Positions 1-64,000 of a DNA stretch of 64,000 bases are shown here, one piece after another (position 1 is the first letter of the stretch; each line of letters begins with the position of its first letter). The stretch spans positions 1-64,000 of the forward strand of contig JANNVQ010000030.1 in the NCBI GenBank assembly GCA_031414535.1, written 5' to 3'. Origin of the DNA: Gemmatimonas sp. (lineage in GTDB: Bacteria > Gemmatimonadota > Gemmatimonadetes > Gemmatimonadales > Gemmatimonadaceae). The translations under genes and the position numbers were made by a program. Under the pieces are notes generated by a model that saw nothing but the letters and a program-made list of their open reading frames with translations, searched no databases and was not told where the DNA came from.

Positions 1-87
1 GGCCTCGGCTCCATCTTGTTGAAAGGTTCGCCGAGGCCCCACAACCGCATTTTATGGGAGCGCTCGCAGCAGAAGCAAACGTTATAC
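1..87 (+). repeat. attC site, right half (cut by window start)
   Basis: ...CCCCACAACCGCATTTTATG...CAGCAGAAGCAAAC-GTTATAC (R' 81-87); same right arm as the other copies. Confidence 0.85.
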
Positions 88-101
88 GCACGCCGCCGGC
101 T

Positions 102-143
102 CTGGCGTACCCGAACGCAATTCGGTACATTATTCCGTACCGA
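102..143 (+). promoter_or_regulatory. Putative TA promoter/operator
   Basis: TACATT -10-like box (126-131) lies inside the inverted repeat TCGGTAC-N8-GTACCGA (122-143), just upstream of the antitoxin. Confidence 0.5.
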
Positions 144-159
144 CCTTCTGGAGCCCGCG

Positions 160-441
160 ATGCCCAAGCTGAAACCGTCCCGTGATATCCAGCCCGTCAC
201 GGAGTTCCGCGCCAATGCCGCGCAGGTGATCGAACAGGTCCGCGAGACCGGCGCCCCCGTCTTCCTGACCCAGCATGGGCGCGGCGCCGCCGTGCTCCTC
301 GACGTCGAGTCGTACGAAGCCCTCGTCGACGAACTGGAGCTGCTGCGCGATGTGCGCACCGCCGAGACCCAGGTCGCCGCTGGCAAGGGTCGCAGTCACG
401 CCACCGTCGCCAAGGCCCTGCGCGCCCGCCTCGCCAAGTGA
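160..441 (+). CDS. Phd/YefM family antitoxin
   Basis: IQPVTEFRANAAQVIEQVRETGAPVFLTQHGRGAAVLL is Phd-like; GGAG before ATG160; GTGA overlap with the toxin. Confidence 0.9.
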   Translation: MPKLKPSRDIQPVTEFRANAAQVIEQVRETGAPVFLTQHGRGAAVLLDVESYEALVDELELLRDVRTAETQVAAGKGRSHATVAKALRARLAK

Positions 442-740
442 AGGTCATCTGGTCGCCGCTTGCGGAGCGGCGCGCCATCGAAGCCTTCGACGCCATCGCC
501 AAGGATCGGCCGCAGGCCGCCGCCAAGTGGCTGCGCGAGCTGCTTGCGCGTGTCGGCACGCTGGACCGGTTCGCGAAGCGTGGTCGCGTAGTGCCCGAGA
601 TTGGTAAGGCGACCCACCGACAGATCCTGCATCATCCGTATCGCATCGTCTATCGCGTGGACGCGAAGCAGGTGGTTGTGCTCACCATCCGGCACTCGCG
701 GCGCGACTGGGATTCGAGCGAGATCGTGCAGGGCGTATAA
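438..740 (+). CDS. RelE/ParE family toxin
   Basis: MKVIWSPLA...GRVVPEI...HPYRIVYRV...VLTIRHSRR; its TAA stop lies in the attC R'' box. Confidence 0.9.
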   Translation: MKVIWSPLAERRAIEAFDAIAKDRPQAAAKWLRELLARVGTLDRFAKRGRVVPEIGKATHRQILHHPYRIVYRVDAKQVVVLTIRHSRRDWDSSEIVQGV

Positions 741-871
741 CGACGCTTGCTACTGACGGTCGCGGGTAAGGATTGGGTTGGGCGGGGTGGCCGTGATGAC
801 CCGGGCTGGTTGCGGCCACCCCGCCCAACCCTTTCTATGATGAGCGTTCACAGCAGAAGCACACGTTATGG
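735..871 (+). repeat. attC site (intact)
   Basis: R'' GTATAAC; L'' GCTTGCTACTG pairs with L' CAGCAGAAGC leaving an extra G; R' GTTATGG; perfect 19-bp internal stem 775-793/813-831. Confidence 0.92.
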
Positions 872-898
872 CGACCAGGCAACCTTGGACGTGATCGA

Positions 899-1396
899 AT
901 GTCTCTCCGACAACTGACACTGGCGCTGTGCTTCTTGAGTGCGACCGTGGCCCATGCGCAGGCACGCACCCCGCGCACCGCAGCGGAAACTATCGCAGCC
1001 GCTCGGCGCACGCAGAATGAACTGCTGCGCATCGGACAGCTCGACTCAGCGGCCACGTTCTGGACCGAGGACATTGTCGTGTTGGCGGGGCTTGGCTCCC
1101 GCGTGGACGGTCGCGTGGCGCTACGAGACGCGTTTGCGCAGGATAGCATCGTGTTCTACCGCCGAGAGCCCGAGCAGGTGGACGTCAGTGCCAGCTGGCC
1201 GCTCGCCTTCGAGCGCGGTCGATGGGTCGGCGTCTTCCGCGGCGACACAAGCATCGTCCTCATCACCGGGTGGTACTCGGCCCGCTGGCTCCGTGAAGGG
1301 ACGCGGTGGCGCATTCAAGCCGAGCAGTTTGTCGCGAACGAGTGCCACCCTCTCGCGTGCACATGGCCCCTGGCGCCTCGGCGCGCGGCGCCATAA
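899..1396 (+). CDS. Secreted SnoaL/DUF4440 (NTF2-like) protein, cassette
   Basis: Signal peptide; FWTEDIVV...GRVALRDAF...AFERGRW...GWYSARW pattern; stop lies in attC. Confidence 0.75.
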   Translation: MSLRQLTLALCFLSATVAHAQARTPRTAAETIAAARRTQNELLRIGQLDSAATFWTEDIVVLAGLGSRVDGRVALRDAFAQDSIVFYRREPEQVDVSASWPLAFERGRWVGVFRGDTSIVLITGWYSARWLREGTRWRIQAEQFVANECHPLACTWPLAPRRAAP

Positions 1397-1526
1397 CGAC
1401 GCTTGCCGCCGACAGCCGCGGGTAAGGATGCAGTTGTGGGGCGCGAGCTTTATTCTATGGGACGTCCTGCGGCCGCCCGACAACTGCTTTTCATGGAAAC
1501 GGTTGTAGCAGAAGCACACATTATGC
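1391..1526 (+). repeat. attC site (R' GTT changed to ATT)
   Basis: CCATAAC-GACGCTTGCCG...GCAGTTGTGGG...CAACTGC...TAGCAGAAGCACAC-ATTATGC. Confidence 0.88.
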
Positions 1527-1540
1527 GAACGCCGCCGGCA

Positions 1541-1569
1541 TTGACGTGTGTCACGTTACACGTTACATT
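1541..1569 (+). promoter_or_regulatory. sigma70-like promoter of higBA with operator
   Basis: TTGACG-N17-TACATT; palindrome TGAC-GTGT-GTCA (1542-1553) and a CACGTTA direct repeat overlap it. Confidence 0.65.
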
Positions 1570-1574
1570 TCGGC

Positions 1575-1856
1575 GTGATCAAGACTTTCGCTGATCGGCG
1601 GACTGAAGAGCTCTTCCGCACAGGGAAAGCCAAGAAGGTGCCCGCCGACGTCGCGCGCCGTGCCCTGCGCAAGCTCGAAGCCGTGCACGTCGCGCATAAA
1701 GTCTCCGATCTCAAAGTGCCGCCCGGCCATCGCCTGCACGCCCTCAAGGGCGATCGCGCGAGGCAGCACTCGATTTCTGTGAACGACCAATGGCGCATCT
1801 GCTTCCGCTTCGAAGACGGGGACGCATTCGACGTCGAGTTCTGCGACTACCACTAG
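1575..1856 (+). CDS. higB: HigB toxin (RelE-like, proteic killer type)
   Basis: MIKTFADRRTEELF...PPGHRLHALKGDR..QHSISVNDQWRICFRF...DYH. Confidence 0.9.
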   Translation: MIKTFADRRTEELFRTGKAKKVPADVARRALRKLEAVHVAHKVSDLKVPPGHRLHALKGDRARQHSISVNDQWRICFRFEDGDAFDVEFCDYH

Positions 1857-1868
1857 CTGGAGTTTTCC

Positions 1869-2183
1869 ATGAGCATTGCCAACACCCGTCCGCTCGAGCG
1901 TCGGCCCATTCATCCCGGCGAGATACTGCGTGAGGACTTCGTGACCGAGTATGGCCTGTCGGTCACGGCGCTCGCCGAGGCCGCCGGTGTGTCGCGTCAG
2001 TCGATGAACGAGCTGCTACGCGAGAAGCGCGCCGTGAGCCCCGAGATGGCGCTGCGCCTCGGCAAGCTGTTCGGCACGTCGCCGGAGTTCTGGCTCAACC
2101 TCCAGCGCAATGTCGACCTGTGGGACGCGGCCCGCGGACTCAAGCGCGAGATTGCGCACATTCATCCCCTGCAAGTCGCATAA
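1869..2183 (+). CDS. higA: HigA antitoxin (HTH)
   Basis: PIHPGEILREDF...SPEMALRLGKLFGTSPEFWLNLQ; follows the toxin; stop lies in attC. Confidence 0.92.
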   Translation: MSIANTRPLERRPIHPGEILREDFVTEYGLSVTALAEAAGVSRQSMNELLREKRAVSPEMALRLGKLFGTSPEFWLNLQRNVDLWDAARGLKREIAHIHPLQVA

Positions 2184-2274
2184 CGGCGCTTGCTGCCGAT
2201 GAACGCGGCGAAGGATGCAGTGGCCCCACCACTGCTTTCTATTCAAGCGTCCGCGGCAAAAGCACATGTTAAAC
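2178..2274 (+). repeat. attC site (short, 97 bp)
   Basis: GCATAAC-GGCGCTTGCTGCCG...GCAGTGG/CCACTGC...CGGCAAAAGCACAT-GTTAAAC. Confidence 0.85.
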
Positions 2275-2287
2275 GCACGATCGACGC

Positions 2288-2316
2288 TTGTGACCTGATC
2301 GAGGGTTCAATACGTT
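2288..2316 (+). promoter_or_regulatory. Possible internal promoter of the MBL gene
   Basis: TTGTGA-N17-TACGTT ends 7 nt before ATG2324. Confidence 0.4.
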
Positions 2317-2323
2317 GTCGCAC

Positions 2324-3256
2324 ATGCTCGATTCTGGCCACCGCATACCTACAGTATCTCTCGCCGCAGCCGGCACTGTCATATTCGTGCTGTTCTTCGC
2401 GCTCACGCCGAGATCCGCGACCGCCCAACGCGCCGCTCTGACCGGTGCCTACGACTCCGCCGCGTGTCCCAGCTGCGCGGCCTGGAACGCGCCGCAAACA
2501 CCTCTCCGGCTCTTCGGTAACACCTACTACGTCGGCACGCGGGGGTTGAGCGCCCTGCTCATCACTTCGAATGAGGGCCATATCCTCATCGACGCGGGCC
2601 TCCCGAGCTCGGCGCCTCGCATTCTGGCGAACGTTGCCGCACTCGGTTTCCGCGCTTCGGACATCAGGATCATCCTCAATTCGCACGCGCACTACGATCA
2701 TGCTGGCGGGATTGCGGCCCTTCTGGAAGTCACTGGCGCGCGCGTGATCGCGAGTGCCGCAAGCGCACCAGTGATCACACTCGGCCTTCCCGACCATGAT
2801 GATCCGCAGCACGGCATTGCACTGCCGATGCCGCCAGTGCGCGATGTCGAAGTGCTCGACGCGGAGCAGGTTGTGCGACTCGGGCCGCTCGCGCTGACGC
2901 CCCACGCGACCGGCGGTCATACGCCCGGCGGCACCACCTGGAGCTGGCGTTCGTGCGACGGCGCGCGGTGCCTCGACTTCGTGTACGCCGACAGTCAATC
3001 GCCGATCTCCGAGGATGGCTTCCGCTTCACCGGCAGCACGCGCTACCCAACGGCGATCGCCGATTTCGAGCGAGGGCATACGTTGCTCGAGGCGCTTTCC
3101 TGCGATGTGTTGATCACCCCGCACCCGGGAGCGTCCTCGCTGTGGGAGCGCGCGACGACGGCACCCGAGGGATTGATCGACCGCCAAGCTTGCAGGCGGT
3201 ACGCAGCGTCAGCGAGGCGCGCCCTGCAGGCGCGGCTCGCCGTTGAGAAGCCCTGA
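2324..3256 (+). CDS. Subclass B3 metallo-beta-lactamase
   Basis: Signal peptide; WNAPQTPLRLFGNTYYVGT; NSHAHYDH, GHTPGG and LITPHP zinc ligands; FVYADS. Confidence 0.9.
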   Translation: MLDSGHRIPTVSLAAAGTVIFVLFFALTPRSATAQRAALTGAYDSAACPSCAAWNAPQTPLRLFGNTYYVGTRGLSALLITSNEGHILIDAGLPSSAPRILANVAALGFRASDIRIILNSHAHYDHAGGIAALLEVTGARVIASAASAPVITLGLPDHDDPQHGIALPMPPVRDVEVLDAEQVVRLGPLALTPHATGGHTPGGTTWSWRSCDGARCLDFVYADSQSPISEDGFRFTGSTRYPTAIADFERGHTLLEALSCDVLITPHPGASSLWERATTAPEGLIDRQACRRYAASARRALQARLAVEKP

Positions 3257-3607
3257 CCGTCCGCCGAACACGCGCAGACGGACTCGGGCATCAGGGATTT
3301 TGCACCTGCAGGTGCTCGTTGTACGCGAGGACGATGGCCAACCTCGTCAGGTGATCGATCTCGGTCACGGTTTGATGTGAATGCGGCTACCTGGCCGTGC
3401 GCGGAGCGAACACGACCAGCATCCACTCCTCGGTACCACTGTTCGCGTACGTTCGCGTGACACCAACCGCATCCGATGAGAGCGACGAGCACTGCCGTAG
3501 CCGGCGCGGCCGTCCGCTGCGGTGCGGCGGCAGCAGGCGAGAGAGCCGGGCGTTCCGCGCGCGGTCATATAGCGATCAGGCACGCTATGGTGGTGCCCGC
3601 TGCGCCG

Positions 3608-3649
3608 GCACATTTTATGGAGTGCCTGCCGCACAAGCCCACGTTTGCT
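3608..3649 (+). repeat. Degenerate attC right arm
   Basis: CATTTTATGGAGTGCCTGCCGCACAAGCCCAC-GTTTGCTGG resembles the arm at 48-87; its end nearly complements CCAGCTAGC at 4111. Confidence 0.6.
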
Positions 3650-3674
3650 GGACCTCAGCACACCAACGTTCCGA

Positions 3675-4118
3675 GTGAATACGCCCGCCCCTCACATCAC
3701 GCTAGATACGCAATCCGCTTTCGGGCGCCGCATTGGCGGCTGTCTCCTCGGATTCGTATTGTTCATTGTCTGCCTAACCGCGAGCGACTACATCGCGCGA
3801 CTGCTCCCGCCAATCGCGTTGCAGATTGGGGCGATCGTCATCGGGGTCGGTCTCATCCAACTCTTCCGGCTGGTCGCCGCACGGCGCTGGTACGTGGGGA
3901 CGCCGGATGTGGTCGAGATTCTCGCTGCGGACTTCACGAGCATTCGGCGTCGAGACCTCGCCGACATTCGATTAGAGTTTCCCCCCGACGCACCATTCTT
4001 TGAGCGCGCGTTGCACGAGACGCTCTACGTACTCAAGTGGTGCGCGCACTTGCTGATTTTCGCGGGTCTCGGAAGCCTCCTCCACTCGGGGATCCGCTAC
4101 TTCGGACTCGCCAGCTAG
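3675..4118 (+). CDS. Hypothetical membrane protein, cassette
   Basis: Three hydrophobic segments; lies between two attC-like sites. Confidence 0.55.
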   Translation: MNTPAPHITLDTQSAFGRRIGGCLLGFVLFIVCLTASDYIARLLPPIALQIGAIVIGVGLIQLFRLVAARRWYVGTPDVVEILAADFTSIRRRDLADIRLEFPPDAPFFERALHETLYVLKWCAHLLIFAGLGSLLHSGIRYFGLAS

Positions 4119-4173
4119 CGCAGCTTGCTGTCGACAGCCGCGGGTAAGGGTGCAGCAGAAGCAAACGTGATGT
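4113..4173 (+). repeat. Degenerate, internally deleted attC
   Basis: GCTTGCTGTCGACAGCCGCGGGTAAGG-GTGCAGCAGAAGCAAAC-GTGATGT; both arms are kept and the central stem is lost. Confidence 0.8.
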
Positions 4174-4188
4174 GCAAATGAGGTTTGG

Positions 4189-4596
4189 GTGATACTCAGG
4201 CTTACTCCACTACTCGTAGCAGTCCTCCCGATCGCTCTCCACGCGCGGAACCCAACGGTGCGCGAGGTGCCGCTTCGCGTCGATACCGTTCGCGTCGCGA
4301 CGGGTAGGACAGTTCTTCAATCCGGCAGTCGTGAAGGAGCTAATGGCGGAGATTTCGTCGCCTTCGTATCTGGACGTCAGTTGTGGACTATCGACGGGAA
4401 CCTCCGCGTTACGACACCAGTTCGATCCCCAGGTTTTCCGTAGCAGGCGAATCACTTTAGCGCCGTCTGCTTCGTCGAACGAATTGGGAGACACTGGGTC
4501 GTAGGCGCTGACTCTGGCGTCTATGTTGTGAAGCTACCGGTTCCTGGCTGGCGACCCTGGCGCCGTTCGGCCTGCTAGGACAGTTGAGGCGCGCGC
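4189..4596 (+). pseudogene. Degraded secreted-protein cassette
   Basis: Signal-peptide-like start, early stop at 4443; cassette ends GTGATGTGC/GCACATAAC still pair. Confidence 0.45.
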
Positions 4597-4636
4597 ACAT
4601 AACGATGCTCGCTGATTGACAGCTGCGGGTAAGCAT
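4597..4636 (+). repeat. attC left arm remnant
   Basis: ACATAAC-GATGCTCGCTGATTGACAGCTGCGGGTAAGCAT matches the family left arm. Confidence 0.7.
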
Positions 4637-4918
4637 CTGGATTGACTTCGATCGCGATACTGCGACCTTCGATGTGCAGTACGCCACCGCCGATGGTCGC
4701 CGCCACACCAATTGATGCGTCGTGCCGTCGCATCCGCTCGCCCGACAGGCGGTCCTTTGGGAGCGCCCGCTCCAAGGCACCGCATAGCGATGGACCCATT
4801 GCCCGGAGCGCTCGTGCCCGACATCGCCACCAACGTCGCACTCTGGCAAGTGGTCGCGATCGGCGCGCGTGGATTCGCACAGCCCCGAGAACTCGCCCTG
4901 AAGCTCCTCGCCGCCGGC

Positions 4919-4992
4919 AGCTAACGGCAGTTGGTGCAGATGGCCGCCCCAGGGAAGCAGGTGGGCGGCCGCAGCACAGCCACACGTTTATC
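4919..4992 (+). repeat. Short attC-like site
   Basis: AGCTAAC...GGCCGCCC/GGGCGGCC stem...GCAGCACAGCCACAC-GTTATCC. Confidence 0.65.
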
Positions 4993-5014
4993 CGACTTCG
5001 ACACGGTGATCTAA

Positions 5015-5956
5015 ATGAGAAGATTCACGGCCTGCGCGCTCCTTCTCTTCGCAACCAGTGGAACGCTATGGGCGCAGCAAGGCGTCCCGAGTTCGCCCGG
5101 CCGACACCGCATCGAGGTGCGCAGCTCGGCTGACGGAAGCCTGCAGCCGTCCTACGTCACTCTGCCTACAGAGCGTGGCGCGCCCGCCCCGCTCGCCGTC
5201 CTGTTGCACACGTGGAGTTTCGACCTCGAGCAGCGAGACTCGACGGTTGAAGCGGAAGCTCAGAAACGAGGATGGATCCTCCTCGCTCCCAACTTTCGCG
5301 GCCGCAACGATCACCCCCAGGCCTGCGGTTCTCCCGCCGCTCAGCAAGACATCCTCGACGCGGTGGCATGGATTCGCAGACACTACAGCGTGGACACTCG
5401 TCGCATCTACTTGCTGGGGCTCTCGGGGGGCGGCTACATGACAATGCTGATGGCCGCGAGGCATCCCGACCTGTGGTCCGCGGCAAGCGCTTGGGTCGGC
5501 ATTAGTGACTTGACGGCCTGGTACACGTCGCACAGCGAAGACCGGTACGGTGAGATGTTGCGCGCGTGCTTCGGCGGGAACCCCACCGCGAGCGACAGCA
5601 CCGCTCGTGAGTTCCAAGCGCGCTCCCCCGTCACCCACCTTGGTTCCCGGCACCGCGTTCCGATGGACCTGGCGGCGGGCCGCTACGACAGCGTCGTCGC
5701 CGTGTCTCACACCCTGCGCGCCTTCCAGTTGCTTGCTCCTGGGGTCGTGGCCGATGCCGACGTTGAGATGCTCATGTCAGACGGCCCGGGCCTTCCAGCG
5801 CCCGCCCCAGCCGATACGACGAGTGATCCGCTCCTCGGTCGCCGCATCTTTCTTCGTCGAGTGTCCGGTCCATCTCGCGTAACAATCTTCGACGGTGGCC
5901 ATGAGTGGGTGCCGCGCGCCGCGATTGAGTGGTTAGCGAAGCAACGTAAGCCCTAA
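5015..5956 (+). CDS. Secreted alpha/beta hydrolase (S9/prolyl oligopeptidase-like)
   Basis: Signal peptide; GLSGGG nucleophile elbow; FDGGHE His; stop lies in CCCTAAC. Confidence 0.8.
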   Translation: MRRFTACALLLFATSGTLWAQQGVPSSPGRHRIEVRSSADGSLQPSYVTLPTERGAPAPLAVLLHTWSFDLEQRDSTVEAEAQKRGWILLAPNFRGRNDHPQACGSPAAQQDILDAVAWIRRHYSVDTRRIYLLGLSGGGYMTMLMAARHPDLWSAASAWVGISDLTAWYTSHSEDRYGEMLRACFGGNPTASDSTAREFQARSPVTHLGSRHRVPMDLAAGRYDSVVAVSHTLRAFQLLAPGVVADADVEMLMSDGPGLPAPAPADTTSDPLLGRRIFLRRVSGPSRVTIFDGGHEWVPRAAIEWLAKQRKP

Positions 5957-6171
5957 CCGCTGTATCCGACTCTACCTTCCGTGCGTACCCTCCGGGAGGC
6001 AGTGATGGCCAAAACGCGCCGGGTGATTTGCTCGCTCAATACGAACATCGTCTTCAATGCGCTACGCCAGCCGGCCGAGCTCGACCGGTTGAAGACGTTT
6101 CTCAGCTGGGCGTTGCCGTCAACGGTGCTCTCAAGCGTCGTCGCCGCGGCGCTCACGACCAGCGCGCGGCC

Positions 6172-6240
6172 GTATGACGACGCTTGCTGCCGTCAACCGC
6201 GAGTGCAGTAGCGGTTGCGGACACCCTAGACACGTTAGCC
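6172..6240 (+). repeat. Degenerate attC
   Basis: GTATGAC-GACGCTTGCTGCCG...CAACCGC/GCGGTTG...ACAC-GTTAGCC. Confidence 0.7.
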
Positions 6241-6273
6241 AACGCCGCGCCGGCCAATCACCAAGCCCGACAA

Positions 6274-6735
6274 TCACGCCAACGTAGGTACCGACAGCTC
6301 AGACGTGCAGTGCGCGCATCGAGTCGCCCTGAGCGGAATGGGCGTGAGACACCGAGGACAGTCTTTCGTCGTCACCAGCGCGGGCGGCGGCGGTCCCTTC
6401 ATCTTGTTCACCGCCTTTACAAGCAGAAAGATGCAAAACGCGATGATCGTGAAGTCGATCATCGTGTTGATGAACGAACCGTACGCGATGACCGCCGCGC
6501 CAGCCTCCTGCGCTTGGACGAGTGAGGTGACGCCGGCCGTCTTGTCGGGATCGAGACTGACGAAGAGGTCCTTGAAGTTGACCCCGCCGAGCAACTTGCC
6601 GACCGGCGGCATCAGGATGTCGCCGACCAGTGACGTCACAATCTTGCCGAACGCGGCGCCGATCACGACGCCCACCGCGAGGTCGACCACATTGCCCCGC
6701 ATCGCGAACTCCCTGAACTCCTTTACCACTCCCAT
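6274..6735 (-). CDS. mscL: Large-conductance mechanosensitive channel with C-terminal CxxC-CxxC
   Basis: [33 protein letters not shown]...[15 protein letters not shown]...CAHC tail. Confidence 0.95.
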
Positions 6736-6819
6736 TTGCCGCTCCGGATGAGGTTTAGACTTGAGTGTACGCGGTCGAGATTCATGCACCCAATGCTGCA
6801 ACCTCGCCACAGACCCGCG

Positions 6820-6958
6820 CGCTAACGACGCTTGCTGACTGACAGCCGCGGGTATGGATGCAGTTCTGGGGCCGCCACGTCATCGTACATGGGACAGCCT
6901 GCGGCTTCCCCACGACTGCTTTTTATGAAAGCGTCCACAGCGGAAGCACACGTTATAC
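6820..6958 (+). repeat. attC site (intact)
   Basis: CGCTAAC-GACGCTTGCTGACTGACAGCCGCGGGTATGGATGCAGTT...ACTGC...CAGCGGAAGCACAC-GTTATAC. Confidence 0.9.
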
Positions 6959-7089
6959 CGACCACGCCAAGCTCGCTCCACCCTCAGCCATGGCCCAGTG
7001 GCCCGATTCGCGCGCTTCTATTCGCTAGCGTCGGCCGCTCTACTCAACGCGGAACCGCCGCGATCGATCCCAAAATAGCTGGGCCATGC

Positions 7090-7127
7090 GAGAAGGCCGG
7101 CGGGCTTCGCGCTCCGCCGGCCTTCTC
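7090..7127. terminator. GC-rich hairpin, probable terminator
   Basis: GAGAAGGCCGGCGG / CCGCCGGCCTTCTC inverted repeat just after the 7148 stop. Confidence 0.65.
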
Positions 7128-7147
7128 TGTTCAATCCCAACCGCGAA

Positions 7148-7645
7148 TCACCTGCCGGTCACAGTGGAGTCGGTCATCCCCATGAGATAATTGATCTTCC
7201 AGCTACCGTCCGCTTCCTTGTTGAGGCCGGCGATCCATCGGCCGGCTCGGCGCATCGTCTTGCCGCGGACGACGGTGGCATCTGCCCATGTGCCGGTCTG
7301 CGCGACGCGCCCTTCCGACAGGAAGGCGGTGTTGCGCACCGTGGACATCCACTCCGACGGCTTGCCCATGGCGAAGGTGGCCGAGTCGCGGGACATGATC
7401 GCCGCGCGCCCCACCAGCGTGGGCACGCCGGTGAGCTCAACGACGGCAGCATCGGTGTAGAGCGCATTCAACGCGGCGGCGTCGCCGGCGAGAATCGCTG
7501 CGCGATAGGCTTCGCCAAAGGGCGCAATCTCGGCAGCGAGCGCGGTGGTGTCGGGCGCGACGGCGGCGACAGCCGGTTGCTCCTTGGGCGTGCAGGCGGC
7601 GAGCGTGGCAACGGCCAGAAGGGCGGGAAGGAAGCGACGAAGCAT
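7148..7645 (-). CDS. DUF4440/SnoaL-like lipoprotein
   Basis: Lipobox LAAC; AGDAAALNALYTDAA...GRAAI...DGSWKI. Confidence 0.75.
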   Translation of the reverse strand: MLRRFLPALLAVATLAACTPKEQPAVAAVAPDTTALAAEIAPFGEAYRAAILAGDAAALNALYTDAAVVELTGVPTLVGRAAIMSRDSATFAMGKPSEWMSTVRNTAFLSEGRVAQTGTWADATVVRGKTMRRAGRWIAGLNKEADGSWKINYLMGMTDSTVTGR

Positions 7646-7989
7646 AGGGCAGGTCCTCGACGGGGGGAGAAACTCAATCGGGTCAGGCCGAGTATACGTC
7701 ATTATTCCTTTCCGCGCGAACGCAGTTGCGCCCGTGACACCCGAGACACCACGTGACGGTCGGCCTAGCGATCTCGGTCCTAGCTTGTTTCCCAGCGCTG
7801 ACAGCTGGCGCCCCCCTCCCCCGGACGATGCTCCGGCCTCGGTACGACACCCGGGGTGGGCGGCTACGTGACCCATAATACGCGACCCCGTGAGCTTGGG
7901 TCTGGCCGCGTCACCGACGGCGTTCGTTATCGAGCACGCGAGGTCAACACCGTCTAGCGCTGGGGGGCGGCGGTGGCTAGATAGCGTAC

Positions 7990-10203
7990 ATGCCTCGTCA
8001 TCTTGCCCGCTTCCTCGTGCTCGTCGCCGCCATCTCCAGCAGCGCGGGAGCTCAGCAGGAGGTACTGGAACCTGACAGCGGCACTCGCCGGCGACTCACG
8101 GCGCGGCGTGCGGCGGAGCCCATCACGCTCGACGGCCGCCTCGTCGAACCGGACTGGCAGCGCGCGCCGATCGCCTCGCAGTTCGTGAAGGTCCGCCCAG
8201 ACTACGAGCTGACGACGCGGTACCCCAGCGAAGTGCGCGTGCTGTTCGACGACGACAACCTGTACATCGGCGCGTTCAACCGCGACAGCGCCGGACTCAG
8301 CTCGTTGCGGATGCCGGATCTGCGTCGCGACTTCAGCCCGATGGAAAGCGACGTGTTCGCCGTGACCTTCGGGCCGCTTGGCGACGGACGCACCGCGTTT
8401 CAGCTGCAGGTCACGCCGCTCGGCTCGCAGGCCGATGTGCAGGCCTTCGACGGCGGCGCGAGCTTCAGCTTTAGCTGGGATGCCATGTGGCGCACGCGGA
8501 CGACGCGTTCGGATTCCGGCTGGGTGGCGGAGATCGCAATCCCGTGGACGTCCATCCGTTACGCCAAGGGACTCGAGTCTTGGGACATCAACTTCGTGCG
8601 CAACACTCGCCGAGCTGCGCAGTGGAGTGCCTGGGTGCCCTACCCGAGACAGTTCTCCTCGTGGCGGCTCACGTACTCGGGCCTGCTTGATTCGATTACA
8701 CCGCCTCCACCGCGCGCCAATTTGCGCTCGCGTCTCTACGGGCTCACGGAGAGCCGTCGCAGCAGTGCGGTAGGCGGATTCAATGGCAGCACAGGCGACG
8801 TCGGTGGCGAACTGATCTGGGCGCCCAGCGCCAACAGTTTGTTTGAAGCCACCGTCAACACCGACTTTGCACAAGCCGATGTGGACCGCCAAGTCGTGAA
8901 CCTGACGCGCTTCAGTGTGTTCTTTCCCGAACAGCGTCAGTTCTTCCTCGAGAATGCTGACCTTCTCACTGCGTCCAGCGCCGGTACCGCGCGACCGACG
9001 GGCGGCACGGCCAATCCCTTCGTGGTGCAACCGTTCTTCTCGCGGCGCATCGGATTGGGAGTAGATGGCACCCCCCGCCCGATTGTTGGCGGTGCGCGCT
9101 ACGGGTTTCGCACCGGGCGCACAGCCGTCGGTGCGTTGGCGATGCGGCAAGGCGGCATCGGCGCCACCGAGATGGACGCGTCTGACTTTGGTGTAGCACG
9201 AGCGAGTCAGTTCTTTGGGCGTTCCACGCGCGTCGGCGGGTTGGTGGCCTACCGCGATGGCTCGCGCGGCGGCGCAGGCACCAATGTGGTGTCGGCGGTG
9301 GACATGCTCACGCGATTCGGCGAGCAGGTGCAGTTAAGCGCGATGGTTTCCAGCTCATCGCAGAACGCAGAGACGGGCACCGCGGCGACTTGGGCGCTCA
9401 GCCGACGTACGCCGAGTTCGAGCCTCGGGCTTGCCGGCGCCTACGTGAACGATCGGTATTCGCCGAGCACGGGCTTCGTCTCGCGTCCGAACGTCATCAT
9501 GACCAGCCCGACGGCGGACATCACCCTCCAGCCAGCATGGCGACCCGCAAAACTGGTCTGGATTCGGCCCGAGCTGTTCACGCTGTTCTTCCACGATCCG
9601 GCCAGCAAGGCGCTGCAGGAAGCGCGCCTTCTATTGAACGCCGAGTTCCTTGGTGTAACCGGCGGCTCATTCACGCCATTCGTGGAGCACAACTTGCAGC
9701 GGCCCGTGAACAACGTGGCCCTGTTGCCCGGGGTGACGATTGCTCCAGGCGCGTACGACTACTCACGCTTTGGGGTGGACGTGAGCTCCGACCAGAGCGC
9801 GCAGATTGCACTCTCAACGCGAGTCTCGGCTGGCGGGTTCTTTGACGGAACGCAGGAGCAGGCCACGGTATCGGGACGTTGGTCGCCGAATCCGTACGTA
9901 TCAGTGCGTGCGTCGTATGAGATCAACCGCTTGCAGAGCCTCGGCACTGGGGACACATCGCTGGTGACGCATCTCGTGGGTCCGGAACTGCGCGCAAGTT
10001 TGAGTCCGCGCGTGCACTGGAGCGCGTTCTATCAGTACAACACGGTGCAGAAGAGTGGTGCGCTGAACGCGCGCTTCAGTTGGGAGTTCGCACCGCTGTC
10101 GTTCTTCTACATCGTCTACAACGATGGCCAGCCCATTCTCGATGGGCTGATGCCAAGATCGCGGTCGTTGATTGTGAAGCTGAGCTGGCTCAAGCAGCTG
10201 TAG
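7990..10203 (+). CDS. CBM9-like/DUF5916 outer-membrane protein
   Basis: ITLDGRLVEPDW; GWVAEIAIPWTSIRY; TVNTDFAQADVDRQVVNLTRFSVFFPEQRQFFLE. Confidence 0.8.
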   Translation: MPRHLARFLVLVAAISSSAGAQQEVLEPDSGTRRRLTARRAAEPITLDGRLVEPDWQRAPIASQFVKVRPDYELTTRYPSEVRVLFDDDNLYIGAFNRDSAGLSSLRMPDLRRDFSPMESDVFAVTFGPLGDGRTAFQLQVTPLGSQADVQAFDGGASFSFSWDAMWRTRTTRSDSGWVAEIAIPWTSIRYAKGLESWDINFVRNTRRAAQWSAWVPYPRQFSSWRLTYSGLLDSITPPPPRANLRSRLYGLTESRRSSAVGGFNGSTGDVGGELIWAPSANSLFEATVNTDFAQADVDRQVVNLTRFSVFFPEQRQFFLENADLLTASSAGTARPTGGTANPFVVQPFFSRRIGLGVDGTPRPIVGGARYGFRTGRTAVGALAMRQGGIGATEMDASDFGVARASQFFGRSTRVGGLVAYRDGSRGGAGTNVVSAVDMLTRFGEQVQLSAMVSSSSQNAETGTAATWALSRRTPSSSLGLAGAYVNDRYSPSTGFVSRPNVIMTSPTADITLQPAWRPAKLVWIRPELFTLFFHDPASKALQEARLLLNAEFLGVTGGSFTPFVEHNLQRPVNNVALLPGVTIAPGAYDYSRFGVDVSSDQSAQIALSTRVSAGGFFDGTQEQATVSGRWSPNPYVSVRASYEINRLQSLGTGDTSLVTHLVGPELRASLSPRVHWSAFYQYNTVQKSGALNARFSWEFAPLSFFYIVYNDGQPILDGLMPRSRSLIVKLSWLKQL

Positions 10204-10225
10204 AGAATCTGCAACGCTGCCGCCG

Positions 10226-10744
10226 CTAGAGCAGCCCATCAATCGGCAGCGTGCCCGCGGCGCCTTGGCTACCCTCCTGCATGCGCCGGTGATAGTCAAT
10301 CTGCCCAAGATGATATCCGAGATGCGCCGCGAGGTGCACAAGGAACCGCGACGTGCGGACTCTGTGCCCGGCCACAGGCTCGGGGAACTCTGCGCCGAGC
10401 GTATCATCGTCGAGAGTTAGCAGCGCCGCATCTACGGCGACTCGTGCGGCTTGCAGCTCCAACACCACCGCCGCGCGAGACATTGGTGGCTCGGCGCGCG
10501 GCGTGAATTCCTCGGCGCGATTGCGGGTGTACGTCGCTGCTCCCAACCGTACACCGATGAAGTGATGGAGATTCCCCGCCAAGTGACGCGCGAGGATTCC
10601 GCCGGAATTGCTGAGGCCGGGGACGGCGCGCCAGAGCGATGCATCGTCGGTGTAGGCCTCGACTTCACGGATGGTTGAGTCAATATCGCGCAGGATGACT
10701 GTGCGAATCGAGTCCAGAAGTAGTGCGGCTTGGTTGTCGCTCAT
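10226..10744 (-). CDS. DinB/DUF1572 family protein
   Basis: NSGGILARHLAGNLHHFIG...HLAAHLGYHLGQI. Confidence 0.85.
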   Translation of the reverse strand: MSDNQAALLLDSIRTVILRDIDSTIREVEAYTDDASLWRAVPGLSNSGGILARHLAGNLHHFIGVRLGAATYTRNRAEEFTPRAEPPMSRAAVVLELQAARVAVDAALLTLDDDTLGAEFPEPVAGHRVRTSRFLVHLAAHLGYHLGQIDYHRRMQEGSQGAAGTLPIDGLL

Positions 10745-10761
10745 GTGAGTGGACCGGTCGT

Positions 10762-12318
10762 TTACTGGAAGCTCCGCCGCGCCGGCGCGCAGACCAGCCA
10801 GTTGCGCGGATTACCCTGCGCGTTTGGCGGTAGCACGGAACGGTCACGCGGCACGCGCACCGGATCTTCTGACGCGAGGTAGGCCATCATCGCGGCGAGC
10901 GTTGCGTTGTTCTTCAGATCATCGATGATGATTTTGTCGTAGGTGTCGCGGTTGGTGTGCCAGGTGTACTGACGGTAGTCCGAATAGTGCGACTGCAACC
11001 GGAATCCTGGTGCGCCGCTGCAGAGGAACGACACGTGGTCACTGCCGCCGGTTTCCTGCGGCCCGGGCAGGTCGAGCTTGATGTGTTCCGAGATCTCGGT
11101 GGGCAGCGCCGCGACCCATTTGGCGAGGTTCGCACTCGCGCCGAGCAGTCCCTGCGCTTGGATGTAGTCAACGCGCCACGTGCCGTTGTCTTGGTTGAAC
11201 AGCGCTTGCAGGTTCTCGACCACGTCGGGATGATCCTCGGTGAAGGCGCGCGACCCGACAAGGCCCAGTTCTTCGCCGCCCCAGTGACCTACGAGGATCG
11301 TGCGGCGTGGGTTGGGATACGTCGCCTTCAGAATTCGCATCGCCTCCAGCATGGTGATTGTGCCGGTGCCGTTGTCCGTGGCGCCGGTGGCGGCGTGCCA
11401 AGAGTCGAGGTGCGCGGAGAGGATCACGTACTCGTTGGGGAGTTCGCTGCCGCGCATTTCCGCAATCACGTTGAACATCGGCGTCGTGCCAGTGCCGCTC
11501 GTCTGCGCGTTGATGCGAATGCGCGGTCCCTGCCGGTTGGTGGCCAGGCGATGCAACAACCCGTAGTCCTCGCAGGACAGGTCGAGTGAGACCGCCGTGT
11601 TGGTGGATGCGCCGAAGATCTTGTTGGTGCCCCAGGCCTGCGACCAGCTCAGCGTGAGTACAGCGGCAGCTCCGGCTGCTTCGAGGCGCATAGCCAAGTT
11701 GCCACCGATCAACTGCGCGCTGTTTCGCGACGCCGCTTGTGCCGCGCGCCGCGACTCATTCAACGCCGTGACGGTCTGCGGGCGCGCCAGCCGCTCCAGT
11801 GACTGCGGTTCACGGCAGGTCGGCTCGACGGGGCTTGCGAGCACCGCCTTGCCACGGATGGTGGCCATCCACTGCGTGGCTTCCTCCGCCGTCGTGAACG
11901 CAGGCATCGTCACCACGTCGGCATCGATTGCACGCGCCGTGCCGGGGCTCCACGCGAGAATCTCCGCTTCGAGCGTCTGAACGCGCGGCGCAATCATGTC
12001 CACGTGCACTGCGCCCTGCTGCCATGCGCGCCAGGTGCCGTACTGCTCGCGGCGCGCCGTGACACCGAGTTCGCGGTACACGCGCTCAAGCCAGGTGCCG
12101 GCCGCGTTGAATCCGGGCGAGCCCGAGAGTCGTGGACCAATGGAGTCCATCAGCACCTGCGCGAATTGGGCGGCGCGCGACTGCTCCATTCCTTGCGTCC
12201 ACATCTGGCGCAGCACGGGGTCGTTCGTCCGGAACGTCTGTGAGGACGCGACTTGAGCGCTAGCGCTCAGTGCGAGCGTGCCGATGGTGGTGGCGCGAAG
12301 CAGCGGGGCGAATTTCAT
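10762..12318 (-). CDS. M28 family peptidase
   Basis: AHLDSW, ATDNGTG, WGGEELGL, GSDH, WHTNRD; signal peptide from MKFAP. Confidence 0.9.
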   Translation of the reverse strand: MKFAPLLRATTIGTLALSASAQVASSQTFRTNDPVLRQMWTQGMEQSRAAQFAQVLMDSIGPRLSGSPGFNAAGTWLERVYRELGVTARREQYGTWRAWQQGAVHVDMIAPRVQTLEAEILAWSPGTARAIDADVVTMPAFTTAEEATQWMATIRGKAVLASPVEPTCREPQSLERLARPQTVTALNESRRAAQAASRNSAQLIGGNLAMRLEAAGAAAVLTLSWSQAWGTNKIFGASTNTAVSLDLSCEDYGLLHRLATNRQGPRIRINAQTSGTGTTPMFNVIAEMRGSELPNEYVILSAHLDSWHAATGATDNGTGTITMLEAMRILKATYPNPRRTILVGHWGGEELGLVGSRAFTEDHPDVVENLQALFNQDNGTWRVDYIQAQGLLGASANLAKWVAALPTEISEHIKLDLPGPQETGGSDHVSFLCSGAPGFRLQSHYSDYRQYTWHTNRDTYDKIIIDDLKNNATLAAMMAYLASEDPVRVPRDRSVLPPNAQGNPRNWLVCAPARRSFQ

Positions 12319-12471
12319 AACTCCTCGGAATGACTTACCTGTACGACAGCGGAGCGTCGCAAAGGGCGACGAACATTCGTCGAGTATAGTGCGCGATGGC
12401 CGACTCTGCGAGACCAACGGCGCCACGAGAACGCGCGTACCGGCCACCGCGCATTCAACGCCGACCTCAAC

Positions 12472-12536
12472 GATGCAGTTGTGGGGCGGCCGAGTTATTG
12501 TACATGGGCCGCACGAGCCGCCGCCCCACAACAGCA
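12472..12536 (+). repeat. attC central-stem remnant
   Basis: GATGCAGTTGTGGGGCGGC...GCCGCCCCACAACAGCA matches the cores of the 1391 and 6820 sites; R boxes are lost. Confidence 0.7.
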
Positions 12537-12563
12537 GGCTCTTGACCCATTCGAGGAGGCGTC

Positions 12564-12905
12564 ATGAACGCATCTGCCCTGCCGGACGAGACCCTTGTGG
12601 ACGTCCTCGAGGCGCGAGCGCGGCGCACGCCGTTTGACCGCTTGGTCATCGATCTCGTCGGAGGCCTGCTCGTCGGGGCCGTCGCTATCTGGGCGCGGCC
12701 ACTCGGCTGGTTTCCACTTGCCGCGGCCTCCGCGTGCTTCGCCTTCTACGGTGCCTGGGCACTAGCCGAACGCCACCTGCGCGACAACCATCCGCACGCC
12801 GCGTGGCGCTCGCTCGCTCGCGTGGCCGGCTGGCTGGGCTTGGCCGCGTTCGTCCTCCTGCTCTTCGCCCTCCTCGGCGTTGCACTCGGGCCGATCAAGT
12901 CCTAG
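12564..12905 (+). CDS. Hypothetical membrane protein
   Basis: Strong RBS GAGGAGG; three hydrophobic segments; lies between attC remnants. Confidence 0.65.
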   Translation: MNASALPDETLVDVLEARARRTPFDRLVIDLVGGLLVGAVAIWARPLGWFPLAAASACFAFYGAWALAERHLRDNHPHAAWRSLARVAGWLGLAAFVLLLFALLGVALGPIKS

Positions 12906-12935
12906 GACATCGCCCCCGGAGCAACAGGATCGGTT

Positions 12936-13004
12936 GGACAGCCTAGCGGGCCGCCGCACTACTGCTTCTTATTGAACCGTCCACGGCAGCAGCAAGCGTG
13001 AGGC
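12936..13004 (+). repeat. Degenerate attC right arm
   Basis: GGACAGCCTAGCGGGCCGCCGCACTACTGCTTCTTATTGAACCGTCCACGGCAGCAGCAAGC-GTGAGGC. Confidence 0.65.
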
Positions 13005-13027
13005 CGATACTTAACTGGAGGTGCCCG

Positions 13028-13447
13028 TTGAAGAGGCAGCTGGTTCCGTTCATCTTAGGCCTCGTGTTCATCGCCGGTGCGATTGCAATCAACATGCAGC
13101 AGCGCGCCCTTCAGCGCGACGACATCCGTGATATTGCGGGCCTCCGCGCTGAACTTGACTCCGTCCGTGCCATGCATGCGCGCGCGAGTACTGCTGCTGA
13201 CTCGGCGAGCCTGGCCGAGACTGTTGCTCGGCGTACGTATCTACTCGGGCGACGCGAGTTCCATGTGGCGCCTCGCCAAGAAGCCATCGACGGCTGGTGG
13301 ACACTTACCGGCCCAGGGATCGCCTTCAGCGCCGTCGGAGTGCTCTTCCTCGCCGTCGCCGTCGTCTCCGGCCGTCGCGGGCGGGCCAGCGCGATTCATG
13401 CTGGAATCGCCGCGCCAAGCTGTCGCTCGAGGGACTGCGGCCGCTGA
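13028..13447 (+). CDS. Hypothetical protein with two TM segments
   Basis: GGAGG before TTG13028; N- and C-terminal hydrophobic helices. Confidence 0.5.
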   Translation: MKRQLVPFILGLVFIAGAIAINMQQRALQRDDIRDIAGLRAELDSVRAMHARASTAADSASLAETVARRTYLLGRREFHVAPRQEAIDGWWTLTGPGIAFSAVGVLFLAVAVVSGRRGRASAIHAGIAAPSCRSRDCGR

Positions 13448-13578
13448 TTGCCCGAGAGCCGAGCGAGATGGCGATCGCCGACGGCGTCGCGGTCATCAAC
13501 GGCACGAGCCGTGACGGCGGCCCTGCGTGTGCCAGCGTTCCGTTGCTCGGGACCGGTTGGAGTCTTTTGCCTCGCAGG

Positions 13579-13713
13579 GGATAGCGGAGGTTGGTGCAGG
13601 TGGCCGCCAATCAGGATGCGGCTGTGGGGCGCTGGAGATATTCTAGGAGTCGTCCTGCGGCCGCTTTCTAACTTTGTCTATTAATGGGTCCCCAGCAGTA
13701 GCAAGCGTTAAGC
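13579..13713 (+). repeat. Degenerate full-length attC
   Basis: GGATAGC...AGGATGCGGCTGTGGGGCG...CCTGCGGCCGC...CAGCAGTAGCAAGC-GTTAAGC; 135 bp. Confidence 0.75.
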
Positions 13714-13758
13714 CGCACAACCTCGGCAATCAGCGAGGCCGGCCGACAGCAGGCCCGT

Positions 13759-14433
13759 GTGCTCTGCTTTCCGGAATGCTTCATCCCTTGGTATCGGTGG
13801 CCGGATACGATGCTCCCCGCGCCCGACCCGGTGTTCCAAGCTCAGGCATGGGCCACGGTGGCCGATGCAGCCAAGGTAGCCGAGGTAGCCAAGGTAGCGG
13901 AAGTAGCCGCAGTCACCGTACTTCTCGGCACGGAACGTCTCACCGAGCGCGGCCTGCAAATTGCGGCGTGCGTGATCAATGCAGATGGCACCATCGCGGG
14001 CTGGCAACACAAAGGGCAGCTCGATCCGGATGAGGAACTGCAGTATCCCACGTTCGGTGCGGACCGTCGCGTGTTCACGGCGCGCTCCCTGACCTTCGGG
14101 GTCGTGATCTGCCTTGAGGGGTGGCGATATCCCGAGACGGTGCGGTGGGCGGTGCGGCGTGGCGCGCAGGTCGTGCTTCATCCTCACGCAAGTCGGGCTG
14201 AACTAGGCGGCTATCGCCCTCTGATGTTTGCCGATCCGGCGAACTCGTTTCACGAGAAGCCGATTCTGTGTCGGGCCGCAGAGAACACGTGCGACTTTGC
14301 ATCCGTCAACTGTGCGAGCGACGGCTCCGGCACGACATCGGCCGTCGCACGGCCGGACGGGTCACTGCAGTGCGTGCAGCCCCATGGGCTCGCCGGCCTC
14401 TTGGCGGCGCGGTGTCGGACGTCGCCTTTGTAA
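13759..14433 (+). pseudogene. Carbon-nitrogen hydrolase (nitrilase family), truncated
   Basis: CFPE, QHKGQL and ICLEGWRYPE (E-K-C triad); N-terminal strand appears missing; contains a 9-bp repeat insertion. Confidence 0.7.
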
Positions 14434-14462
14434 CTCGTGCTCAGGCGGCTCTCGTGCCAGCG

Positions 14463-14500
14463 GCCTAACCATGCGTTGCTGCTGTAGGTCGGGTAGATCA
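14463..14500 (+). repeat. attC left arm remnant
   Basis: GCCTAAC-CATGCGTTGCTGCTG; GCGGCCTAAC complements GTTAAGCCGC at 13707 (9/10). Confidence 0.65.
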
Positions 14501-14524
14501 CGCGGCGGGTGGTGGCAGTGAGGT

Positions 14525-14905
14525 TCGGAACAGCCATTCTCAACGCTCGCCGCGTCCACGGCAACGGCCCGCGAGATGTGCACGGATTGACCGAGGCGAT
14601 CCCAGCCGGCCTGCACGTCCTGATGCGCGGCGACGGCGCTGCCGCAGGGCATCTTGAAATTAATCTTCTCCTTGAACGCGACCCGTCGGCCCGCCGAGCA
14701 ACTGTCCCGCCAGCCCGCGCGCTCAATCGGTGTTGAAGAGCTGATGGAAGCGCTCGTGATGCGGAGAGAACTTTTTCATCCGATTCGAGATGCGTGCGCC
14801 ATCCATTCTCGGATGGCTTGATCCGTCTGCGGGCCGACAACCTGAGCACGAGGATGCCGTCACGGTCCCAAGCCTTGAGATGGGCGTCAGAGAGCGTCTG
14901 CAAAC
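14525..14905 (-). pseudogene. Phytanoyl-CoA dioxygenase (PhyH) family fragment
   Basis: Pieces in different frames: LSDAHLKAWDRDGILVLR; KFSPHHERFHQLF; FKEKINFKMPCGSAVAAHQDVQAGW...AVDAASVENGC. Confidence 0.7.
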
Positions 14906-14982
14906 AGAAATGGAAACTGTGGAAAATCGGCAAGGAACTTCAATCGTGATCGGTCGAGAATCAGGTGCACGTACCGCGCAAG

Positions 14983-15117
14983 CGCTGACCACGCGAGGGC
15001 AAAGCCCACCGTCCGGATGACGTGGTGAGCCCGCCGCCTTGTGCGTGCGCGCAGGCCTAGCGGCCGCCCCACCACTACTTTCTATTGAACCGCCGACAGC
15101 TCAAGCGAAGGTTATTC
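14983..15117 (+). repeat. Degenerate attC
   Basis: CGCTGAC...GGATG...CCTAGCGGCCGCCCCACCACTACTTTCTATTGAACCG...GTTATTC; 135 bp. Confidence 0.65.
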
Positions 15118-15127
15118 GTACTTGCGC

Positions 15128-15169
15128 GTACCTGGGTGTACCTGGGTGTACCTGGTGTACCTGGGTGTA
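15128..15169. repeat. Tandem repeat (GTACCTGGGT)x4
   Basis: Three exact 10-mers plus one 9-mer. Confidence 0.95.
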
Positions 15170-15196
15170 ACTGCGCGCACCAACTTCTGAACAGTC

Positions 15197-15721
15197 TTGA
15201 TGACGCCTATCATCCGGCGCGCGACCGACGCTGACGCTGCAAATCTCGCGGAACTCGCGGCCCGCACATTTCGCGACACCTTCGGCGCGGACAATCGGCC
15301 CGAAGATCTGGATATGCACGTGGCGACAGCCTACGGGACGGTGCAACAAGCACGAGAGCTTGCCGACCCGACCATCTACACGCTCGTCGCTGATCAGGCC
15401 GGGACGCTTGTCGCCTTTGCACAGTTGCGCACCGGCGACGCGCCGGACTGCGTCATGGGTAGCGCGCCAATTGAACTCTCACGGTTCTACCTCGCGGCCG
15501 AATGGCATGGGCGCGGCCTCGCGCAAACCCTCATGGACCAGGTCATTGACACCGCCCGAGGCGCTGGCGCTGCGACGCTCTGGCTCGGTGTGTGGGAGCG
15601 GAATCCGCGGGCCATCGCCTTCTATCGGAAGGCTGGCTACCTCGACGTCGGCGCCCACGTGTTCATTGTCGGCACTGATCCGCAGACCGACCGGATTCTC
15701 GTCAGGTCGCTCGCACCCTAA
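15197..15721 (+). CDS. GNAT acetyltransferase (PaiA-like)
   Basis: IELSRFYL...HGRGLAQTLM...LWLGVWERNPRAIAFYRKAGY. Confidence 0.9.
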   Translation: MMTPIIRRATDADAANLAELAARTFRDTFGADNRPEDLDMHVATAYGTVQQARELADPTIYTLVADQAGTLVAFAQLRTGDAPDCVMGSAPIELSRFYLAAEWHGRGLAQTLMDQVIDTARGAGAATLWLGVWERNPRAIAFYRKAGYLDVGAHVFIVGTDPQTDRILVRSLAP

Positions 15722-15727
15722 GGCCCC

Positions 15728-15799
15728 ACATCACGACGCTAGCGCACGCTCCATCACCGCTGTCTATTGAAGCCTTCATCTCACCAACACACGGTCTCG
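15728..15799 (+). repeat. Highly degraded attC-like remnant
   Basis: ACATCAC-GACGCTAGC...CTATTGAAGC...ACAC-GGT echoes both arms. Confidence 0.4.
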
Positions 15800-15803
15800 A
15801 GTC

Positions 15804-16334
15804 GTGACTGATTCCACACCGCTCGTCGAGCTACTCGCGTCGCCAGTTTCATCGGAGGACGTGGAAGCGCTCGCAGGCCTCCTCATCGCGGCCGTTGACG
15901 GCGGTGCCGCTGTCAGCTTTCTGTTTCCCTTGCCGCTGACAGATGCCATCGCGTGGTGGCAGCGCGCATTGGACACTCTGCCGCCGCGCGGAGTGGTCCT
16001 AGTTGCCCGCGAGCGAGGCCAAATCGTTGGCACCGTCACCATGCAGCCATCGTGGGCGCCAAATCAATCGCATCGGGCGGACGTCGCCAAACTCCTCATG
16101 CATCCCGATTGTCAGCGACGCGGCGTCGGAGCGCTCCTAATGCAAACGCTTGAGGCACACGCCCTCGCAGCCGGTCTGACACTCCTCACGTTGGATGCGA
16201 AGGCAGGAACTGCCGCTGAGCGCCTCTACCGGCGCCTCGGCTGGACTGTCGCGGGCACCATCCCGCAGTTCGCTCGCAATCCAGATGGATCTTGGCACGA
16301 TGCGGTCGTGATGTATAAGTCCCTCGGCGACTAG
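15804..16334 (+). CDS. GNAT acetyltransferase (Ttr-like)
   Basis: AVDGGAAVSFL...PNQSHRADVAKLLMHP..QRRGVG...AERLYRRLGW. Confidence 0.9.
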   Translation: MTDSTPLVELLASPVSSEDVEALAGLLIAAVDGGAAVSFLFPLPLTDAIAWWQRALDTLPPRGVVLVARERGQIVGTVTMQPSWAPNQSHRADVAKLLMHPDCQRRGVGALLMQTLEAHALAAGLTLLTLDAKAGTAAERLYRRLGWTVAGTIPQFARNPDGSWHDAVVMYKSLGD

Positions 16335-16399
16335 CGGGCAGTGGGTGACGCTGAGGAGGTCATCCCGATACCTCCTTTCACCTCAGGATAGGTTGCATC

Positions 16400-17830
16400 A
16401 TGAGCCGAATGCCGTTTCAATCGATTATTCGCGTCACCTTGCTGCTCGTTGCGGCAGGGTGTCAGACGGTAGACTCTCACGCACCGGCGTCGTTGCCCGC
16501 CACGCAAGCACTGAGCGCCGCGCTGGGCGAGCGGACTGCGGCACCCGGCGTGGTAAGCGCAGTCCTACGGGATGGTGTCGTGATGGAGGTGTTCGCGTGG
16601 GGCGGCGCGGACTGCGCGGGTGGCGGCGTGGCGGATGTGAATGCCGCGTATGAGATTGGCTCAATCTCTAAGCACGTAACCGCCGTCGCGCTGCTGGGCT
16701 TGTGGGAGCAAGGGCGCGTCAGTTTAGACGCTCCGGTCGGCGACTATCTAGACGACATCCCCGACGCTTGGCGGCCCGTCACGCTCCGCCAGCTCGCGAC
16801 GCACACGAGCGGCGTACCCGACTACGAAGAAGCGGGCGGTTACGGCATCTACGAAACCGAGCCGACGCGCGCACAGGTCTACGCGATTGTTGCCGCTCGT
16901 CCGCTCGACTTCGCACCCGGGACGCGTTGGTCGTACTCCAACACGGGGTATTTTCTCCTCAGCCTCGTTGTGGAACGCGTCTCAGGCGAACGTTTTGGCG
17001 ACTATCTGCGCGGACACTTGTTCGAACCGCAGGGGATGCACCACACGTTTATGGGCGGTTACGCGCCCGCTGGCGTGCGGTTGGCGCAAGGGTGCAGGCC
17101 GGGCGATAGCGAAGGCACCGCGCGCAGTGCCGTGCGACCGATTCACGAGTCGAGCACGTACGGAGCGGGCGGCATTTCCACGACCCTGCACGACTGGGCG
17201 TTGTGGGATGACGCGCTGTTCTCAGGACGCGTGCTCTCGACGCGCGCGATGGACGTGATGCTCACACCGCAGCGCCTGAGTGATGGATCCAGCAGTGGTT
17301 ACGGGTTTGGCCTCTTCCCCGATGAGTTTCGTGGTGCACGTCGCATCCGCCATGACGGCCAAACGCGAGGCTTTGTCGCGGACTATGCGCATTTCCCCGC
17401 TGAGGACGTGAGTATTGTGACATTCACTAACATGTACGGCGCGAACCCAAGCGGTGTCACGAGCTCGTTGGTTCTTCGCGCCATTCCGCAGCTCAGCTAC
17501 GACCAGATTGCTACTCCACCTGATCCCAATCCTGCACGGACGCTGGCAACCCGCCGTGCATTGCGTCAAGCGTTGCTGAACGAACAGCCTGCCGACCTCT
17601 TGAGCGACGATATGCGCGGTTTCGCGACCGGGGCGCAGTTCGCGGAAGCGCGCGCGCAGTTGCGCGTGTATGGTGAACATGCCGATGCGTTTGTGTATCT
17701 CCGGTCCGATCCGCCCAACGGCGACCGCGAGCGCCACATCTACAAGATCACCCTGGCCGGAGAGACGACGTACATCGCGTTCACGTGGCGCCAGGGTAAA
17801 GTCATCGGCATGCAGCGCATGGACGAATGA
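16400..17830 (+). CDS. Serine hydrolase, beta-lactamase-related family, lipoprotein
   Basis: GSISK, LATHTSG, YSNTGY and HDG motifs; lipobox AAGC. Confidence 0.88.
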   Translation: MSRMPFQSIIRVTLLLVAAGCQTVDSHAPASLPATQALSAALGERTAAPGVVSAVLRDGVVMEVFAWGGADCAGGGVADVNAAYEIGSISKHVTAVALLGLWEQGRVSLDAPVGDYLDDIPDAWRPVTLRQLATHTSGVPDYEEAGGYGIYETEPTRAQVYAIVAARPLDFAPGTRWSYSNTGYFLLSLVVERVSGERFGDYLRGHLFEPQGMHHTFMGGYAPAGVRLAQGCRPGDSEGTARSAVRPIHESSTYGAGGISTTLHDWALWDDALFSGRVLSTRAMDVMLTPQRLSDGSSSGYGFGLFPDEFRGARRIRHDGQTRGFVADYAHFPAEDVSIVTFTNMYGANPSGVTSSLVLRAIPQLSYDQIATPPDPNPARTLATRRALRQALLNEQPADLLSDDMRGFATGAQFAEARAQLRVYGEHADAFVYLRSDPPNGDRERHIYKITLAGETTYIAFTWRQGKVIGMQRMDE

Positions 17831-19785
17831 CTAGAGAGCGAATGTCCGGATTTCCACACGAAGGCACTGCTCCGAGAAGCCGTACCCAGCGTCTTCTCAG
17901 TGGAGTACCGGTGGCCCTCCTCGCCCTGCCCATTGCAGTGGCGGCGCTCAGCGCATGGGCTCCGCGCAGTGTACACGACAACGCCACGACCAACGATTAT
18001 CGCGAGATTGCCGGCGCACTGCGCAACGGCGAGTACACGCTTGCGCTCGAGCTACGACGTACGACCTGGCGCCCCAACGCACCACGCGCACTCGACGTTG
18101 ACGTCTTCGCCTTTGCTGAGGCGGCGCGGCCAGCGTCCGTGCCTGGACCTCTCATCCGTGTGCCGTCTGGCACACGGATGCGCATCAGCATCCGGAACAA
18201 CCTGGCCGAGCGTGCGACGGTGCACGGACTGCACAATCACGAGGGAGCACGCGATTCCGTCGTCCTTGGCCCCGGCGAGTCGCGCGAGTTGCGCTTCGTG
18301 GCGCGCCGTGTTGGAACCTTCGCCTACTTTGCTCGCACGAGCGCGGCGCCGACGCTCCTGAGCCGACGCGACGACTCACAGCTCGTAGCCGCGTTCATCG
18401 TGGACTCGGTTGGTACAGACTCGCGACGTGCGAATGCGAGCGAACGACTCCTCGTCATCACGGCCTGGGATGACTCGTTGCCGAATCCCGCTTCGCCGTA
18501 TGGCCCGCGGCAGGTCTACGCTATCAACGGCCAATCATGGCCGTATACCGAGCGGCTCACGTACGACCAAGGCGACTCGGTACGCTGGCGCGTCCTGAAT
18601 CTCAGCCAACATACACATCCGATGCACCTGCACGGCACGTATTTCCGTGTGCTCGCACGGGGTACGCCGTTTGCAGACAGTGCGTTTGGCGCGGCGGCGC
18701 GGTTAGTAGTGACGGAAGTGCTGACTCCAGGCGAAACGATGACCATGGTCTGGAGTGCCGAGCGCGCTGGAAATTGGCTGTTCCACTGCCATACCATCAA
18801 CCACATTGACGAGGCACTGCGACTCGGCGACGCCGCCACGGCGTCAGGCGCACACACGGACCACGGTACGGTCACAGACGCAATGGCGGGGCTGGTGAGC
18901 GCCATCAGCGTTCGTCCTGGGACAGCGGCGGCGTCCACGCGCGCCACGGCCCCAGCGCGTCAGCTTCGACTATTCGTGACGGAGCGCGCGGCGCCAGGCA
19001 ATGGCAAGCCCTCACTCGCGTATGTACTCCAGCGCGACGCGCGCGAGCCTGCTCGCGATTCGATTGAGCTACCTGGTTCCACGCTCGACCTGCGACAAGA
19101 TGAACCAACCGCCATCACGGTCGTGAACCGCAGCCTACAGGCGACGGCGGTGCATTGGCACGGCATGGAGCTTGAGAGTTTCTATGATGGTGTCGCCGGT
19201 TGGAGCGGAGTCGGCGCGCGTGTGGCGCCAATCATCGCTCCGGGTGACTCGTTCGTTGTGCACATGACGCCGCCTCGCGCTGGCACGTTTATCTACCACA
19301 CGCACGCGGGAGAGCTGGCGCAGCTCACCGGAGGACTCTACGGCGCGATGATTGTGCGTGGGCGTGAGAGTCAGCCCGACCCGCTCGAGCGGATCATCGT
19401 GCTGGGTGACTCGACAACTGACTCCATCCGCGCTCGCGGGGCGCCGTCAATGATCAACGGCCGGCGTAACCCTGCGCCAATCGAACTTGTGGCCGGGGCG
19501 ACGCACCGACTGCGCCTCATCAACATTGGTGCGGTGAGTATCAAGAGGGTGCAGCTCCTCGCGGGCGATACCGTTTTGCGCTGGATGCCTGTGGCGAAGG
19601 ACGGCGCTGAGCTACTGATGGCTCAACGCGTGGAGTCCACGGCGAGTCAGTGGCTTGCTCCCGGAGAAACGATGGACGTACTCGTAACACCAGCGCGCGT
19701 GGGGACGCTGGTGCTTGAGGTACTTTCGACCTACGGGCCGCCGGTTACCACTCGCGTGCCGGTGCGCGTGCAGCCACATTGGTGA
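17827..19785 (+). CDS. Multicopper oxidase, atypical four-domain
   Basis: HPMHLHG, WLFHCHTINH, VHWHG and YHTH motifs. Confidence 0.88.
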   Translation: MTRERMSGFPHEGTAPRSRTQRLLSGVPVALLALPIAVAALSAWAPRSVHDNATTNDYREIAGALRNGEYTLALELRRTTWRPNAPRALDVDVFAFAEAARPASVPGPLIRVPSGTRMRISIRNNLAERATVHGLHNHEGARDSVVLGPGESRELRFVARRVGTFAYFARTSAAPTLLSRRDDSQLVAAFIVDSVGTDSRRANASERLLVITAWDDSLPNPASPYGPRQVYAINGQSWPYTERLTYDQGDSVRWRVLNLSQHTHPMHLHGTYFRVLARGTPFADSAFGAAARLVVTEVLTPGETMTMVWSAERAGNWLFHCHTINHIDEALRLGDAATASGAHTDHGTVTDAMAGLVSAISVRPGTAAASTRATAPARQLRLFVTERAAPGNGKPSLAYVLQRDAREPARDSIELPGSTLDLRQDEPTAITVVNRSLQATAVHWHGMELESFYDGVAGWSGVGARVAPIIAPGDSFVVHMTPPRAGTFIYHTHAGELAQLTGGLYGAMIVRGRESQPDPLERIIVLGDSTTDSIRARGAPSMINGRRNPAPIELVAGATHRLRLINIGAVSIKRVQLLAGDTVLRWMPVAKDGAELLMAQRVESTASQWLAPGETMDVLVTPARVGTLVLEVLSTYGPPVTTRVPVRVQPHW

Positions 19786-19814
19786 CACTTTCTTCCTATC
19801 TCCTCAATCGAGGT

Positions 19815-20690
19815 ATGCCCCTGAGTATCCGTCGTCCTTCTCTCGCTTTCCTTCTGATGCTCGCGGCCTTCGTCGGCTGTGAATCGTCACCGGTCGACCC
19901 GCGAGAAGCGACGGGAGAGAATGCGCGGTACCTAGATACTGTCTTCACCGCCACAACCACTCAGACGGGGATTCAGTACGGTGCGTCGGTGCCATTTGGT
20001 AGCACGAGCGCCTCGCCCCTGCTCCTTGACCTTTACGCACCTACCGGGGATACAACGAGCGCCCGCCCGGTACTGATTTGGATTCACGGTGGCGGATTCG
20101 TGTCGGGTACACGGACCGACGGGCAGATCCCACGGCTTGCGCGATCAATGGCACTGCGCGGCTACGTCAGCGTGTCCATCAGCTACCGACTTCGCTCGCC
20201 GTCCGCGTTCAATGCCGACCAGATGGGCGGGATACGTGACGCCGTCCACGATGCGCGGGCTGCGGTGCGCTGGGTGCGCGCAAACAGTACCGCGCGTCAA
20301 TTTGACCCGACTCGAATCGTCGTCATCGGGAGCTCCGCTGGCGCCATTACGAGTCTCTTTGCGGCTTACGACGATGCCTGGGGCGAGGGCGCGAGCGGTA
20401 GCCCGGGGTTCTCGTCGGCCTTCAACGCCGTCGTGGACTTTTGGGGAAGCCTCCCCGGTGCGGCCGACACCCTGATGCAGGCAGCTGAGCCACCATTGCT
20501 CATCTTTCACGGCACACTGGACGCCACGGTACCCTTTGCGGAAGCCCAAGAGTTGGTGGCGCGGGCTAGCCAAGTCAGCGTGAGCCACCGACTCGTGACC
20601 CTGACCGGGCAGGGCCACGCCGCATGGAACAACGTCCCGCTGTTTGAAAGCGAGCTGACTCCGTTTCTGTACCAGCAGCTGTTTCCCTGA
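19815..20690 (+). CDS. Alpha/beta hydrolase (esterase) lipoprotein
   Basis: HGGG, GSSAG, HGTLD and GH motifs; lipobox FVGC. Confidence 0.88.
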   Translation: MPLSIRRPSLAFLLMLAAFVGCESSPVDPREATGENARYLDTVFTATTTQTGIQYGASVPFGSTSASPLLLDLYAPTGDTTSARPVLIWIHGGGFVSGTRTDGQIPRLARSMALRGYVSVSISYRLRSPSAFNADQMGGIRDAVHDARAAVRWVRANSTARQFDPTRIVVIGSSAGAITSLFAAYDDAWGEGASGSPGFSSAFNAVVDFWGSLPGAADTLMQAAEPPLLIFHGTLDATVPFAEAQELVARASQVSVSHRLVTLTGQGHAAWNNVPLFESELTPFLYQQLFP

Positions 20691-20700
20691 CTGTAGCACA

Positions 20701-21051
20701 ATGCCGAGGCGCATCGTGCACAGCTTCACAATCTCGCTTGACGGATTCGGTGCTGGGCAAGTCAATTCCTGGCGTGGGTGGTGGGGGGAGAATCCTCCGT
20801 ATCACACACCAACATTCGTACTGACGCACCACGCGCGCGCGCCACTGGAAATGGAGGTCGGAGACGCGGCCACCATTCTGCGGCATCTGGATGCCGGCTT
20901 GAGTGACGAGATGCACCTAGCCCAGTCCCCACGCTTTCTCGGTGCCGGCGAGCCGATGTTCGCCGGCCTTGATCTTCTCAGCCTCGGATACCGCAACGTC
21001 AGTTGTACGTCGGACGACAAAGCGGTGTACTACCGCATCGCTCGCGGGTAG
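20701..21051 (+). pseudogene. Dihydrofolate reductase/RibD C-terminal family, internally deleted
   Basis: SFTISLDGFGAG, GWWGENPPYHTPTFVLTHH and DEMHLAQSP in only 116 aa; the usual GRxMF and GGG segments are absent. Confidence 0.7.
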
Positions 21052-21088
21052 GATTCAGCCAGCTTTCCTCGTTCCCGGAGCCAAGCGC

Positions 21089-21508
21089 GTGCATCGTCGA
21101 ACCGGAATCTCGCTCCTGTGGTGCTCGCTTCTCGCGGGATGCTATACCCCGCAGCTATTTCCAATAGCGCCTATTGTTGTGCGTCTGGCTGCGCCCACGG
21201 GTTTCACCATCACTCGCACAGCTAGTGCTGAGATGCCTGCTTCGTCATGCATGGTGGAACGCGCGCAGTTCGAAGTGACGGCACTTCGCGGCGACACTCT
21301 GTACTTCTCGAAGGCCACCGTGCTGCTGCAGAACATCGAAGCAGCGCCGTGTGCGCAACAGGGAGCGGGCTTCGTCGTCATCGCGAATAATCCGGAACTC
21401 CGGTCCGAACGGCTGGCGATAAATCGTATTCTGACCGGAGCCGGCGCCCTTAGCGTTCTACCGGCGCTGGTGATCATTGTCCTTCTGGTTCTCTTGACTG
21501 GCGGTTGA
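21089..21508 (+). CDS. Hypothetical lipoprotein with C-terminal TM (paralog A)
   Basis: GGAG before GTG; LAGC lipobox; aligns with the next ORF. Confidence 0.65.
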   Translation: MHRRTGISLLWCSLLAGCYTPQLFPIAPIVVRLAAPTGFTITRTASAEMPASSCMVERAQFEVTALRGDTLYFSKATVLLQNIEAAPCAQQGAGFVVIANNPELRSERLAINRILTGAGALSVLPALVIIVLLVLLTGG

Positions 21509-21509
21509 T

Positions 21510-21977
21510 ATGAATCCCTTCTCTAAACGCGGAGCCTTTCAGGTGTGGCGCCCGTTGGCCGCGCTCAGCGTTTTGTGCTCGCTGTTCACTTCGTGCTATA
21601 CGACGCATCGCTTTCCGGCGGCACCCATTCCTGTGCGACTTGCGTCGGCGAGCGGATTCCAACTGGTGCAGGCTGCAAGCGAAGTGAGCGTGGCATCGAG
21701 TTGCACGGTGCGACGAGCCGAGGTTGAGTTCGCGGCACTGAGCGGCGACACGCTGCACTTCTCGCGTGCGACGGTTCTCGCACAGCCGCCCGGTGCAGTA
21801 CCATGTGCAAGCTTGAACGCAGGCTTCGTTGTCCTTTCGGACCATCCGGAACTGCGCGCCGAGCGCCCGGAGGTGAACTCGGCGCTCACGTGGGTCGCCG
21901 CCATTTTCGTGGCGCTGCCGCTTGCGATCGGGGCGATCGTGGTGCTCGCCTGCCAACTGGCTCCTTGCTTTACCTGA
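21510..21977 (+). CDS. Hypothetical lipoprotein with C-terminal TM (paralog B)
   Basis: FTSC lipobox; shares CYT..FP.API.VRLA, ASSC.V, GDTL.FS.ATVL and GFVV....PELR with paralog A. Confidence 0.7.
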   Translation: MNPFSKRGAFQVWRPLAALSVLCSLFTSCYTTHRFPAAPIPVRLASASGFQLVQAASEVSVASSCTVRRAEVEFAALSGDTLHFSRATVLAQPPGAVPCASLNAGFVVLSDHPELRAERPEVNSALTWVAAIFVALPLAIGAIVVLACQLAPCFT

Positions 21978-22070
21978 GAGCGCAACGGAGGATGCAAATC
22001 AGTCCGTGTGCGAACCGCGTCGCCACCCGATAGCTTACAGAGAGCAATCGCACTCACGAGAGGATCACCA

Positions 22071-22235
22071 ATGGCGAAAAAGCACAGCCCCAAAGTCCCG
22101 AACTTCGGTTCGGCGCCCAAGCAAGTCGGCCAACGGAACGCCGTGACGCCCGCTCAGCCGGCGAAGCCTGCCTCTGGCCAGCAGTCCATGAAGCCGCGCG
22201 CGACCTCCGCGAAGTCCGGACATCGCGGGAAGTAG
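22071..22235 (+). CDS. Small basic protein (54 aa)
   Basis: GAGGA RBS; MAKKHSPKVPNF...KSGHRGK. Confidence 0.5.
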   Translation: MAKKHSPKVPNFGSAPKQVGQRNAVTPAQPAKPASGQQSMKPRATSAKSGHRGK

Positions 22236-22287
22236 CACAGCAGGAGTGTGCTGACGCGTCGCCAATCAATCAGCGACGCGCTGTGCA

Positions 22288-22641
22288 CTAGAGGCCGAAC
22301 ATCCCTCGGTTGTGCAGCAGCACCACGAGCGAACCCAGGCCAAGGCCAATAGACGGGAGCATCTTCCCAATGGGGTTCTTGACCTTGAGATGCATGATGA
22401 GCGCCGCGACCATGAAGAAGAGGATGACGGCAGCGCCGATCTCTTCAAGTTCGTTGATGGGTCCGAGCCCGAGCAGGAGAAACGCAGCGCTGAGCTTTGC
22501 CGCCCCTACAAAATCGCGTAAGCCGTCGGGCAGGCCAAACTTGGTAAAGTCCGCGAGCACGGCTGGGTAGCGGACGACCCAGACGTAAAACACCGACATC
22601 GCGATGAAAGTTTGCAGCAGGACCGCGGTGGTAGAGTTCAC
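22288..22641 (-). CDS. DoxX-like membrane protein
   Basis: DFTKFGLPD.LR.FVG..KL...MHLKVKNP..K.LPS; four TM segments. Confidence 0.75.
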   Translation of the reverse strand: MNSTTAVLLQTFIAMSVFYVWVVRYPAVLADFTKFGLPDGLRDFVGAAKLSAAFLLLGLGPINELEEIGAAVILFFMVAALIMHLKVKNPIGKMLPSIGLGLGSLVVLLHNRGMFGL

Positions 22642-22672
22642 GAAATTGTCCTTGCGAAGTGGTGGGCCTGCT

Positions 22673-24394
22673 TTACGGAACGCGAACGAGGCTCGGCGTA
22701 ACCGACTTGAACTGCGGCATTGCCTCGCCGACGTCTGCACCAATATACGTCGGATCGCTGACCACCCAGCGCTGTCCGGCGATAATGATGGCATCGCCGG
22801 CCACTTCCTCACGGAAGCGCACAGCCGTCGCCATGTGGCCCGGATAATGCAACCCCACGACCTCCAGTCCAGTGAGTTCGCGTACCAAGGCCGCAAACAG
22901 AATGGAGCGATCCTCACAGTCCGAGAACGGATACAGAAGCGTTTCGTCCACGCTTAAGGGCTTCTCACGCCCGAACTGCTCGCCGTCTGTCTTGTAGGCG
23001 AAGGCCGTTTGTACGAAGCGAATGAGGAAGTTCACCTGCTCGCGTTCACTGCGCCCCCGCAGCTTGCTACGCAAAGCGGGCAGAAGCGTCTCACGCGCGC
23101 TCGCAGACATCTGAATCCCAAACCACACATCCCACTCCACCTGCGGGAACCACTCGAGGTAGCGCACGGCGTTGCGATCCGCGCGAATGGTGATCGTGTG
23201 CGTGGAATCGCGATACTGCCAGCGCAGCGTGCGCGACTCCGGCGCCGCTCCGATGTTCGGCGTACGCGCGATTCGCATATCCATTTTGCGCGGCGCGCCC
23301 GGGACGTTGCCGTCGTAGGTGAAGAGCCGACCGATGCTCTCAGGAGAAGGCGCCTGGTCGAGCGATACCGCAAAGAAGCGCTCGTTGTTGAGCGTGAAGA
23401 AGCTGGTGCTGTAAATCATCACGGTACTCGGCACGAGTAGCACCACCGTCCCCACCGGGAGCGAGGGGCCCGTACCACCAGCGCCCACGTAACCTACGCG
23501 CGCATCCACATTGGACTTCAGCAGGAGATACCACGTCAGCAACTTCGCGCGGTTCTCATCACCAGCGAGCTCGCGCCCCAAGCGCAACACAAACTGCGCG
23601 TAGGCATAGTCATCAAGCGCGAGTGCTTCGGACCGCGCACGCAGATCTTCAGCGAGCACGCCCCAGTCAGCTTCAGCTAGGCCTTTGTAGAAGTCAGCAA
23701 TCGCAGGACCGGTGACCGGATTGGCGAGCTGAGGCAAGGGCGAGCGCGTGTAGCGGAGGGGAACCGGGCTCCCGAAGAACGGCACGCTCAGAGTTTGGGC
23801 TGGCGCAGCTGGTCGCGGCGCGGGGGCCGGCTCAGGCGCATCAGGTTGCTCCGTGGGGTCTGCTCCGGGAGGAACAGCGCCCGCGGGCAGTCGGCGCACA
23901 GTAGGCGGAATCAACGCGGTGGGCGCCGGCCGATTTCCGGGTGTGCCCGTCACGCGGCGCGGCGGCAAGGGTGGCAATGCCCGTACACGCACCACATCGC
24001 GCGGCGCTGTGGCCGGCGCTGCAGCTGGGGGCGTCGTCGCGGGCGTCGTCGCGGGCGTCGTAGCAGGACGTCCGCTCGGTGTGGCGGGACGTGCGGCCGG
24101 TGTGGGTGGGCGGCGCGGGACAGCCCGCGGCTTGGGCTCGGAGTATGAGCGCCCTGCCGCGTACACCTCGAAGGCACGCCACTCCTTATCAATGAAGTTC
24201 GCGAAGGCGCTGTCCTGCGCCGCCGCGAAGTTAGAAAACTTCCGCTCCTGTTCTTCGAGGTAACGGCGATACCGCTCCTCTTCGCTCTGCTGAGCGCCGA
24301 GCGAGGACTGAGGCAGCAGCGAGGCCAGTCCAAGGAGGAGAGCGACAGGCGCCACACGGCGCAACGAGATCCTAGGCGAGAACCACAGCGACAT
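22673..24394 (-). CDS. Secreted protein with transglutaminase-like C-terminal domain
   Basis: Signal peptide; Pro/Ala/Thr linker; SDCEDRSILF...YPGHMATAV...SDPTY (C-H-D). Confidence 0.7.
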   Translation of the reverse strand: MSLWFSPRISLRRVAPVALLLGLASLLPQSSLGAQQSEEERYRRYLEEQERKFSNFAAAQDSAFANFIDKEWRAFEVYAAGRSYSEPKPRAVPRRPPTPAARPATPSGRPATTPATTPATTPPAAAPATAPRDVVRVRALPPLPPRRVTGTPGNRPAPTALIPPTVRRLPAGAVPPGADPTEQPDAPEPAPAPRPAAPAQTLSVPFFGSPVPLRYTRSPLPQLANPVTGPAIADFYKGLAEADWGVLAEDLRARSEALALDDYAYAQFVLRLGRELAGDENRAKLLTWYLLLKSNVDARVGYVGAGGTGPSLPVGTVVLLVPSTVMIYSTSFFTLNNERFFAVSLDQAPSPESIGRLFTYDGNVPGAPRKMDMRIARTPNIGAAPESRTLRWQYRDSTHTITIRADRNAVRYLEWFPQVEWDVWFGIQMSASARETLLPALRSKLRGRSEREQVNFLIRFVQTAFAYKTDGEQFGREKPLSVDETLLYPFSDCEDRSILFAALVRELTGLEVVGLHYPGHMATAVRFREEVAGDAIIIAGQRWVVSDPTYIGADVGEAMPQFKSVTPSLVRVP

Positions 24395-24523
24395 AAAACT
24401 CCTCGGCGCAAATGCCTGACAATTATGATTTAAGTACACTCGCTAAGGAGCGGGCGCCGCGCAATCGCAGAGTGCTTCCAACAACGTGACAGAAGTCACG
24501 GCACAGCTGAACTCAGGGCACCC

Positions 24524-27079
24524 CTAACGCCTCAAGAGCAGGTCACCGGCCTGCAGCATCTTCCCACGCAGACGCGGCGGGTAATCGGGATGCTCGTCCA
24601 AGAACCCTCGCAGTGTGTCAGCCGCCTGCTGCGAACGATGCCCGCTGAGCAATGCGTTCATCCAGCCGAGCGGGAAGAAGATGTCGCCCGTCTGCTGAAT
24701 CTCGAGTGCGAGGTCGAGTCCGGCGCGCAGTTGCGGCAACGCGGCCTCAGCGCGCAGGGGATGGTTGAGATACCCCATCGCATCGAGCACCCAAGACTCC
24801 TGCCGACGATTCTCCACTCGGCGCAGCGTCTCGAACAAGGCGGCGCGCACAGCAGGCTCGGCACTAAGGGCCGGGCGAACAAAGGCAAAGCGCGCCCTGC
24901 GATCCGCGTTGGTGATGCGCGTCGCCTCTTCGTCGAGGATGGCCTCGGCGTTAGGCAGCCCGCGCAGAGCCATCGCCTCAGCAAGACTCGTGTACTGTTG
25001 CTCTGAGAGCGGCAGTCCAGTAGGAGGAGTTCGCGTGCGCCAAATACGCTCCAAGCGTGTCAGGCCCTCCGCCGACAAGGTGATTGAGTTGATACTGGAG
25101 AACAGTACACCCTTGCGACCCGGCGTCTGCGCGCGCGCGAGCGCGGCCCAGAGCACTCGCTCCACCTCGGGAGCAATCCGCTGGCGTGTGGAATCGTCGA
25201 GGAAGGACCAGTAGGTGAAGCGCAGGAGTCCAAGCACCTGTGAGACCACGAGTTCCTCAGGTTCGCGCTCCACGGCGCGAAGCGTGGCTTGGAGCAGGCT
25301 CGATGGCTCCAACACACCCGCGATCAGCTCCTCTTGTAGCGTCTGCCAGGCGACTGCGCGATGCAAGGGTCGAGGCAAAGTGTGCACGCGCTCGAGCAAC
25401 GCCACCCGTGACGCCGAGTCGAGTGCGAAGCGCGCATAGCTCACGCCATTGCTTCCACCCAGCAGGATACGAGGCATGGCCATTCCCGCAGGCAAGTTCA
25501 CACGCAACACATCGCCGTCGAAGTTCCCGCGAATGAGCGTGACGTCGAGATCCGATATCAACGCAAACTCCATCAGTTGCGGCCAGCGCAACTGTCTCCC
25601 GGGCCAAGTATCGGTCTGCGTGACGTTGAGCGTACTGTTGTTCTCGATCCATGCCGTCATCGTAGGCCGGCCGGGCTCTTCCACCCACACGCGGCTCCAA
25701 GCCGTGACGTCGGTTGGGCTGAGCGAATCTAGGATGGACACGAGATCAGGCCACGACGCATTCGCAAACTTGTAGCGGTCCAAGAAAATGCGCAGACCGT
25801 CGCGGAAGACCGTATCACCCAGCGTGGTCTCGAGTTGCTGCATGACGATGGGCGCCTTCTGATAGATAATGGCACCGTAGAGCGACCCTGCTTCGCTGAG
25901 ATTCTCAAGCGGTTGGCGAATGGGATTCGCGCCACGCGTTCGGTCCACCCCGTACGCGGAAGGATGATGGGCCTGGAAGAAGCGCAGGCGCTGATCCACA
26001 TCTGGAAACGAGGGCCCGACGATCTTGGCGGCCATGAAGTTGGCAAACACTTCCTTCATCCACACATCGTTAAACCAGCGCATGGTGACGAGGTCGCCAA
26101 ACCACATGTGGGCGGTCTCGTGAGCAATGAGACTGGCTCGGCCGAGTTCCTGCGCGCGGCCCGCGGACTCATCGAGAAACAGGCCGCCCGCGCGATACCA
26201 CACGGCCCCAGGATGCTCCATCCCACCAAACTGAAACGACGGCACCGCAAAGAAATCAAACTTGGGAAACGGATACGGAATGCCCGTGTAGTCCTCAAGC
26301 CACGCGATGGCCGCCGCGTGGAGATCGAAGATGGCCGGCGCATTGTGGCGTAGGCGCGCGACATCAGTTTCGCGATGGTACATGGTGAACGTGCGGCCAT
26401 TGCGCGTCGCCTGCTCTTCCTGCAGGACTCCAGCAGCGAAGCTGAGCAGGTAGGTGCTGATGGGCTCGGTCTCGGCGAAGCGCAGCACGTGCCTTTTGGT
26501 ATCACTGCTATCGCGCGAGAGAAGCGCGCCATTGCTCAGGGCCTTCCACGCGGCTGGTACGGTCAGTGATACCGTGAACCTCGCCTTCAAGTCGGGCTGC
26601 TCGAATACTGGGAAGGCAGTGGACGCACGGTTGGGTACGAAGAGCGCGTAGAGAAATTCTTGGTTGCGATTGAGCGCAGCGTCGGTGCTCCGGAATCGCA
26701 CGGTCACCGTGTGCGAGCCGGGCTTCACTAGGCGCGCTGGCAACACAATGTGATCAGGCACTAACCGAGCCTCAACAGCCGCGCCATCGAGACGCACCTC
26801 TAGCACCTGCTCAGCGGGCGCGCGGAAATCCAATACCAACGGCCCGCTCCCCTCCGCGAGCGTCAGCGCCATGTCCACCTGCCCCGTGACGGCGGAGTCC
26901 TTCTGCTCAGGGATGTCGAAGTGGACGTCGTAGCTGAGGGCGCTGATGGTACGCGCACGATGCTCGGCGAGCTCTCGTGCGACGCCGGGAGCCGGATCTG
27001 GCGCAGCGCAGGCAGTGGCGACGAGCAGACAGAGCGAGCGGAGAGCGCCAAGCTTTCGCATTGCGATAATTGGATTCAA
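24524..27079 (-). CDS. M1 family aminopeptidase
   Basis: GGMEH; HETAH-X18-E; AIIYQK; alternative ATG start at 27061. Confidence 0.92.
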   Translation of the reverse strand: MNPIIAMRKLGALRSLCLLVATACAAPDPAPGVARELAEHRARTISALSYDVHFDIPEQKDSAVTGQVDMALTLAEGSGPLVLDFRAPAEQVLEVRLDGAAVEARLVPDHIVLPARLVKPGSHTVTVRFRSTDAALNRNQEFLYALFVPNRASTAFPVFEQPDLKARFTVSLTVPAAWKALSNGALLSRDSSDTKRHVLRFAETEPISTYLLSFAAGVLQEEQATRNGRTFTMYHRETDVARLRHNAPAIFDLHAAAIAWLEDYTGIPYPFPKFDFFAVPSFQFGGMEHPGAVWYRAGGLFLDESAGRAQELGRASLIAHETAHMWFGDLVTMRWFNDVWMKEVFANFMAAKIVGPSFPDVDQRLRFFQAHHPSAYGVDRTRGANPIRQPLENLSEAGSLYGAIIYQKAPIVMQQLETTLGDTVFRDGLRIFLDRYKFANASWPDLVSILDSLSPTDVTAWSRVWVEEPGRPTMTAWIENNSTLNVTQTDTWPGRQLRWPQLMEFALISDLDVTLIRGNFDGDVLRVNLPAGMAMPRILLGGSNGVSYARFALDSASRVALLERVHTLPRPLHRAVAWQTLQEELIAGVLEPSSLLQATLRAVEREPEELVVSQVLGLLRFTYWSFLDDSTRQRIAPEVERVLWAALARAQTPGRKGVLFSSINSITLSAEGLTRLERIWRTRTPPTGLPLSEQQYTSLAEAMALRGLPNAEAILDEEATRITNADRRARFAFVRPALSAEPAVRAALFETLRRVENRRQESWVLDAMGYLNHPLRAEAALPQLRAGLDLALEIQQTGDIFFPLGWMNALLSGHRSQQAADTLRGFLDEHPDYPPRLRGKMLQAGDLLLRR

Positions 27080-27468
27080 GAGTGACCGACGCGCCAGCTT
27101 GGCTCAAGGACCCCAGCGTCAATCAAGACGCCTTCTACGGCCTCTGGCACCATTGTGGGCCAGAGAATGAAACCGCGCAGGAGCACCAACGGACGGTGGG
27201 CGCGCGTCGTGCCACGATACCGATACCGCGCCCAGAGTTCGTAGGCAAACGCCACGGCTCCACCAAAGAGCGCGAAGATGCACCAAGTGGCCAATGCCAC
27301 TTTCCATTGCAGCGTAATCAACATCCACAGGCCAATGGCGTAGGCTGTGGCGATTCCCATCACGCGCACGGCCCGGAGCACGGGATTGAACACCAGACAG
27401 CATCCGGTCCAGAGTGCCACACCGAGGAGCATGAGGGCCCACAGAACGTCTATGTACCAGATGGTCAT
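27076..27468 (-). CDS. Hypothetical membrane protein
   Basis: Several hydrophobic segments; overlaps the peptidase start. Confidence 0.55.
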   Translation of the reverse strand: MTIWYIDVLWALMLLGVALWTGCCLVFNPVLRAVRVMGIATAYAIGLWMLITLQWKVALATWCIFALFGGAVAFAYELWARYRYRGTTRAHRPLVLLRGFILWPTMVPEAVEGVLIDAGVLEPSWRVGHS

Positions 27469-27549
27469 CGTGGGAAGATGGAGACAACTGAACGGTGAAG
27501 CCAGCGTCAGCCGCGTCGGCGCACGGCTGGCCGCACCTCGCCCACCGAC

Positions 27550-28260
27550 TTAGTTGACCCCGCCCAGCGAATAGATCACGGCGCCCGGCGTGTGCTCAAG
27601 CACCCGCCCAATGGGAAACGCCGACGCCGCGCCCTCGCTGAGTGCACGCTCGAGCACCCGCTGTTTCTGTGCGCCTGCAATCACCACAATCGTACGCCGC
27701 GCCGCGGCAATTGCCGGCGCGGTGAGCGTGACGCGATTCACTGGGGCCTCGGGCGGTAGCGGATTGGGCCGCACGCCCACGGCTCGCACGCCAAGTTCTG
27801 GCGCCAATGCCGTCTCAAGGTCCGGCCCTGCGAAGATGGAAGCGGTGTGCCCATCCCCGCCCATCCCGAGCCACACGAGATCCAGCGGCCACGCGAGTTG
27901 CTGGAGCATTGCATCCGCCTCGCGTCCGCTCTTCTGATAATTGACGCCATCCTCACCGAGCGAGAGCACGCGGGCGCCCTTGGGCGCAAACAGCCGCGTG
28001 AGCTCAGCAACGTTGGAAAGCGAAGAACTCGGCGGCACCAAGCGATCATCGGACGGAATGACTGTCACCTGCTTCCATGGCAGCGGAGCGTCGGACAATG
28101 CCGCAAGAATCGGTAGCGGTGTGTTGCCACCGGGGAACGCGACAACTGCCTTGCCGCGCGCAGCGACCGCGTCCGTGATGACCGCAGACACGTCACGCAG
28201 CACGGCGGCGTTTAGTTCATCGGCGCTCGCTGCGTGAACCCATTGAACAGACGCAGTCAC
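27550..28260 (-). CDS. pgl: 6-phosphogluconolactonase
   Basis: PGGNTP, DDRLVP, LGMGGDGHTASIF, RVTLT. Confidence 0.93.
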   Translation of the reverse strand: MTASVQWVHAASADELNAAVLRDVSAVITDAVAARGKAVVAFPGGNTPLPILAALSDAPLPWKQVTVIPSDDRLVPPSSSLSNVAELTRLFAPKGARVLSLGEDGVNYQKSGREADAMLQQLAWPLDLVWLGMGGDGHTASIFAGPDLETALAPELGVRAVGVRPNPLPPEAPVNRVTLTAPAIAAARRTIVVIAGAQKQRVLERALSEGAASAFPIGRVLEHTPGAVIYSLGGVN

Positions 28261-28266
28261 CGTGGG

Positions 28267-28905
28267 CTACTCCGGAGTGCGCGCTTGCGCCGCGGGAGCA
28301 AGCGCCGCGGCCGCGCGCGCCAACGCCTCGATGGCCACCACGTCCGGCGCTCCACGCGGCACCAACCAACTGCCACCGACGCAGAGCACCTCTGGTACCG
28401 CCAACCACTCCGCAGCGCGATCGGCCTTGATGCCGCCAGTGGGACAGAAGCGGCAGTTCCCGAACGGCCCAATCAGCGACTTGAGCGCGGGCAGACCGCC
28501 GCTCGATTCCGCAGGAAAGAACTTGAAGTGCGTGAGACCCATCTCCAGCCCGCGCATCATGTCGCTTGCGCTCGCCACACCGGGAAGGAAGGGCACGCCC
28601 GACGCTCGCGCCGCTTTGCCAAGCCGCTCAGTAAGGCCCGGGGAGACGATGAACTCCGCGCCAGCGGAGATGCAGCGCAAGAGCCCCGCGTCATCCACCA
28701 CCGTACCAGCGCCAACGATGGCACCCGGAACGCGCTTCATCTCGGCGATGGCCTCCAAGGCGGCCGGTGTACGCAGGGTGACCTCGAGCACACGCAGTCC
28801 ACCCGCCACCAACGCAGTCGCGATTGGCCGCGCATGCGCCGCGTCATCAATCACCAGCACCGGGATGACCGGCGAGGTGCGCATGATCCGTTCGATGGCA
28901 ATCAT
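28267..28905 (-). CDS. eda: KDPG aldolase
   Basis: LEVTLRT, VGAGTV, FIVSPG, KFFPA, FCPTGGI. Confidence 0.95.
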   Translation of the reverse strand: MIAIERIMRTSPVIPVLVIDDAAHARPIATALVAGGLRVLEVTLRTPAALEAIAEMKRVPGAIVGAGTVVDDAGLLRCISAGAEFIVSPGLTERLGKAARASGVPFLPGVASASDMMRGLEMGLTHFKFFPAESSGGLPALKSLIGPFGNCRFCPTGGIKADRAAEWLAVPEVLCVGGSWLVPRGAPDVVAIEALARAAAALAPAAQARTPE

Positions 28906-29879
28906 TGGGAACCGTGCTGACGGGCAAACGCTGCGGCAGCGCCGAAGAGCCCTGGTTGTGGATGCGTGATAAGCTTGACGGGCAATCCGGCCATCAGTCC
29001 TTCAAAGCGCCCCTTGGCACGAAAGCGTTCCGCGAAACCCGAGCGCAGCAACGAGTCCTTGATGCGCAGGCCGAGTCCGCCAGCAATCACCACGCCGGCG
29101 AATCCGCCCTGCGCGAGTGCGATATCGCCGGCGACGCTTCCGAGGCAGAGGCAGAAGCGCTCCACCGCCGCAGCCGCGAGGCTATCCTGGCCAGAGGTAC
29201 CCAGCGCCCACAGCGCCTTATCGTCCAGCGACTTGATGGCCCGGCCTTCGATGCTCGCTAGCGTTTCGTAAATGTCCACGATGGCCGGCCCCGCCACCAC
29301 GCGCTCCACCGAGACGCGGCGATAGCGCTTACGCAGGCGCGCAAGGATGGCGTCTTCGATGCTGTCGTGCGGGGCGAAGTCGATATGTCCGCCTTCGGTG
29401 GCCTGCACGTGATAGCCATCGCTCATGCGCAACACCTGAGCCACGCCGAGCCCGGTACCCGGACCGATAATGCTGACCATCCCCTCGGGCGCGAGCGCTT
29501 GGTTGGGACCGCAGAGATGGATGAAGTGCTCGTCACCAGCATGCGCCACCGCGTGCCCGACGGCCTCGAAGTCATTGACGATGGCGAACGTCTCAACGCG
29601 CAGCTTGTCCTTAATCTGCCCTGGGCGAATGATCCACGGATTGTTCGCGAAGCGAATCAGGTCCCCGTTGACTGGCGCCGCTACGGCAATTGACACAGCG
29701 TTGGGAAGCGGCTGCCCACAGCTCGCTTGAAAGGTCTCCCACGCTGTTTGGAACGACGCGTGCTCAGCCGTGCGCATGATGATGGGTTCACTCATCGTGG
29801 ACACGCGACCATCACTGAGCTCAGCGAGCGCGAATCGTGCGTGCGTCCCGCCAACGTCCACGGTAGCCAGTTGCATCAA
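28902..29879 (-). CDS. glk: Glucokinase
   Basis: [31 protein letters not shown]. Confidence 0.95.
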
Positions 29880-31699
29880 AGCCCAGCCTCAGCCAGCATC
29901 GCTGAGCCACCGCGCTCAGCTTCGTCAGCAAAGTGCCGCATCATGGCGAAAAGTTCGCGGCCGGTGCCCAAAGGCACCGGAGGCTGCTTCACCGCTTGCC
30001 GGGCATTCCACTCGGCAGCATCCACGAGGACCTCGAGACTGCCGCGGCTTGCGCAGAGCCGCACCACATCGCCATCGCGCAACTTGGCGAGCGGTCCGCC
30101 GCGAGCGGCCTCGGGTGTGACGTGAATCGCGGCCGGCACCTTGCCCGATGCGCCTGACATTCGTCCGTCGGTGACCAACGCAACCTTGAAACCCTGGTCC
30201 TGCAACACGCCAAGCGAAGGCGTGAGCTTGTGCAGTTCGGGCATGCCGTTGGCCGCAGGACCTTGAAAGCGCACCACCACCACCACGTCGCGATTCAACT
30301 CGCCGGCCTTAAACGCGGTGAGCACATCGTTCTGCTCACTGAAGACGCGGCAGGGCGCTTCAATCGTGTAGCGGGAATCTTCCACCGCCGAGGTCTTGAA
30401 GGTGCCGCGGCCAAGGTTGCCGGCCACGAGCCGCATGCCACCGTCGGCTTTGAATGCGGTTGGCACCGAGCGGAGAATGGTTTCGTCGGCGGACTTTGCG
30501 GGGGCCGCATCCCAGACGAGATCCGCACCGTTCATGCGAGGCTCACGCGCGCCGTCGAGCAAATCCTTGCCATACACCGTGCGCAAATCCCTGTGCGCGT
30601 GCCCAGCTTCAACCAGTTCGCGGATCACGAAGGGCATGCCGCCAGCGCGCGCGAAGGTGTTTACATCGCCCGCACCGTTGGGATACACCCGTGCAATGAG
30701 CGGCGTGACGGCGGAGAGCTCGTCAATGTCCTGCCAGTCAATACGAATGCCCGCTGCGCGGGCGATGGCGGGAATATGAATGACGTGATTGGTGCTGCCA
30801 CCGGTTGCCAGCAATCCCACGACGGCATTCACAATCGCCTTCTCGTCCACGCACACGCCGAGCGGCCGATAGTCGTTGCCGTTCCAGCCAATTTCGGTGA
30901 GGCGGTGTGTAGCCGCACGCGTCAGGGCATCGCGCAAATCTGTGCCAGGATTGGCAAAGCTCGCACCGGGCATATGCAGGCCCATCATCTCCATCATCAT
31001 CTGATTAGAGTTGGCCGTCCCATAGAAGGTACAGGTGCCGGGCCCGTGATACGACGCCATCTCGGCCTCCATCAACTCGTCCTTGCTCGCCTTGCCCTCA
31101 GCATACAACTGACGAATGCGCGCCTTCTCCTTGTTCGGCAACCCCGAGGTCATTGGCCCAGCGGGCACAAGAATCATCGGCAGGTGGCCGAAGCGCAGCG
31201 CACCAATCAGCAGACCCGGTACAATCTTGTCGCAGATGCCAAGTAGCAGCGCGCCTTCAAACATGCCGTGGCTTAACCCCACGGCCGTAGACATCGCGAT
31301 GGTATCGCGACTGAACAGCGAGAGCTCCATCGAGAGCTGACCCTGCGTCACGCCATCGCACATGGCGGGTACTCCCGCGGCCACCTGGGCCGTGGTGCCC
31401 TTCTCGCGCGCGTAAGCCTTGATGCGCTCAGGGTACGTCTCGTAGGGCTGATGCGCCGAGAGCATGTCGTTGTAGGCGGTGACAATGCCGATGTTCATGG
31501 CTTTGCCGCTGCGAATGGTGGCTTTGTCGAGCAAGGAGGCCGCGCAGCCGTGCGCGAGATTCCCACAGGAAAGTGTGGGCCGCAACACGCCCGCCTCGCG
31601 CGCGCTGGCAATGAGCGCGAGATACGCCGCGCGACCCTCGCGCGAGCGCTCGATGATGCGCGTGGTCACCGCGTGGACTACCGGATGCAGTTTACTCAT
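29876..31699 (-). CDS. edd: Phosphogluconate dehydratase
   Basis: [40 protein letters not shown]. Confidence 0.97.
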
Positions 31700-33137
31700 T
31701 CCAGCTCACTCCGTCGCGTTCGGCGAGCGCGATTGCCGCGCTCGGGCCCCAACTGCCCGCACCATAGGCTTTCGGCTTCAGTCCAATATCGGACCACAGC
31801 GCGCGTATTGCATCAATCCAGACCCACTGTGCTTCCACTTCATCGCGGCGCACGAAGAGCGTTTGATCGCCCTCGATGAGATCGAGCAGCAAGCGCTCGT
31901 ACGCGATGCGGCGCCGCGTGCCCGCAAAGGCCTCGGTGAGCGAGAGATCCAGCGGCACCTGACGCAAGCGCAGTCCACCACGATCCAGCCCAGGTTCCTT
32001 AGCCATGACCAAGAGGCGCACGTACTCCTCAGGTTGCAAGCGCATCACGAGCGCGTTGGCCTGAAGCGGACCGCCGCGATCCTTAAAGATGTTGTGTGGC
32101 ACCGGCTTGAACTGCACGACAATCTCTGAGCGCCGCTCGGTCAGCCGCTTGCCCGTCCGTAGGTAGAATGGTACCCCACGCCAACGCCAGTTATCCACGT
32201 AGGTCTTGATGGCCACAAAGCTTTCCGTTTCCGAAGGCTTACCGCAGTCCGCCTCGTAGCTCGACACGAGCTCCCCCTGCACCGCGCCCTGACCGTACTG
32301 GCCCGTGACCACGTCGCCAGCGGCAACGGGGCGCAAGGCGCGTAGCACCTTTACCTTCTCGTCGCGAATGGACGTGGCATCGCGGTTCGCCGGCGGCTCC
32401 ATGGCCGTGAGCGCCAGAAGCTGCAGCATGTGGTTCTGCACCATATCGCGCAGGGCGCCAGTCTCATCATAGAAGCCGGCCCGTCCCTCCAATCCCACGG
32501 TCTCGCTCACGGTGATCTGCACGTGCTCAATGGCATTTGCGTTCCACAGCGGCTCAAAGAGCATGTTACCAAAGCGCAGGGCCATCAGGTTCTGCACCGT
32601 CTCCTTGCCCAAATAGTGGTCAATGCGGAAGGTGCGGCTCTCCGGGAACACGGCGTTCACCGCGTCATTAATTGACCGGCTGCTGGCGAGGTCCTGGCCG
32701 AGCGGTTTTTCGAGGCCGATGCGCACATCGGCGCCTGAGAGTCCAGCGGCGTGCAGGCCCTTGATGGTGGCCTCAAACAGCGCCGGAGCCGTGGACAAGA
32801 AAATGGAAAGTCCAGCGGAGATGTCACCAATACTGGCAGCGAGCGCCGCAAATCCCTCCGGCTTCGTTGCATCCAAAGCCTGATAGCGCAGGCGGGTCAG
32901 AAAGGCGGCCATCTTGGCCTCGTCCTTTCGGTCCTCGGGCACGAAGCTCCTGAGCGATTCCAGGGCCAAGGCCCGGTAGCTCTCATCATTGTGCTCGCTC
33001 CGCGCCGTGCCAAAAATCCGCAGGCCGGGGGCAATCAGGCCGTCAGCGTGCAGGGCGTAGAGCGACGGCAACAGCATCCGCTTGGCGAGGTCGCCGGTGG
33101 CACCGAACAACAGGAGGGTCTGGCTATGCAGGCTCAT
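31692..33137 (-). CDS. zwf: Glucose-6-phosphate dehydrogenase
   Basis: [29 protein letters not shown]. Confidence 0.97.
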
Positions 33138-33177
33138 CCCGGGAATCTTCCTTCAAGGGGGTGGTTCAGGCAAATCC

Positions 33178-33227
33178 TTGACAGCGTACGGGTAAAAGTA
33201 GCACTTTGTTTGGCGTCCGAACAAAGT
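33178..33227 (+). promoter_or_regulatory. TTGACA promoter with 25-bp palindromic ROK-type operator
   Basis: TTGACA at 33178; ACTTTGTTTGGCGTCCGAACAAAGT at 33203-33227. Confidence 0.75.
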
Positions 33228-33287
33228 CCCCTGGGTATCATCCACAGATACCATCCATCTCCGACCACGCGCCTGCGTGGAGGCATT

Positions 33288-36200
33288 ATGGGATCCACTG
33301 GTCGCGCCGCGCTCGTCTTCTCCCTTCTCGCGGTGTTCGCCCCCGCGCCCGTGGACGGGCAGTCCGCCCTACCGGTGGTCCGGGTGACCTCTGACCCCGC
33401 CGGTCAGCGTCTGCAGGTGGACGGCCGGGACTTCTTCGTAAAGGGTGTGAACTGGGACTACTTCCCGGTGGGCACCAACTACGCGTTCTCCCTCTGGACC
33501 CAGCCCGACAACATTATCTCAGAAGCCCTCGACCGTGAGATGGGGCTGCTCCGCACCATGGGGGTGAATGCCATCCGCGTGTACAATGGCATCCCGGCCC
33601 GCTGGGTCCGCTACATCTATGAAAAGCACGCCATCTGGACGGTCGTGAATCATCCCTTGGGCCGTTACGGTCTCACGGTGGATGGGACTTGGATGCCCCA
33701 GACCGACTACTCCAACCCACGCGTCCGCCAGCTCATCCTGGCCGAAGTCGCAGCCATGACCGCTGAGCTCAAGGACACGCCGGGCGTACTCTTCTGGCTC
33801 CTCGGGAACGAGAACAATTACGGCCTCGAGTGGCGCTCCGCAGCCACGGAAAACCTCCCCGCTGGCGAGCGTCAGGCCGCGAAGGCCCGCTTCCTCTACT
33901 CGCTGTACGGCGAGGCCGTGCAGCAAATCCACGGCAGCGATGCCCGCCCGGTCGCGATGGCCAACGGCGACCTCCAGTACCTCGACATCATCGCCCAGGA
34001 AGTGAAGGGGCTCGACCTCTTCGGCTCCAATGTGTACCGGGGTCAGTCCTTCCGTGACCTGTTCATGCGCGTGAAGGAGACGCTGGGCATCCCCGTGGTG
34101 TTCACGGAGTTCGGCTCAGACGCCTGGAACTCACGCGATGAGCGCGAAGACCAGGCCTCGCAGGCCGCCGTGGTACTCAAGCAATGGGAAGAGATTTACG
34201 CCAACACCGCCGGCAAGGGCCTCGCCGGCAACGCCATCGGCGGCCTCACCTTCCAATGGTCCGACGGATGGTGGAAGTACGGTCAGGAAACGGGCCTCGA
34301 TGTGCACGATGTCAACGCGTCGTGGGCCAACGAAGCCTATCCGTCCGACTTCGTGCAGGGCCAGAACAACATGAACGAAGAGTGGTGGGGCATCATGGCC
34401 AAGGGCCCCGCTGACACCCGCTACCAGTACGACCTGTATCCGCGCGCGCTCTTTTATGGATTGCAGCAGGCCTACCTGTTGGATCCCTACGCGGCCGGTA
34501 CGGACCGCACACGCATCGCGCAGCACTTCAGCAACATCAACGTCGCCGCACTTGCGCTGCAAGCGCGTGCGAGCCAGCCGGCATCAGCCAGCAACTCGAG
34601 CAAGGTGAGCGTGCGCGGCATGCGCATGGAACTCTCCACCTACCAGACGGGCGGCGACCGCATCAGCACACCCCGCGGCGGCTCCTCCGTCTCCACGCAG
34701 TACCCGGCCTTCCAAGGCTTCGACCGCATGGAATCATTCTATGTGGAATTCGAAGCCAAACCCACCGAGCGCGTGACCGCTCGACTCGCACTCAATGTGC
34801 TTGGTTCGGTGGCCGAGAACCCGATTGATCAGATCTTCTACGAGAATCGCGGTCGTGCACAGATCGTGAACACGACCACCGGCAGCCAGCTCACGTCCGA
34901 CATCGAACGCCTGCGCGTCTATCAAGCCAGCGTCACCTGGGATGAAGCCAATTTCCGCCTTGATGCCTTCAATCGCACCGGCCATTACCACTGGGGCTAC
35001 GAAGGCGACTTCTTTGGCATCTACAGAGAAGCGAACTACGGCCGCAACATTGACATCTACAATGGCGATGCGCCGCTCGGCATGGAATTCACGGGCAAGC
35101 GCAGCTTCGAAGGCCTGAAGTTCGCCATCGGTCCGGAACTGTGGTGGGGCGCCAATCCGGCGGCCATCATCAAGTACCGCCGCAACGTGCTCGGCTTCGT
35201 CGTCACGGGCTTGTTCCAAGAAGACATCGCGCGCAACAATCCTGGCGCGGCGCAGAGTTCGTTTGCGATTCCTATTCCACAGGCTCGTCGCGCCACCCTG
35301 CACGCCTCCACGATGGTCGGGCCCTTCGGCGTGGAAGTGGGTGGCATCTGGTCCGGCGGCTCACGCATGGGCCAGACCTTCCAGTTCGTGGAGGGCACAT
35401 CGGGCGCCTACACGGTTTTTGAAGACCAGATCAACGGTAGCGACGCCATCGGCGGCAAGGCCAAGGTCACCTTCAGCCGCGGTCGCTTGAACTGGTACGC
35501 GCAGGCCGCCTCCATGGGCCTCATCGCCGACGGTGGACCCACCAGCGTGCAGACGTTCACCGGTTGGTCGCTCAAGGACACGGGCCTTAACAATCAATTC
35601 AACGTCCTCTCCGGCTTCACGTGGTTGATGGGCTCGCTGTCCATCGCACCCAACTTCCTGTATCAGGTGCCAATCGTCGGCCCCATTCCCAACGACGCAC
35701 CCCCTCCAGCTCGCAAGCGCAACGTCATCGAGGATCCCTTCGCCGTGCGCGCCAATCGCGAAACGGTCGGCGGCGAACTGCTGCTCACCTGGGACCCCAC
35801 GCCGGCCACCTGGATGTACCAGTGGGACAATGACATGCGCGAGGACGCCCGCTTCGCGGCAAGCCTCGGGTACACCTTCCGCCACATGCCCACGCAGCAG
35901 GACGCCGCCATCGGCATCTTGGGCGACGGTCGCACCACCTTTGCCTTCCCGGGTTCGACGCCGGCTCGCGACCTCTGGGAAGTCCGTGCGCGTGTCATCA
36001 CGCGACTCGGCGACAATACGCGCGTGATCGTGAATGGACTCGTCGGTACCGCCGAGCCCAATGGCGATAGCCAGCGCTTGGTGAGCCGTTCGAGCCTAGA
36101 CCTCCGCCTCGTGCACAAGCAGTTGAAGATCGTTGGCGCCGCCAAGCTGAATGACTTCGGCCCGTATGACTATCACCGCGACTTCAACCTCACATTCCCG

Positions 36201-36434
36201 CGGCAATACATGCTCGACGCGTCGTACGCGCTCACGCGTCCGCAGTGGTGGGATGTACCGGAGACGAAGTTCGGCATCCGCGGCACGCTTCGCTCACTCG
36301 ATCGCTACTCACCGCGGTACTGCCCGACCCAGGTGCCCGATGGCACGGGCACCCCGGTTTGCGATCCGCTCGCGCCAGGGTTCGCGCTGGGCCGCGAGTG
36401 GGAAATCCGCAGCTACGTCATGGTGGCCTGGTAA
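33288..36434 (+). CDS. Clan GH-A (GH2-like TIM barrel) glycosidase with long C-terminal domain
   Basis: KGVNW, GVNAIRVY, GNENNY (acid/base), TEFG (nucleophile); RBS GGAGG; signal peptide. Confidence 0.8.
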   Translation: MGSTGRAALVFSLLAVFAPAPVDGQSALPVVRVTSDPAGQRLQVDGRDFFVKGVNWDYFPVGTNYAFSLWTQPDNIISEALDREMGLLRTMGVNAIRVYNGIPARWVRYIYEKHAIWTVVNHPLGRYGLTVDGTWMPQTDYSNPRVRQLILAEVAAMTAELKDTPGVLFWLLGNENNYGLEWRSAATENLPAGERQAAKARFLYSLYGEAVQQIHGSDARPVAMANGDLQYLDIIAQEVKGLDLFGSNVYRGQSFRDLFMRVKETLGIPVVFTEFGSDAWNSRDEREDQASQAAVVLKQWEEIYANTAGKGLAGNAIGGLTFQWSDGWWKYGQETGLDVHDVNASWANEAYPSDFVQGQNNMNEEWWGIMAKGPADTRYQYDLYPRALFYGLQQAYLLDPYAAGTDRTRIAQHFSNINVAALALQARASQPASASNSSKVSVRGMRMELSTYQTGGDRISTPRGGSSVSTQYPAFQGFDRMESFYVEFEAKPTERVTARLALNVLGSVAENPIDQIFYENRGRAQIVNTTTGSQLTSDIERLRVYQASVTWDEANFRLDAFNRTGHYHWGYEGDFFGIYREANYGRNIDIYNGDAPLGMEFTGKRSFEGLKFAIGPELWWGANPAAIIKYRRNVLGFVVTGLFQEDIARNNPGAAQSSFAIPIPQARRATLHASTMVGPFGVEVGGIWSGGSRMGQTFQFVEGTSGAYTVFEDQINGSDAIGGKAKVTFSRGRLNWYAQAASMGLIADGGPTSVQTFTGWSLKDTGLNNQFNVLSGFTWLMGSLSIAPNFLYQVPIVGPIPNDAPPPARKRNVIEDPFAVRANRETVGGELLLTWDPTPATWMYQWDNDMREDARFAASLGYTFRHMPTQQDAAIGILGDGRTTFAFPGSTPARDLWEVRARVITRLGDNTRVIVNGLVGTAEPNGDSQRLVSRSSLDLRLVHKQLKIVGAAKLNDFGPYDYHRDFNLTFPRQYMLDASYALTRPQWWDVPETKFGIRGTLRSLDRYSPRYCPTQVPDGTGTPVCDPLAPGFALGREWEIRSYVMVAW

Positions 36435-36444
36435 GGTGACAGCA

Positions 36445-38640
36445 ATGGATGTGCAGGAAGAAATGAGCGTGGCAGAACGCGTACAAGAACTCCTCGGGCG
36501 CATGACGCTCGAGGAGAAGATTGGGCAGCTACAGATGATGCCCGCCGGCGGCTGGCACGTGCCCGACCATCTGCGGGACGCCATCCGCGGCGGTCGCGTG
36601 GGCTCGGTGCTCAACGAGGTGCACGTGGAGACGGTGAACGAACTACAGCGCCTCGCCACGCAGGAAAGCCGCCTCGGTATTCCGTTGCTCGTGGGGCGTG
36701 ATGTTATTCACGGGTTCAAGACGGTGTTTCCCATTCCGCTTGGGCAAGCGGCCACCTGGAATCCGGAGATCGTGGAGAGTGGAGCCCGCATCGCAGCACT
36801 CGAAGCCGCAAGCCACGGCGTGAACTGGACCTTCGCACCAATGCTCGATGTGGGACGTGATCCCCGTTGGGGCCGTGTGGCCGAGGGCTTCGGGGAAGAC
36901 CCTTATCTAATTGGCGTGATGGGCGCTGCCTCCGTGCGCGGCTATCAGGGGAAGCGCTTGGACGAAGTGGGGAGCATCGCGGCCTGCGCCAAGCACTTCG
37001 CTGGCTATGGTGCCTCCGAGAGTGGCCGCGACTACAACACAACCAACATCCCAGAGAACGAACTGCGCAACGTCCACCTGCCGCCTTTCTCGGCGGCGGT
37101 AGATGCAGGGTGCGCGACCATCATGACCTCGTTCTCTGATATTGATGGGATTCCCGCCACCGCCAATGAATTCTTGCTGCGCCGCGTCCTCCGCGGCGAG
37201 TGGGAATTCGATGGTGTGGTGGTGAGCGACTGGGAATCCATCCGTCAACTTGCCGTACACGGGCTCACCGAAGGCGATCGGGATTCGGCAGTCGAGGCCG
37301 CCACCGCTGGCGTTGATGTGGAGATGACGAGCACCGCGTATCGCGACCACCTCGCTTCGCTCATCGAGGAAGGCCGGATCCCGCTCGCCACCTTGGATGC
37401 GCTGGTGGCCAACATCCTCGCGCTCAAGTTCAAGCTCGGCTTGTTTGAATCGCCGATGACGGACGCAAACGCCTTCCCGGCCATCGGTGCGCCCGCGCAT
37501 CTCGCCGCGGCACGCGCTGCCGCCACCGAGAGTGTGGTACTCCTCAAGAACGCGCACGGGATGCTGCCCCTCAATGCGGCACACATCTCGCGCCTCGCCG
37601 TCATTGGCCCCTTCGCGGACGACGCGCACGAGCAGCTTGGTACGTGGATCTTTGACGGCGATGCTGGAATGAGCGTGCCGCTGTTACCTGCCCTGCGCTC
37701 GATGCATCCCGAAATGGAAATTGTGCACGCGCGGGGTCTCGCGACCGGGCGCAGCCACGACCATCACGGGTTCGCCGAGGCCGTTTCTGCGGCCGAACAG
37801 AGCGATGCGGTTGTACTCGTGCTTGGCGAGGAGGCCATCCTTTCAGGCGAAGCGCATTGTCGCAGCGACATCACGCTTCCTGGCGCCCAAGAGGCGCTGA
37901 TTGAGGCTATCGCTGCCACTGGTAAGCCTGTGGTTCTCGTCCTGATGGCGGGCCGCGCACTCGCACTGGAATCCGTGGTGCCAAAGGTTCACGCCCTGCT
38001 CTATGCTTGGCATCCGGGTACGATGGGCGGGCCAGCACTCGCGGACCTACTGTTTGGCCGCATTGCGCCGAGCGGCAAGCTGCCGGTCACGCTTCCCCGC
38101 GTGACGGGCCAGATTCCCATTTACTACGCGCAGAAGCGCACGGGAAAGCCGCCCACGCCGGAGTCCGTCGTGCGCATGGAAGACATTCCGGCGCGCGCCG
38201 AGCAGCTGTCCATCGGCAACACGTCTTTTCACTTGGACGTGCATCCCTCTCCGCTATTTCCCTTTGGCTATGGCCTCTCGTACACCAGCTTCCATTACGA
38301 GAACCTGCAGCTGAGCAGCCACCACCTGAAGCGAGGGGAGTCGCTCATCATCACGGTGGATTTGAGCAACGCGGGTGCTCACGAAGCAACCGAAGTCGTG
38401 CAGTTGTATGCGCGAGACCCCGTGGCCAGCGTGACGAGACCTGTGCGCGAACTGAAGGCATTTGCACGCATAACTCTCGCGCCCGGCGAGCGCCGTCAGG
38501 TATCGTTCACCCTCAAGTCCAGTGACCTGGCCTTCTTTGGACGCGCCATGACCCAAGTGGTTGAGCCTGGCCAGTTTCACCTCTGGGTGGGCGGCAGCAG
38601 CGAGGCCGAGCTACACCAAGAGTTCACGTTGGTTGATTGA
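36445..38640 (+). CDS. GH3 beta-glucosidase (BglX-like)
   Basis: DVIHG, RDPRWGR, KHF, VVSDW; Fn3-like RPVRELKAF. Confidence 0.93.
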   Translation: MDVQEEMSVAERVQELLGRMTLEEKIGQLQMMPAGGWHVPDHLRDAIRGGRVGSVLNEVHVETVNELQRLATQESRLGIPLLVGRDVIHGFKTVFPIPLGQAATWNPEIVESGARIAALEAASHGVNWTFAPMLDVGRDPRWGRVAEGFGEDPYLIGVMGAASVRGYQGKRLDEVGSIAACAKHFAGYGASESGRDYNTTNIPENELRNVHLPPFSAAVDAGCATIMTSFSDIDGIPATANEFLLRRVLRGEWEFDGVVVSDWESIRQLAVHGLTEGDRDSAVEAATAGVDVEMTSTAYRDHLASLIEEGRIPLATLDALVANILALKFKLGLFESPMTDANAFPAIGAPAHLAAARAAATESVVLLKNAHGMLPLNAAHISRLAVIGPFADDAHEQLGTWIFDGDAGMSVPLLPALRSMHPEMEIVHARGLATGRSHDHHGFAEAVSAAEQSDAVVLVLGEEAILSGEAHCRSDITLPGAQEALIEAIAATGKPVVLVLMAGRALALESVVPKVHALLYAWHPGTMGGPALADLLFGRIAPSGKLPVTLPRVTGQIPIYYAQKRTGKPPTPESVVRMEDIPARAEQLSIGNTSFHLDVHPSPLFPFGYGLSYTSFHYENLQLSSHHLKRGESLIITVDLSNAGAHEATEVVQLYARDPVASVTRPVRELKAFARITLAPGERRQVSFTLKSSDLAFFGRAMTQVVEPGQFHLWVGGSSEAELHQEFTLVD

Positions 38641-38650
38641 CCTTACTGAA

Positions 38651-40450
38651 ATGACTGCGACCCTGACTACCATGGATGCCAAAACCCGCGCGGAGTCCCT
38701 CCTGGGGCAGATGCGCCTCGAACATAAGCTCGGCCAGATGATCCAAGCTGAGCGCGCCAGTACGACCCCCGACGACGTGGAGCGCTATCACCTCGGCTCC
38801 GTGTTGAGCGGTGGCGGCAGTGTACCGGGAGCCAACCGTGTGGAGGATTGGGTGGCCATGAACGACGCCTACTGGATGGCGTCCATGAGCACGGCCGATG
38901 GCCGCATGCCCATTCCTCTGCTCTATGCTATTGATGCCATTCACGGCAACGCCAATGTGCTTGGCGCGACCGTGTTTCCACATAATATCGGGCTCGGCGC
39001 GGCGCGCGATCCGGAATTGATTGAACGTCTCGCCCGCGTCTGCGCCGAAGAAGTGCTGGCCACGGGTCTCGATTGGACGTTTGCCCCCACGCTGGCCGTG
39101 GTGCGCAACATCAAGTGGGGCCGCACCTACGAGAGCTTCTCGGAAGATTCCGACGTGGTAGCCTCGTATGCGGCGCAGTACGTGCGCGGCCTGCAGGGCG
39201 CGCTGGACGACAACGGCGTGATTGCCTGCGCCAAGCATTGGATTGGCGATGGCGGCACCACCGGTGGCGTGGACCAAGGCAATACCGCCATCTCTGAAGA
39301 CGAGCTCCTGCGGGTGCACTCGGCGCCGTATCTCCCAGCCCTGCAGGCCGGCGTCCTCACCGTGATGGCCTCCTTCAATAGCTGGAACCACGAGAAGTGC
39401 CACGCCTCACGCTACCTGCTGACGGACGTGCTCAAGGGCCGACTGGGCTTCGATGGCTTCGTGGTGTCCGATTGGGACGGCGTAGATCAGCTCGACACTG
39501 ATTTGGCCACGGCGCTCGCGACCGCAATCAACGCCGGCGTAGACATGGTCATGGTGTCGGTGGACTGGAAGCGCATGCTGGGCACGCTGCGGCAGTTGGT
39601 GGAAGACGGCCGCGTACCGGAGTCGCGCATTGATGACGCCGTGCGACGTATTCTCGAAGTGAAGGCCCGCGCCGGACTATTTGAGCGCGCGCGGCCCGCC
39701 GATCGTCCGTGGGCGAATAGCGATTCGTTCGGCGGCGCCGCGCACCGTGCCATCGCGCGCGAAGCTGTGCAGAAGTCGCTGGTGCTGCTCAAGCATGAGG
39801 GTGGCCTACTGCCCGTGTCCAAGAACGCGCGCTTGCTTGTTGCCGGTAAGAACGCCAACGACCGCGGCCATCAGTGCGGTGGCTTCACCGTGGAGTGGCA
39901 GGGCACGCACGGCAACGACCGCATCGTCGGCGGCACGTCCATCTGGGAAGGCATTCACGCAGTCGCGCCGCAGGCCGAACTGAGCTGGGACGGCTCGGCA
40001 GCCGACAAGAGCAAGCACGACGTGGCCATCGTCGTGATTGGTGAAGCGCCGTACGCCGAAGGCATGGGTGATATCCGGCACGGCGGTGCAGTGGCGCGAG
40101 GCTCGGGAGTGCAAACCATGACCAACCTCGCGCCATATGGAAGCACACTGGTGCTTGCAGAGCGGCATCCGGAAGACTTGGCCACCATCCAGCGGATTCG
40201 GGCGGAGGGCATCCCTGTAATCGCCGTGCTCGTGAGCGGGCGTCCGCTGGTCACCAACGCAGAGATGGCGGCCTCACAGGCCTTTGTGGCGGCTTGGCTG
40301 CCCGGTTCTGAGGGCGCTGGCGTAGCCGACGTGCTCTTCGGCGATGTCCAATTCCGCGGCACCCTTCCCTTCACCTGGCCGTCCACCGATGAAGGTGCGC
40401 ACGGCCAGATGGTGGCGGCCTTCCCGCACGGCTACAGCGTCACGCTGTAG
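38651..40450 (+). CDS. GH3 beta-glucosidase/exo-beta-glucanase
   Basis: LSGGGS, DAIHG, WGRTYES, KHW, VVSDW, PYAEG.GD. Confidence 0.92.
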   Translation: MTATLTTMDAKTRAESLLGQMRLEHKLGQMIQAERASTTPDDVERYHLGSVLSGGGSVPGANRVEDWVAMNDAYWMASMSTADGRMPIPLLYAIDAIHGNANVLGATVFPHNIGLGAARDPELIERLARVCAEEVLATGLDWTFAPTLAVVRNIKWGRTYESFSEDSDVVASYAAQYVRGLQGALDDNGVIACAKHWIGDGGTTGGVDQGNTAISEDELLRVHSAPYLPALQAGVLTVMASFNSWNHEKCHASRYLLTDVLKGRLGFDGFVVSDWDGVDQLDTDLATALATAINAGVDMVMVSVDWKRMLGTLRQLVEDGRVPESRIDDAVRRILEVKARAGLFERARPADRPWANSDSFGGAAHRAIAREAVQKSLVLLKHEGGLLPVSKNARLLVAGKNANDRGHQCGGFTVEWQGTHGNDRIVGGTSIWEGIHAVAPQAELSWDGSAADKSKHDVAIVVIGEAPYAEGMGDIRHGGAVARGSGVQTMTNLAPYGSTLVLAERHPEDLATIQRIRAEGIPVIAVLVSGRPLVTNAEMAASQAFVAAWLPGSEGAGVADVLFGDVQFRGTLPFTWPSTDEGAHGQMVAAFPHGYSVTL

Positions 40451-40468
40451 CCGCGGTCTTTACTCGAG

Positions 40469-42028
40469 CTACACCGACGCCGTCGCAGCCTTCTCGCTGC
40501 GGCGGCGTTCGAGTTCCTCGCGGGTTACGTGCGCCCGCTCTTCGGTGATTGGATACGAGGCGATCATCCAAATCGCCAGCATGGACGTGGCCATCGGCAC
40601 AAACACGTCAAAGAGGCGCAGGAGCAAGAGCGTGCGCTCCGTCTGTGCTCCACCAAGCGCGACGTCAAAGCCGGTCGCGTTGAGCAGGAAGCCGCCAGCT
40701 GCGAGCGCCGCGGCCATACCCACCTTGACCACCCACCAGAAGATGGAGCCAAACATGCCCTCGCGGCGCTCATTGGACGTCAGCTCGTCCTCATCCACGA
40801 CGTCAGCAATCATCGAGCCCATGAGCGTGAAGAGGCCGCCGAGGCCAAATGCGATGAGCGGTGCCGGCAGTAACACCAACCACGGACGCTCGGTGTCGTA
40901 GCAGAACCACTTGAGCCCGTAGCCCAGCACGGACATGCCCGTGGAGAAGAAGAAGGCCTTCCGCTTGCCTACCTGGGTGGCGAGCCAGGTGACGATCGTG
41001 ATGACCACGAAAGTGGAGATGGCGCCAAGCGTGCCATTGTACCCGGCCCACTTCGCGCCCGCCTCCTGATCGCCGCCAAACACGTAGTAGATGATCACGT
41101 ACGAAGAGAACGACGAGATCATGATGAAGCCGTTGAACACCAGGAACGTGGCGCCGCAGAGCTTGAGATACGGCTTGGTACCGATGGTGCTCTTAAACCC
41201 CTTGAGGAAGGCGCGCATGTTGCGCGCCAACATTCCGCCGAAGGGCTCGGCGGGAGGAGCGTCCGCCAGCGGGGAACTCAGCGTCTCTTGGACTCGCTCG
41301 CGCAAGAAGATGGCCGGCAGCACGCCGATTACAATTGCCACGGTTCCAATCGCGATCGCCAGACCCTTCGCACCTTCCACCGGCGTCGGGAACCACGGCT
41401 TGTGCGTCATGATCCACAGGAACCATGGCGACACCATGTACGCCAACTGACCGATGAAGTTCTGCACGCCCATGAGGCGCGTGCGCTCATGGTAGTCCGG
41501 CGTGAGTTCGTAGCCAAGCGCCACCCAGGGCGTCGCGAAAATGGTGTAGCCCAGATAAAAAATCGTCGAGCCGATGGTGAAGTACCAGAAGTACCACATC
41601 TCGGTTTTGCCTACGGGCAACCACCACAGTGCGATGTACAGGATGCCCGAAAGCACTGCGCCGACAAAGATATACGGGCGCCGGCGTCCCCAGCGGGAGC
41701 GCGTGTTGTCGGAGATGAAGCCCATCAACGGATCGGTGAGCGCATCCGTGATGCGGGGCAGCGAACTCGCGAGCCCGACGAGCACCGGGTTCACGCCAAG
41801 GCCGAGATTCAAGATGATGAGCATGCCGCCAATCGCGGCGGCCAGCGTGTTGTTTACGAAGGCGCCTAACCCGTAGGCAATCTTCTTCAAGAACGGGATG
41901 CGATCTTCCGGCTTGGTCTCGTAATGCGCGATGGCTATGTGCTCACCGGTCTTCTTGAGCCCCAGCCGCGTATGCCAAGCTGCAATGGCAACGCGGACAA
42001 TGTCTCGCATCTCGTCGCGTGCGCTCAT
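40469..42028 (-). CDS. MFS glycoside-pentoside-hexuronide transporter
   Basis: DALTDPLMGFISDNTRSRWGRRRPY; ELTPDYHERT; SMIADVVD. Confidence 0.92.
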   Translation of the reverse strand: MSARDEMRDIVRVAIAAWHTRLGLKKTGEHIAIAHYETKPEDRIPFLKKIAYGLGAFVNNTLAAAIGGMLIILNLGLGVNPVLVGLASSLPRITDALTDPLMGFISDNTRSRWGRRRPYIFVGAVLSGILYIALWWLPVGKTEMWYFWYFTIGSTIFYLGYTIFATPWVALGYELTPDYHERTRLMGVQNFIGQLAYMVSPWFLWIMTHKPWFPTPVEGAKGLAIAIGTVAIVIGVLPAIFLRERVQETLSSPLADAPPAEPFGGMLARNMRAFLKGFKSTIGTKPYLKLCGATFLVFNGFIMISSFSSYVIIYYVFGGDQEAGAKWAGYNGTLGAISTFVVITIVTWLATQVGKRKAFFFSTGMSVLGYGLKWFCYDTERPWLVLLPAPLIAFGLGGLFTLMGSMIADVVDEDELTSNERREGMFGSIFWWVVKVGMAAALAAGGFLLNATGFDVALGGAQTERTLLLLRLFDVFVPMATSMLAIWMIASYPITEERAHVTREELERRRSEKAATASV

Positions 42029-42822
42029 GGCTTCCTCTGGGAGACACGCACCCAATCCACCAACATCTGCTGTGGAAACACCGTCCCGGCACCCACTGGA
42101 CCCACGAAGCCACCACCCACCGCGACGTTCAAGATGATGTAAAAGTCATGATTGTAGACCCAGTCGCCAGTTTGATCGCCGCGGCGCACCAGGTTGTAAA
42201 TCTGCCCATCCACATACCAACGAATCTCGCTCGGATCCCACTCTACCATGTAGATGTGAAAGTCCTCATTGAGCGGGGTGGCGCTGGTGAAGCGCCGCGT
42301 GATGCCGTTGCCCCCCGAGTAGCCAGGGCCATGAAGCGTGCCGTGATTGATGTTTGGCTCCTGCCCACGATACTCCATGATGTCAATCTCGCCGGAGCGC
42401 GGCCAGCTCACTTCCGTGATGTTCGCCCCAAGTAGCCAGAAGGCCGGCCAGATACCTTGGCCCACCGGCAACTTGATGCGCGCCTCGAAGCGACCGTACG
42501 TGAACTCCTGCTTGCCTGCCGTGGTGATGCGCGCCGAGGTGTATTGGCGACCGTTGTAACTCTCGCGGATCGCGGTGATGACCAAATTACCAGTGCCGTC
42601 GAGCGACACGTTCTGCGGACGATCGGTGTCGAACTCCAACTGCGCGTTACCCCAATCGGTGCCGATGTCGTACTTCCAGTTCGCGGCATTGGGCGAGGTC
42701 CCGGCGGCGCCGACGAACTCGTCCTCCCACACCAGTTCGTACGAGCCGAGACCCGTACTCGGGCTACAAGACCCGATGGAGACACCAGCTCCAACCAACG
42801 AAATGAGGGCGCGCAAGGTCAT
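42025..42822 (-). CDS. GH16 endo-beta-1,3-glucanase (laminarinase-like), probable lipoprotein
   Basis: WPAFW, WP.SGEIDIME, ILNVAVGG. Confidence 0.92.
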   Translation of the reverse strand: MTLRALISLVGAGVSIGSCSPSTGLGSYELVWEDEFVGAAGTSPNAANWKYDIGTDWGNAQLEFDTDRPQNVSLDGTGNLVITAIRESYNGRQYTSARITTAGKQEFTYGRFEARIKLPVGQGIWPAFWLLGANITEVSWPRSGEIDIMEYRGQEPNINHGTLHGPGYSGGNGITRRFTSATPLNEDFHIYMVEWDPSEIRWYVDGQIYNLVRRGDQTGDWVYNHDFYIILNVAVGGGFVGPVGAGTVFPQQMLVDWVRVSQRKP

Positions 42823-42850
42823 CGTGCAATAGCTCCGGTCAGTTGGTTCG

Positions 42851-44038
42851 TCAGGTGTTGCGGAGAGACGGAAAGAGCCTGGGATCCTGCAGTGCCGCGT
42901 CCAGTACCAGCGTGGCGGCACCGATGGCGATGCTTTGCGGGCCCAGCGTGCTCGTTCGAATCTCCGTGGAGGCAACCGCGGGGACGAAGGTGCGGCGCAG
43001 CGCAGATGCGCGCAGGGGCAACAGCAGGCGGTCGCCAAGCACCGCGAGGCCACCGCCCAGAATGACGGCGGCGGGGTTTAAGAGGTTGAGCATGCCAGCG
43101 ATGGCCACACCGAGGTGCTGGGCCGCTTCCTGTACCACTTGCAAGGCCAGCACATCATCACGGAGGGCAGCCTGCTCTATTCGCGAGAGCGTGACCTTGC
43201 CCGTGTTCAACTCACTCTGCGGCATGCTACCGAGCAACGCCTCCGCGCGCGCCACGAGTGCGTGTCCGCCCACAAGTGTGGTGAGGCAGCCGCGATTGCC
43301 GCACACGCAGAGTTCGCCACGTGGATCAATGGCCACGTGACCAATCTCGCCTGCGACGCCACTCGCACCGCGCCTAATGGCGCCGCCAATGAAGTGCCCC
43401 GCGCCGATGCCCGTGGCCACCTTGATGAAAGTGAAATCCTGCAGGCCTTGGGCCCCGCCCCACCAATGCTCAGCTAAAGCGCCACAATTGGCGTCGTTAT
43501 CCACCTGCACGGGCACGCGGTACTTGGATAGCAATGACTTAAAGCCGTGTAAGCCCTGCCAAGCAGGGAGCGCCACCGTCGAAACGCGTTCGGGATGGTT
43601 TGGGTCCACGGGGCTGGGGACGGCAACACCGATGCCCACCAGCCGGCGACGTGGAATGCCTGACATCGCCGCGTCGCAGAGATTGGCGATGACCTCGCGT
43701 GTCCCATCTGGGTCTGCTTGGACGGCCTGTTCCTTTCCGAACCAGGCGTGCACGCGCCCGCGCAAATCCACGCGCGCCACCGACACGTGAGACGCGCCCA
43801 TATCCACACCGATGATGTCGAAGGCCTCGTCCTGGAACTCAAGAACGATGGGGCGACGCCCGCCACGCGAGGCGCCTGCACCCGCCTCCGCCACGAGGCC
43901 GGAGGCGAGCAGGGGCTCCACAATCTCAGAGACTGTGGAGCGAGAAAGTCCGAGCCGCTGCGCAATTTCTGCGCGGGAAATGCGATGCTCCGACCAAATC
44001 AGTCGGAGCACCGCATCGGCTAAAGGGCTACGGGGCAT
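42851..44038 (-). CDS. ROK family transcriptional regulator
   Basis: wHTH ISRAEIAQRLGLSRSTVS; GGRRP; DNDAN; GEIGH..CVCGNRGC. Confidence 0.93.
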   Translation of the reverse strand: MPRSPLADAVLRLIWSEHRISRAEIAQRLGLSRSTVSEIVEPLLASGLVAEAGAGASRGGRRPIVLEFQDEAFDIIGVDMGASHVSVARVDLRGRVHAWFGKEQAVQADPDGTREVIANLCDAAMSGIPRRRLVGIGVAVPSPVDPNHPERVSTVALPAWQGLHGFKSLLSKYRVPVQVDNDANCGALAEHWWGGAQGLQDFTFIKVATGIGAGHFIGGAIRRGASGVAGEIGHVAIDPRGELCVCGNRGCLTTLVGGHALVARAEALLGSMPQSELNTGKVTLSRIEQAALRDDVLALQVVQEAAQHLGVAIAGMLNLLNPAAVILGGGLAVLGDRLLLPLRASALRRTFVPAVASTEIRTSTLGPQSIAIGAATLVLDAALQDPRLFPSLRNT

Positions 44039-44050
44039 CGGCGTCGGAGG

Positions 44051-44078
44051 TCCGGGGGACGGTACTCCGTCCCCCGGA
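44051..44078. terminator. Intergenic hairpin
   Basis: TCCGGGGGACGG-TACT-CCGTCCCCCGGA, a perfect 12-bp stem. Confidence 0.6.
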
Positions 44079-44086
44079 GTCCGTTG

Positions 44087-45964
44087 CTAGCGGTGCAGAA
44101 GAACGTTGTCCACGAAGAGCGTGTTCAACGCGCCTGTACCCACGAAGATGTACTGGGCAAGATTCGCGCGGGTCGTAAGACCCGTAAACTGGGACAACGG
44201 GATGTCGAGCGTAATCCAGCTTCCGGCGGTCACCGCCGGCGTGGAGCTGGCCGAGAAGGTCAATTCATGTTCCACGTCGTCACCGCCGCCGAACGCCGCG
44301 TTGGCACCGAAATCTACCAACTTCACGCGGAAGTCCACGCCGGCCACAATGGCATCGGGCGTCCAGATGTCCATCCGGAAGTGCGTCATCGTGGTCGCGT
44401 TGATCTGGCTCGCCACGGTCTCGACGCCGACAAAGTTCAAGCTCGTGTACTTCTTCACATCATTGCCGGCCACCTGCTCATCGGTGAGCGTGGCGTCGCT
44501 CCAGCCCGTGCGCCAGGTGTCCACCGTACGGTTGGTGTAGGCATTGCTGAACAGCGAGATGACGTCGCCAGCAGCGTAAGTCGGCGTGGGCGCGGCCGTC
44601 GTCGGTGCCGTCGGCGTTGCCACGCGGTAGAAGTACACGTTGTCAATGTAGGTGATCGGGCTCGACCCGACGAGAATCATCTGCGCGACTGCCTGCCGGC
44701 CCGTCATGCCCGCGAAGGCCGAGAGCGGCAGGTCAATGCTGTTCCACGCGCCCGCCGTGATGGCTGGTGAGGACGTGGCATTCAGCACGACCTCGTGCTC
44801 GCTGTCATCGCCGCCACCGAAGGTCCCATTGGCGCCGAAGTTCACGAGCTTCACGCGGAAGTTCGAGTTGCTGTTCACATAGGCATCAATGTGAAAGTGC
44901 GTCATCGTGGTCGCGTTCACCGGAGCGGTGGTGAACTCGACGCCCGCGAATACCAAGTTGGCATAGCGCTTCGTCGCATTGCCGGCGATGGTCACATCCG
45001 TGACATCAGCTTGGTCCCACGAAGCCGACCAGGTATCCACGGTACGGTTCGTGTACGTGTTGCTGAAGAGCGAGATGACGTCCGCCGCCAAGCGCGTCGG
45101 CACCGGCGCGGCCACCGTCGGGGCCGCCACCGCCGTCAGGGCAACCGTGCCAACGGCCGCCGTGCTGCCGAGCGTGGCGGTCACGTTGGTCGTGCCCGCC
45201 GTCAGCACCGTCACGAGGCCGGACGCGTTCACCGACGCCACGGCCGGCGCACTGGAGACGAAGTTGAAGTAGGCGGCGCCGGCGCTCTGGGACTGGTCCA
45301 CGCCACCGACCGCGTAGGTCACGTTCAAACCGCTCAACTGCTGCGTGGCGCCGATTTCCGTCGTGATCGCCGATGCGGTCATCGTCGGGCGCGGGTTCGT
45401 GATGGTGGTGACGGAGTCGTACTGGATGTCATCCAGCCACAGGTCGTAACCGCTGGCGCCCTCGGGGCCTTCCGCAAAGAAAAAGAGCCCGCGCTCGGAG
45501 GTCAGCTTCGAGGCGAGCGGAATCGGAATTGTGTACTTCTGCCACGTGGTTGTGAGCGCGATGTTGTTGCGCTCGGACGTGTAGAGTGAGGTACCCGTGT
45601 TGTCGTTGCCAATACCGGCCACATTGAGCGTGGCGGCCACCGAGGAGCGCGCATAGAAGGTCAGCGCATTGTAAGCCGAGAGGTCACGCGGCGCCGAGGC
45701 CACGAATGCACCGCCCGAGTACGAGCCCGGCGCGGGAATCGTCACCTTGAGCGAAGCCGTGCCGCGGAACTTGACCGTATTGTCGAGGGACACCGCATCG
45801 AGCTTGGACCCAGAGAACGCCTGGAAGTCCGACGCGATGAAGTTGTCAATGAAGACGCGGCCGTCCTTGGGGGTGCCGGCAAGTCCGGTCGGGCCGTCAT
45901 CCCGACAAGCCAGCATTGATACTGAAAGGACGGTCGCAAGCACGAGGGCATGACGCGTACGCAT
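44087..45964 (-). CDS. Lipoprotein with CBM-like, Ig-like and two repeated domains (putative surface glycan-binding protein)
   Basis: Lipobox MLAC; SSAPAVASVNASGLVT (Big_2-like); DVISLFSNxYTNRTVDTW...GGGDDxEHE occurs twice. Confidence 0.7.
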   Translation of the reverse strand: MRTRHALVLATVLSVSMLACRDDGPTGLAGTPKDGRVFIDNFIASDFQAFSGSKLDAVSLDNTVKFRGTASLKVTIPAPGSYSGGAFVASAPRDLSAYNALTFYARSSVAATLNVAGIGNDNTGTSLYTSERNNIALTTTWQKYTIPIPLASKLTSERGLFFFAEGPEGASGYDLWLDDIQYDSVTTITNPRPTMTASAITTEIGATQQLSGLNVTYAVGGVDQSQSAGAAYFNFVSSAPAVASVNASGLVTVLTAGTTNVTATLGSTAAVGTVALTAVAAPTVAAPVPTRLAADVISLFSNTYTNRTVDTWSASWDQADVTDVTIAGNATKRYANLVFAGVEFTTAPVNATTMTHFHIDAYVNSNSNFRVKLVNFGANGTFGGGDDSEHEVVLNATSSPAITAGAWNSIDLPLSAFAGMTGRQAVAQMILVGSSPITYIDNVYFYRVATPTAPTTAAPTPTYAAGDVISLFSNAYTNRTVDTWRTGWSDATLTDEQVAGNDVKKYTSLNFVGVETVASQINATTMTHFRMDIWTPDAIVAGVDFRVKLVDFGANAAFGGGDDVEHELTFSASSTPAVTAGSWITLDIPLSQFTGLTTRANLAQYIFVGTGALNTLFVDNVLLHR

Positions 45965-46018
45965 TCGTTCACTCCGGGTCCGGTGGACCGATTGAGGTCC
46001 GCGCCGGGCGCGGGCCTG

Positions 46019-46069
46019 TCTTTGTTCGACTGCCGAACAAAGTATGTTATATCCTTAGAAGCCTGTCAA
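46019..46069 (-). promoter_or_regulatory. TTGACA-N17-CATACT promoter with 25-bp ROK-type operator
   Basis: TCTTTGTTCGACTGCCGAACAAAGT at 46019-46043; minus-strand TTGACA at 46069-46064. Confidence 0.78.
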
Positions 46070-46194
46070 GACAGGCCCCCGAATCCGCCGACGGCGGAGA
46101 CCGGGGAGGACGCCGCGCTACCTCGTCAAACGCTTGGGTGACTTCGTTCGAGTTCCCCTTGTGGCTACCCAACCCTCGAACAGAGACCTAACCG

Positions 46195-47079
46195 ATGCCG
46201 CGATCTACCCGCTTTTTCCCCGCACGCGCCCTCGTGGGACTTTTCTCACTCTCCGTCCTGCTCGCGGCCTGTGAGGGTTCCACTGGACCTAACGGCGACG
46301 CCCAAGAGATCACCTTCGCGAGCCCCGGTACGCAGATTCTTGGTCGCACTACGGCGCCGCTCGCCGGCAGCGCCAGCTCGTTGCTCCCCGTGCAGTTCTC
46401 CTCGACCACGCTGCCCGTGTGCACCGTGTCGGGCAACGTGCTCACACTGGTGGCCGTCGGGACCTGCCGCATCAACGCCGATCAGCCGGGCGACGGCACC
46501 TTCGCTCCGGCCCCCCGAGTCAGCGTCAGCTTCGATGTCATTAGCTGTCCCGCCGTGACCGACGGCTCCGGCGTGCGGGTGAGCTTCGACAACGCGTCCG
46601 TCAGCTACAGCGTGGCCGGTTTCAATGGCGCGGTCGGTGCCACGGCGAGCGACCCGACCAACAACTGCAACGTCGTCGGTTCGGTTCGGCGCACCCCCAC
46701 ATCCCAGTATGATGGCGCCACCTTCGGCACCCTGCCGCCGACGTCCAACCCTACCATCACGGCCATCCCCTTCACCTCCACCACCAACACGCTGACGCTC
46801 CGAGTGTACGTGCCGACGGCCAACACCTTGGTGCACCTAAAAATCGAGAACGCGGCCAACGGCGCCCAGAACTATGAGACTGAAGTGAATGCACCGCTGG
46901 CTAACACCTGGCAGACGCTCACCTTCTCGCTCAACGCGCCGCTCGTGGGTGGGTTGCCCGGCCAAGCCTTCAACATGAGCACCACGTTCAACCGCGTCTC
47001 GGTCTTCTTTGAGTTCGGCGGGGTGCGCGGGGCAACGCCCGCCACTTTCTTCTTTGATGACCTGCGCCTCGTGCCTTAA
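46195..47079 (+). CDS. Lipoprotein with Ig-like and CBM-like domains
   Basis: Lipobox LAAC; QEITF...GTCRINADQPG; NTWQTLTF...FFFDDL. Confidence 0.65.
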   Translation: MPRSTRFFPARALVGLFSLSVLLAACEGSTGPNGDAQEITFASPGTQILGRTTAPLAGSASSLLPVQFSSTTLPVCTVSGNVLTLVAVGTCRINADQPGDGTFAPAPRVSVSFDVISCPAVTDGSGVRVSFDNASVSYSVAGFNGAVGATASDPTNNCNVVGSVRRTPTSQYDGATFGTLPPTSNPTITAIPFTSTTNTLTLRVYVPTANTLVHLKIENAANGAQNYETEVNAPLANTWQTLTFSLNAPLVGGLPGQAFNMSTTFNRVSVFFEFGGVRGATPATFFFDDLRLVP

Positions 47080-47092
47080 GCGCGATGGCTGG

Positions 47093-47144
47093 AAAACGAA
47101 TCGGGCGGCGAGGTCCCAAAGGACCCCGCCGCCCGATTGTTCTT
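47093..47144. terminator. Probable bidirectional terminator
   Basis: AATCGGGCGGCG...CGCCGCCCGATT between convergent genes. Confidence 0.7.
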
Positions 47145-47183
47145 CAGGCAGACGCTAAGCGCCTACCTAAAGAAGACTCCAAC

Positions 47184-48440
47184 TCACGGAATGTTGTCGT
47201 TGTTGTCCGTCTCCGCCAAAGGCAGCGGATAGCAGGTCTGGTTGCCGATTGGGGCAAAGCCCGGCTTGAAGTACGCGGCACCAGCCACCGGCACGCCAGT
47301 CACTGCCGCCGTGTTCCGGCGGAAGTCACCAAGGCGCTGACCCTCGAGGTAGAAGTCGAGGTGCTTCTGGCGCATGAACTCCGACAGCACGCTGGCTGCA
47401 TCAGTAGCGCCGGCGTACGCCGGGCGGCCTGCCGCAGTGCGACGCGTGCCGACGAGTGACAGTTGTGCCGCCGTGCCCTGCGCTTCGGCCGCGATGTAAT
47501 CGGCCTCAAGCTTGGACGCGACGCGAATCGGCGACGTAAACGCCGGGTACTTCTGCTGCACCACGAACGGACCAGAGTTCGGGTCCTGCGCGGCGAGCGA
47601 GTGCTGGCCAGGCAGAAGGTAGGTCACACGCGGATCCGAGACCTGGTACGAAGCCGGCACAGAAATGGAGCCGCGGTCAAACGTGAACTGCCACATACGG
47701 TTGCTCAGGCGCGTGCGGTTGCCCGGATCGTCGAGGTGGTTGAACGAGAAGCTGAAGCCAGCCGGCACGGCCGTCGCATCGGCGATTGCCGCTGCGGTGT
47801 TGCCGCGCTGGAGGTTCGCACGAGCGCGACCCACGCGCGAGACGTTGCCAAGGGTCGTTGCCGTTGCCGTGCCGTTCGCCGTTGCCTTCGTGATGGCCAC
47901 CGTGAAGTTGGCGATCGCCGAGTCGAGCATGGCGTTCGTATTCAGCAGCGGACCGCCGTACACTGTGCCCTCGCAGAACGACTCCGCCATCCGGACGAAA
48001 CCGTAACCAAGCCAAGTGTGCGCGCGCACGAGGTTGATGTTGGTGTCCGGCGTCGGCAGGGCCGGATTCAGGGCCAGCTCGGCGACGAGGTGGTTGCCCG
48101 CCATAGACTGCGACAGCGGGAACCACACTTCGCCGTTGTGCGAGCCGTTGGCCGTGGTGACATCGCGACGCCCGAACTCATTGCGCGTCGGGAAGGTCTC
48201 GGCCACAATGGCCTCGCCCGTGAACCAGGCGCCGTACATGATGGACCAGCCGAGTGCCGACTGGAACGACTGCTGCGCGGAGTTCGCCAGCGTCACTGCG
48301 TCGGTGATCGGGTTCACCGCCGCAGCGTCAATGACGTTGGGCGATTCAACCTCGAGGAAGCCTGAGCAGGCTGCCACCGAGGTGAGGGCGGCCGTCGCGA
48401 GGACGCGAGCCGCCTTTCTCGGAATGTTGGTATAAGTCAT
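47184..48440 (-). CDS. RagB/SusD family lipoprotein
   Basis: Lipobox VAAC; EADYIAAEA; FYLEGQRLGDFRR; PLPLAE; follows SusC. Confidence 0.88.
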   Translation of the reverse strand: MTYTNIPRKAARVLATAALTSVAACSGFLEVESPNVIDAAAVNPITDAVTLANSAQQSFQSALGWSIMYGAWFTGEAIVAETFPTRNEFGRRDVTTANGSHNGEVWFPLSQSMAGNHLVAELALNPALPTPDTNINLVRAHTWLGYGFVRMAESFCEGTVYGGPLLNTNAMLDSAIANFTVAITKATANGTATATTLGNVSRVGRARANLQRGNTAAAIADATAVPAGFSFSFNHLDDPGNRTRLSNRMWQFTFDRGSISVPASYQVSDPRVTYLLPGQHSLAAQDPNSGPFVVQQKYPAFTSPIRVASKLEADYIAAEAQGTAAQLSLVGTRRTAAGRPAYAGATDAASVLSEFMRQKHLDFYLEGQRLGDFRRNTAAVTGVPVAGAAYFKPGFAPIGNQTCYPLPLAETDNNDNIP

Positions 48441-48447
48441 CAGTTCC

Positions 48448-51400
48448 TCAGAAGGTCAGGTTGAACCGCAGCACAGTCGTGCGCGGATTCGGTTGGGTGA
48501 GGAAGTCGTCGCGCGAGAACTGCGCGCCGGCGGCCGAAATCACTTCAGGGTCCGCACCGGTGAAGTCCTTGTGCGTCCACAGCGCAACGTTCTGCACCGC
48601 AAGGCCAATCGAGGCCGTCTGCGCACCAGGGAGCAGCGACACGAAGCGCGTCGGCACGTCCCAGTTCACACCGAGCTCGCGGAAGCGCACAAAGTCACCC
48701 GGCTGCAGGTAGTGGTCGCGGACTTCGTTCACCGTCGTCGAGGCACCGTTTTCCTGACGGAAAGCCGGCTGGCCTGGGGTCGGGTTGCCGAAGCGCTGCA
48801 GGCGCTCACGGCGCGCCAGAACCGTCGTGTCGAGACGGGCGTTGCTGCGCACCAGCTGCGTTTCACGGAAGAAGTCCGTGAGGTTGTACACGGAGAAGTC
48901 CTGCTTGGTATCGAACTGGGCGTTGATGCGCAGCTGACGGAAGAGCGTCAGCGTAGCGGTCATCGTGCCTTCGAAGGTCGGGAACAGGTTGCCGGCCACC
49001 TCGAAGGTGTCAGCGACCGTCACGATGCCAGTCGTCTCGTCAATGTTGCGGATACGCTTGGACACCCAGGAACCGAGCTGCGCGCCTTCGGTGAAGCGGT
49101 TGAGCGTGCCGAAGGCGTTGATGCCGCCAAGGTCGGTGAGCTCGTTCTTCAGGGTCGCGAAGCCACCGCGGAGGTCAAGCGCCACGTTCTGGCTCTCAAA
49201 TACCGAGGCGTTGACCGTGACTTCGAAGCCCGCGTTACGCACGCCGCCGATGTTGACCTGCGGATTCTGCGTGAAGCCAAGCGACGGGGGCAGCGGACGG
49301 CTGAGGATCAGGTCGTTCGTGGTCTTGTCGAAGTACGTGAGTTCAAGACCCACGCGCTCGTTGAAGAGACCGATGTCGAATCCAACTTCGACTTCCGTGC
49401 CGCGCTCCGGCTTGAGGTCAGCGTTACCCGGGTTGGCCGGGACTGCGCCCGCTTCGTTCGTCGTGCCGGCAATGCTCGGCGCTGCAGCGAGGGTTGTGAG
49501 GGCCGCGCCAGCGCCCGGTGCACGACCGGTGGTGCCGTAGGCTGCGCGGGCGCGCAGCGAGCTCACGGAGCTGGCTAGGAAGCCACCCCAGAAGCCTTCT
49601 TCAGAAATCACCCACGAGCCGCCGATCTTCGGCAGGATCGCCGGATCTACCTGGGAACCGAACACCGAGAACTCGTCCACGCGCACGCCGACCGTGAGGA
49701 AGCGGCGGTTGAGCTGGCCGAGCTGCGACTGCGCGATCCAGCCGCGCTGGCGCACTTCCGTCAGCTGACCGGTCGCCGAGGTCTGCGACGCCGCCGAGAT
49801 CACATTGTTGCTGTTGACCACGAAGCCCGTACCAGTGGCGCTCACGAACTCGGAGCGGGTCTGGATCATCTGCAGGCCGAGCGTGGTGTTGAGTTCAAAC
49901 TGGTTGTCGGCGCCGAACTGGTTGCGGGCGTTGGCCTGGTAATCGACCGTGTAGCGCTCGCTGCTGGTGCGCGACTGCGTGTTGGAGCCGGTGTTGAGCA
50001 GGCCGGCGTACGAGTTGATCGGGTTCTTCGGGAAGAAGACCGTCGCTTCATCAAACAGGAGGTCGCCGCCCACCACGAGCTTGTGCGTCAACCAGGAGTT
50101 CGGAACGAAGCTGACCGTCACACCTGCCGTGGTGCCGCGCGAGAACAGGCCCGTCTCGATGGCCTCGATGGCCGAGAGCTGACGGTTGGCACCGAACCAG
50201 CCGTTGGCGCCGGTGTTGTCATCGGTGCGCGTTAGCGGCGTGCCGAGGAGGCCGCCGCCGAGGAAGCCGTAAATGTTGTTGTCGTTCTGCGGTGCGTTCA
50301 GGCTGGACTGCTGCACGCCCAACGACGCATTCACGGTGACCTTGGAGCTGGGCACAAAGTTGAAGTTCGTGCGGATGCCCTTACGGCCGAACGAGTTGTT
50401 CGGGAGGGTGCCGTTCTGCAGGTCGTTGTTGACCGAGAAGAAGTAGCCGTAGCCCTGGCCGCCGCCGTTCGCGGAGTAGGACAGGTTGCCCACCGAGCCG
50501 GTGCGGAACGCGCCCGAGCGCACGAGCGGGTTGTCCGAGACCAGCGTGGTCGTGGTCTGGCCACGGCACAGCGGGTTGGTGCTGGTCGGAAGAATCGACG
50601 CCGCAGAGCAGAAGGCGTAGTTCGTTGGCGGGGTCCAATTCTGGTCCGACGTGCCCGCCTCGAGCGTGATGCTCTGATTGAAGCGCTGGGCGCCGGCGCG
50701 GCCGGACTTGGTGATGATCTGAATCACGCCCGCAGAAGCGTCGGCGCCGTACAGCGTGGCGGCGGCGGGGCCCTTCACGACTTCGATGGACTCGATGTCG
50801 TCGGGGTTGATGTTGTTCAGACGGTCAGCGCTCTGGCCGCCGGCGCCGAGGCCCGGCTGGCCTTCGTTGACGCGGATGCCGTCAATGAAGATGAGCGGCT
50901 GATTGGAGAGGTTGACCGACGCTGCGCCGCGGATGTTGATGCGACGGGAGGTGCCAGCCGTGCCCGAGGCGGAGTTCACCGAGACGCTCGGCACGCGGGA
51001 CTGCAGCAACTGGCTGAATGACTGCGCCGGGGAAGACTTGGCGATGTCGCTGACATCAACGCTCGTGACCACGGCGGCCTGCGCGCGCCGCTCCTGGTTA
51101 CCCGCGGTGCCCGTCACGACCACGTCGGACAGCTGCACGCGCGAGACGTTCAGAGCGAAGTTCACGGTGGACGTCTGCCCTGCCGTCACACGTACGGTGT
51201 CCGTAGAGGACTGGTAGCCGATCTTGTAGATCGTCACATTGGCCGGACCTGCCGGCGCCTGCGTGATACGGTATTCACCCTGCGCATTCGAGAAGACCGC
51301 GATGGCCGTGCCAACGACAATGACACGGGCTTCTGCGAGGGGTCGACCGGTACCGCGATCCGTCACCTTCCCGGTGATTACGCCTGTGGCGACCTGCGCG

Positions 51401-51471
51401 CCAAGAGCGGTCACACCAGCCGTGGCCAGCAATACTACGCCGACACAGGCTTGGGCGAGCCTTCTAAACAT
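48448..51471 (-). CDS. SusC/RagA TonB-dependent transporter
   Basis: PLIFIDG...INPDDIESIEVVKGPAAATLYG...GVIQIITK; GNADLKPE; terminal F. Confidence 0.93.
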   Translation of the reverse strand: MFRRLAQACVGVVLLATAGVTALGAQVATGVITGKVTDRGTGRPLAEARVIVVGTAIAVFSNAQGEYRITQAPAGPANVTIYKIGYQSSTDTVRVTAGQTSTVNFALNVSRVQLSDVVVTGTAGNQERRAQAAVVTSVDVSDIAKSSPAQSFSQLLQSRVPSVSVNSASGTAGTSRRINIRGAASVNLSNQPLIFIDGIRVNEGQPGLGAGGQSADRLNNINPDDIESIEVVKGPAAATLYGADASAGVIQIITKSGRAGAQRFNQSITLEAGTSDQNWTPPTNYAFCSAASILPTSTNPLCRGQTTTTLVSDNPLVRSGAFRTGSVGNLSYSANGGGQGYGYFFSVNNDLQNGTLPNNSFGRKGIRTNFNFVPSSKVTVNASLGVQQSSLNAPQNDNNIYGFLGGGLLGTPLTRTDDNTGANGWFGANRQLSAIEAIETGLFSRGTTAGVTVSFVPNSWLTHKLVVGGDLLFDEATVFFPKNPINSYAGLLNTGSNTQSRTSSERYTVDYQANARNQFGADNQFELNTTLGLQMIQTRSEFVSATGTGFVVNSNNVISAASQTSATGQLTEVRQRGWIAQSQLGQLNRRFLTVGVRVDEFSVFGSQVDPAILPKIGGSWVISEEGFWGGFLASSVSSLRARAAYGTTGRAPGAGAALTTLAAAPSIAGTTNEAGAVPANPGNADLKPERGTEVEVGFDIGLFNERVGLELTYFDKTTNDLILSRPLPPSLGFTQNPQVNIGGVRNAGFEVTVNASVFESQNVALDLRGGFATLKNELTDLGGINAFGTLNRFTEGAQLGSWVSKRIRNIDETTGIVTVADTFEVAGNLFPTFEGTMTATLTLFRQLRINAQFDTKQDFSVYNLTDFFRETQLVRSNARLDTTVLARRERLQRFGNPTPGQPAFRQENGASTTVNEVRDHYLQPGDFVRFRELGVNWDVPTRFVSLLPGAQTASIGLAVQNVALWTHKDFTGADPEVISAAGAQFSRDDFLTQPNPRTTVLRFNLTF

Positions 51472-51694
51472 CAGGAAATCTCCTAAATGTGGTGGGGCAG
51501 GTCATGTGACCTGTGCTACAAGTACTGCGGTTACTCTATCGTTACTCCACCTGTAGAGCAACCCGTCACAACGTATTTGCTTTTAGGGCCCGATTCTGCT
51601 AGCGAATATTTACCGAACAGAGTCTTAAGGCACCATTAAGCCCTCGTTTAGATATTCATTTGCTTTTTTCGCGCCGGAACATAGGCTCAACTGA

Positions 51695-52837
51695 GTGCCG
51701 TCTCTCTCCGCCTCCCCACGTGCTATCTGCCAACTTTGGTTCGCGCTCCTCCTCGGATGCGCAACGCCGGGGCTGAGCCTCGCGGCGCAGGAGGCCGGAG
51801 TCACCGTGAGCGGCACCGTGCGTGATTCGCTGGGACAGGGGGTGTCTGGCGCGCTCGTACAGTTGGCGGGCGGCATCCAGCGCGCCGAGTCGGACGCCAC
51901 GGGCAGCTTCGCGCTTCGGGACGTCCCAACTGGCGCACGAGAGCTCGTGATCCGACGAATTGGCTATCAGCCGCGCAGGCAACCACTGACGGTGTCTCGC
52001 AGCGGCGAAACCGGCATAGCGATTCGCCTCGAGACGCTCGCGCAGCCCATTGCGCCGGTGATCGTGCGTGGTCGCGAAACCCTGCGCGGCAATGCCGCCG
52101 CCTTTTACGCTCGGCGCGCGAGTGGACGTGGGCGTTTCCTCACCGCGGCGGAGATTGACAATCGTCAGTTGTGGACGATGCGCGACGTGATGCGCACGGT
52201 GCCCGGGACCCAAGTCCGAAACAATCGAGGGCGGCAGACTTTCTATATGCGCGGCGCGAGCCGTCCACCCGTGGTCTATCTCGACGGCGTGCGCATGGCG
52301 GCTGGTGAAGTCGATCTCAACCTTTTAGATCCTCGAACCTTTCTCGGCGTCGAGATTTACTCTGGCACGGCCACGACGCCGCCGGAGTACTCAATGAGCG
52401 ACCTCTACGGACAGAACGGCGGCGTGATTGTCGTGTGGACACGCGAAGGACGTGCGCTTCCGCGCCGGCCGCGCCGCGGAGACAGCTCACCGGCCGAGGT
52501 GGTGGCCGCTCTTATTGAGGCCAAGGAAGCGCTCACGGCCGACGCCGTGGATCGGCCCGCGCACATTGACCCGGCCAACGAGCTCACGCCGCTTTACCCC
52601 GACTCATTGTTCGAGGCCGGAATTGCCGGGTCCGCCACGCTCGAGTTCGTCATCGAGCCCGATGGGCAACTCCGCGTGGAGACCCTGAGCATTGTGAGTG
52701 CGACGCATCCGGCCTTCGGTGCGGCGGCGCGCGATGCCCTGCTTTCTGTACGGTTCATCCCAGCAGTGCAAAGAAACCGCAACGTGGCGCAGGTGGTGCT
52801 ACTGACGATTCGCTTCGAACCGGTCAGAAGGCCGTAG
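51695..52837 (+). CDS. Carboxypeptidase-regulatory-like + plug-like + TonB C-terminal domain protein
   Basis: VSGTVRDSLG..RRIGY; PVVYLDG..GVEIYSG..GVIVVWTR; PLYP..G.A.LEFVI..DG..F.PA. Confidence 0.7.
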   Translation: MPSLSASPRAICQLWFALLLGCATPGLSLAAQEAGVTVSGTVRDSLGQGVSGALVQLAGGIQRAESDATGSFALRDVPTGARELVIRRIGYQPRRQPLTVSRSGETGIAIRLETLAQPIAPVIVRGRETLRGNAAAFYARRASGRGRFLTAAEIDNRQLWTMRDVMRTVPGTQVRNNRGRQTFYMRGASRPPVVYLDGVRMAAGEVDLNLLDPRTFLGVEIYSGTATTPPEYSMSDLYGQNGGVIVVWTREGRALPRRPRRGDSSPAEVVAALIEAKEALTADAVDRPAHIDPANELTPLYPDSLFEAGIAGSATLEFVIEPDGQLRVETLSIVSATHPAFGAAARDALLSVRFIPAVQRNRNVAQVVLLTIRFEPVRRP

Positions 52838-54233
52838 TCCAGAGCACCACGACGCCACAACCGGTGGCCGCGTTGGCAAACTCCGAGGGAATGCTCACGC
52901 CTCGACGATAGAGTTCCAAGCGTTTGGCGGACTGGAGGAGGATATGCAACTCCCACCCGTCCATGCGCAGGCGCGGAACACCATCCACGAAGACAGTCGG
53001 AACACAGAGGTCACCTCCCACACCGCGAAAAAAAATCATCGGGCGGTTGGTGTAACCGAGTTCCCCCTGCGACATCGGCGCTCGCACGCCGCCAATCGCC
53101 GTAAGGTCCTGCGCACGACGGCCGATCTTGTTGAGGTCGTCATTATCGAGGAACGTGCCCGACCCGGAACGCCGTCTCAACTCGTACGCGGTCCTGAAGG
53201 CGTCCGCGGCGAGGCCCGTCACGCGATACTCTGGGAGCAGAGTTCCCACAGCCGACATGCGCGCATCAAGGCTGAGCTCCTCATCGGGCATGAGCGCCAC
53301 TACCTGCGTGAGCGGCGCCCGACCGACTGCGCGCACAATCACCGTCTGAGATCCCGAGGGCACGCCAATGAGTCGTACATCACCACTCGGATCGCTTGTA
53401 CCCGAAGCGGCGTGGCCACGGATGCCAATCGTCGCATTCTCAATGGGCCGTCCGCGATCGTCGACGACGCGCACTCGCAGTCGCGCGCGTCCTCGGCGCG
53501 AGACTCCAGGATTGGCTACGTACAAACTGTCCGCCGCCACCGTGGCCGCGCTGTCGCTCAAGCTCACCGCCACGTCGCGTATGGTGATGGCACGCCCCTT
53601 TTCGGGGAATGCAAGCTGACCTGTTCGATGCGAGCCCACGCTGACGGTCATCGTGAGGTCCACGTCGGTTGGCACGCCGCAGAGCCTGAACTCACCGAGA
53701 CTGTCGGCATCCACGGTCATGGTCCGATCGATTTGTCTGGCGCCGCCCGCCCCACCGAAGTTCATCTCCCACCACGACACCTGCGCGGTTGCGCCTGCGA
53801 GCGGCCGACCATCTTCTGCTGCGCGCACGCGACCCAGGACAATCGTGGATGCTGAGTCCAAGGTGGTTCCGCACAGGAACCGACTCGTAGTGGCGAAAGA
53901 CGGCGTCGCGAGTTGCAGGTTGCGCAGCCCCTCGGCGGGAACCGTGACGCGATATGCTGGAGCGCTCAAGCGGGCTGAGTCGAGGGCGGGATGGAAAAAC
54001 GTCAGGAGATAGCTGCCCTCGGGAACGTCAGGCAGGACGAAGCGTCCGCGGCGGTCGGTCGTCGCGATTTGCGGCAAGCCTTCGATCACTACACGTGCGC
54101 CCTCCATGGGACCACGCGCCACGAGGGAGTCGTAGACCTCGCCGCGCAGTGTTTGCGCGCCCGCCTGACTGGCGTGGAGAGCAGCGCAGATGAGTGCACC
54201 GAGTAGGCCGCGTCGATTGCTGAGGAACGTCAT
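52824..54233 (-). CDS. Triple carboxypeptidase-regulatory-like + plug-like domain protein
   Basis: LRGEVYDS, LGRVRAAEDG, VRVVDDRG; CVPTVFVDG..RLELYR..CGVVVLWT at the C-terminus. Confidence 0.7.
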   Translation of the reverse strand: MTFLSNRRGLLGALICAALHASQAGAQTLRGEVYDSLVARGPMEGARVVIEGLPQIATTDRRGRFVLPDVPEGSYLLTFFHPALDSARLSAPAYRVTVPAEGLRNLQLATPSFATTSRFLCGTTLDSASTIVLGRVRAAEDGRPLAGATAQVSWWEMNFGGAGGARQIDRTMTVDADSLGEFRLCGVPTDVDLTMTVSVGSHRTGQLAFPEKGRAITIRDVAVSLSDSAATVAADSLYVANPGVSRRGRARLRVRVVDDRGRPIENATIGIRGHAASGTSDPSGDVRLIGVPSGSQTVIVRAVGRAPLTQVVALMPDEELSLDARMSAVGTLLPEYRVTGLAADAFRTAYELRRRSGSGTFLDNDDLNKIGRRAQDLTAIGGVRAPMSQGELGYTNRPMIFFRGVGGDLCVPTVFVDGVPRLRMDGWELHILLQSAKRLELYRRGVSIPSEFANAATGCGVVVLWTTAF

Positions 54234-54266
54234 GGCCTCAGAATACCCCTTGAGAGAAGAGACGGC

Positions 54267-55091
54267 TCAGGGCCGTCGTCGCCGAGATACCGCAATGATC
54301 TCTGGTGGCACACTTCCCCGCTGAGACTCCGTCACCCAGTCGTAGTCCGCGTCCCACGCGTCACCGCCAAAGAGAATGAAGGCCCCGGCAGGGATGTTGC
54401 CGAGCGAGGCGCAGGGCCCCGCATCAGCTTGACGTCCGGGTGGCAGATCGTGAACCCACACGCGGCACTGGCCCTCGGGCGGATACTGCCCGGGTGGGAC
54501 GAAGAGCGTGCGGCGGCCGGCGACGCGAATGGTATCACTGCGAAACACGGTGTCTCGCAGAGTCACGATGACCGTGTCTAGGCGCGTGACAACAACCGTG
54601 TCCACCCGAGCGACAACAACCGTATCCACGCGCCCAGGATTACCCGTCGTCGGTGTCCCGGTCGTGGGTGTCCCGGTCGTGGGCGTCCCGGTCGTGGGCG
54701 TCCCCGTCCCCGGCAGAGTAGTCGGCACGGGCCGTGTGCCACTTCCCGTCCGCGTGGGAATGCGCGTGGGTATTGGAGTCTGAGGCGTACCCGTGCTCGG
54801 TAGCGTCACTGGTGCGCCGACCTTTACCGTGTCCACTCGGCGCAGGGTATCCACGCGCACGATAGTCCGTGTGCCGCCACGCCAGAGTGTATCGAGCCGC
54901 GTGACGGTATCCACACGCAACACGCTGTCGAAGCGGAACGAGATCACCACGCGGTTGCCACGATGGAACCCGTAGAGCGTGTCGCGCTCCGTGTACGCGC
55001 GGTCGGTTTGCGGAACGATGATAATCGCTCGGCGACAGCCACCGATGGACGCGGCAACGAAGAGTGCGAGAGTCCAGAGCAGTCGGTTCAT
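54267..55091 (-). CDS. Hypothetical lipoprotein with xDT repeats and PTTGT linker
   Basis: IGGC lipobox; repeated RVDTV; PPGQYPPEGQCRVW domain. Confidence 0.65.
   Translation of the reverse strand: MNRLLWTLALFVAASIGGCRRAIIIVPQTDRAYTERDTLYGFHRGNRVVISFRFDSVLRVDTVTRLDTLWRGGTRTIVRVDTLRRVDTVKVGAPVTLPSTGTPQTPIPTRIPTRTGSGTRPVPTTLPGTGTPTTGTPTTGTPTTGTPTTGNPGRVDTVVVARVDTVVVTRLDTVIVTLRDTVFRSDTIRVAGRRTLFVPPGQYPPEGQCRVWVHDLPPGRQADAGPCASLGNIPAGAFILFGGDAWDADYDWVTESQRGSVPPEIIAVSRRRRP
54642..54701. repeat. 15-bp coding tandem repeat x4 (TPTTG)
   Basis: CCCGGTCGTGGGYGT units. Confidence 0.9.
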
Positions 55092-55098
55092 ACTGTCC

Positions 55099-55476
55099 TC
55101 AAGTCGGCTTGTACACGGCCATCGCGGCGGCGAGCATTGCCAGCAGGGGCAAGGCGAGAAGCAAGGGACGCGTGGCCTGCGGTGCGCGGTAGGGTAGAAT
55201 CACAACAACGGCCAGCACGGCCCACAGCGAGAGCTTCACCCAAAGCCAGAGCGGGAATCCGCTGCCGTGCGCGAATCCAATGCGCGCCAGCAGGCCGAAT
55301 CCACCGACGAGCACGAAGAGCGCACCCACGCCATGCATGGCGATCAGCAACTTGCGCGCGGCATTGTCTGCCTTGCGACCACCGTTGAGCGCATGCACGG
55401 TGAGCCCGCCGAGTGAGACGAGGGCGAGGGCGATGCCCAAGACGTGCACGATTTTATAGAAGGAGTACGGAAGCAT
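55099..55476 (-). CDS. Four-TM membrane protein (SirB2-like)
   Basis: YKIVHVLG...MHGVG...GGFGLL...WLWVKL. Confidence 0.6.
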   Translation of the reverse strand: MLPYSFYKIVHVLGIALALVSLGGLTVHALNGGRKADNAARKLLIAMHGVGALFVLVGGFGLLARIGFAHGSGFPLWLWVKLSLWAVLAVVVILPYRAPQATRPLLLALPLLAMLAAAMAVYKPT

Positions 55477-55552
55477 CTCAAAATGTTGCCTGCGGGCCGC
55501 GGATGAACAAGCGTCGCTGGCGCGAGGCGCGTCACCACGCTAGGCTGGCCGC

Positions 55553-55747
55553 ATGACGAAACAACCACCACAGATGTCGCCCCTCGTCGCGTGGGCCTCG
55601 CGCAATGGGGGCATCATCCTCTTTGTCCTGCTGCTTTCCGTTGCGATGATAGAAGGCGTGGCCATGTACGCGGCCAAACGGCGGGCCGCCCGCGAGGCGC
55701 CCGACGGTGCAACGACAGCAACGACAGCAGTTCCAGCGGCGCGCTAG
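55553..55747 (+). CDS. Small single-TM protein
   Basis: One hydrophobic helix in 64 aa. Confidence 0.4.
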   Translation: MTKQPPQMSPLVAWASRNGGIILFVLLLSVAMIEGVAMYAAKRRAAREAPDGATTATTAVPAAR

Positions 55748-55766
55748 CGAAGCGCACTCTCGAGAC

Positions 55767-56309
55767 ATGCCCTACACCCCAGAGATCCGCACGGAGCGAT
55801 TGCTGCTGCGCCCCTGGCGCGTGGCCGACGCAGGGCTGCTCAAGGACGCGATTGACCGCAATCTGGCGCATCTACGGCCGTGGATGGCGTGGGCACACGA
55901 TGAGCCCTCTCCCCTCAGCGTGATTGAGGCGCGGATCCTCAAGTTCGAGCAAGACTTCTTGGCGGGGCGCGACAGCATCTACGCCATCTTCTCGGCCGAT
56001 GAATCCACGGTGATTGGCGGCACAGGACTGCATCCACGCATTGAGGCCGGCGTTGAGATCGGCTATTGGCTCGACCGTCGAGAGCAAGGCAATGGCTACG
56101 CCACGGAAGCGGCCCAAGCACTCGTGCGAGAGGCCTTCCAACATGCGGACATCGCGTGCGTCCAGATTCGCTGCGACCCTGGTAACCTGAGGAGCGCCGC
56201 CCTGCCCGCGCGCCTGGGATTCGTGCATGTGGAGACGCTCGCGGGCGACATCACCGCGCCGGACGGCAGCCTGCGCGACACCATGGTGTGGGAGTTGCGG
56301 CGCCCGTAA
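55767..56309 (+). CDS. RimJ/RimL-type GNAT acetyltransferase
   Basis: IRTERLLLRP; EIGYWL...GNGYATEA; NLRS..L..RLGF. Confidence 0.9.
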   Translation: MPYTPEIRTERLLLRPWRVADAGLLKDAIDRNLAHLRPWMAWAHDEPSPLSVIEARILKFEQDFLAGRDSIYAIFSADESTVIGGTGLHPRIEAGVEIGYWLDRREQGNGYATEAAQALVREAFQHADIACVQIRCDPGNLRSAALPARLGFVHVETLAGDITAPDGSLRDTMVWELRRP

Positions 56310-56440
56310 GGGCGCGAATAAGTGAACCACAAAGCCGCCGATTCAGAGCAGGCCTTGCGTTACGCCAATGTACTTTGTATCGTCAAGTACTTGACGGCCA
56401 GCCATTTTCGCCACGCGCCACCTCTTCCAACGAACCCGGC

Positions 56441-57862
56441 ATGACTCCCCAACTCGCTCGCCGCCTCCTCGCCCTTGCCGCTGTGCTTGGCATTGCGGCC
56501 GACTACTTCCTCCGCGCAGGTGCCTGGCGCGCGGGGTTCGTGGTCTGGGCGCTCATGGTGCTCGGCGTCGGCGTCACTCTTGGCCACGATGAGGCCGCCA
56601 AAGGCGAGCGTCGCATGCTTTTCGCCGCGGCGGGCGCGCTCGCGTTGCTGCTGATTCTGCGCGACGCCCCAATGCTCTATGCGCTCGACTTCTTTGGCTT
56701 TGTCGTCGTGCTCTTCCTCATTGCCTGGCGCGCCCATGGGCGTCCTCTCGCGCAACTCGAGCCTCGCGATGCGCTGATTGGAGTAGCCTCGACCGTGGCA
56801 GCCGGAGCGGCCGGTGGCCCCATGCTCGTGGTTCGGGACTCCGACGCCACCAAAGTAGACGAAGGCTGGCGACGCTCGGCCAAGACGTTCGCCATCGGCA
56901 GCGTAGCCGCGATTCCCGTGCTCTTTATCGTCTCTGGATTGCTCGCCGAGGCCGATCCAATGTACGCGCGGTTCCTCGACCAGATTGGCACAGTCTTGCA
57001 ACTCAGCAGCGTGAGCCACGCGCTACTGATCGTGGTGGCGACTTGGCTCACGGCCGGTGCCCTGCGCGGCTCCGTGCAACCGGTGTTTATTGACGCGAGT
57101 AAGCTGCGCGGACGGCTTGACCTCCCCTTCGCCGCCGCCGCCCCCGTGCTGGGCGGGCTCTGTTTGCTGCTCAGCGTATGGATTGGCCTGCAGATGCGTA
57201 GCCTGTTTGGCGGTACTTCGTACATTGCCGGAGCGTCGGGTGTCACGGTGGCCGACTACGCGCGCCGCGGATTCTTCGAGCTCATCGTGATTGCCGGCAT
57301 CGTGCTCGCGGTGCTCCTCGTGGCAGACGATGTGCTCGACCGTGAGGACGGTGCCCAGCGTCGCTCGTTCCGCACCTGGGGCCAATTGCTCGTCGCACTC
57401 GTGGGCGCCGTGTTGATCTCCGCCATCATGCGCCTCGCACTCTACTTGGACTACTTCGGGCTCACTGACGATCGCGTGTTCGCGCTTGCCGTGCTGGTGT
57501 GGGTGGCCTTGGTACTTGTATGGTTCTCTTTGACCGTATTACGCGGTGTCCGCATGCGCTTTGCGCCAGGGGTGCTGGTCATCTCCGCCTGCTGGCTTGG
57601 CCTGCTCAACATCGCGAACCCAGAGCGTTGGGTGGTGGAGCTGAACCTGCGTCGCGCGGAGCAAGGTCAAGAGTTTGACGTCGCCTACCACGCTCAGCTT
57701 TCGGGCGATGCAATTCCAACATTGCTGCGCGAAGTAAACCGACTTGGCGCCGAGCGTGCCGCTGAAGTGCGCGCAGCCGTCACAACGGAGTGGACAAAGC
57801 GAAAGCTCCACCGCGCCGACTGGCGCAGGTGGAGCTTGCCCTTCTCACTCGTGAAGCCTTAG
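56441..57862 (+). CDS. DUF4173/DUF4153 membrane protein
   Basis: LLAEADP; YARRGFFEL; RLALYLDYFGLT; LSGDAIP. Confidence 0.8.
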   Translation: MTPQLARRLLALAAVLGIAADYFLRAGAWRAGFVVWALMVLGVGVTLGHDEAAKGERRMLFAAAGALALLLILRDAPMLYALDFFGFVVVLFLIAWRAHGRPLAQLEPRDALIGVASTVAAGAAGGPMLVVRDSDATKVDEGWRRSAKTFAIGSVAAIPVLFIVSGLLAEADPMYARFLDQIGTVLQLSSVSHALLIVVATWLTAGALRGSVQPVFIDASKLRGRLDLPFAAAAPVLGGLCLLLSVWIGLQMRSLFGGTSYIAGASGVTVADYARRGFFELIVIAGIVLAVLLVADDVLDREDGAQRRSFRTWGQLLVALVGAVLISAIMRLALYLDYFGLTDDRVFALAVLVWVALVLVWFSLTVLRGVRMRFAPGVLVISACWLGLLNIANPERWVVELNLRRAEQGQEFDVAYHAQLSGDAIPTLLREVNRLGAERAAEVRAAVTTEWTKRKLHRADWRRWSLPFSLVKP

Positions 57863-57868
57863 CCAACT

Positions 57869-60130
<2,262 letters not shown>

Positions 60131-60183
60131 TTACGAATCTACTTCAAGGGCGAAGGGTTTCCGATTTTCGCTAAGGAGAGAGA

Positions 60184-60615
60184 ATGTCCCGTTCTGAGAC
60201 TGAAATGAGACCGCTTGCTTTGCAGATTGCCCGGAATTTCGCTCTTTGGCTGCTGTTTGTTCCCATCATCTTCATTCTGCTGAGTCCCATCGGAACGGCG
60301 CCCCTACCGGACGCTGAGGGCTGGATGCGCTTGGCGATGGTCGGCGTTCCCTTTCTCCTCGCCGGCGCGGTAGTAGAGGCAGTCTCCGCCCGGGCCTCTA
60401 CACCGTGGCGCCGCGCAATCGGAAATGGATTTTCGACTGCACTATTTATGTTCGTGGTATTGAATAGCGAGCGACTCGCGGTGGGCTTCGACGGCGCGCG
60501 CTTCGCGAAGGGGCTCGTCGTGCTTCCCGTGATGGCCCTCTTCTTTGCGCTGCATCCGTGGATCATAGAGACCTACCTCACCCCCCGCAAGCCGCCGACA
60601 GAGCCCGCCACGTAG
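60184..60615 (+). CDS. Hypothetical membrane protein
   Basis: AAGGAG RBS; four TM segments. Confidence 0.6.
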   Translation: MSRSETEMRPLALQIARNFALWLLFVPIIFILLSPIGTAPLPDAEGWMRLAMVGVPFLLAGAVVEAVSARASTPWRRAIGNGFSTALFMFVVLNSERLAVGFDGARFAKGLVVLPVMALFFALHPWIIETYLTPRKPPTEPAT

Positions 60616-60644
60616 TCAACGAAGCGCCTTCCAGTGGAGCGAAA

Positions 60645-60866
60645 ATGTCAAAGAAACTGCAGACCTACGAAGCGCCTGGCATCACGGTCACGTTCGACCC
60701 TAACATCTGCACGCACTCGGCCGTGTGCGTGCGCGGCTTGCCGGCGGTGTTCGACACAAAGCGCAGCCGCTGGGTACGCCCTGAACTCGCGACGCCAGAG
60801 GAAGTCATGGCGCAAGTCGCCAAGTGTCCCTCTGGAGCACTGCAAGCGACGCTGACCTCGAAGTGA
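60645..60866 (+). CDS. Divergent 4Fe-4S (YjdI-like) protein
   Basis: ICTHSAVCVRGLP.VF...W..P...CPSGAL. Confidence 0.85.
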   Translation: MSKKLQTYEAPGITVTFDPNICTHSAVCVRGLPAVFDTKRSRWVRPELATPEEVMAQVAKCPSGALQATLTSK

Positions 60867-61603
60867 CGGCTCTGAGTCGCAGCGCGCCGGGCCGCTTTCT
60901 CACGGCGAAGTGGCGCGACCTGTTGATGCTCAACTACGCTGTGGACCCGGCGCTCCTGCTGCCGTTGGTTCCGGCGGGCACCACACTTGATCTCTGGGAC
61001 GGCGCCGCCATCGCGAGCGTGGTCGGGTTTCGCTTCGTGGACACGCGAGTGCTCGGTATTCCCGTACCGTGGCATCGCGATTTTGACGAAGTGAACCTGC
61101 GCTTCTACGTGCGGCGGGTGGAGGGAAGCGAGGTGCGGCGCGGCGTCGTGTTCATCCGCGAACTCGTCCCCCGCGCTGCCATCGCCTGGCTGGCGCGCAC
61201 CCTCTACAACGAGCCATATCGCGCGCTGCCGATGCGGCACGCAATTGCCGAGAGCGCCGCGGGTCGCGAGCTGCGCTACGAGTGGCGCGAACGCGAACAG
61301 TGGGTGGGCATCGCCGCGCGCACTCGCGGTGCGGCGGCTCCGTTTGTCGTCGGCTCAGAGGCGGAGTTCATCACCGAGCACTATTGGGGCTACACGCGCC
61401 AGCGTGATGGCGGGACTATTGAGTACCGCGTGGCGCATCCCTCGTGGTCCGTGTGGGCCGCCGAAGAGCCGCGTGTGTACGGCGATGTTGCTCGTACCTA
61501 CGGCGCGCAGTTTGCGGCGGCTCTCAGTGGCAGCCCGCGCTCGGCGTTCGTCGCCGTGGGTAGCGAGATTAGCGTAGATAAGGGGCGACGCTTGTCGGCC
61601 TGA
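60863..61603 (+). CDS. DUF2071 (YqjF-like) protein
   Basis: WRDLLMLNY; F.EVNLRFYV; FITEHYWGY; V.HP.W. Confidence 0.85.
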   Translation: MTALSRSAPGRFLTAKWRDLLMLNYAVDPALLLPLVPAGTTLDLWDGAAIASVVGFRFVDTRVLGIPVPWHRDFDEVNLRFYVRRVEGSEVRRGVVFIRELVPRAAIAWLARTLYNEPYRALPMRHAIAESAAGRELRYEWREREQWVGIAARTRGAAAPFVVGSEAEFITEHYWGYTRQRDGGTIEYRVAHPSWSVWAAEEPRVYGDVARTYGAQFAAALSGSPRSAFVAVGSEISVDKGRRLSA

Positions 61604-61615
61604 GTATTTTCCGCG

Positions 61616-62527
61616 ATGACCCGTTCTGCTGACATCGCCCTGCTCACCGACCACCGCTTCACCGCCACGGAGGCGGCACCGGACGATTGGTACCTGCGCA
61701 ACATCCTGCACGACGATGGCTTGCTGCAGACTGCACTCAGTGAGCTAGGGCTGACGAGCGTTCGGCTCGACTGGGCGGATCCGACGGTGGATTGGTCGCA
61801 GTTCCGCTGCGCCGTGTTCCGCACCACCTGGGATTACTTCGAGCGCTATGCGGAGTTCACGGCTTGGCTTGAGCGCATCGAGACCCAAACGCGGCTCGTG
61901 AACGCCGCGCACACCATTTGGTGGAATCTCGACAAGCATTATCTGGCTGATCTCGAGAGGCGCGGCGTGCCCGTGGTGCCTTCGAGATACATCGAGCCGG
62001 GGGATGGGTCGTCGCTGCTGGCGCTACTTGGCGAGATGCAGTGGGACGAAGCGGTGCTCAAACCCTGCGTCTCGGGCGCGGCGCGGCATACGTATCGCGT
62101 GAACGCCTCGAACGCCGCATCACTGCAAAGCGAACTGGTGCCGCTCTTGGCGACGGAATCGTTCATGCTGCAGCCTTTCGTGGCGGATATTACCGTGAAC
62201 GGTGAATACACGCTGATGGTGATTGACGGCGAAGTCACACACGCCGTGCAAAAGGTGCCGAAGGCTGGCGACTTCCGCGTGCAGGACGATCACGGCGGGA
62301 AGTGGATGCCCTACGCGCCGACTGCTGAGCAGAGTGCCTTTGCGCAGCGCGCGATGCAGTCGGTGACGCCGATGCCACAGTACGGGCGAGTGGACATGGT
62401 GCGCGGCAATGACGGCGGCTGGCAAATCATGGAGCTAGAGCTGATTGAGCCGGAGCTTTGGCTGCGGACTAAGCCGGAGGCGGCCACGCGATTGGCAGCC
62501 GCGCTAGCCCGCGATATCGCAGGCTAG
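61616..62527 (+). CDS. ATP-grasp protein (RimK/GshB-like)
   Basis: RTTWDY, DKHYL, KPCVSG, DFRVQDDHGG, MELELIEP. Confidence 0.85.
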   Translation: MTRSADIALLTDHRFTATEAAPDDWYLRNILHDDGLLQTALSELGLTSVRLDWADPTVDWSQFRCAVFRTTWDYFERYAEFTAWLERIETQTRLVNAAHTIWWNLDKHYLADLERRGVPVVPSRYIEPGDGSSLLALLGEMQWDEAVLKPCVSGAARHTYRVNASNAASLQSELVPLLATESFMLQPFVADITVNGEYTLMVIDGEVTHAVQKVPKAGDFRVQDDHGGKWMPYAPTAEQSAFAQRAMQSVTPMPQYGRVDMVRGNDGGWQIMELELIEPELWLRTKPEAATRLAAALARDIAG

Positions 62528-62540
62528 CGCCTAGCGGAGC

Positions 62541-63110
62541 TTACTTCAGCTCCGTCATCGACTTAATCATCTTCCCCGCCACACCGTACTCAATGGCCGA
62601 CTGCGCGTCGAGCCAGAAGTTACGGTTGGTGTCTTCCTCGATGCGCGCGAGGGGCTGGCCTGTGGCCGCCGCGAAGATCTTGTTGAGACGCTCGCGCATC
62701 TTGATGATTTCGCGTGCCTCGATAGCGATGTCCGACGCGGTACCGCCCATGCCGCCTGCCGGCTGATGCAGCAGGAAGCGCGTGTTGGGCAGGCAGAAGC
62801 GCCGCTCCTTGGGCACAGAGACGTAGATGAGGGCACCTGCGCTCGCCACCCAACCCGTGCCCACGATGCGCACCGGTGCGTCCACGAACTGGATCATGTC
62901 GTGGATGGTGTCGCCGGCCTCGACGTGCCCGCCCTGCGAGTTCAAATAGAGCGTGATGGCATCCTTGGACTCAGAAGCCATCGCGAGCAACTGGGTGGTC
63001 ACCCGCTCGGACAGTTCCTGGTCGATGCCACCGGAAATAATGATGGCGCGCGCCTTGTAGAGGCGTTCGGCGAGAAGGTCCTGCGCGATGACGGGGTTGC
63101 TGCTGGACAT
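62541..63110 (-). CDS. clpP: ATP-dependent Clp protease proteolytic subunit
   Basis: LNSQGG, VASAG, LHQP, TNRNFW. Confidence 0.92.
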
Positions 63111-63177
63111 TAGAGCTCCGCGGCCGCTTGGCCGTTTGGGTTAGTTGGAAATCTAGCGGCCTGCGCTATTCTACAAG

Positions 63178-64000
63178 ATGCGCATTCTCGCCTCCCTCCT
63201 GCTCCTCCCCTCCTTCCTGTGCGCCCAACCCGGCGGCAATCAAGGCGGCGTCACCATCCAGGCCGGCGAGCAGTGCCCGCCGGGCATGACCGAAGTGCGG
63301 CCGCGCAACTGTCGCGCGCCCACCATGCCGGCACCGAGCATCCTCGACTACCGCCCGCGTAACACGGTGGTGAGCGTGGAGCACACGGTGCCGCGCGCCA
63401 AGTTCCCGGCCGTGGACTTCCACGGACATCCGGCGACGATCACCAGCGCCGCGCAATTGGATGCGCTACGCGCCGAGTTTGATGCCATGGGACTGGGCGT
63501 GATGGTCGCGGCGAACAACGTACGCGGCGATGCCTTGCGGAATCAGATGGCGATTGTGGCGGCGCATCCGACGATGAAGGACCGGATGCGATTCCTCACG
63601 GGCATTGATTTCCGTGACGTGGGGCCCGGCTGGGCCACGCGGGCCATCGCGGACCTTGAGGCCAATGCCGCGGCGGGCGCCATCGGCATCGGCGAGATCG
63701 GCAAGGGCCTTGGGCTCAACACCCGCAAGGCGGACGGCTCGAGACTGGCGATTGACGACCCCGAGCTTGACCCCATCTGGCAGGCCGCCGCGCGACTGAA
63801 CCTTCCTGTGTTCATCCACACCGCGGACCCGGCCGAGTTCTGGCAGGCGATTGACTTCAACAACGAGCGCTGGCTCGAGCTCGCGCTATTTCCGAATCGC
63901 CGCTACGGTGAGGAATTCCCGAGCTTCGAGCAGCTCGCTCGTGAGCGCGACAACATGATCAAGCGCAATCCACGCACAACGTTCGTGGTGGCGCACATGG
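63178..64000 (+). CDS. Amidohydrolase family protein (incomplete, runs off window)
   Basis: Read directly: MRILASLLL..., VDFHGH, PVFIHTADP, VVAHM. Confidence 0.8.
   Translation, partial: MRILASLLLLPSFLCAQPGGNQGGVTIQAGEQCPPGMTEVRPRNCRAPTMPAPSILDYRPRNTVVSVEHTVPRAKFPAVDFHGHPATITSAAQLDALRAEFDAMGLGVMVAANNVRGDALRNQMAIVAAHPTMKDRMRFLTGIDFRDVGPGWATRAIADLEANAAAGAIGIGEIGKGLGLNTRKADGSRLAIDDPELDPIWQAAARLNLPVFIHTADPAEFWQAIDFNNERWLELALFPNRRYGEEFPSFEQLARERDNMIKRNPRTTFVVAHM

Follow-up and report, generated by a model that had tools for sequence, protein, structure and literature searches.

Results

A decayed cassette array at the contig start

The window, a stretch of 64,000 nucleotides from a Gemmatimonas sp., starts at position 1 of contig C30 of the source genome, G000. 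The host is a freshwater bacterium. Features described here lie on the forward strand unless otherwise stated. The contig begins inside an attC site, e0, of which the 3′ part is present (1-87; R′ GTT at 81) and was recognized by motif and profile match. The adjoining cassette (81-741; complementary ends matching at 5/5 positions) encodes a YefM/Phd antitoxin (160-441) and a ParE toxin (438-740), and is also found as an attC-flanked cassette in the related genome G166. Site e1 (735-871, 137 nt), whose bottom strand folds at -37.5 kcal/mol with a z-score of -6.3 and a pfold of 0.62, is the sole site in the window with an intact strong fold. A cassette for a DUF4440 protein (865-1397, gene at 899-1396; ends 5/5) and the decayed site e2 (1391-1526, 136 nt; R′ core ATT; z -0.2) precede a HigB-HigA toxin-antitoxin cassette (1520-2184; ends 5/5), which is attC-flanked in G267, G166 and G051 and in G267 lies close to the distal end of the main array.

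Behind e3 (2178-2274), a short and mismatched form of 97 nt (z -2.3), stands a subclass B3 metallo-beta-lactamase gene (2324-3256). Its product scores 313 bits against NF033105 (cut-off 240), the HxHxDH motif was seen in the alignment, and the nearest solved relatives are Rm3 and AIM-1. The gene was rejected as a live cassette: the unit ends match at only 2/5 positions, its site is a relic, and the homologues of 29 of 29 relatives have no nearby attC. The weak relic e4 (3567-3649, 83 nt; 14 bits) is followed by a decayed cassette for a membrane protein without a family (3643-4119; ends 5/5) and by e5 (4113-4173, 61 nt), which has no fold and appears to have arisen from the attC consensus by deletion between two of its TGCAG words. 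A further decayed cassette (4167-4603; ends 5/5) retains only the left arm of its closing site, e6 (4597-4640). Beyond it lie relic e7 (4920-4992, 73 nt), an alpha/beta-hydrolase gene (5015-5956; unit ends 1/5) whose closing attC is lost, a truncated PIN-like gene remnant (6004-6177; 53% to a PIN cassette on contig C1) and relic e9 (6172-6240, 69 nt).

The only mscL that G000 was found to contain lies antisense between e9 and e10 (6274-6735, reverse strand). A reading of mscL as a freshly made cassette has to be set beside unit ends of 2/5 and a homologue without attC in G110; with this query, 2 of the 18 other genomes of the genus yielded an mscL. Site e10 (6820-6958, 139 nt) keeps both R cores intact on decayed stems (z -1.4, pfold 0.008). 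The attC-free block that follows (6,959-12,450) carries, by domain annotation, SnoaL-like, CBM9/DUF5916, DinB and M28 peptidase genes; it is possibly a long cassette minus its closing arm, and a search for a partner end of this block found none. Further on are two relics recognized by profile match, one an inner stem only (12472-12540) and one a right arm (12933-13004), then the heavily decayed e13 (13579-13713, 135 nt; z +0.6), an old cassette that carries a fragment of a carbon-nitrogen hydrolase (13707-14469; ends 4/5; left arm only at 14463), relic e15 (14983-15117, 135 nt; 34 bits) and, in 15197-15799, a GNAT gene (15197-15721) with the last relic, e16 (from 15728). A multicopper oxidase gene at 17827-19785 has no attC here; its 76%-identical homologue in G267 is an attC-flanked cassette. 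An Rfam scan of positions 1-20,000 returned no match above chance.

A preliminary description of this DNA had reported about 14 related elements of a ~135-bp attC family in an integron cassette array over 1..15799. All 12 motifs that it quoted are present where it placed them. Our count for 1-15,800 is 17 elements, of which only five are ~135 nt (at 735, 1391, 6820, 13579 and 14983), the others being 61-97-nt forms, single arms or relics. The reverse-complementary ends that it ascribed to each cassette hold for half of the 12 units scoreable at positions 5-9 (five at 5/5, one at 4/5), whereas six match at ≤2/5, including the quoted pair 6234/6821. Since 6,959-12,450 lacks attC, the array is not continuous up to 15,799. 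Folding of the bottom strand, which it had proposed as a check, identified 735-871 as intact, but the other full-length sites tested gave z-scores of -1.4 to +0.6; looser constraints raise pfold for decayed window sites (0.37-0.75), and the full-constraint values were adopted. The window holds a decayed tail, not the typical array.

A lineage-specific attC family

Across G000 the attC profile gave 112 matches (E<0.05) on 18 contigs and 0 in the reversed genome. Merged attC sites number 110, mostly of 133-145 nt. The copies are clustered and co-oriented with about one gene per site (median spacing 621 nt). Elsewhere in G000, 43 of 55 consecutive pairs have perfect ends at positions 5-7, compared with 6.8+/-2.2 in 10,000 shuffles, and matched ends were found in 221 of 246 intervals across three genomes (chance 5%). 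Some units of 3-15 kb bear matched cassette ends. At least 10 G000 cassettes have a toxin-antitoxin Pfam match, and gene-less cassettes and IS insertions are also present; PADLOC gave three matches among 40 cassette proteins, one of them clear (a type IV restriction enzyme), and a protein-cluster look-up yielded no names.

The bottom strand forms a hairpin with R and L boxes, an unpaired spacer and extrahelical bases, 2-3 in number and 6 pairs apart; 95.5% of cells are paired, and 80 are compensatory versus 24 in the shuffled control. This strand is more stable than the top strand by a mean of 2.0 kcal/mol, and pfold exceeds 0.1 in 52 of 62 sites (median 0.84). The third extrahelical base is optional (11 of 62 sites). 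Usual attC sites have G16, T23/24 and 5-6-base spacers (PMC5027507). Here the first extrahelical base is C at position 15, with spacers of 4 and 5 (a 7/8 geometry), in 62 of 68 structure-scan matches in G000, and the same geometry with C was found at all sites scored in four G267/G166 arrays with a pattern that admitted 7 or 8. The base sits one position closer to the R box than usual. The extra G of L″ noted previously does exist on the top strand, which makes it C on the recombining strand, where the canonical G is absent. This C is not unique to the family: 120 of 121 family sites have it, but so do 18 of the 55 from other taxa, and 36 of 121 and 7 of 55, respectively, have the 7-base offset. 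Co-variation of the attI spacer with attC geometry found no support, because the same 4-base spacer also occurs with 8/9 sites. Against the attC family model, the best of 73 non-Gemmatimonadota loci reached only 32 bits.

The integrase, attI copies and relatives

G000 has one intI (C31:45,572-46,611; TIGR02249 413.7 bits, cut-off 265; no stops), so that the tyrosine recombinase with an IntI insertion domain sought by the preliminary description is present, together with attI, on C31. The catalytic residues and insertion domain are present in G000, G267 and G166. The gene reads in the same direction as the cassettes and is placed upstream of both attI and the array; attI lies at its 3′ end, with GTT at C31:46,705 and the complementary end of the first cassette at 47,329. 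The attI core TAAT-N4-GTT is conserved in four species, and a conserved TTGCGG-N17-nAnnnT is a candidate Pc promoter; a consensus promoter scan around intI/attI found none. LexA was detected in 5 of 5 genomes tested. Copies of attI without intI head satellite arrays in G000 (two, on C10 and C23), G267 (two) and G166 (three), giving G000 three attI heads in all and several array tails.

In a FastTree phylogeny, the G000 IntI groups within a 77-row branch (local support 87) together with all 7 inverted non-family loci and both Treponema rows, and no canonical locus lies in that branch; Cury et al. describe the inverted integron-integrase group as paraphyletic (10.1101/030866). An IntI above the cut-off is encoded by 88 of the 151 genomes of the family and by 128 of the 301 of the phylum. 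The assignment of G000 to Gemmatimonadota has indirect support. Integrons in this phylum are less of a novelty than had been supposed, as Gemmatimonadota are already listed as integron-bearing (PMC8618304).

The closed same-genus genome G267 has a C31-like flank, intI, 62 attC and then a C30-like flank corresponding to C30 from 61,615, and the backbones that flank the array share one orientation. The G000 assembly leaves C31 and C30 unjoined, and this synteny backs the suggestion that intI and attI would lie left of the window. The same locus is used in G267, G166 and G110, and other loci in G051 and for a second intI of G110; in G166 the flank at the tail of the main array matches C5, not C30. 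A search for contig-end overlaps that would order the G000 array found none. In public data, two DNA runs (one study) and no RNA run were listed as containing the region; the contigs of the former span the window tail at even depth, and their contig joints are accounted for by the repeated attC and so are no evidence of excision. Of 87 G000 intervals, 5 are shared with arrays taken from G267 and 10 with those from G166, and tandem near-copies are present. By these comparisons, cassette content turns over fast.

Replication polarity of the arrays

The bottom strand of attC falls on the lagging-strand template both in C30 of G000 and in G267 and G166. The C30 flank has KOPS-like octamers at 4:14, a GC skew of -2.6% and a codon-skew score of -90. 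The C31 flank conflicts in codon score (+32.7) and GC skew (+2.55%), while its KOPS count agrees (1:3). In G267, where dnaA lies at 25, skew is positive in 9/9 samples at 0.2-1.5 Mb and negative in 7/9 at 1.7-3.2 Mb, two left-arm samples being positive, and gene strand switches at ~1.6 Mb; a search for a dif-like motif found no match. Lagging-template polarity holds at all four G267 loci (62, 36, 6 and 5 sites) and at the three G166 loci counted (34, 58 and 13). Large arrays in G000 and two sister species (34-62 sites, a range taken from the G267 and G166 counts) thus combine a lagging template with well-folding attC, intact intI and toxin-antitoxin cassettes. As G000, G267 and G166 are kin, this polarity counts as about one event. 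Single sites, three in all, are canonical in G166 and G000. The main array of G051 likewise reads as canonical, as do 9 of the 14 intI that could be scored in further genomes, which rules out lagging polarity as a phylum-wide trait.

Discussion

An integron array with its own lineage-specific attC family, as the preliminary description proposed, is supported, and an intact intI and attI are present in the same genome. We conclude that the window probably represents the oldest part, at the distal end, of a large chromosomal integron that is sedentary and has an inverted-type integrase. IntI would insert cassettes at attI through a crossover between G and TT on the folded bottom strand, so that cassettes would age towards the tail, where decay of attC may freeze genes in place, as in the window. 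A single IntI could act in trans on all attI-headed arrays, and the lagging-template polarity would ease excision, multi-kb cassettes included.

A dispersed element of the REP or MITE kind is suggested by the palindromic form of the repeat, its length of ~135 nt and its ~110 copies, but the genome-wide scatter expected of such elements was not seen: the copies are clustered, co-oriented and about a gene apart, follow attI and intI, and have pair-specific matched ends. The end-matching test refutes this reading, and we give it practically no weight. A more serious question is which array the window belongs to. It might instead close a satellite array that lacks an integrase and starts at the C10 or C23 attI, or at no attI. 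In favour of this, G000 has three attI heads and several tails, C30 starts inside an attC and contig-end overlaps were not found, and the tail flank differs in G166. We consider this rather improbable, since the C31 and C30 backbones flank the intI array of G267 in the same orientation and the higBA cassette lies near the distal end in both genomes. Less probable again is that the polarity was misread, or reflects a recent inversion still unpurged. GC skew is weak in the lineage and the C31 flank disagrees, yet the position of dnaA, the skew, the KOPS-like octamers and the switch in gene strand concur, and three species whose backbones are 70-85% identical share the polarity on both replichores, at loci that are independent.

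How such arrays persist is a question raised by the current model, in which large chromosomal integrons owe their survival to attC bottom strands on the leading-strand template. Inverting the V. cholerae array raises excision from <7e-5 to 3e-2 and kills cells through toxin-antitoxin loss, and the evolved response is intI inactivation or re-inversion (PMC13108822, PMC11023631). The leading-template rule rests on only 30 integrons, and the survey behind it gives lagging-template sedentary integrons of only up to 22 cassettes (PMC5371416). Our preference, held at somewhat less than an even chance, is for a high-turnover steady state with low, stress-gated IntI expression and excised cassettes re-entering several attI sites. 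The main alternative is a brake: the one-base shift and the C at the first extrahelical base, or an IntI weak in excision, would suppress attC x attC excision and make orientation irrelevant. The C-bearing 7/8 geometry described above speaks for it. Against it, a Vibrio site was little affected by a G16-to-C change (PMC2727003), the canonically oriented G051 and G050, along with some sites of other taxa, also show the 7-base offset, and cassette content turns over fast. We regard functional throttling as unlikely, though not negligibly so. Equally speculative is a distributed, high-flux integron, in which one integrase feeds several attI-headed, excision-prone arrays at places around the chromosome, multi-gene cassettes of 5-15 kb (for example a metal-efflux operon) move as units, and a lineage-specific attC geometry with co-evolving attI keeps large, toxin-antitoxin-rich arrays viable under conditions in which those of Vibrio turn toxic.

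Several known systems share parts of this organization. The integron type itself is known: inverted integrases, as in the 'reverse integrons' of Treponema, are like the G000 intI co-oriented with cassettes, with attI at the 3′ end (10.1101/030866, PMC8352920). G000 differs in having its own attC family, and its orphan attI heads and replication polarity have no counterpart in the relevant passages of those reports. The Vibrio superintegrons resemble G000 in their ~100 homogeneous long attC (VCRs), optional third extrahelical base, toxin-antitoxin and gene-less cassettes and IS insertions; in contrast, G000 has its bottom strand on the lagging template, a high pfold and the strand preference given above, C at 15 in place of G16, a co-oriented intI and several attI-headed arrays. 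Xanthomonas integrons share the polarity, being the only sedentary ones that Loot et al. (PMC5371416) place on the lagging template, but have ≤22 cassettes, erosion and frequent intI inactivation, whereas the arrays here have 34-62 sites and intact intI. As with CALIN and SALIN elements (10.1101/030866; 10.1101/2022.09.11.507474), attC clusters and single sites lie far from intI. Unlike them, most multi-site satellites examined here begin at a recognizable attI copy, which makes them platforms without an integrase gene rather than plain secondary-site insertions. Gemmatirosa is a genus of Gemmatimonadota. The element of G. kalamazoonesis KBS708, with >10 attC in the IntegronFinder 2.0 report (10.1101/2022.02.28.482270), is a large array like those here; that account, so far as it concerns this element, gives a count without attC anatomy, attI or polarity.

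The unusual traits are the lagging polarity of large arrays, the orphan attI heads, the long units and the shifted C, and they do not extend across the phylum. Most of these (the polarity, the attI heads and the very long cassettes) lie outside what the window alone shows; the window itself shows cassettes becoming fixed chromosomal genes. A disfavoured orientation that occurs naturally with an intact intI makes the leading-template rule testable, and orphan attI platforms would give large CALINs a concrete origin. The frequency of IntI in the family and phylum points to a reservoir of cassettes that has been overlooked; the attC-model survey, as described, had no model for it (PMC8352920). 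If the distributed, high-flux arrangement is true, nature would supply an exception to the rule that cassette loss kills, together with a second design for large integrons.

Results

The large cassette arrays of Gemmatimonas sp. GCA_031414535.1 (G000) and two kin species (the closed genome G267, and G166) lie with the attC bottom strand on the lagging template. In G267, dnaA is at base 25, and skew is positive in 9/9 samples taken between 0.2 and 1.5 Mb and negative in 7/9 between 1.7 and 3.2 Mb. Of 149 forward matches to a KOPS-like octamer in G267, 100 are located before 1.37 Mb. The attC top strands are on the minus strand at 1.29-1.34 Mb and on the plus strand at 2.33-2.42 and 3.12-3.16 Mb, and therefore every bottom strand is on the lagging template. 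Arrays of 34, 58 and 13 sites in G166 share this polarity. In G000, the flank of C30, the contig whose first 64 kb form the window, gives KOPS-like counts of 4:14, a skew of -2.6% and a codon-skew score of -90; contigs C1 and C10 agree, C9, C16 and C23 are ambiguous, and the C31 flank conflicts in skew, not in KOPS. Canonical single sites were also found, two in G166 and one on C14 of G000, and the polarity of the same-genus genome G051 is mixed. To the right of dnaA on C57 of G000 and at locus L240, skew is negative for at least 20 kb, and the replication origin there seems displaced from dnaA.

These arrays are built on a single attC family. A profile made from 66 near-full-length copies gave 112 matches at E<0.05 on 18 contigs of the 3.7-Mb, 58-contig G000 genome, which collapse to 110 attC sites, and none in the reversed genome. 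The bottom-strand fold with R and L boxes is supported by hairpin pairing and by pfold with the boxes constrained. In 34 aligned copies 95.5% of hairpin cells are paired, and compensatory cells number 80, compared with 24 after shuffling; kinship among the copies means that these counts do not translate into a probability. The pfold value exceeds 0.1 in 52 of 62 scoreable sites (four of the 66 were unscoreable; median 0.84). Ends of consecutive sites show pair-specific matching in 43/55 cases in G000 against 6.8 when shuffled, with a pattern that missed the window sites, and in 221/246 over the three genomes against 5% by chance. Structure-scan matches outside the arrays numbered five, comparable to 7 in the reversed control.

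In 62 of the 68 G000 structure-scan matches, the first extrahelical base lies seven bases from R'' and is a C on the bottom strand. In the usual attC pattern, spacers are 5-6 bases long, G occupies position 16, and T is found at position 23 or 24 (PMC5027507); the sites here differ in having C instead of G and a shorter offset from R''. Within the Gemmatimonadaceae, 120/121 sites carry the C; it is also found at 18/55 sites from other taxa, and we rejected it as unique to the family. The short offset (36/121 family sites) is more characteristic of the genus than of the family. At a Vibrio site, replacing G by C at this base reportedly made little difference (PMC2727003).

One G000 IntI scores 413.7 bits, above the curated cut-off of 265, with no stops and with catalytic residues and insertion domain present. 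An attI follows about 95 bases past the intI stop, then a first cassette with a complementary end; G267, G166 and a further same-genus genome, G110, conserve both the attI core and a promoter-like element. The inverted layout, with intI co-oriented with the cassettes, is already known (10.1101/030866, PMC8352920), and G000 has the same arrangement. Among 48 family loci 19 are inverted (18 distinct genes), none canonical and 29 without a call; many long loci were fetched mainly downstream, and restricted to the 29 symmetric loci the respective counts are 7, 0 and 22. The 73 loci from other taxa include 7 inverted and 19 canonical. In tallies that include unpublished genomes, IntI exceeds the cut-off in 88/151 family genomes and in 128/301 phylum genomes, concentrated in two families. 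Within the genus, intI occupies differing chromosomal loci (L132, L156, L157); the position that carries intI in G051 is unoccupied in G000, and two intI are present in G110.

Further array heads carry an attI copy without intI. On C23 of G000 the copy is 148 nt long, 92% identical to the C31 region, and spans the last intI codons plus the promoter-like element; on C10 it is 35 nt long and 94% identical. G267 has two such orphans and G166 three, and a first cassette with a complementary end lies behind all six that were checked of the seven. No attI was found at the head of one G267 satellite or of the small C9 cluster in G000. At a locus common to C10 and G166, the last 25 attI bases are of each host's own type, suggesting either gene conversion or that attI has co-evolved with the resident IntI.

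For the window, the preliminary description had correctly recognised an integron cassette array: attC family, matched ends, and IntI with attI are all present in G000, and 12/12 of the motifs that it quoted occur where it placed them. It counted about 14 elements; we placed 17 in 1-15,800, of which only five have the proposed length of about 135 nt. The rest comprise short forms of 61-97 nt, single arms and relics, and no attC element was found in 6,959-12,450. Only the site at 735-871 has an intact-like fold (z -6.3; for comparison, two copies on other contigs fold at about z -8). Reverse-complementary ends had been proposed for each cassette. Five of 12 scoreable window units match at 5/5 positions and one at 4/5 beyond the core; six match at 2/5 or fewer, and for these the proposal failed. 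Farther along, one gene has internal repeats with a period of about 520 nt (44265-45126), and a 15-nt tandem repeat lies at 54643-54702.

The window most likely forms the tail of the array linked to intI, because G267 carries, in this order and all in one orientation, a C31-like backbone, intI, 62 attC and a C30-matching backbone. That match begins at C30 position 61,615, so 1-61 kb of the window would be a variable region. The higBA cassette of the window has a counterpart near the distal end of the G267 array. Against this placement, the main array of G166 ends in a C5-like flank, and a search for contig overlaps joining the G000 pieces found none.

A multicopper oxidase gene (17,827-19,785) corresponds in G267 to a cassette flanked by attC. 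An accessory island at 20,900-61,600, absent from the G267 locus, holds Entner-Doudoroff genes, a glycoside hydrolase, TonB receptors and a catalase-peroxidase. The subclass B3 metallo-beta-lactamase gene at 2324-3256 has homologues in 39/200 family genomes and 0/4 same-genus ones, with no attC found nearby at 29 homologue loci. The only mscL found in G000 (6274-6735) lies antisense between two attC sites, and may show a chromosomal gene caught in the state of being enclosed by attC. The C31 end (L013:10595-10836) folds back past an attC loop into the reverse complement of the preceding sequence, probably an assembly artefact. A family of repeats, each about 700 nt long, is present in more than 20 copies in G000 (L160 against C29, C49 and C14).

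Discussion

In a survey of 30 sedentary integrons, the bottom strand was on the leading template in 25 (median 100 cassettes); the remaining five, all Xanthomonas arrays, had no more than 22 cassettes (PMC5371416). The large arrays described here have the opposite polarity, and none like them is reported in the titles and abstract openings covered, most subscription papers lying outside that coverage. We rejected lagging polarity as a phylum-wide trait: read manually, with the origin placed at dnaA and intI on that contig at a distance of more than 100 kb, nine other genomes are canonical against five head-on, and among these five many motif matches (24) occur in G441 alone. In V. cholerae the lagging-template orientation proved toxic, with excision increased more than 400-fold (PMC13108822, PMC11023631). 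At least ten G000 cassettes have a toxin-antitoxin Pfam match.

We infer Gemmatimonadota as host phylum from the IntI rows, where all six named rows of the phylum intermix with those of the family, and from a strongly strand-biased region whose direction switches where KOPS-like octamers switch, described as a hallmark of the phylum (PMC11237797). Gemmatimonadota are already listed among integron-bearing phyla (PMC8618304), and the literature mentions over 10 attC on a replicon of Gemmatirosa (10.1101/2022.02.28.482270).

Intervals longer than 3 kb have 5/5 matched ends in 11 of 13 cases and reach 14.7 kb. The longest unit (L015:1753-16460), also with matched ends, carries outer-membrane, HlyD and AcrB-family (RND) efflux genes plus a P-type ATPase, and has 9.8-kb relatives in different arrays of G267 and G166. 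Lagging polarity and long cassettes may be linked, because 3-kb cassettes are reported to excise well only on the lagging template (PMC5371416); matched ends would likewise survive if islands had inserted into small cassettes. Cassette families of 185-251 nt with no convincing gene are multi-copy and often tandem (L021:828-1017, L014:44-233 and L217:2470-2658, with many copies in G267 and G166), and gene-less cassettes are known from Vibrionaceae (PMC11014356). A multi-gene cassette with merR and merC-like genes (L021:3136-4219) is common to G166, and Mrr and SIR2-like cassettes occur elsewhere in the array. An element on C9 (L018:2733-3962), which we take from its domains to be IS30-like, sits just behind the R' box in 7/7 same-genus copies (G267, G166 and G051 included), and a second (L019:836-1927) just before R'' in 3/3 copies with a readable end; both are possibly attC-targeting insertion sequences.

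Beside the anatomy, polarity and orphan attI observed here, established integron biology would have IntI recombine the folded bottom strand at G|TT, with cassettes inserting at attI and ageing towards the tail, where decay may fix genes, the B3 lactamase and mscL among them. Tentatively, we picture the arrays persisting through high turnover, re-entry at several attI and low IntI expression. High turnover is favoured because few G000 intervals recur in the fetched arrays (5/87 in G267, 10/87 in G166) and because tandem near-copies of small cassettes are present. A somewhat less likely explanation, next in rank, is that attC geometry or a weak IntI throttles the system. Together, the polarity of large intact arrays, their attI-headed satellites and their long cassettes challenge the stated rule in a way that is directly testable.

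Follow-up and report, generated by a model that had tools for sequence, protein, structure and literature searches.

The 64,000-nucleotide stretch analysed here (the window) opens contig C30 of a Gemmatimonas genome of 3.7 Mb and 98% completeness, and near its beginning a metallo-beta-lactamase gene of subclass B3 stands directly behind an integron attC site. The question raised by this locus is whether the gene is a cassette, whether it can still move, and where it came from. The preliminary description took it for a possibly new environmental carbapenemase in a cassette context. Our analysis upholds an unnamed B3 enzyme in a cassette slot; on the other hand, the gene belongs to a native clade, its carbapenemase activity is a prediction, and its N-terminal cysteine pattern is like that of Rm3 and not that of AIM-1. 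We consider it somewhat better than an even bet that the gene, drawn from a resident family, became a cassette long ago and has since been stranded in a decayed slot.

The gene is an open reading frame without stops on the forward strand (2324-3256), and its 310-residue product, P0001, is a metallo-beta-lactamase of subclass B3 by every sequence and fold test that we applied. It scores 313.3 bits against the NCBIfam subclass B3 model NF033105 (cut-off 240) and falls below the cut-off of the HARLDQ non-B3 model (180 versus 350). Among the best 25 of 43 NCBIfam families, it stays under the cut-off of every named B3 family, a comparison that includes AIM, PJM, THIN, SMB, MSI-1, SAM, MIM and L1; the scores and cut-offs are 290 and 675 for AIM, 290 and 630 for PJM, 272 and 700 for THIN, 267 and 550 for MSI-1, and 248 and 400 for SMB-1. 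P0001 appears to belong to no named B3 family tested, GRD33-1 and ALG11-1 having been compared by description only; no GRD33 or ALG11 model is among those 25 families. Its best solved relatives by sequence and fold are Rm3 (52% identity), AIM-1 (51%), MEM-A1 (47%) and SMB-1 (42%), with Rm3 (PDB 5iqk) the top PDB match (E 5e-90, target-normalised TM 0.92). The top rows retrieved by Foldseek with the predicted structure (pLDDT 80, pTM 0.81) are all B3 or B3-like structures. A search of 72,556 plasmids returned no close relative, the best match being LMB-1 at 45% identity. Assignment to the AIM-1/SMB-1/THIN-B group, as first proposed, is therefore borne out, in the sense of an AIM-1/SMB-1/THIN-B/Rm3 neighbourhood. 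Near identity to a described enzyme, which the preliminary description had thought might undo its proposal if the homologues of that enzyme never sit in arrays, was seen with none of the enzymes compared, Rm3 being the best at about 52%.

The six canonical zinc ligands previously read in the motifs HAHYDH, GHT and PHP were all found, at exact positions 2684, 2915 and 3119. HAHYDH (2684-2701) supplies His116, His118, Asp120 and His121 of the standard numbering, each kept in 119-120 of 120 homologues; GHT (2915-2923) supplies His196 (H199) and PHP (3119-3127) His263 (H267), both from the sequence and the homologue alignment, and the HHH/DHH ligand set is complete (H121, H123 and H199; D125, H126 and H267). 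DPQ (2801-2809) holds Q162, the equivalent of Gln157 in the AIM-1 alignment and a glutamine in 120 of 120 homologues, and ADSQS (2987-3001) holds S224 and S226, the equivalents of Ser221 and Thr/Ser223 in the AIM-1 and homologue alignments; all five motifs lie on the forward strand. The available portion of PMC7392888 presents the HHH/DHH motif as the B3 hallmark, names Gln157 and Ser221 as substrate-binding residues and reports a serine at position 223 in MIM-1, as in P0001. Where several cysteines had been noted, six are confirmed (residues 48, 51, 211, 216, 260 and 290), and these, like the six ligands, Gln157 and Ser221, are conserved in 119-120 of the 120 homologues. The cysteine pairs align as those of Rm3 do, and the beta-2 cysteine of AIM-1 is replaced by an arginine (R73). 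Two non-ligand positions that are otherwise conserved carry rare residues in P0001: L134, where 113 of 120 homologues have Q, and R101, where 109 of 120 have L. At the N-terminus, residues 1-34 (2324-2425, forward strand) form a predicted Sec signal peptide, recognized by eye from a hydrophobic core and an A-T-A ahead of Q35; homologues share its start and diverge most here. P0001 would leave the cytoplasm via Sec and, from what is known of the family, would hold two zinc ions, through His116, His118 and His196 and through Asp120, His121 and His263. In the B3 family, a hydroxide bridging the zinc ions opens the beta-lactam ring.

From its sequence, P0001 is predicted to degrade penicillins and cephalosporins, and probably carbapenems. 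We regard beta-lactamase activity as likely, carbapenem hydrolysis as probable and high-level resistance as doubtful, because predicted B3 genes are usually active, their MICs are mostly below breakpoints, and P0001 is without the AIM-1 beta-2 cysteine. In the parts of these sources available to us, 6 of 7 predicted B3 genes were CarbaNP-positive (PMC6598227), 7 of 7 soil B3 enzymes hydrolysed imipenem in extracts, with carbapenem MICs mostly below clinical breakpoints (PMC5184135), and the AIM-1-type disulfide is tied to higher activity than that of L1, BJP and Rm3 (PMC7392888). A different account, independent of whether the gene can move, strikes us as rather unlikely: P0001 could be a B3-fold hydrolase that is a weak carbapenemase or none, with another natural substrate (lactones, for example), or a partly decayed allele. 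The arginine in place of the disulfide cysteine, the sub-breakpoint MICs of soil enzymes and the substitutions private to P0001 would fit such an enzyme, as would the precedent of MIM-1 and SAM-1, described in the same portion of PMC7392888 as lactonases whose efficiency on carbapenems is 10-100 times below that of AIM-1; yet the ligands and substrate-binding residues are all canonical, and the CarbaNP and imipenem results speak for activity. From the protein of its 94%-identical relative on X5, a contig from another study, P0001 differs at 18 of 310 residues, and 24 of the 35 displayed coding differences (of up to 88) fall at third codon positions, a pattern that therefore points to purifying selection, under which the gene appears to have been kept.

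One array of a large chromosomal integron reaches its far end in the window, and its sites erode over 15 kb. Counted on both strands, the attC matches in the genome number 128, corresponding to about 85 distinct sites, and an integron integrase is encoded at C31:45625-46566 (TIGR02249 score 414, cut-off 265, no internal stop); integrase and B3 gene lie on separate contigs, and the integrase is a putative partner of this array. Over C31:45625-48835 (L001), the integrase is oriented as its cassettes are, with an attI-like GTT just past its stop, which is the inverted-integrase layout and not the usual divergent one. Clusters of attC sites on C1, C9, C10, C14, C16, C30 and C31 run into ordinary chromosome, so the integron appears to be split into more than one array; on C16, a 14.7-kb stretch separates two attC sites. 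Between positions 1 and 15800 of the window, strong attC sites stand at 735, 1391, 2178 and 6820, and partial or mispaired ones at 3572, 4113, 4919, 6172, 12465, 12912, 13579, 14983 and 15720, with inverted, non-cassette-like genes (mscL, a peptidase and DinB) between the eroding sites. The toxin-antitoxin cassettes upstream, Phd-ParE at 160-740 and HigBA at 1548-2183, may stabilise the array end. Near that end, at 16400-17827, a 476-residue open reading frame of the serine beta-lactamase family (PF00144) has no NCBIfam match at E 1e-60; two genus relatives also carry, by eye, a PF00144-type gene beside their B3 gene. An Rfam scan of positions 1-20000 gave no match, and no transposase was present among the 37 window reading frames scanned in Pfam. 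A search of the genome for ISCR transposases gave 0 matches, a count that carries no weight, since the control matched nowhere either. Integrons are known in Gemmatimonadota (PMC8618304), and resistance genes are described as rare in sedentary integrons (bioRxiv 10.1101/2024.07.02.601686), both in the portions of these texts at hand.

The attC ahead of the B3 gene is owned by the HigB/HigA cassette (1548-2183, forward strand; PF05015, TIGR02607). It is 97 nt long (2178-2274, forward strand), ends in GTTAAAC at the cassette boundary, and is identified by covariance model, fold and sibling alignment: a model built from 41 other attC sites of the genome gives it 77 bits (E 4e-21), and its bottom strand folds with the R and L boxes paired (z -2.5; 3 of 200 shuffles as good). 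An internal deletion in the stem makes it 42 nt shorter than its closest siblings, it carries several substitutions, and it ranks among the lowest-scoring full-length sites of the genome. The gene had been placed 50 bp after an intact attC; a genuine, foldable attC is indeed there, and the ATG lies 49 nt past it in array orientation, a distance in the range of most intact cassettes, but the shortened site is not fully intact. The 49-nt leader, which has a 9-mer in common with attC 5' ends, was considered as a collapsed attC and dropped, with no model match up to E 5.

This leader contains, on the forward strand, a weak candidate for a leaderless promoter (2288-2316), in which TTGTGA (2288-2293) is followed after 17 nt by TACGTT (2311-2316) and after a further 7 nt by the ATG. 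The preliminary description had the motifs and spacing exactly right and they fit the leaderless pattern of the genome, although with 7 nt the arrangement is strictly, not nearly, leaderless; the pair matches the sigma-70 consensus at 7 of 12 positions and falls below the threshold of a promoter scan. Genome-wide, TANNNT is most frequent 6 nt ahead of the ATG (in 90 of 1864 crude gene calls, versus about 5-19 at other positions), and a Shine-Dalgarno motif precedes 7 of 170 TANNNT-type genes versus 374 of 1694 others. In other words, many genes of this genome are of the leaderless type, having TANNNT 5-7 nt ahead of their ATG but lacking a Shine-Dalgarno motif, and the B3 gene, which also has none, is like them. 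The three closest titled relatives (L014-L016) have TANNNT 6-7 nt before the ATG, as do 13 of 80 loci overall, duplicates included. Position 2311 is a C in X5 and in X3, a contig from a further study, these being both relatives that cover the first T of the -10 box, and the T may thus be recent. We judge the chances that this is a working promoter to be about even. Expression of the B3 gene, if any, would come from it or from read-through of the upstream HigBA cassette; cassette-borne promoters are known (PMC8876359, in part).

On the other side of the gene, no intact attC follows the stop, as already reported; what had been missed is a decayed 3' arm of the genome's 95-nt attC type, at about 3572-3648 on the forward strand. 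Identified by covariance model and alignment, this remnant covers model positions 18-120 only (16 bits), has lost its R'' and L'' boxes and shows no attC-like fold. A complete attC of the gene's own (R'', L'', L', R') is absent, and the generic attC rule is negative as well. The cassette's own R'' agrees with the upstream R' at no fewer than 6 of 7 positions in 49 of 51 intact cassettes of the genome; on the forward strand between the B3 stop and the next unit, no R'' is found within one mismatch. With its own R'' absent and only the attC 3' arm left, the B3 unit therefore lacks what defines an excisable cassette. About 315 nt separate the stop from the remnant, an atypical tail given that 32 of 51 cassettes reach their end no more than 40 nt past the stop. 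It includes a decayed fragment resembling a DUF1801/YdhG-type gene (3390-3458, reverse strand); this fragment is convergent on the B3 gene and matches the L215 protein at 65% over 23 aa, that protein itself being a weak PF08818 match under the cut-off. No second copy of the tail turned up in the genome, nor did it have a Pfam match, and no DUF1801 gene adjoins the B3 gene in 196 loci. A hairpin after the stop (3250-3298, z -3) was rejected as a short attC, being without AAC/GTT boxes and without a model match. The next high-scoring attC downstream (6820-6958, forward strand, 117 bits) would bound a 4.7-kb composite unit with the B3 gene.

Parts of the stretch occur in seven public runs from five studies, among which no RNA run is listed; X1 and X2 come from the same study, and X1 is possibly the source of the stretch itself. 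On the contigs X3 and X5, at about 93-95% DNA identity, the gene is followed by the attC 3' arm seen in the window. On X5, which has 88 differences over 1201 nt, the upstream attC is 39 nt longer and has a different upstream neighbour; the gene is followed by the tail to 3446, by 141 letters whose content was not displayed and by the attC 3' arm. Where the window has lost the 5' arm, X5 is 8 letters longer, and the contig breaks inside that attC. On X3, the attC 3' arm comes directly after the B3 stop and the 5' arm is missing; 2 nt past the stop, the sequence agrees with the predicted R'' in 6 of 7 letters, a hint only, as it comes from one contig, 30 letters and a T-rich arm. X4 and X6 share parts of the tail, and none of the runs compared has a copy with a visibly complete downstream attC. 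Because X3 and X5, from other studies, show the same attC arm, the array context of the B3 gene is, on these alignments, a lineage trait and not an assembly artefact. The different neighbour on X5 indicates that the upstream cassettes changed, and does not prove that the B3 unit itself moved.

Relatives of P0001 (E 1e-60) are present in 83 of 400 genomes of the host family and in 4 of 54 other genomes of the genus. In a quick, unrooted tree of 110 rows, P0001 falls inside a Gemmatimonadota clade (SH-aLRT 96), where P0001-P0007 form a subclade of 7 members (SH-aLRT 95) with 83-94% identity; the closest genome relatives, at 71-80%, have ordinary genes for neighbours, for example those for a serine hydrolase and ABC transporters. 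The attC covariance model has 0 matches in 87 genome loci of relatives, two weak matches (E 0.2 and 0.4) in 31 loci and four weak ones in 80 metagenome loci, sets that overlap and in which many metagenome loci span only 1-3 kb; the model is specific to sites of this family, so absence outside Gemmatimonadota is weakly tested. As a control, the model was given 80 of the 84 B3-positive genomes and finds sites elsewhere in 49 of them; in the genomes of the two closest genus relatives it has 28 and 14 such matches. A sequence-only attC HMM has 0 matches on 165 loci, and a generic attC rule, which recovers 54 of 71 known sites, matches within 60 nt of the stop in 2 of 155 distinct B3 loci versus 2 of 775 random positions. 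One of these two matches is at L173; the other, at L051, was rejected as an attC because it is a near-perfect palindrome, without unpaired spacer and bulge and without a model match. A match at L114 (E 0.001-0.008) was also set aside, lying about 2 kb from the gene and being unlike the consensus. At L051:1900-5480, a B3 gene of 60% identity stands about 1.7 kb behind an attC-like site, with a Phd-ParE pair and other cassette-like genes; it is possibly a second case at an array end, with two genes without attC intervening and no score from the model.

Since about one fifth of the family genomes carry relatives, and those examined have no attC of this type nearby, the B3 family is, by these comparisons, resident in the host family and mostly outside arrays of this attC type, a native gene and not a newcomer, a place in an array being peculiar to this lineage. 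Whether homologues are followed by attC, a point that the preliminary description had raised, receives a divided answer: the genome relatives examined have no attC of this type nearby, and X3 and X5 have one as a 3' arm only. Gln157, proposed in the accessible part of PMC7392888 as a mark of horizontally acquired B3 enzymes, is present in all 120 homologues, which belong to a clade mostly without attC linkage in the loci examined.

We suggest that the B3 gene was recruited once in this lineage, that the cassette may then have drifted to the far end of the array, and that the flanking attC sites would have eroded afterwards, including the observed loss of the downstream 5' arm. This history of an old cassette, which we hold to be moderately probable, accounts for a gene behind a working-type attC, in array orientation, in a genome with an integrase and with close relatives in the same attC context; set against it are the missing R'', the 315-nt tail with its relic, an integrase on another contig and relatives without an intact downstream attC. 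Because the recombination site behind it has decayed, the B3 unit is likely stuck, without independent movement. The preliminary description had allowed that the gene may now be immobile or may be a non-cassette insertion, and with no complete attC of its own, immobility is indeed probable.

The insertion, which we keep as an unlikely rival, would have brought a chromosomal piece with the B3 gene by illegitimate recombination to the start of an existing cassette, perhaps a DUF1801-like one whose attC is the remnant, and the gene would never have been excisable. The missing R'' is what one would see, as is the convergent DUF1801-like relic between the stop and the remnant; the same tail recurs in X4, X5 and X6, other inverted genes unlike cassettes, mscL among them, are present at the array end, and in the closest genome relatives the gene is an ordinary chromosomal one that has a leaderless promoter. 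The position of the gene, 49 nt past the crossover and in array orientation as in most intact cassettes, argues instead for a cassette, and so do the 6-of-7 R'' match followed by the attC 3' arm on X3, if only as a hint, and the 196 loci in which no DUF1801 gene lies beside the B3 gene. That the gene is still mobile, either leaving in the roughly 4.7-kb unit between the sites at 2178 and 6820 or because relatives such as X5 keep a working downstream attC, is distinctly improbable: the bounding sites score well (77 and 117 bits), X5 has its 8 extra letters and breaks inside the attC, and C16 has its 14.7-kb stretch between attC sites, but both bounding sites carry mispairs, attC recombination falls with cassette length (bioRxiv 10.1101/2024.07.02.601686, in part), the 72,556 plasmids hold nothing closer than LMB-1, and the window reading frames include no transposase.

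We think it doubtful, though conceivable, that in this lineage a leaderless B3 carbapenemase gene, resident in the chromosome, became a true cassette with its promoter included; capture would then have been at the DNA level, because the promoter would be missing from any copy made of a leaderless mRNA. An array-borne gene and non-array orthologues in one genus form a rare pair for the question of cassette origin. Practical risk looks low, because the host is environmental, the unit has no attC of its own and no close plasmid relative is known from the search. What is new is an unnamed B3 enzyme in an unusual cassette-slot context, with low near-term mobility.

As an enzyme, P0001 is most readily compared with Rm3 (PDB 5iqk), from a functional metagenomic study, which likewise has an N-terminal CxxC and the other four cysteines, although 48% of residues differ. 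AIM-1 (PDB 4awy), PJM, SMB-1, THIN-B, MSI-1 and LMB-1 share with it HHH/DHH, Gln157, Ser221 and two equivalent cysteine pairs, whereas the AIM-1 beta-2 cysteine is absent from P0001, which scores far below each family cut-off. The comparison by description with two further enzymes weakens a claim to an unnamed family: GRD33-1, a soil B3 enzyme predicted from Gemmatimonadetes, hydrolysed imipenem (PMC5184135), and Gemmatimonadota B3 enzymes are placed near ALG11 (PMC13674405; name tables are in PMC10740994), in the portions of these sources available. In the same partial sense, AIM-1 and LMB-1 are tied to ISCR elements and not described as cassettes (PMC7855592), and SMB-1 is tied to ISCR1 (the title of a reference within PMC5184135).

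As for the setting, the class B cassettes tested in the available part of PMC11721406 are VIM and IMP, GIM and TMB are reported in integrons (PMC7855592, in part), and an Antarctic soil survey of 665 B3 sequences has 0 of 5 integron-linked beta-lactamases in B3 (PMC13674405, in part). In the literature searched, we came across no gene cassette described as encoding a B3 enzyme, most subscription papers and supplementary cassette lists lying outside it. The VIM, IMP, GIM and TMB cassettes, and resistance cassettes of sedentary integrons, resemble the P0001 unit in their short leader behind an attC, array orientation and integrase in the genome; VIM, IMP, GIM and TMB are subclass B1 with their own attC, whereas P0001 is B3 with a remnant of its own. 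In the literature found, integron-borne metallo-beta-lactamases are B1 and mobile B3 genes depend on ISCR or IS elements, and the cassette slot of the present B3 gene shows the integron route to be at least open.
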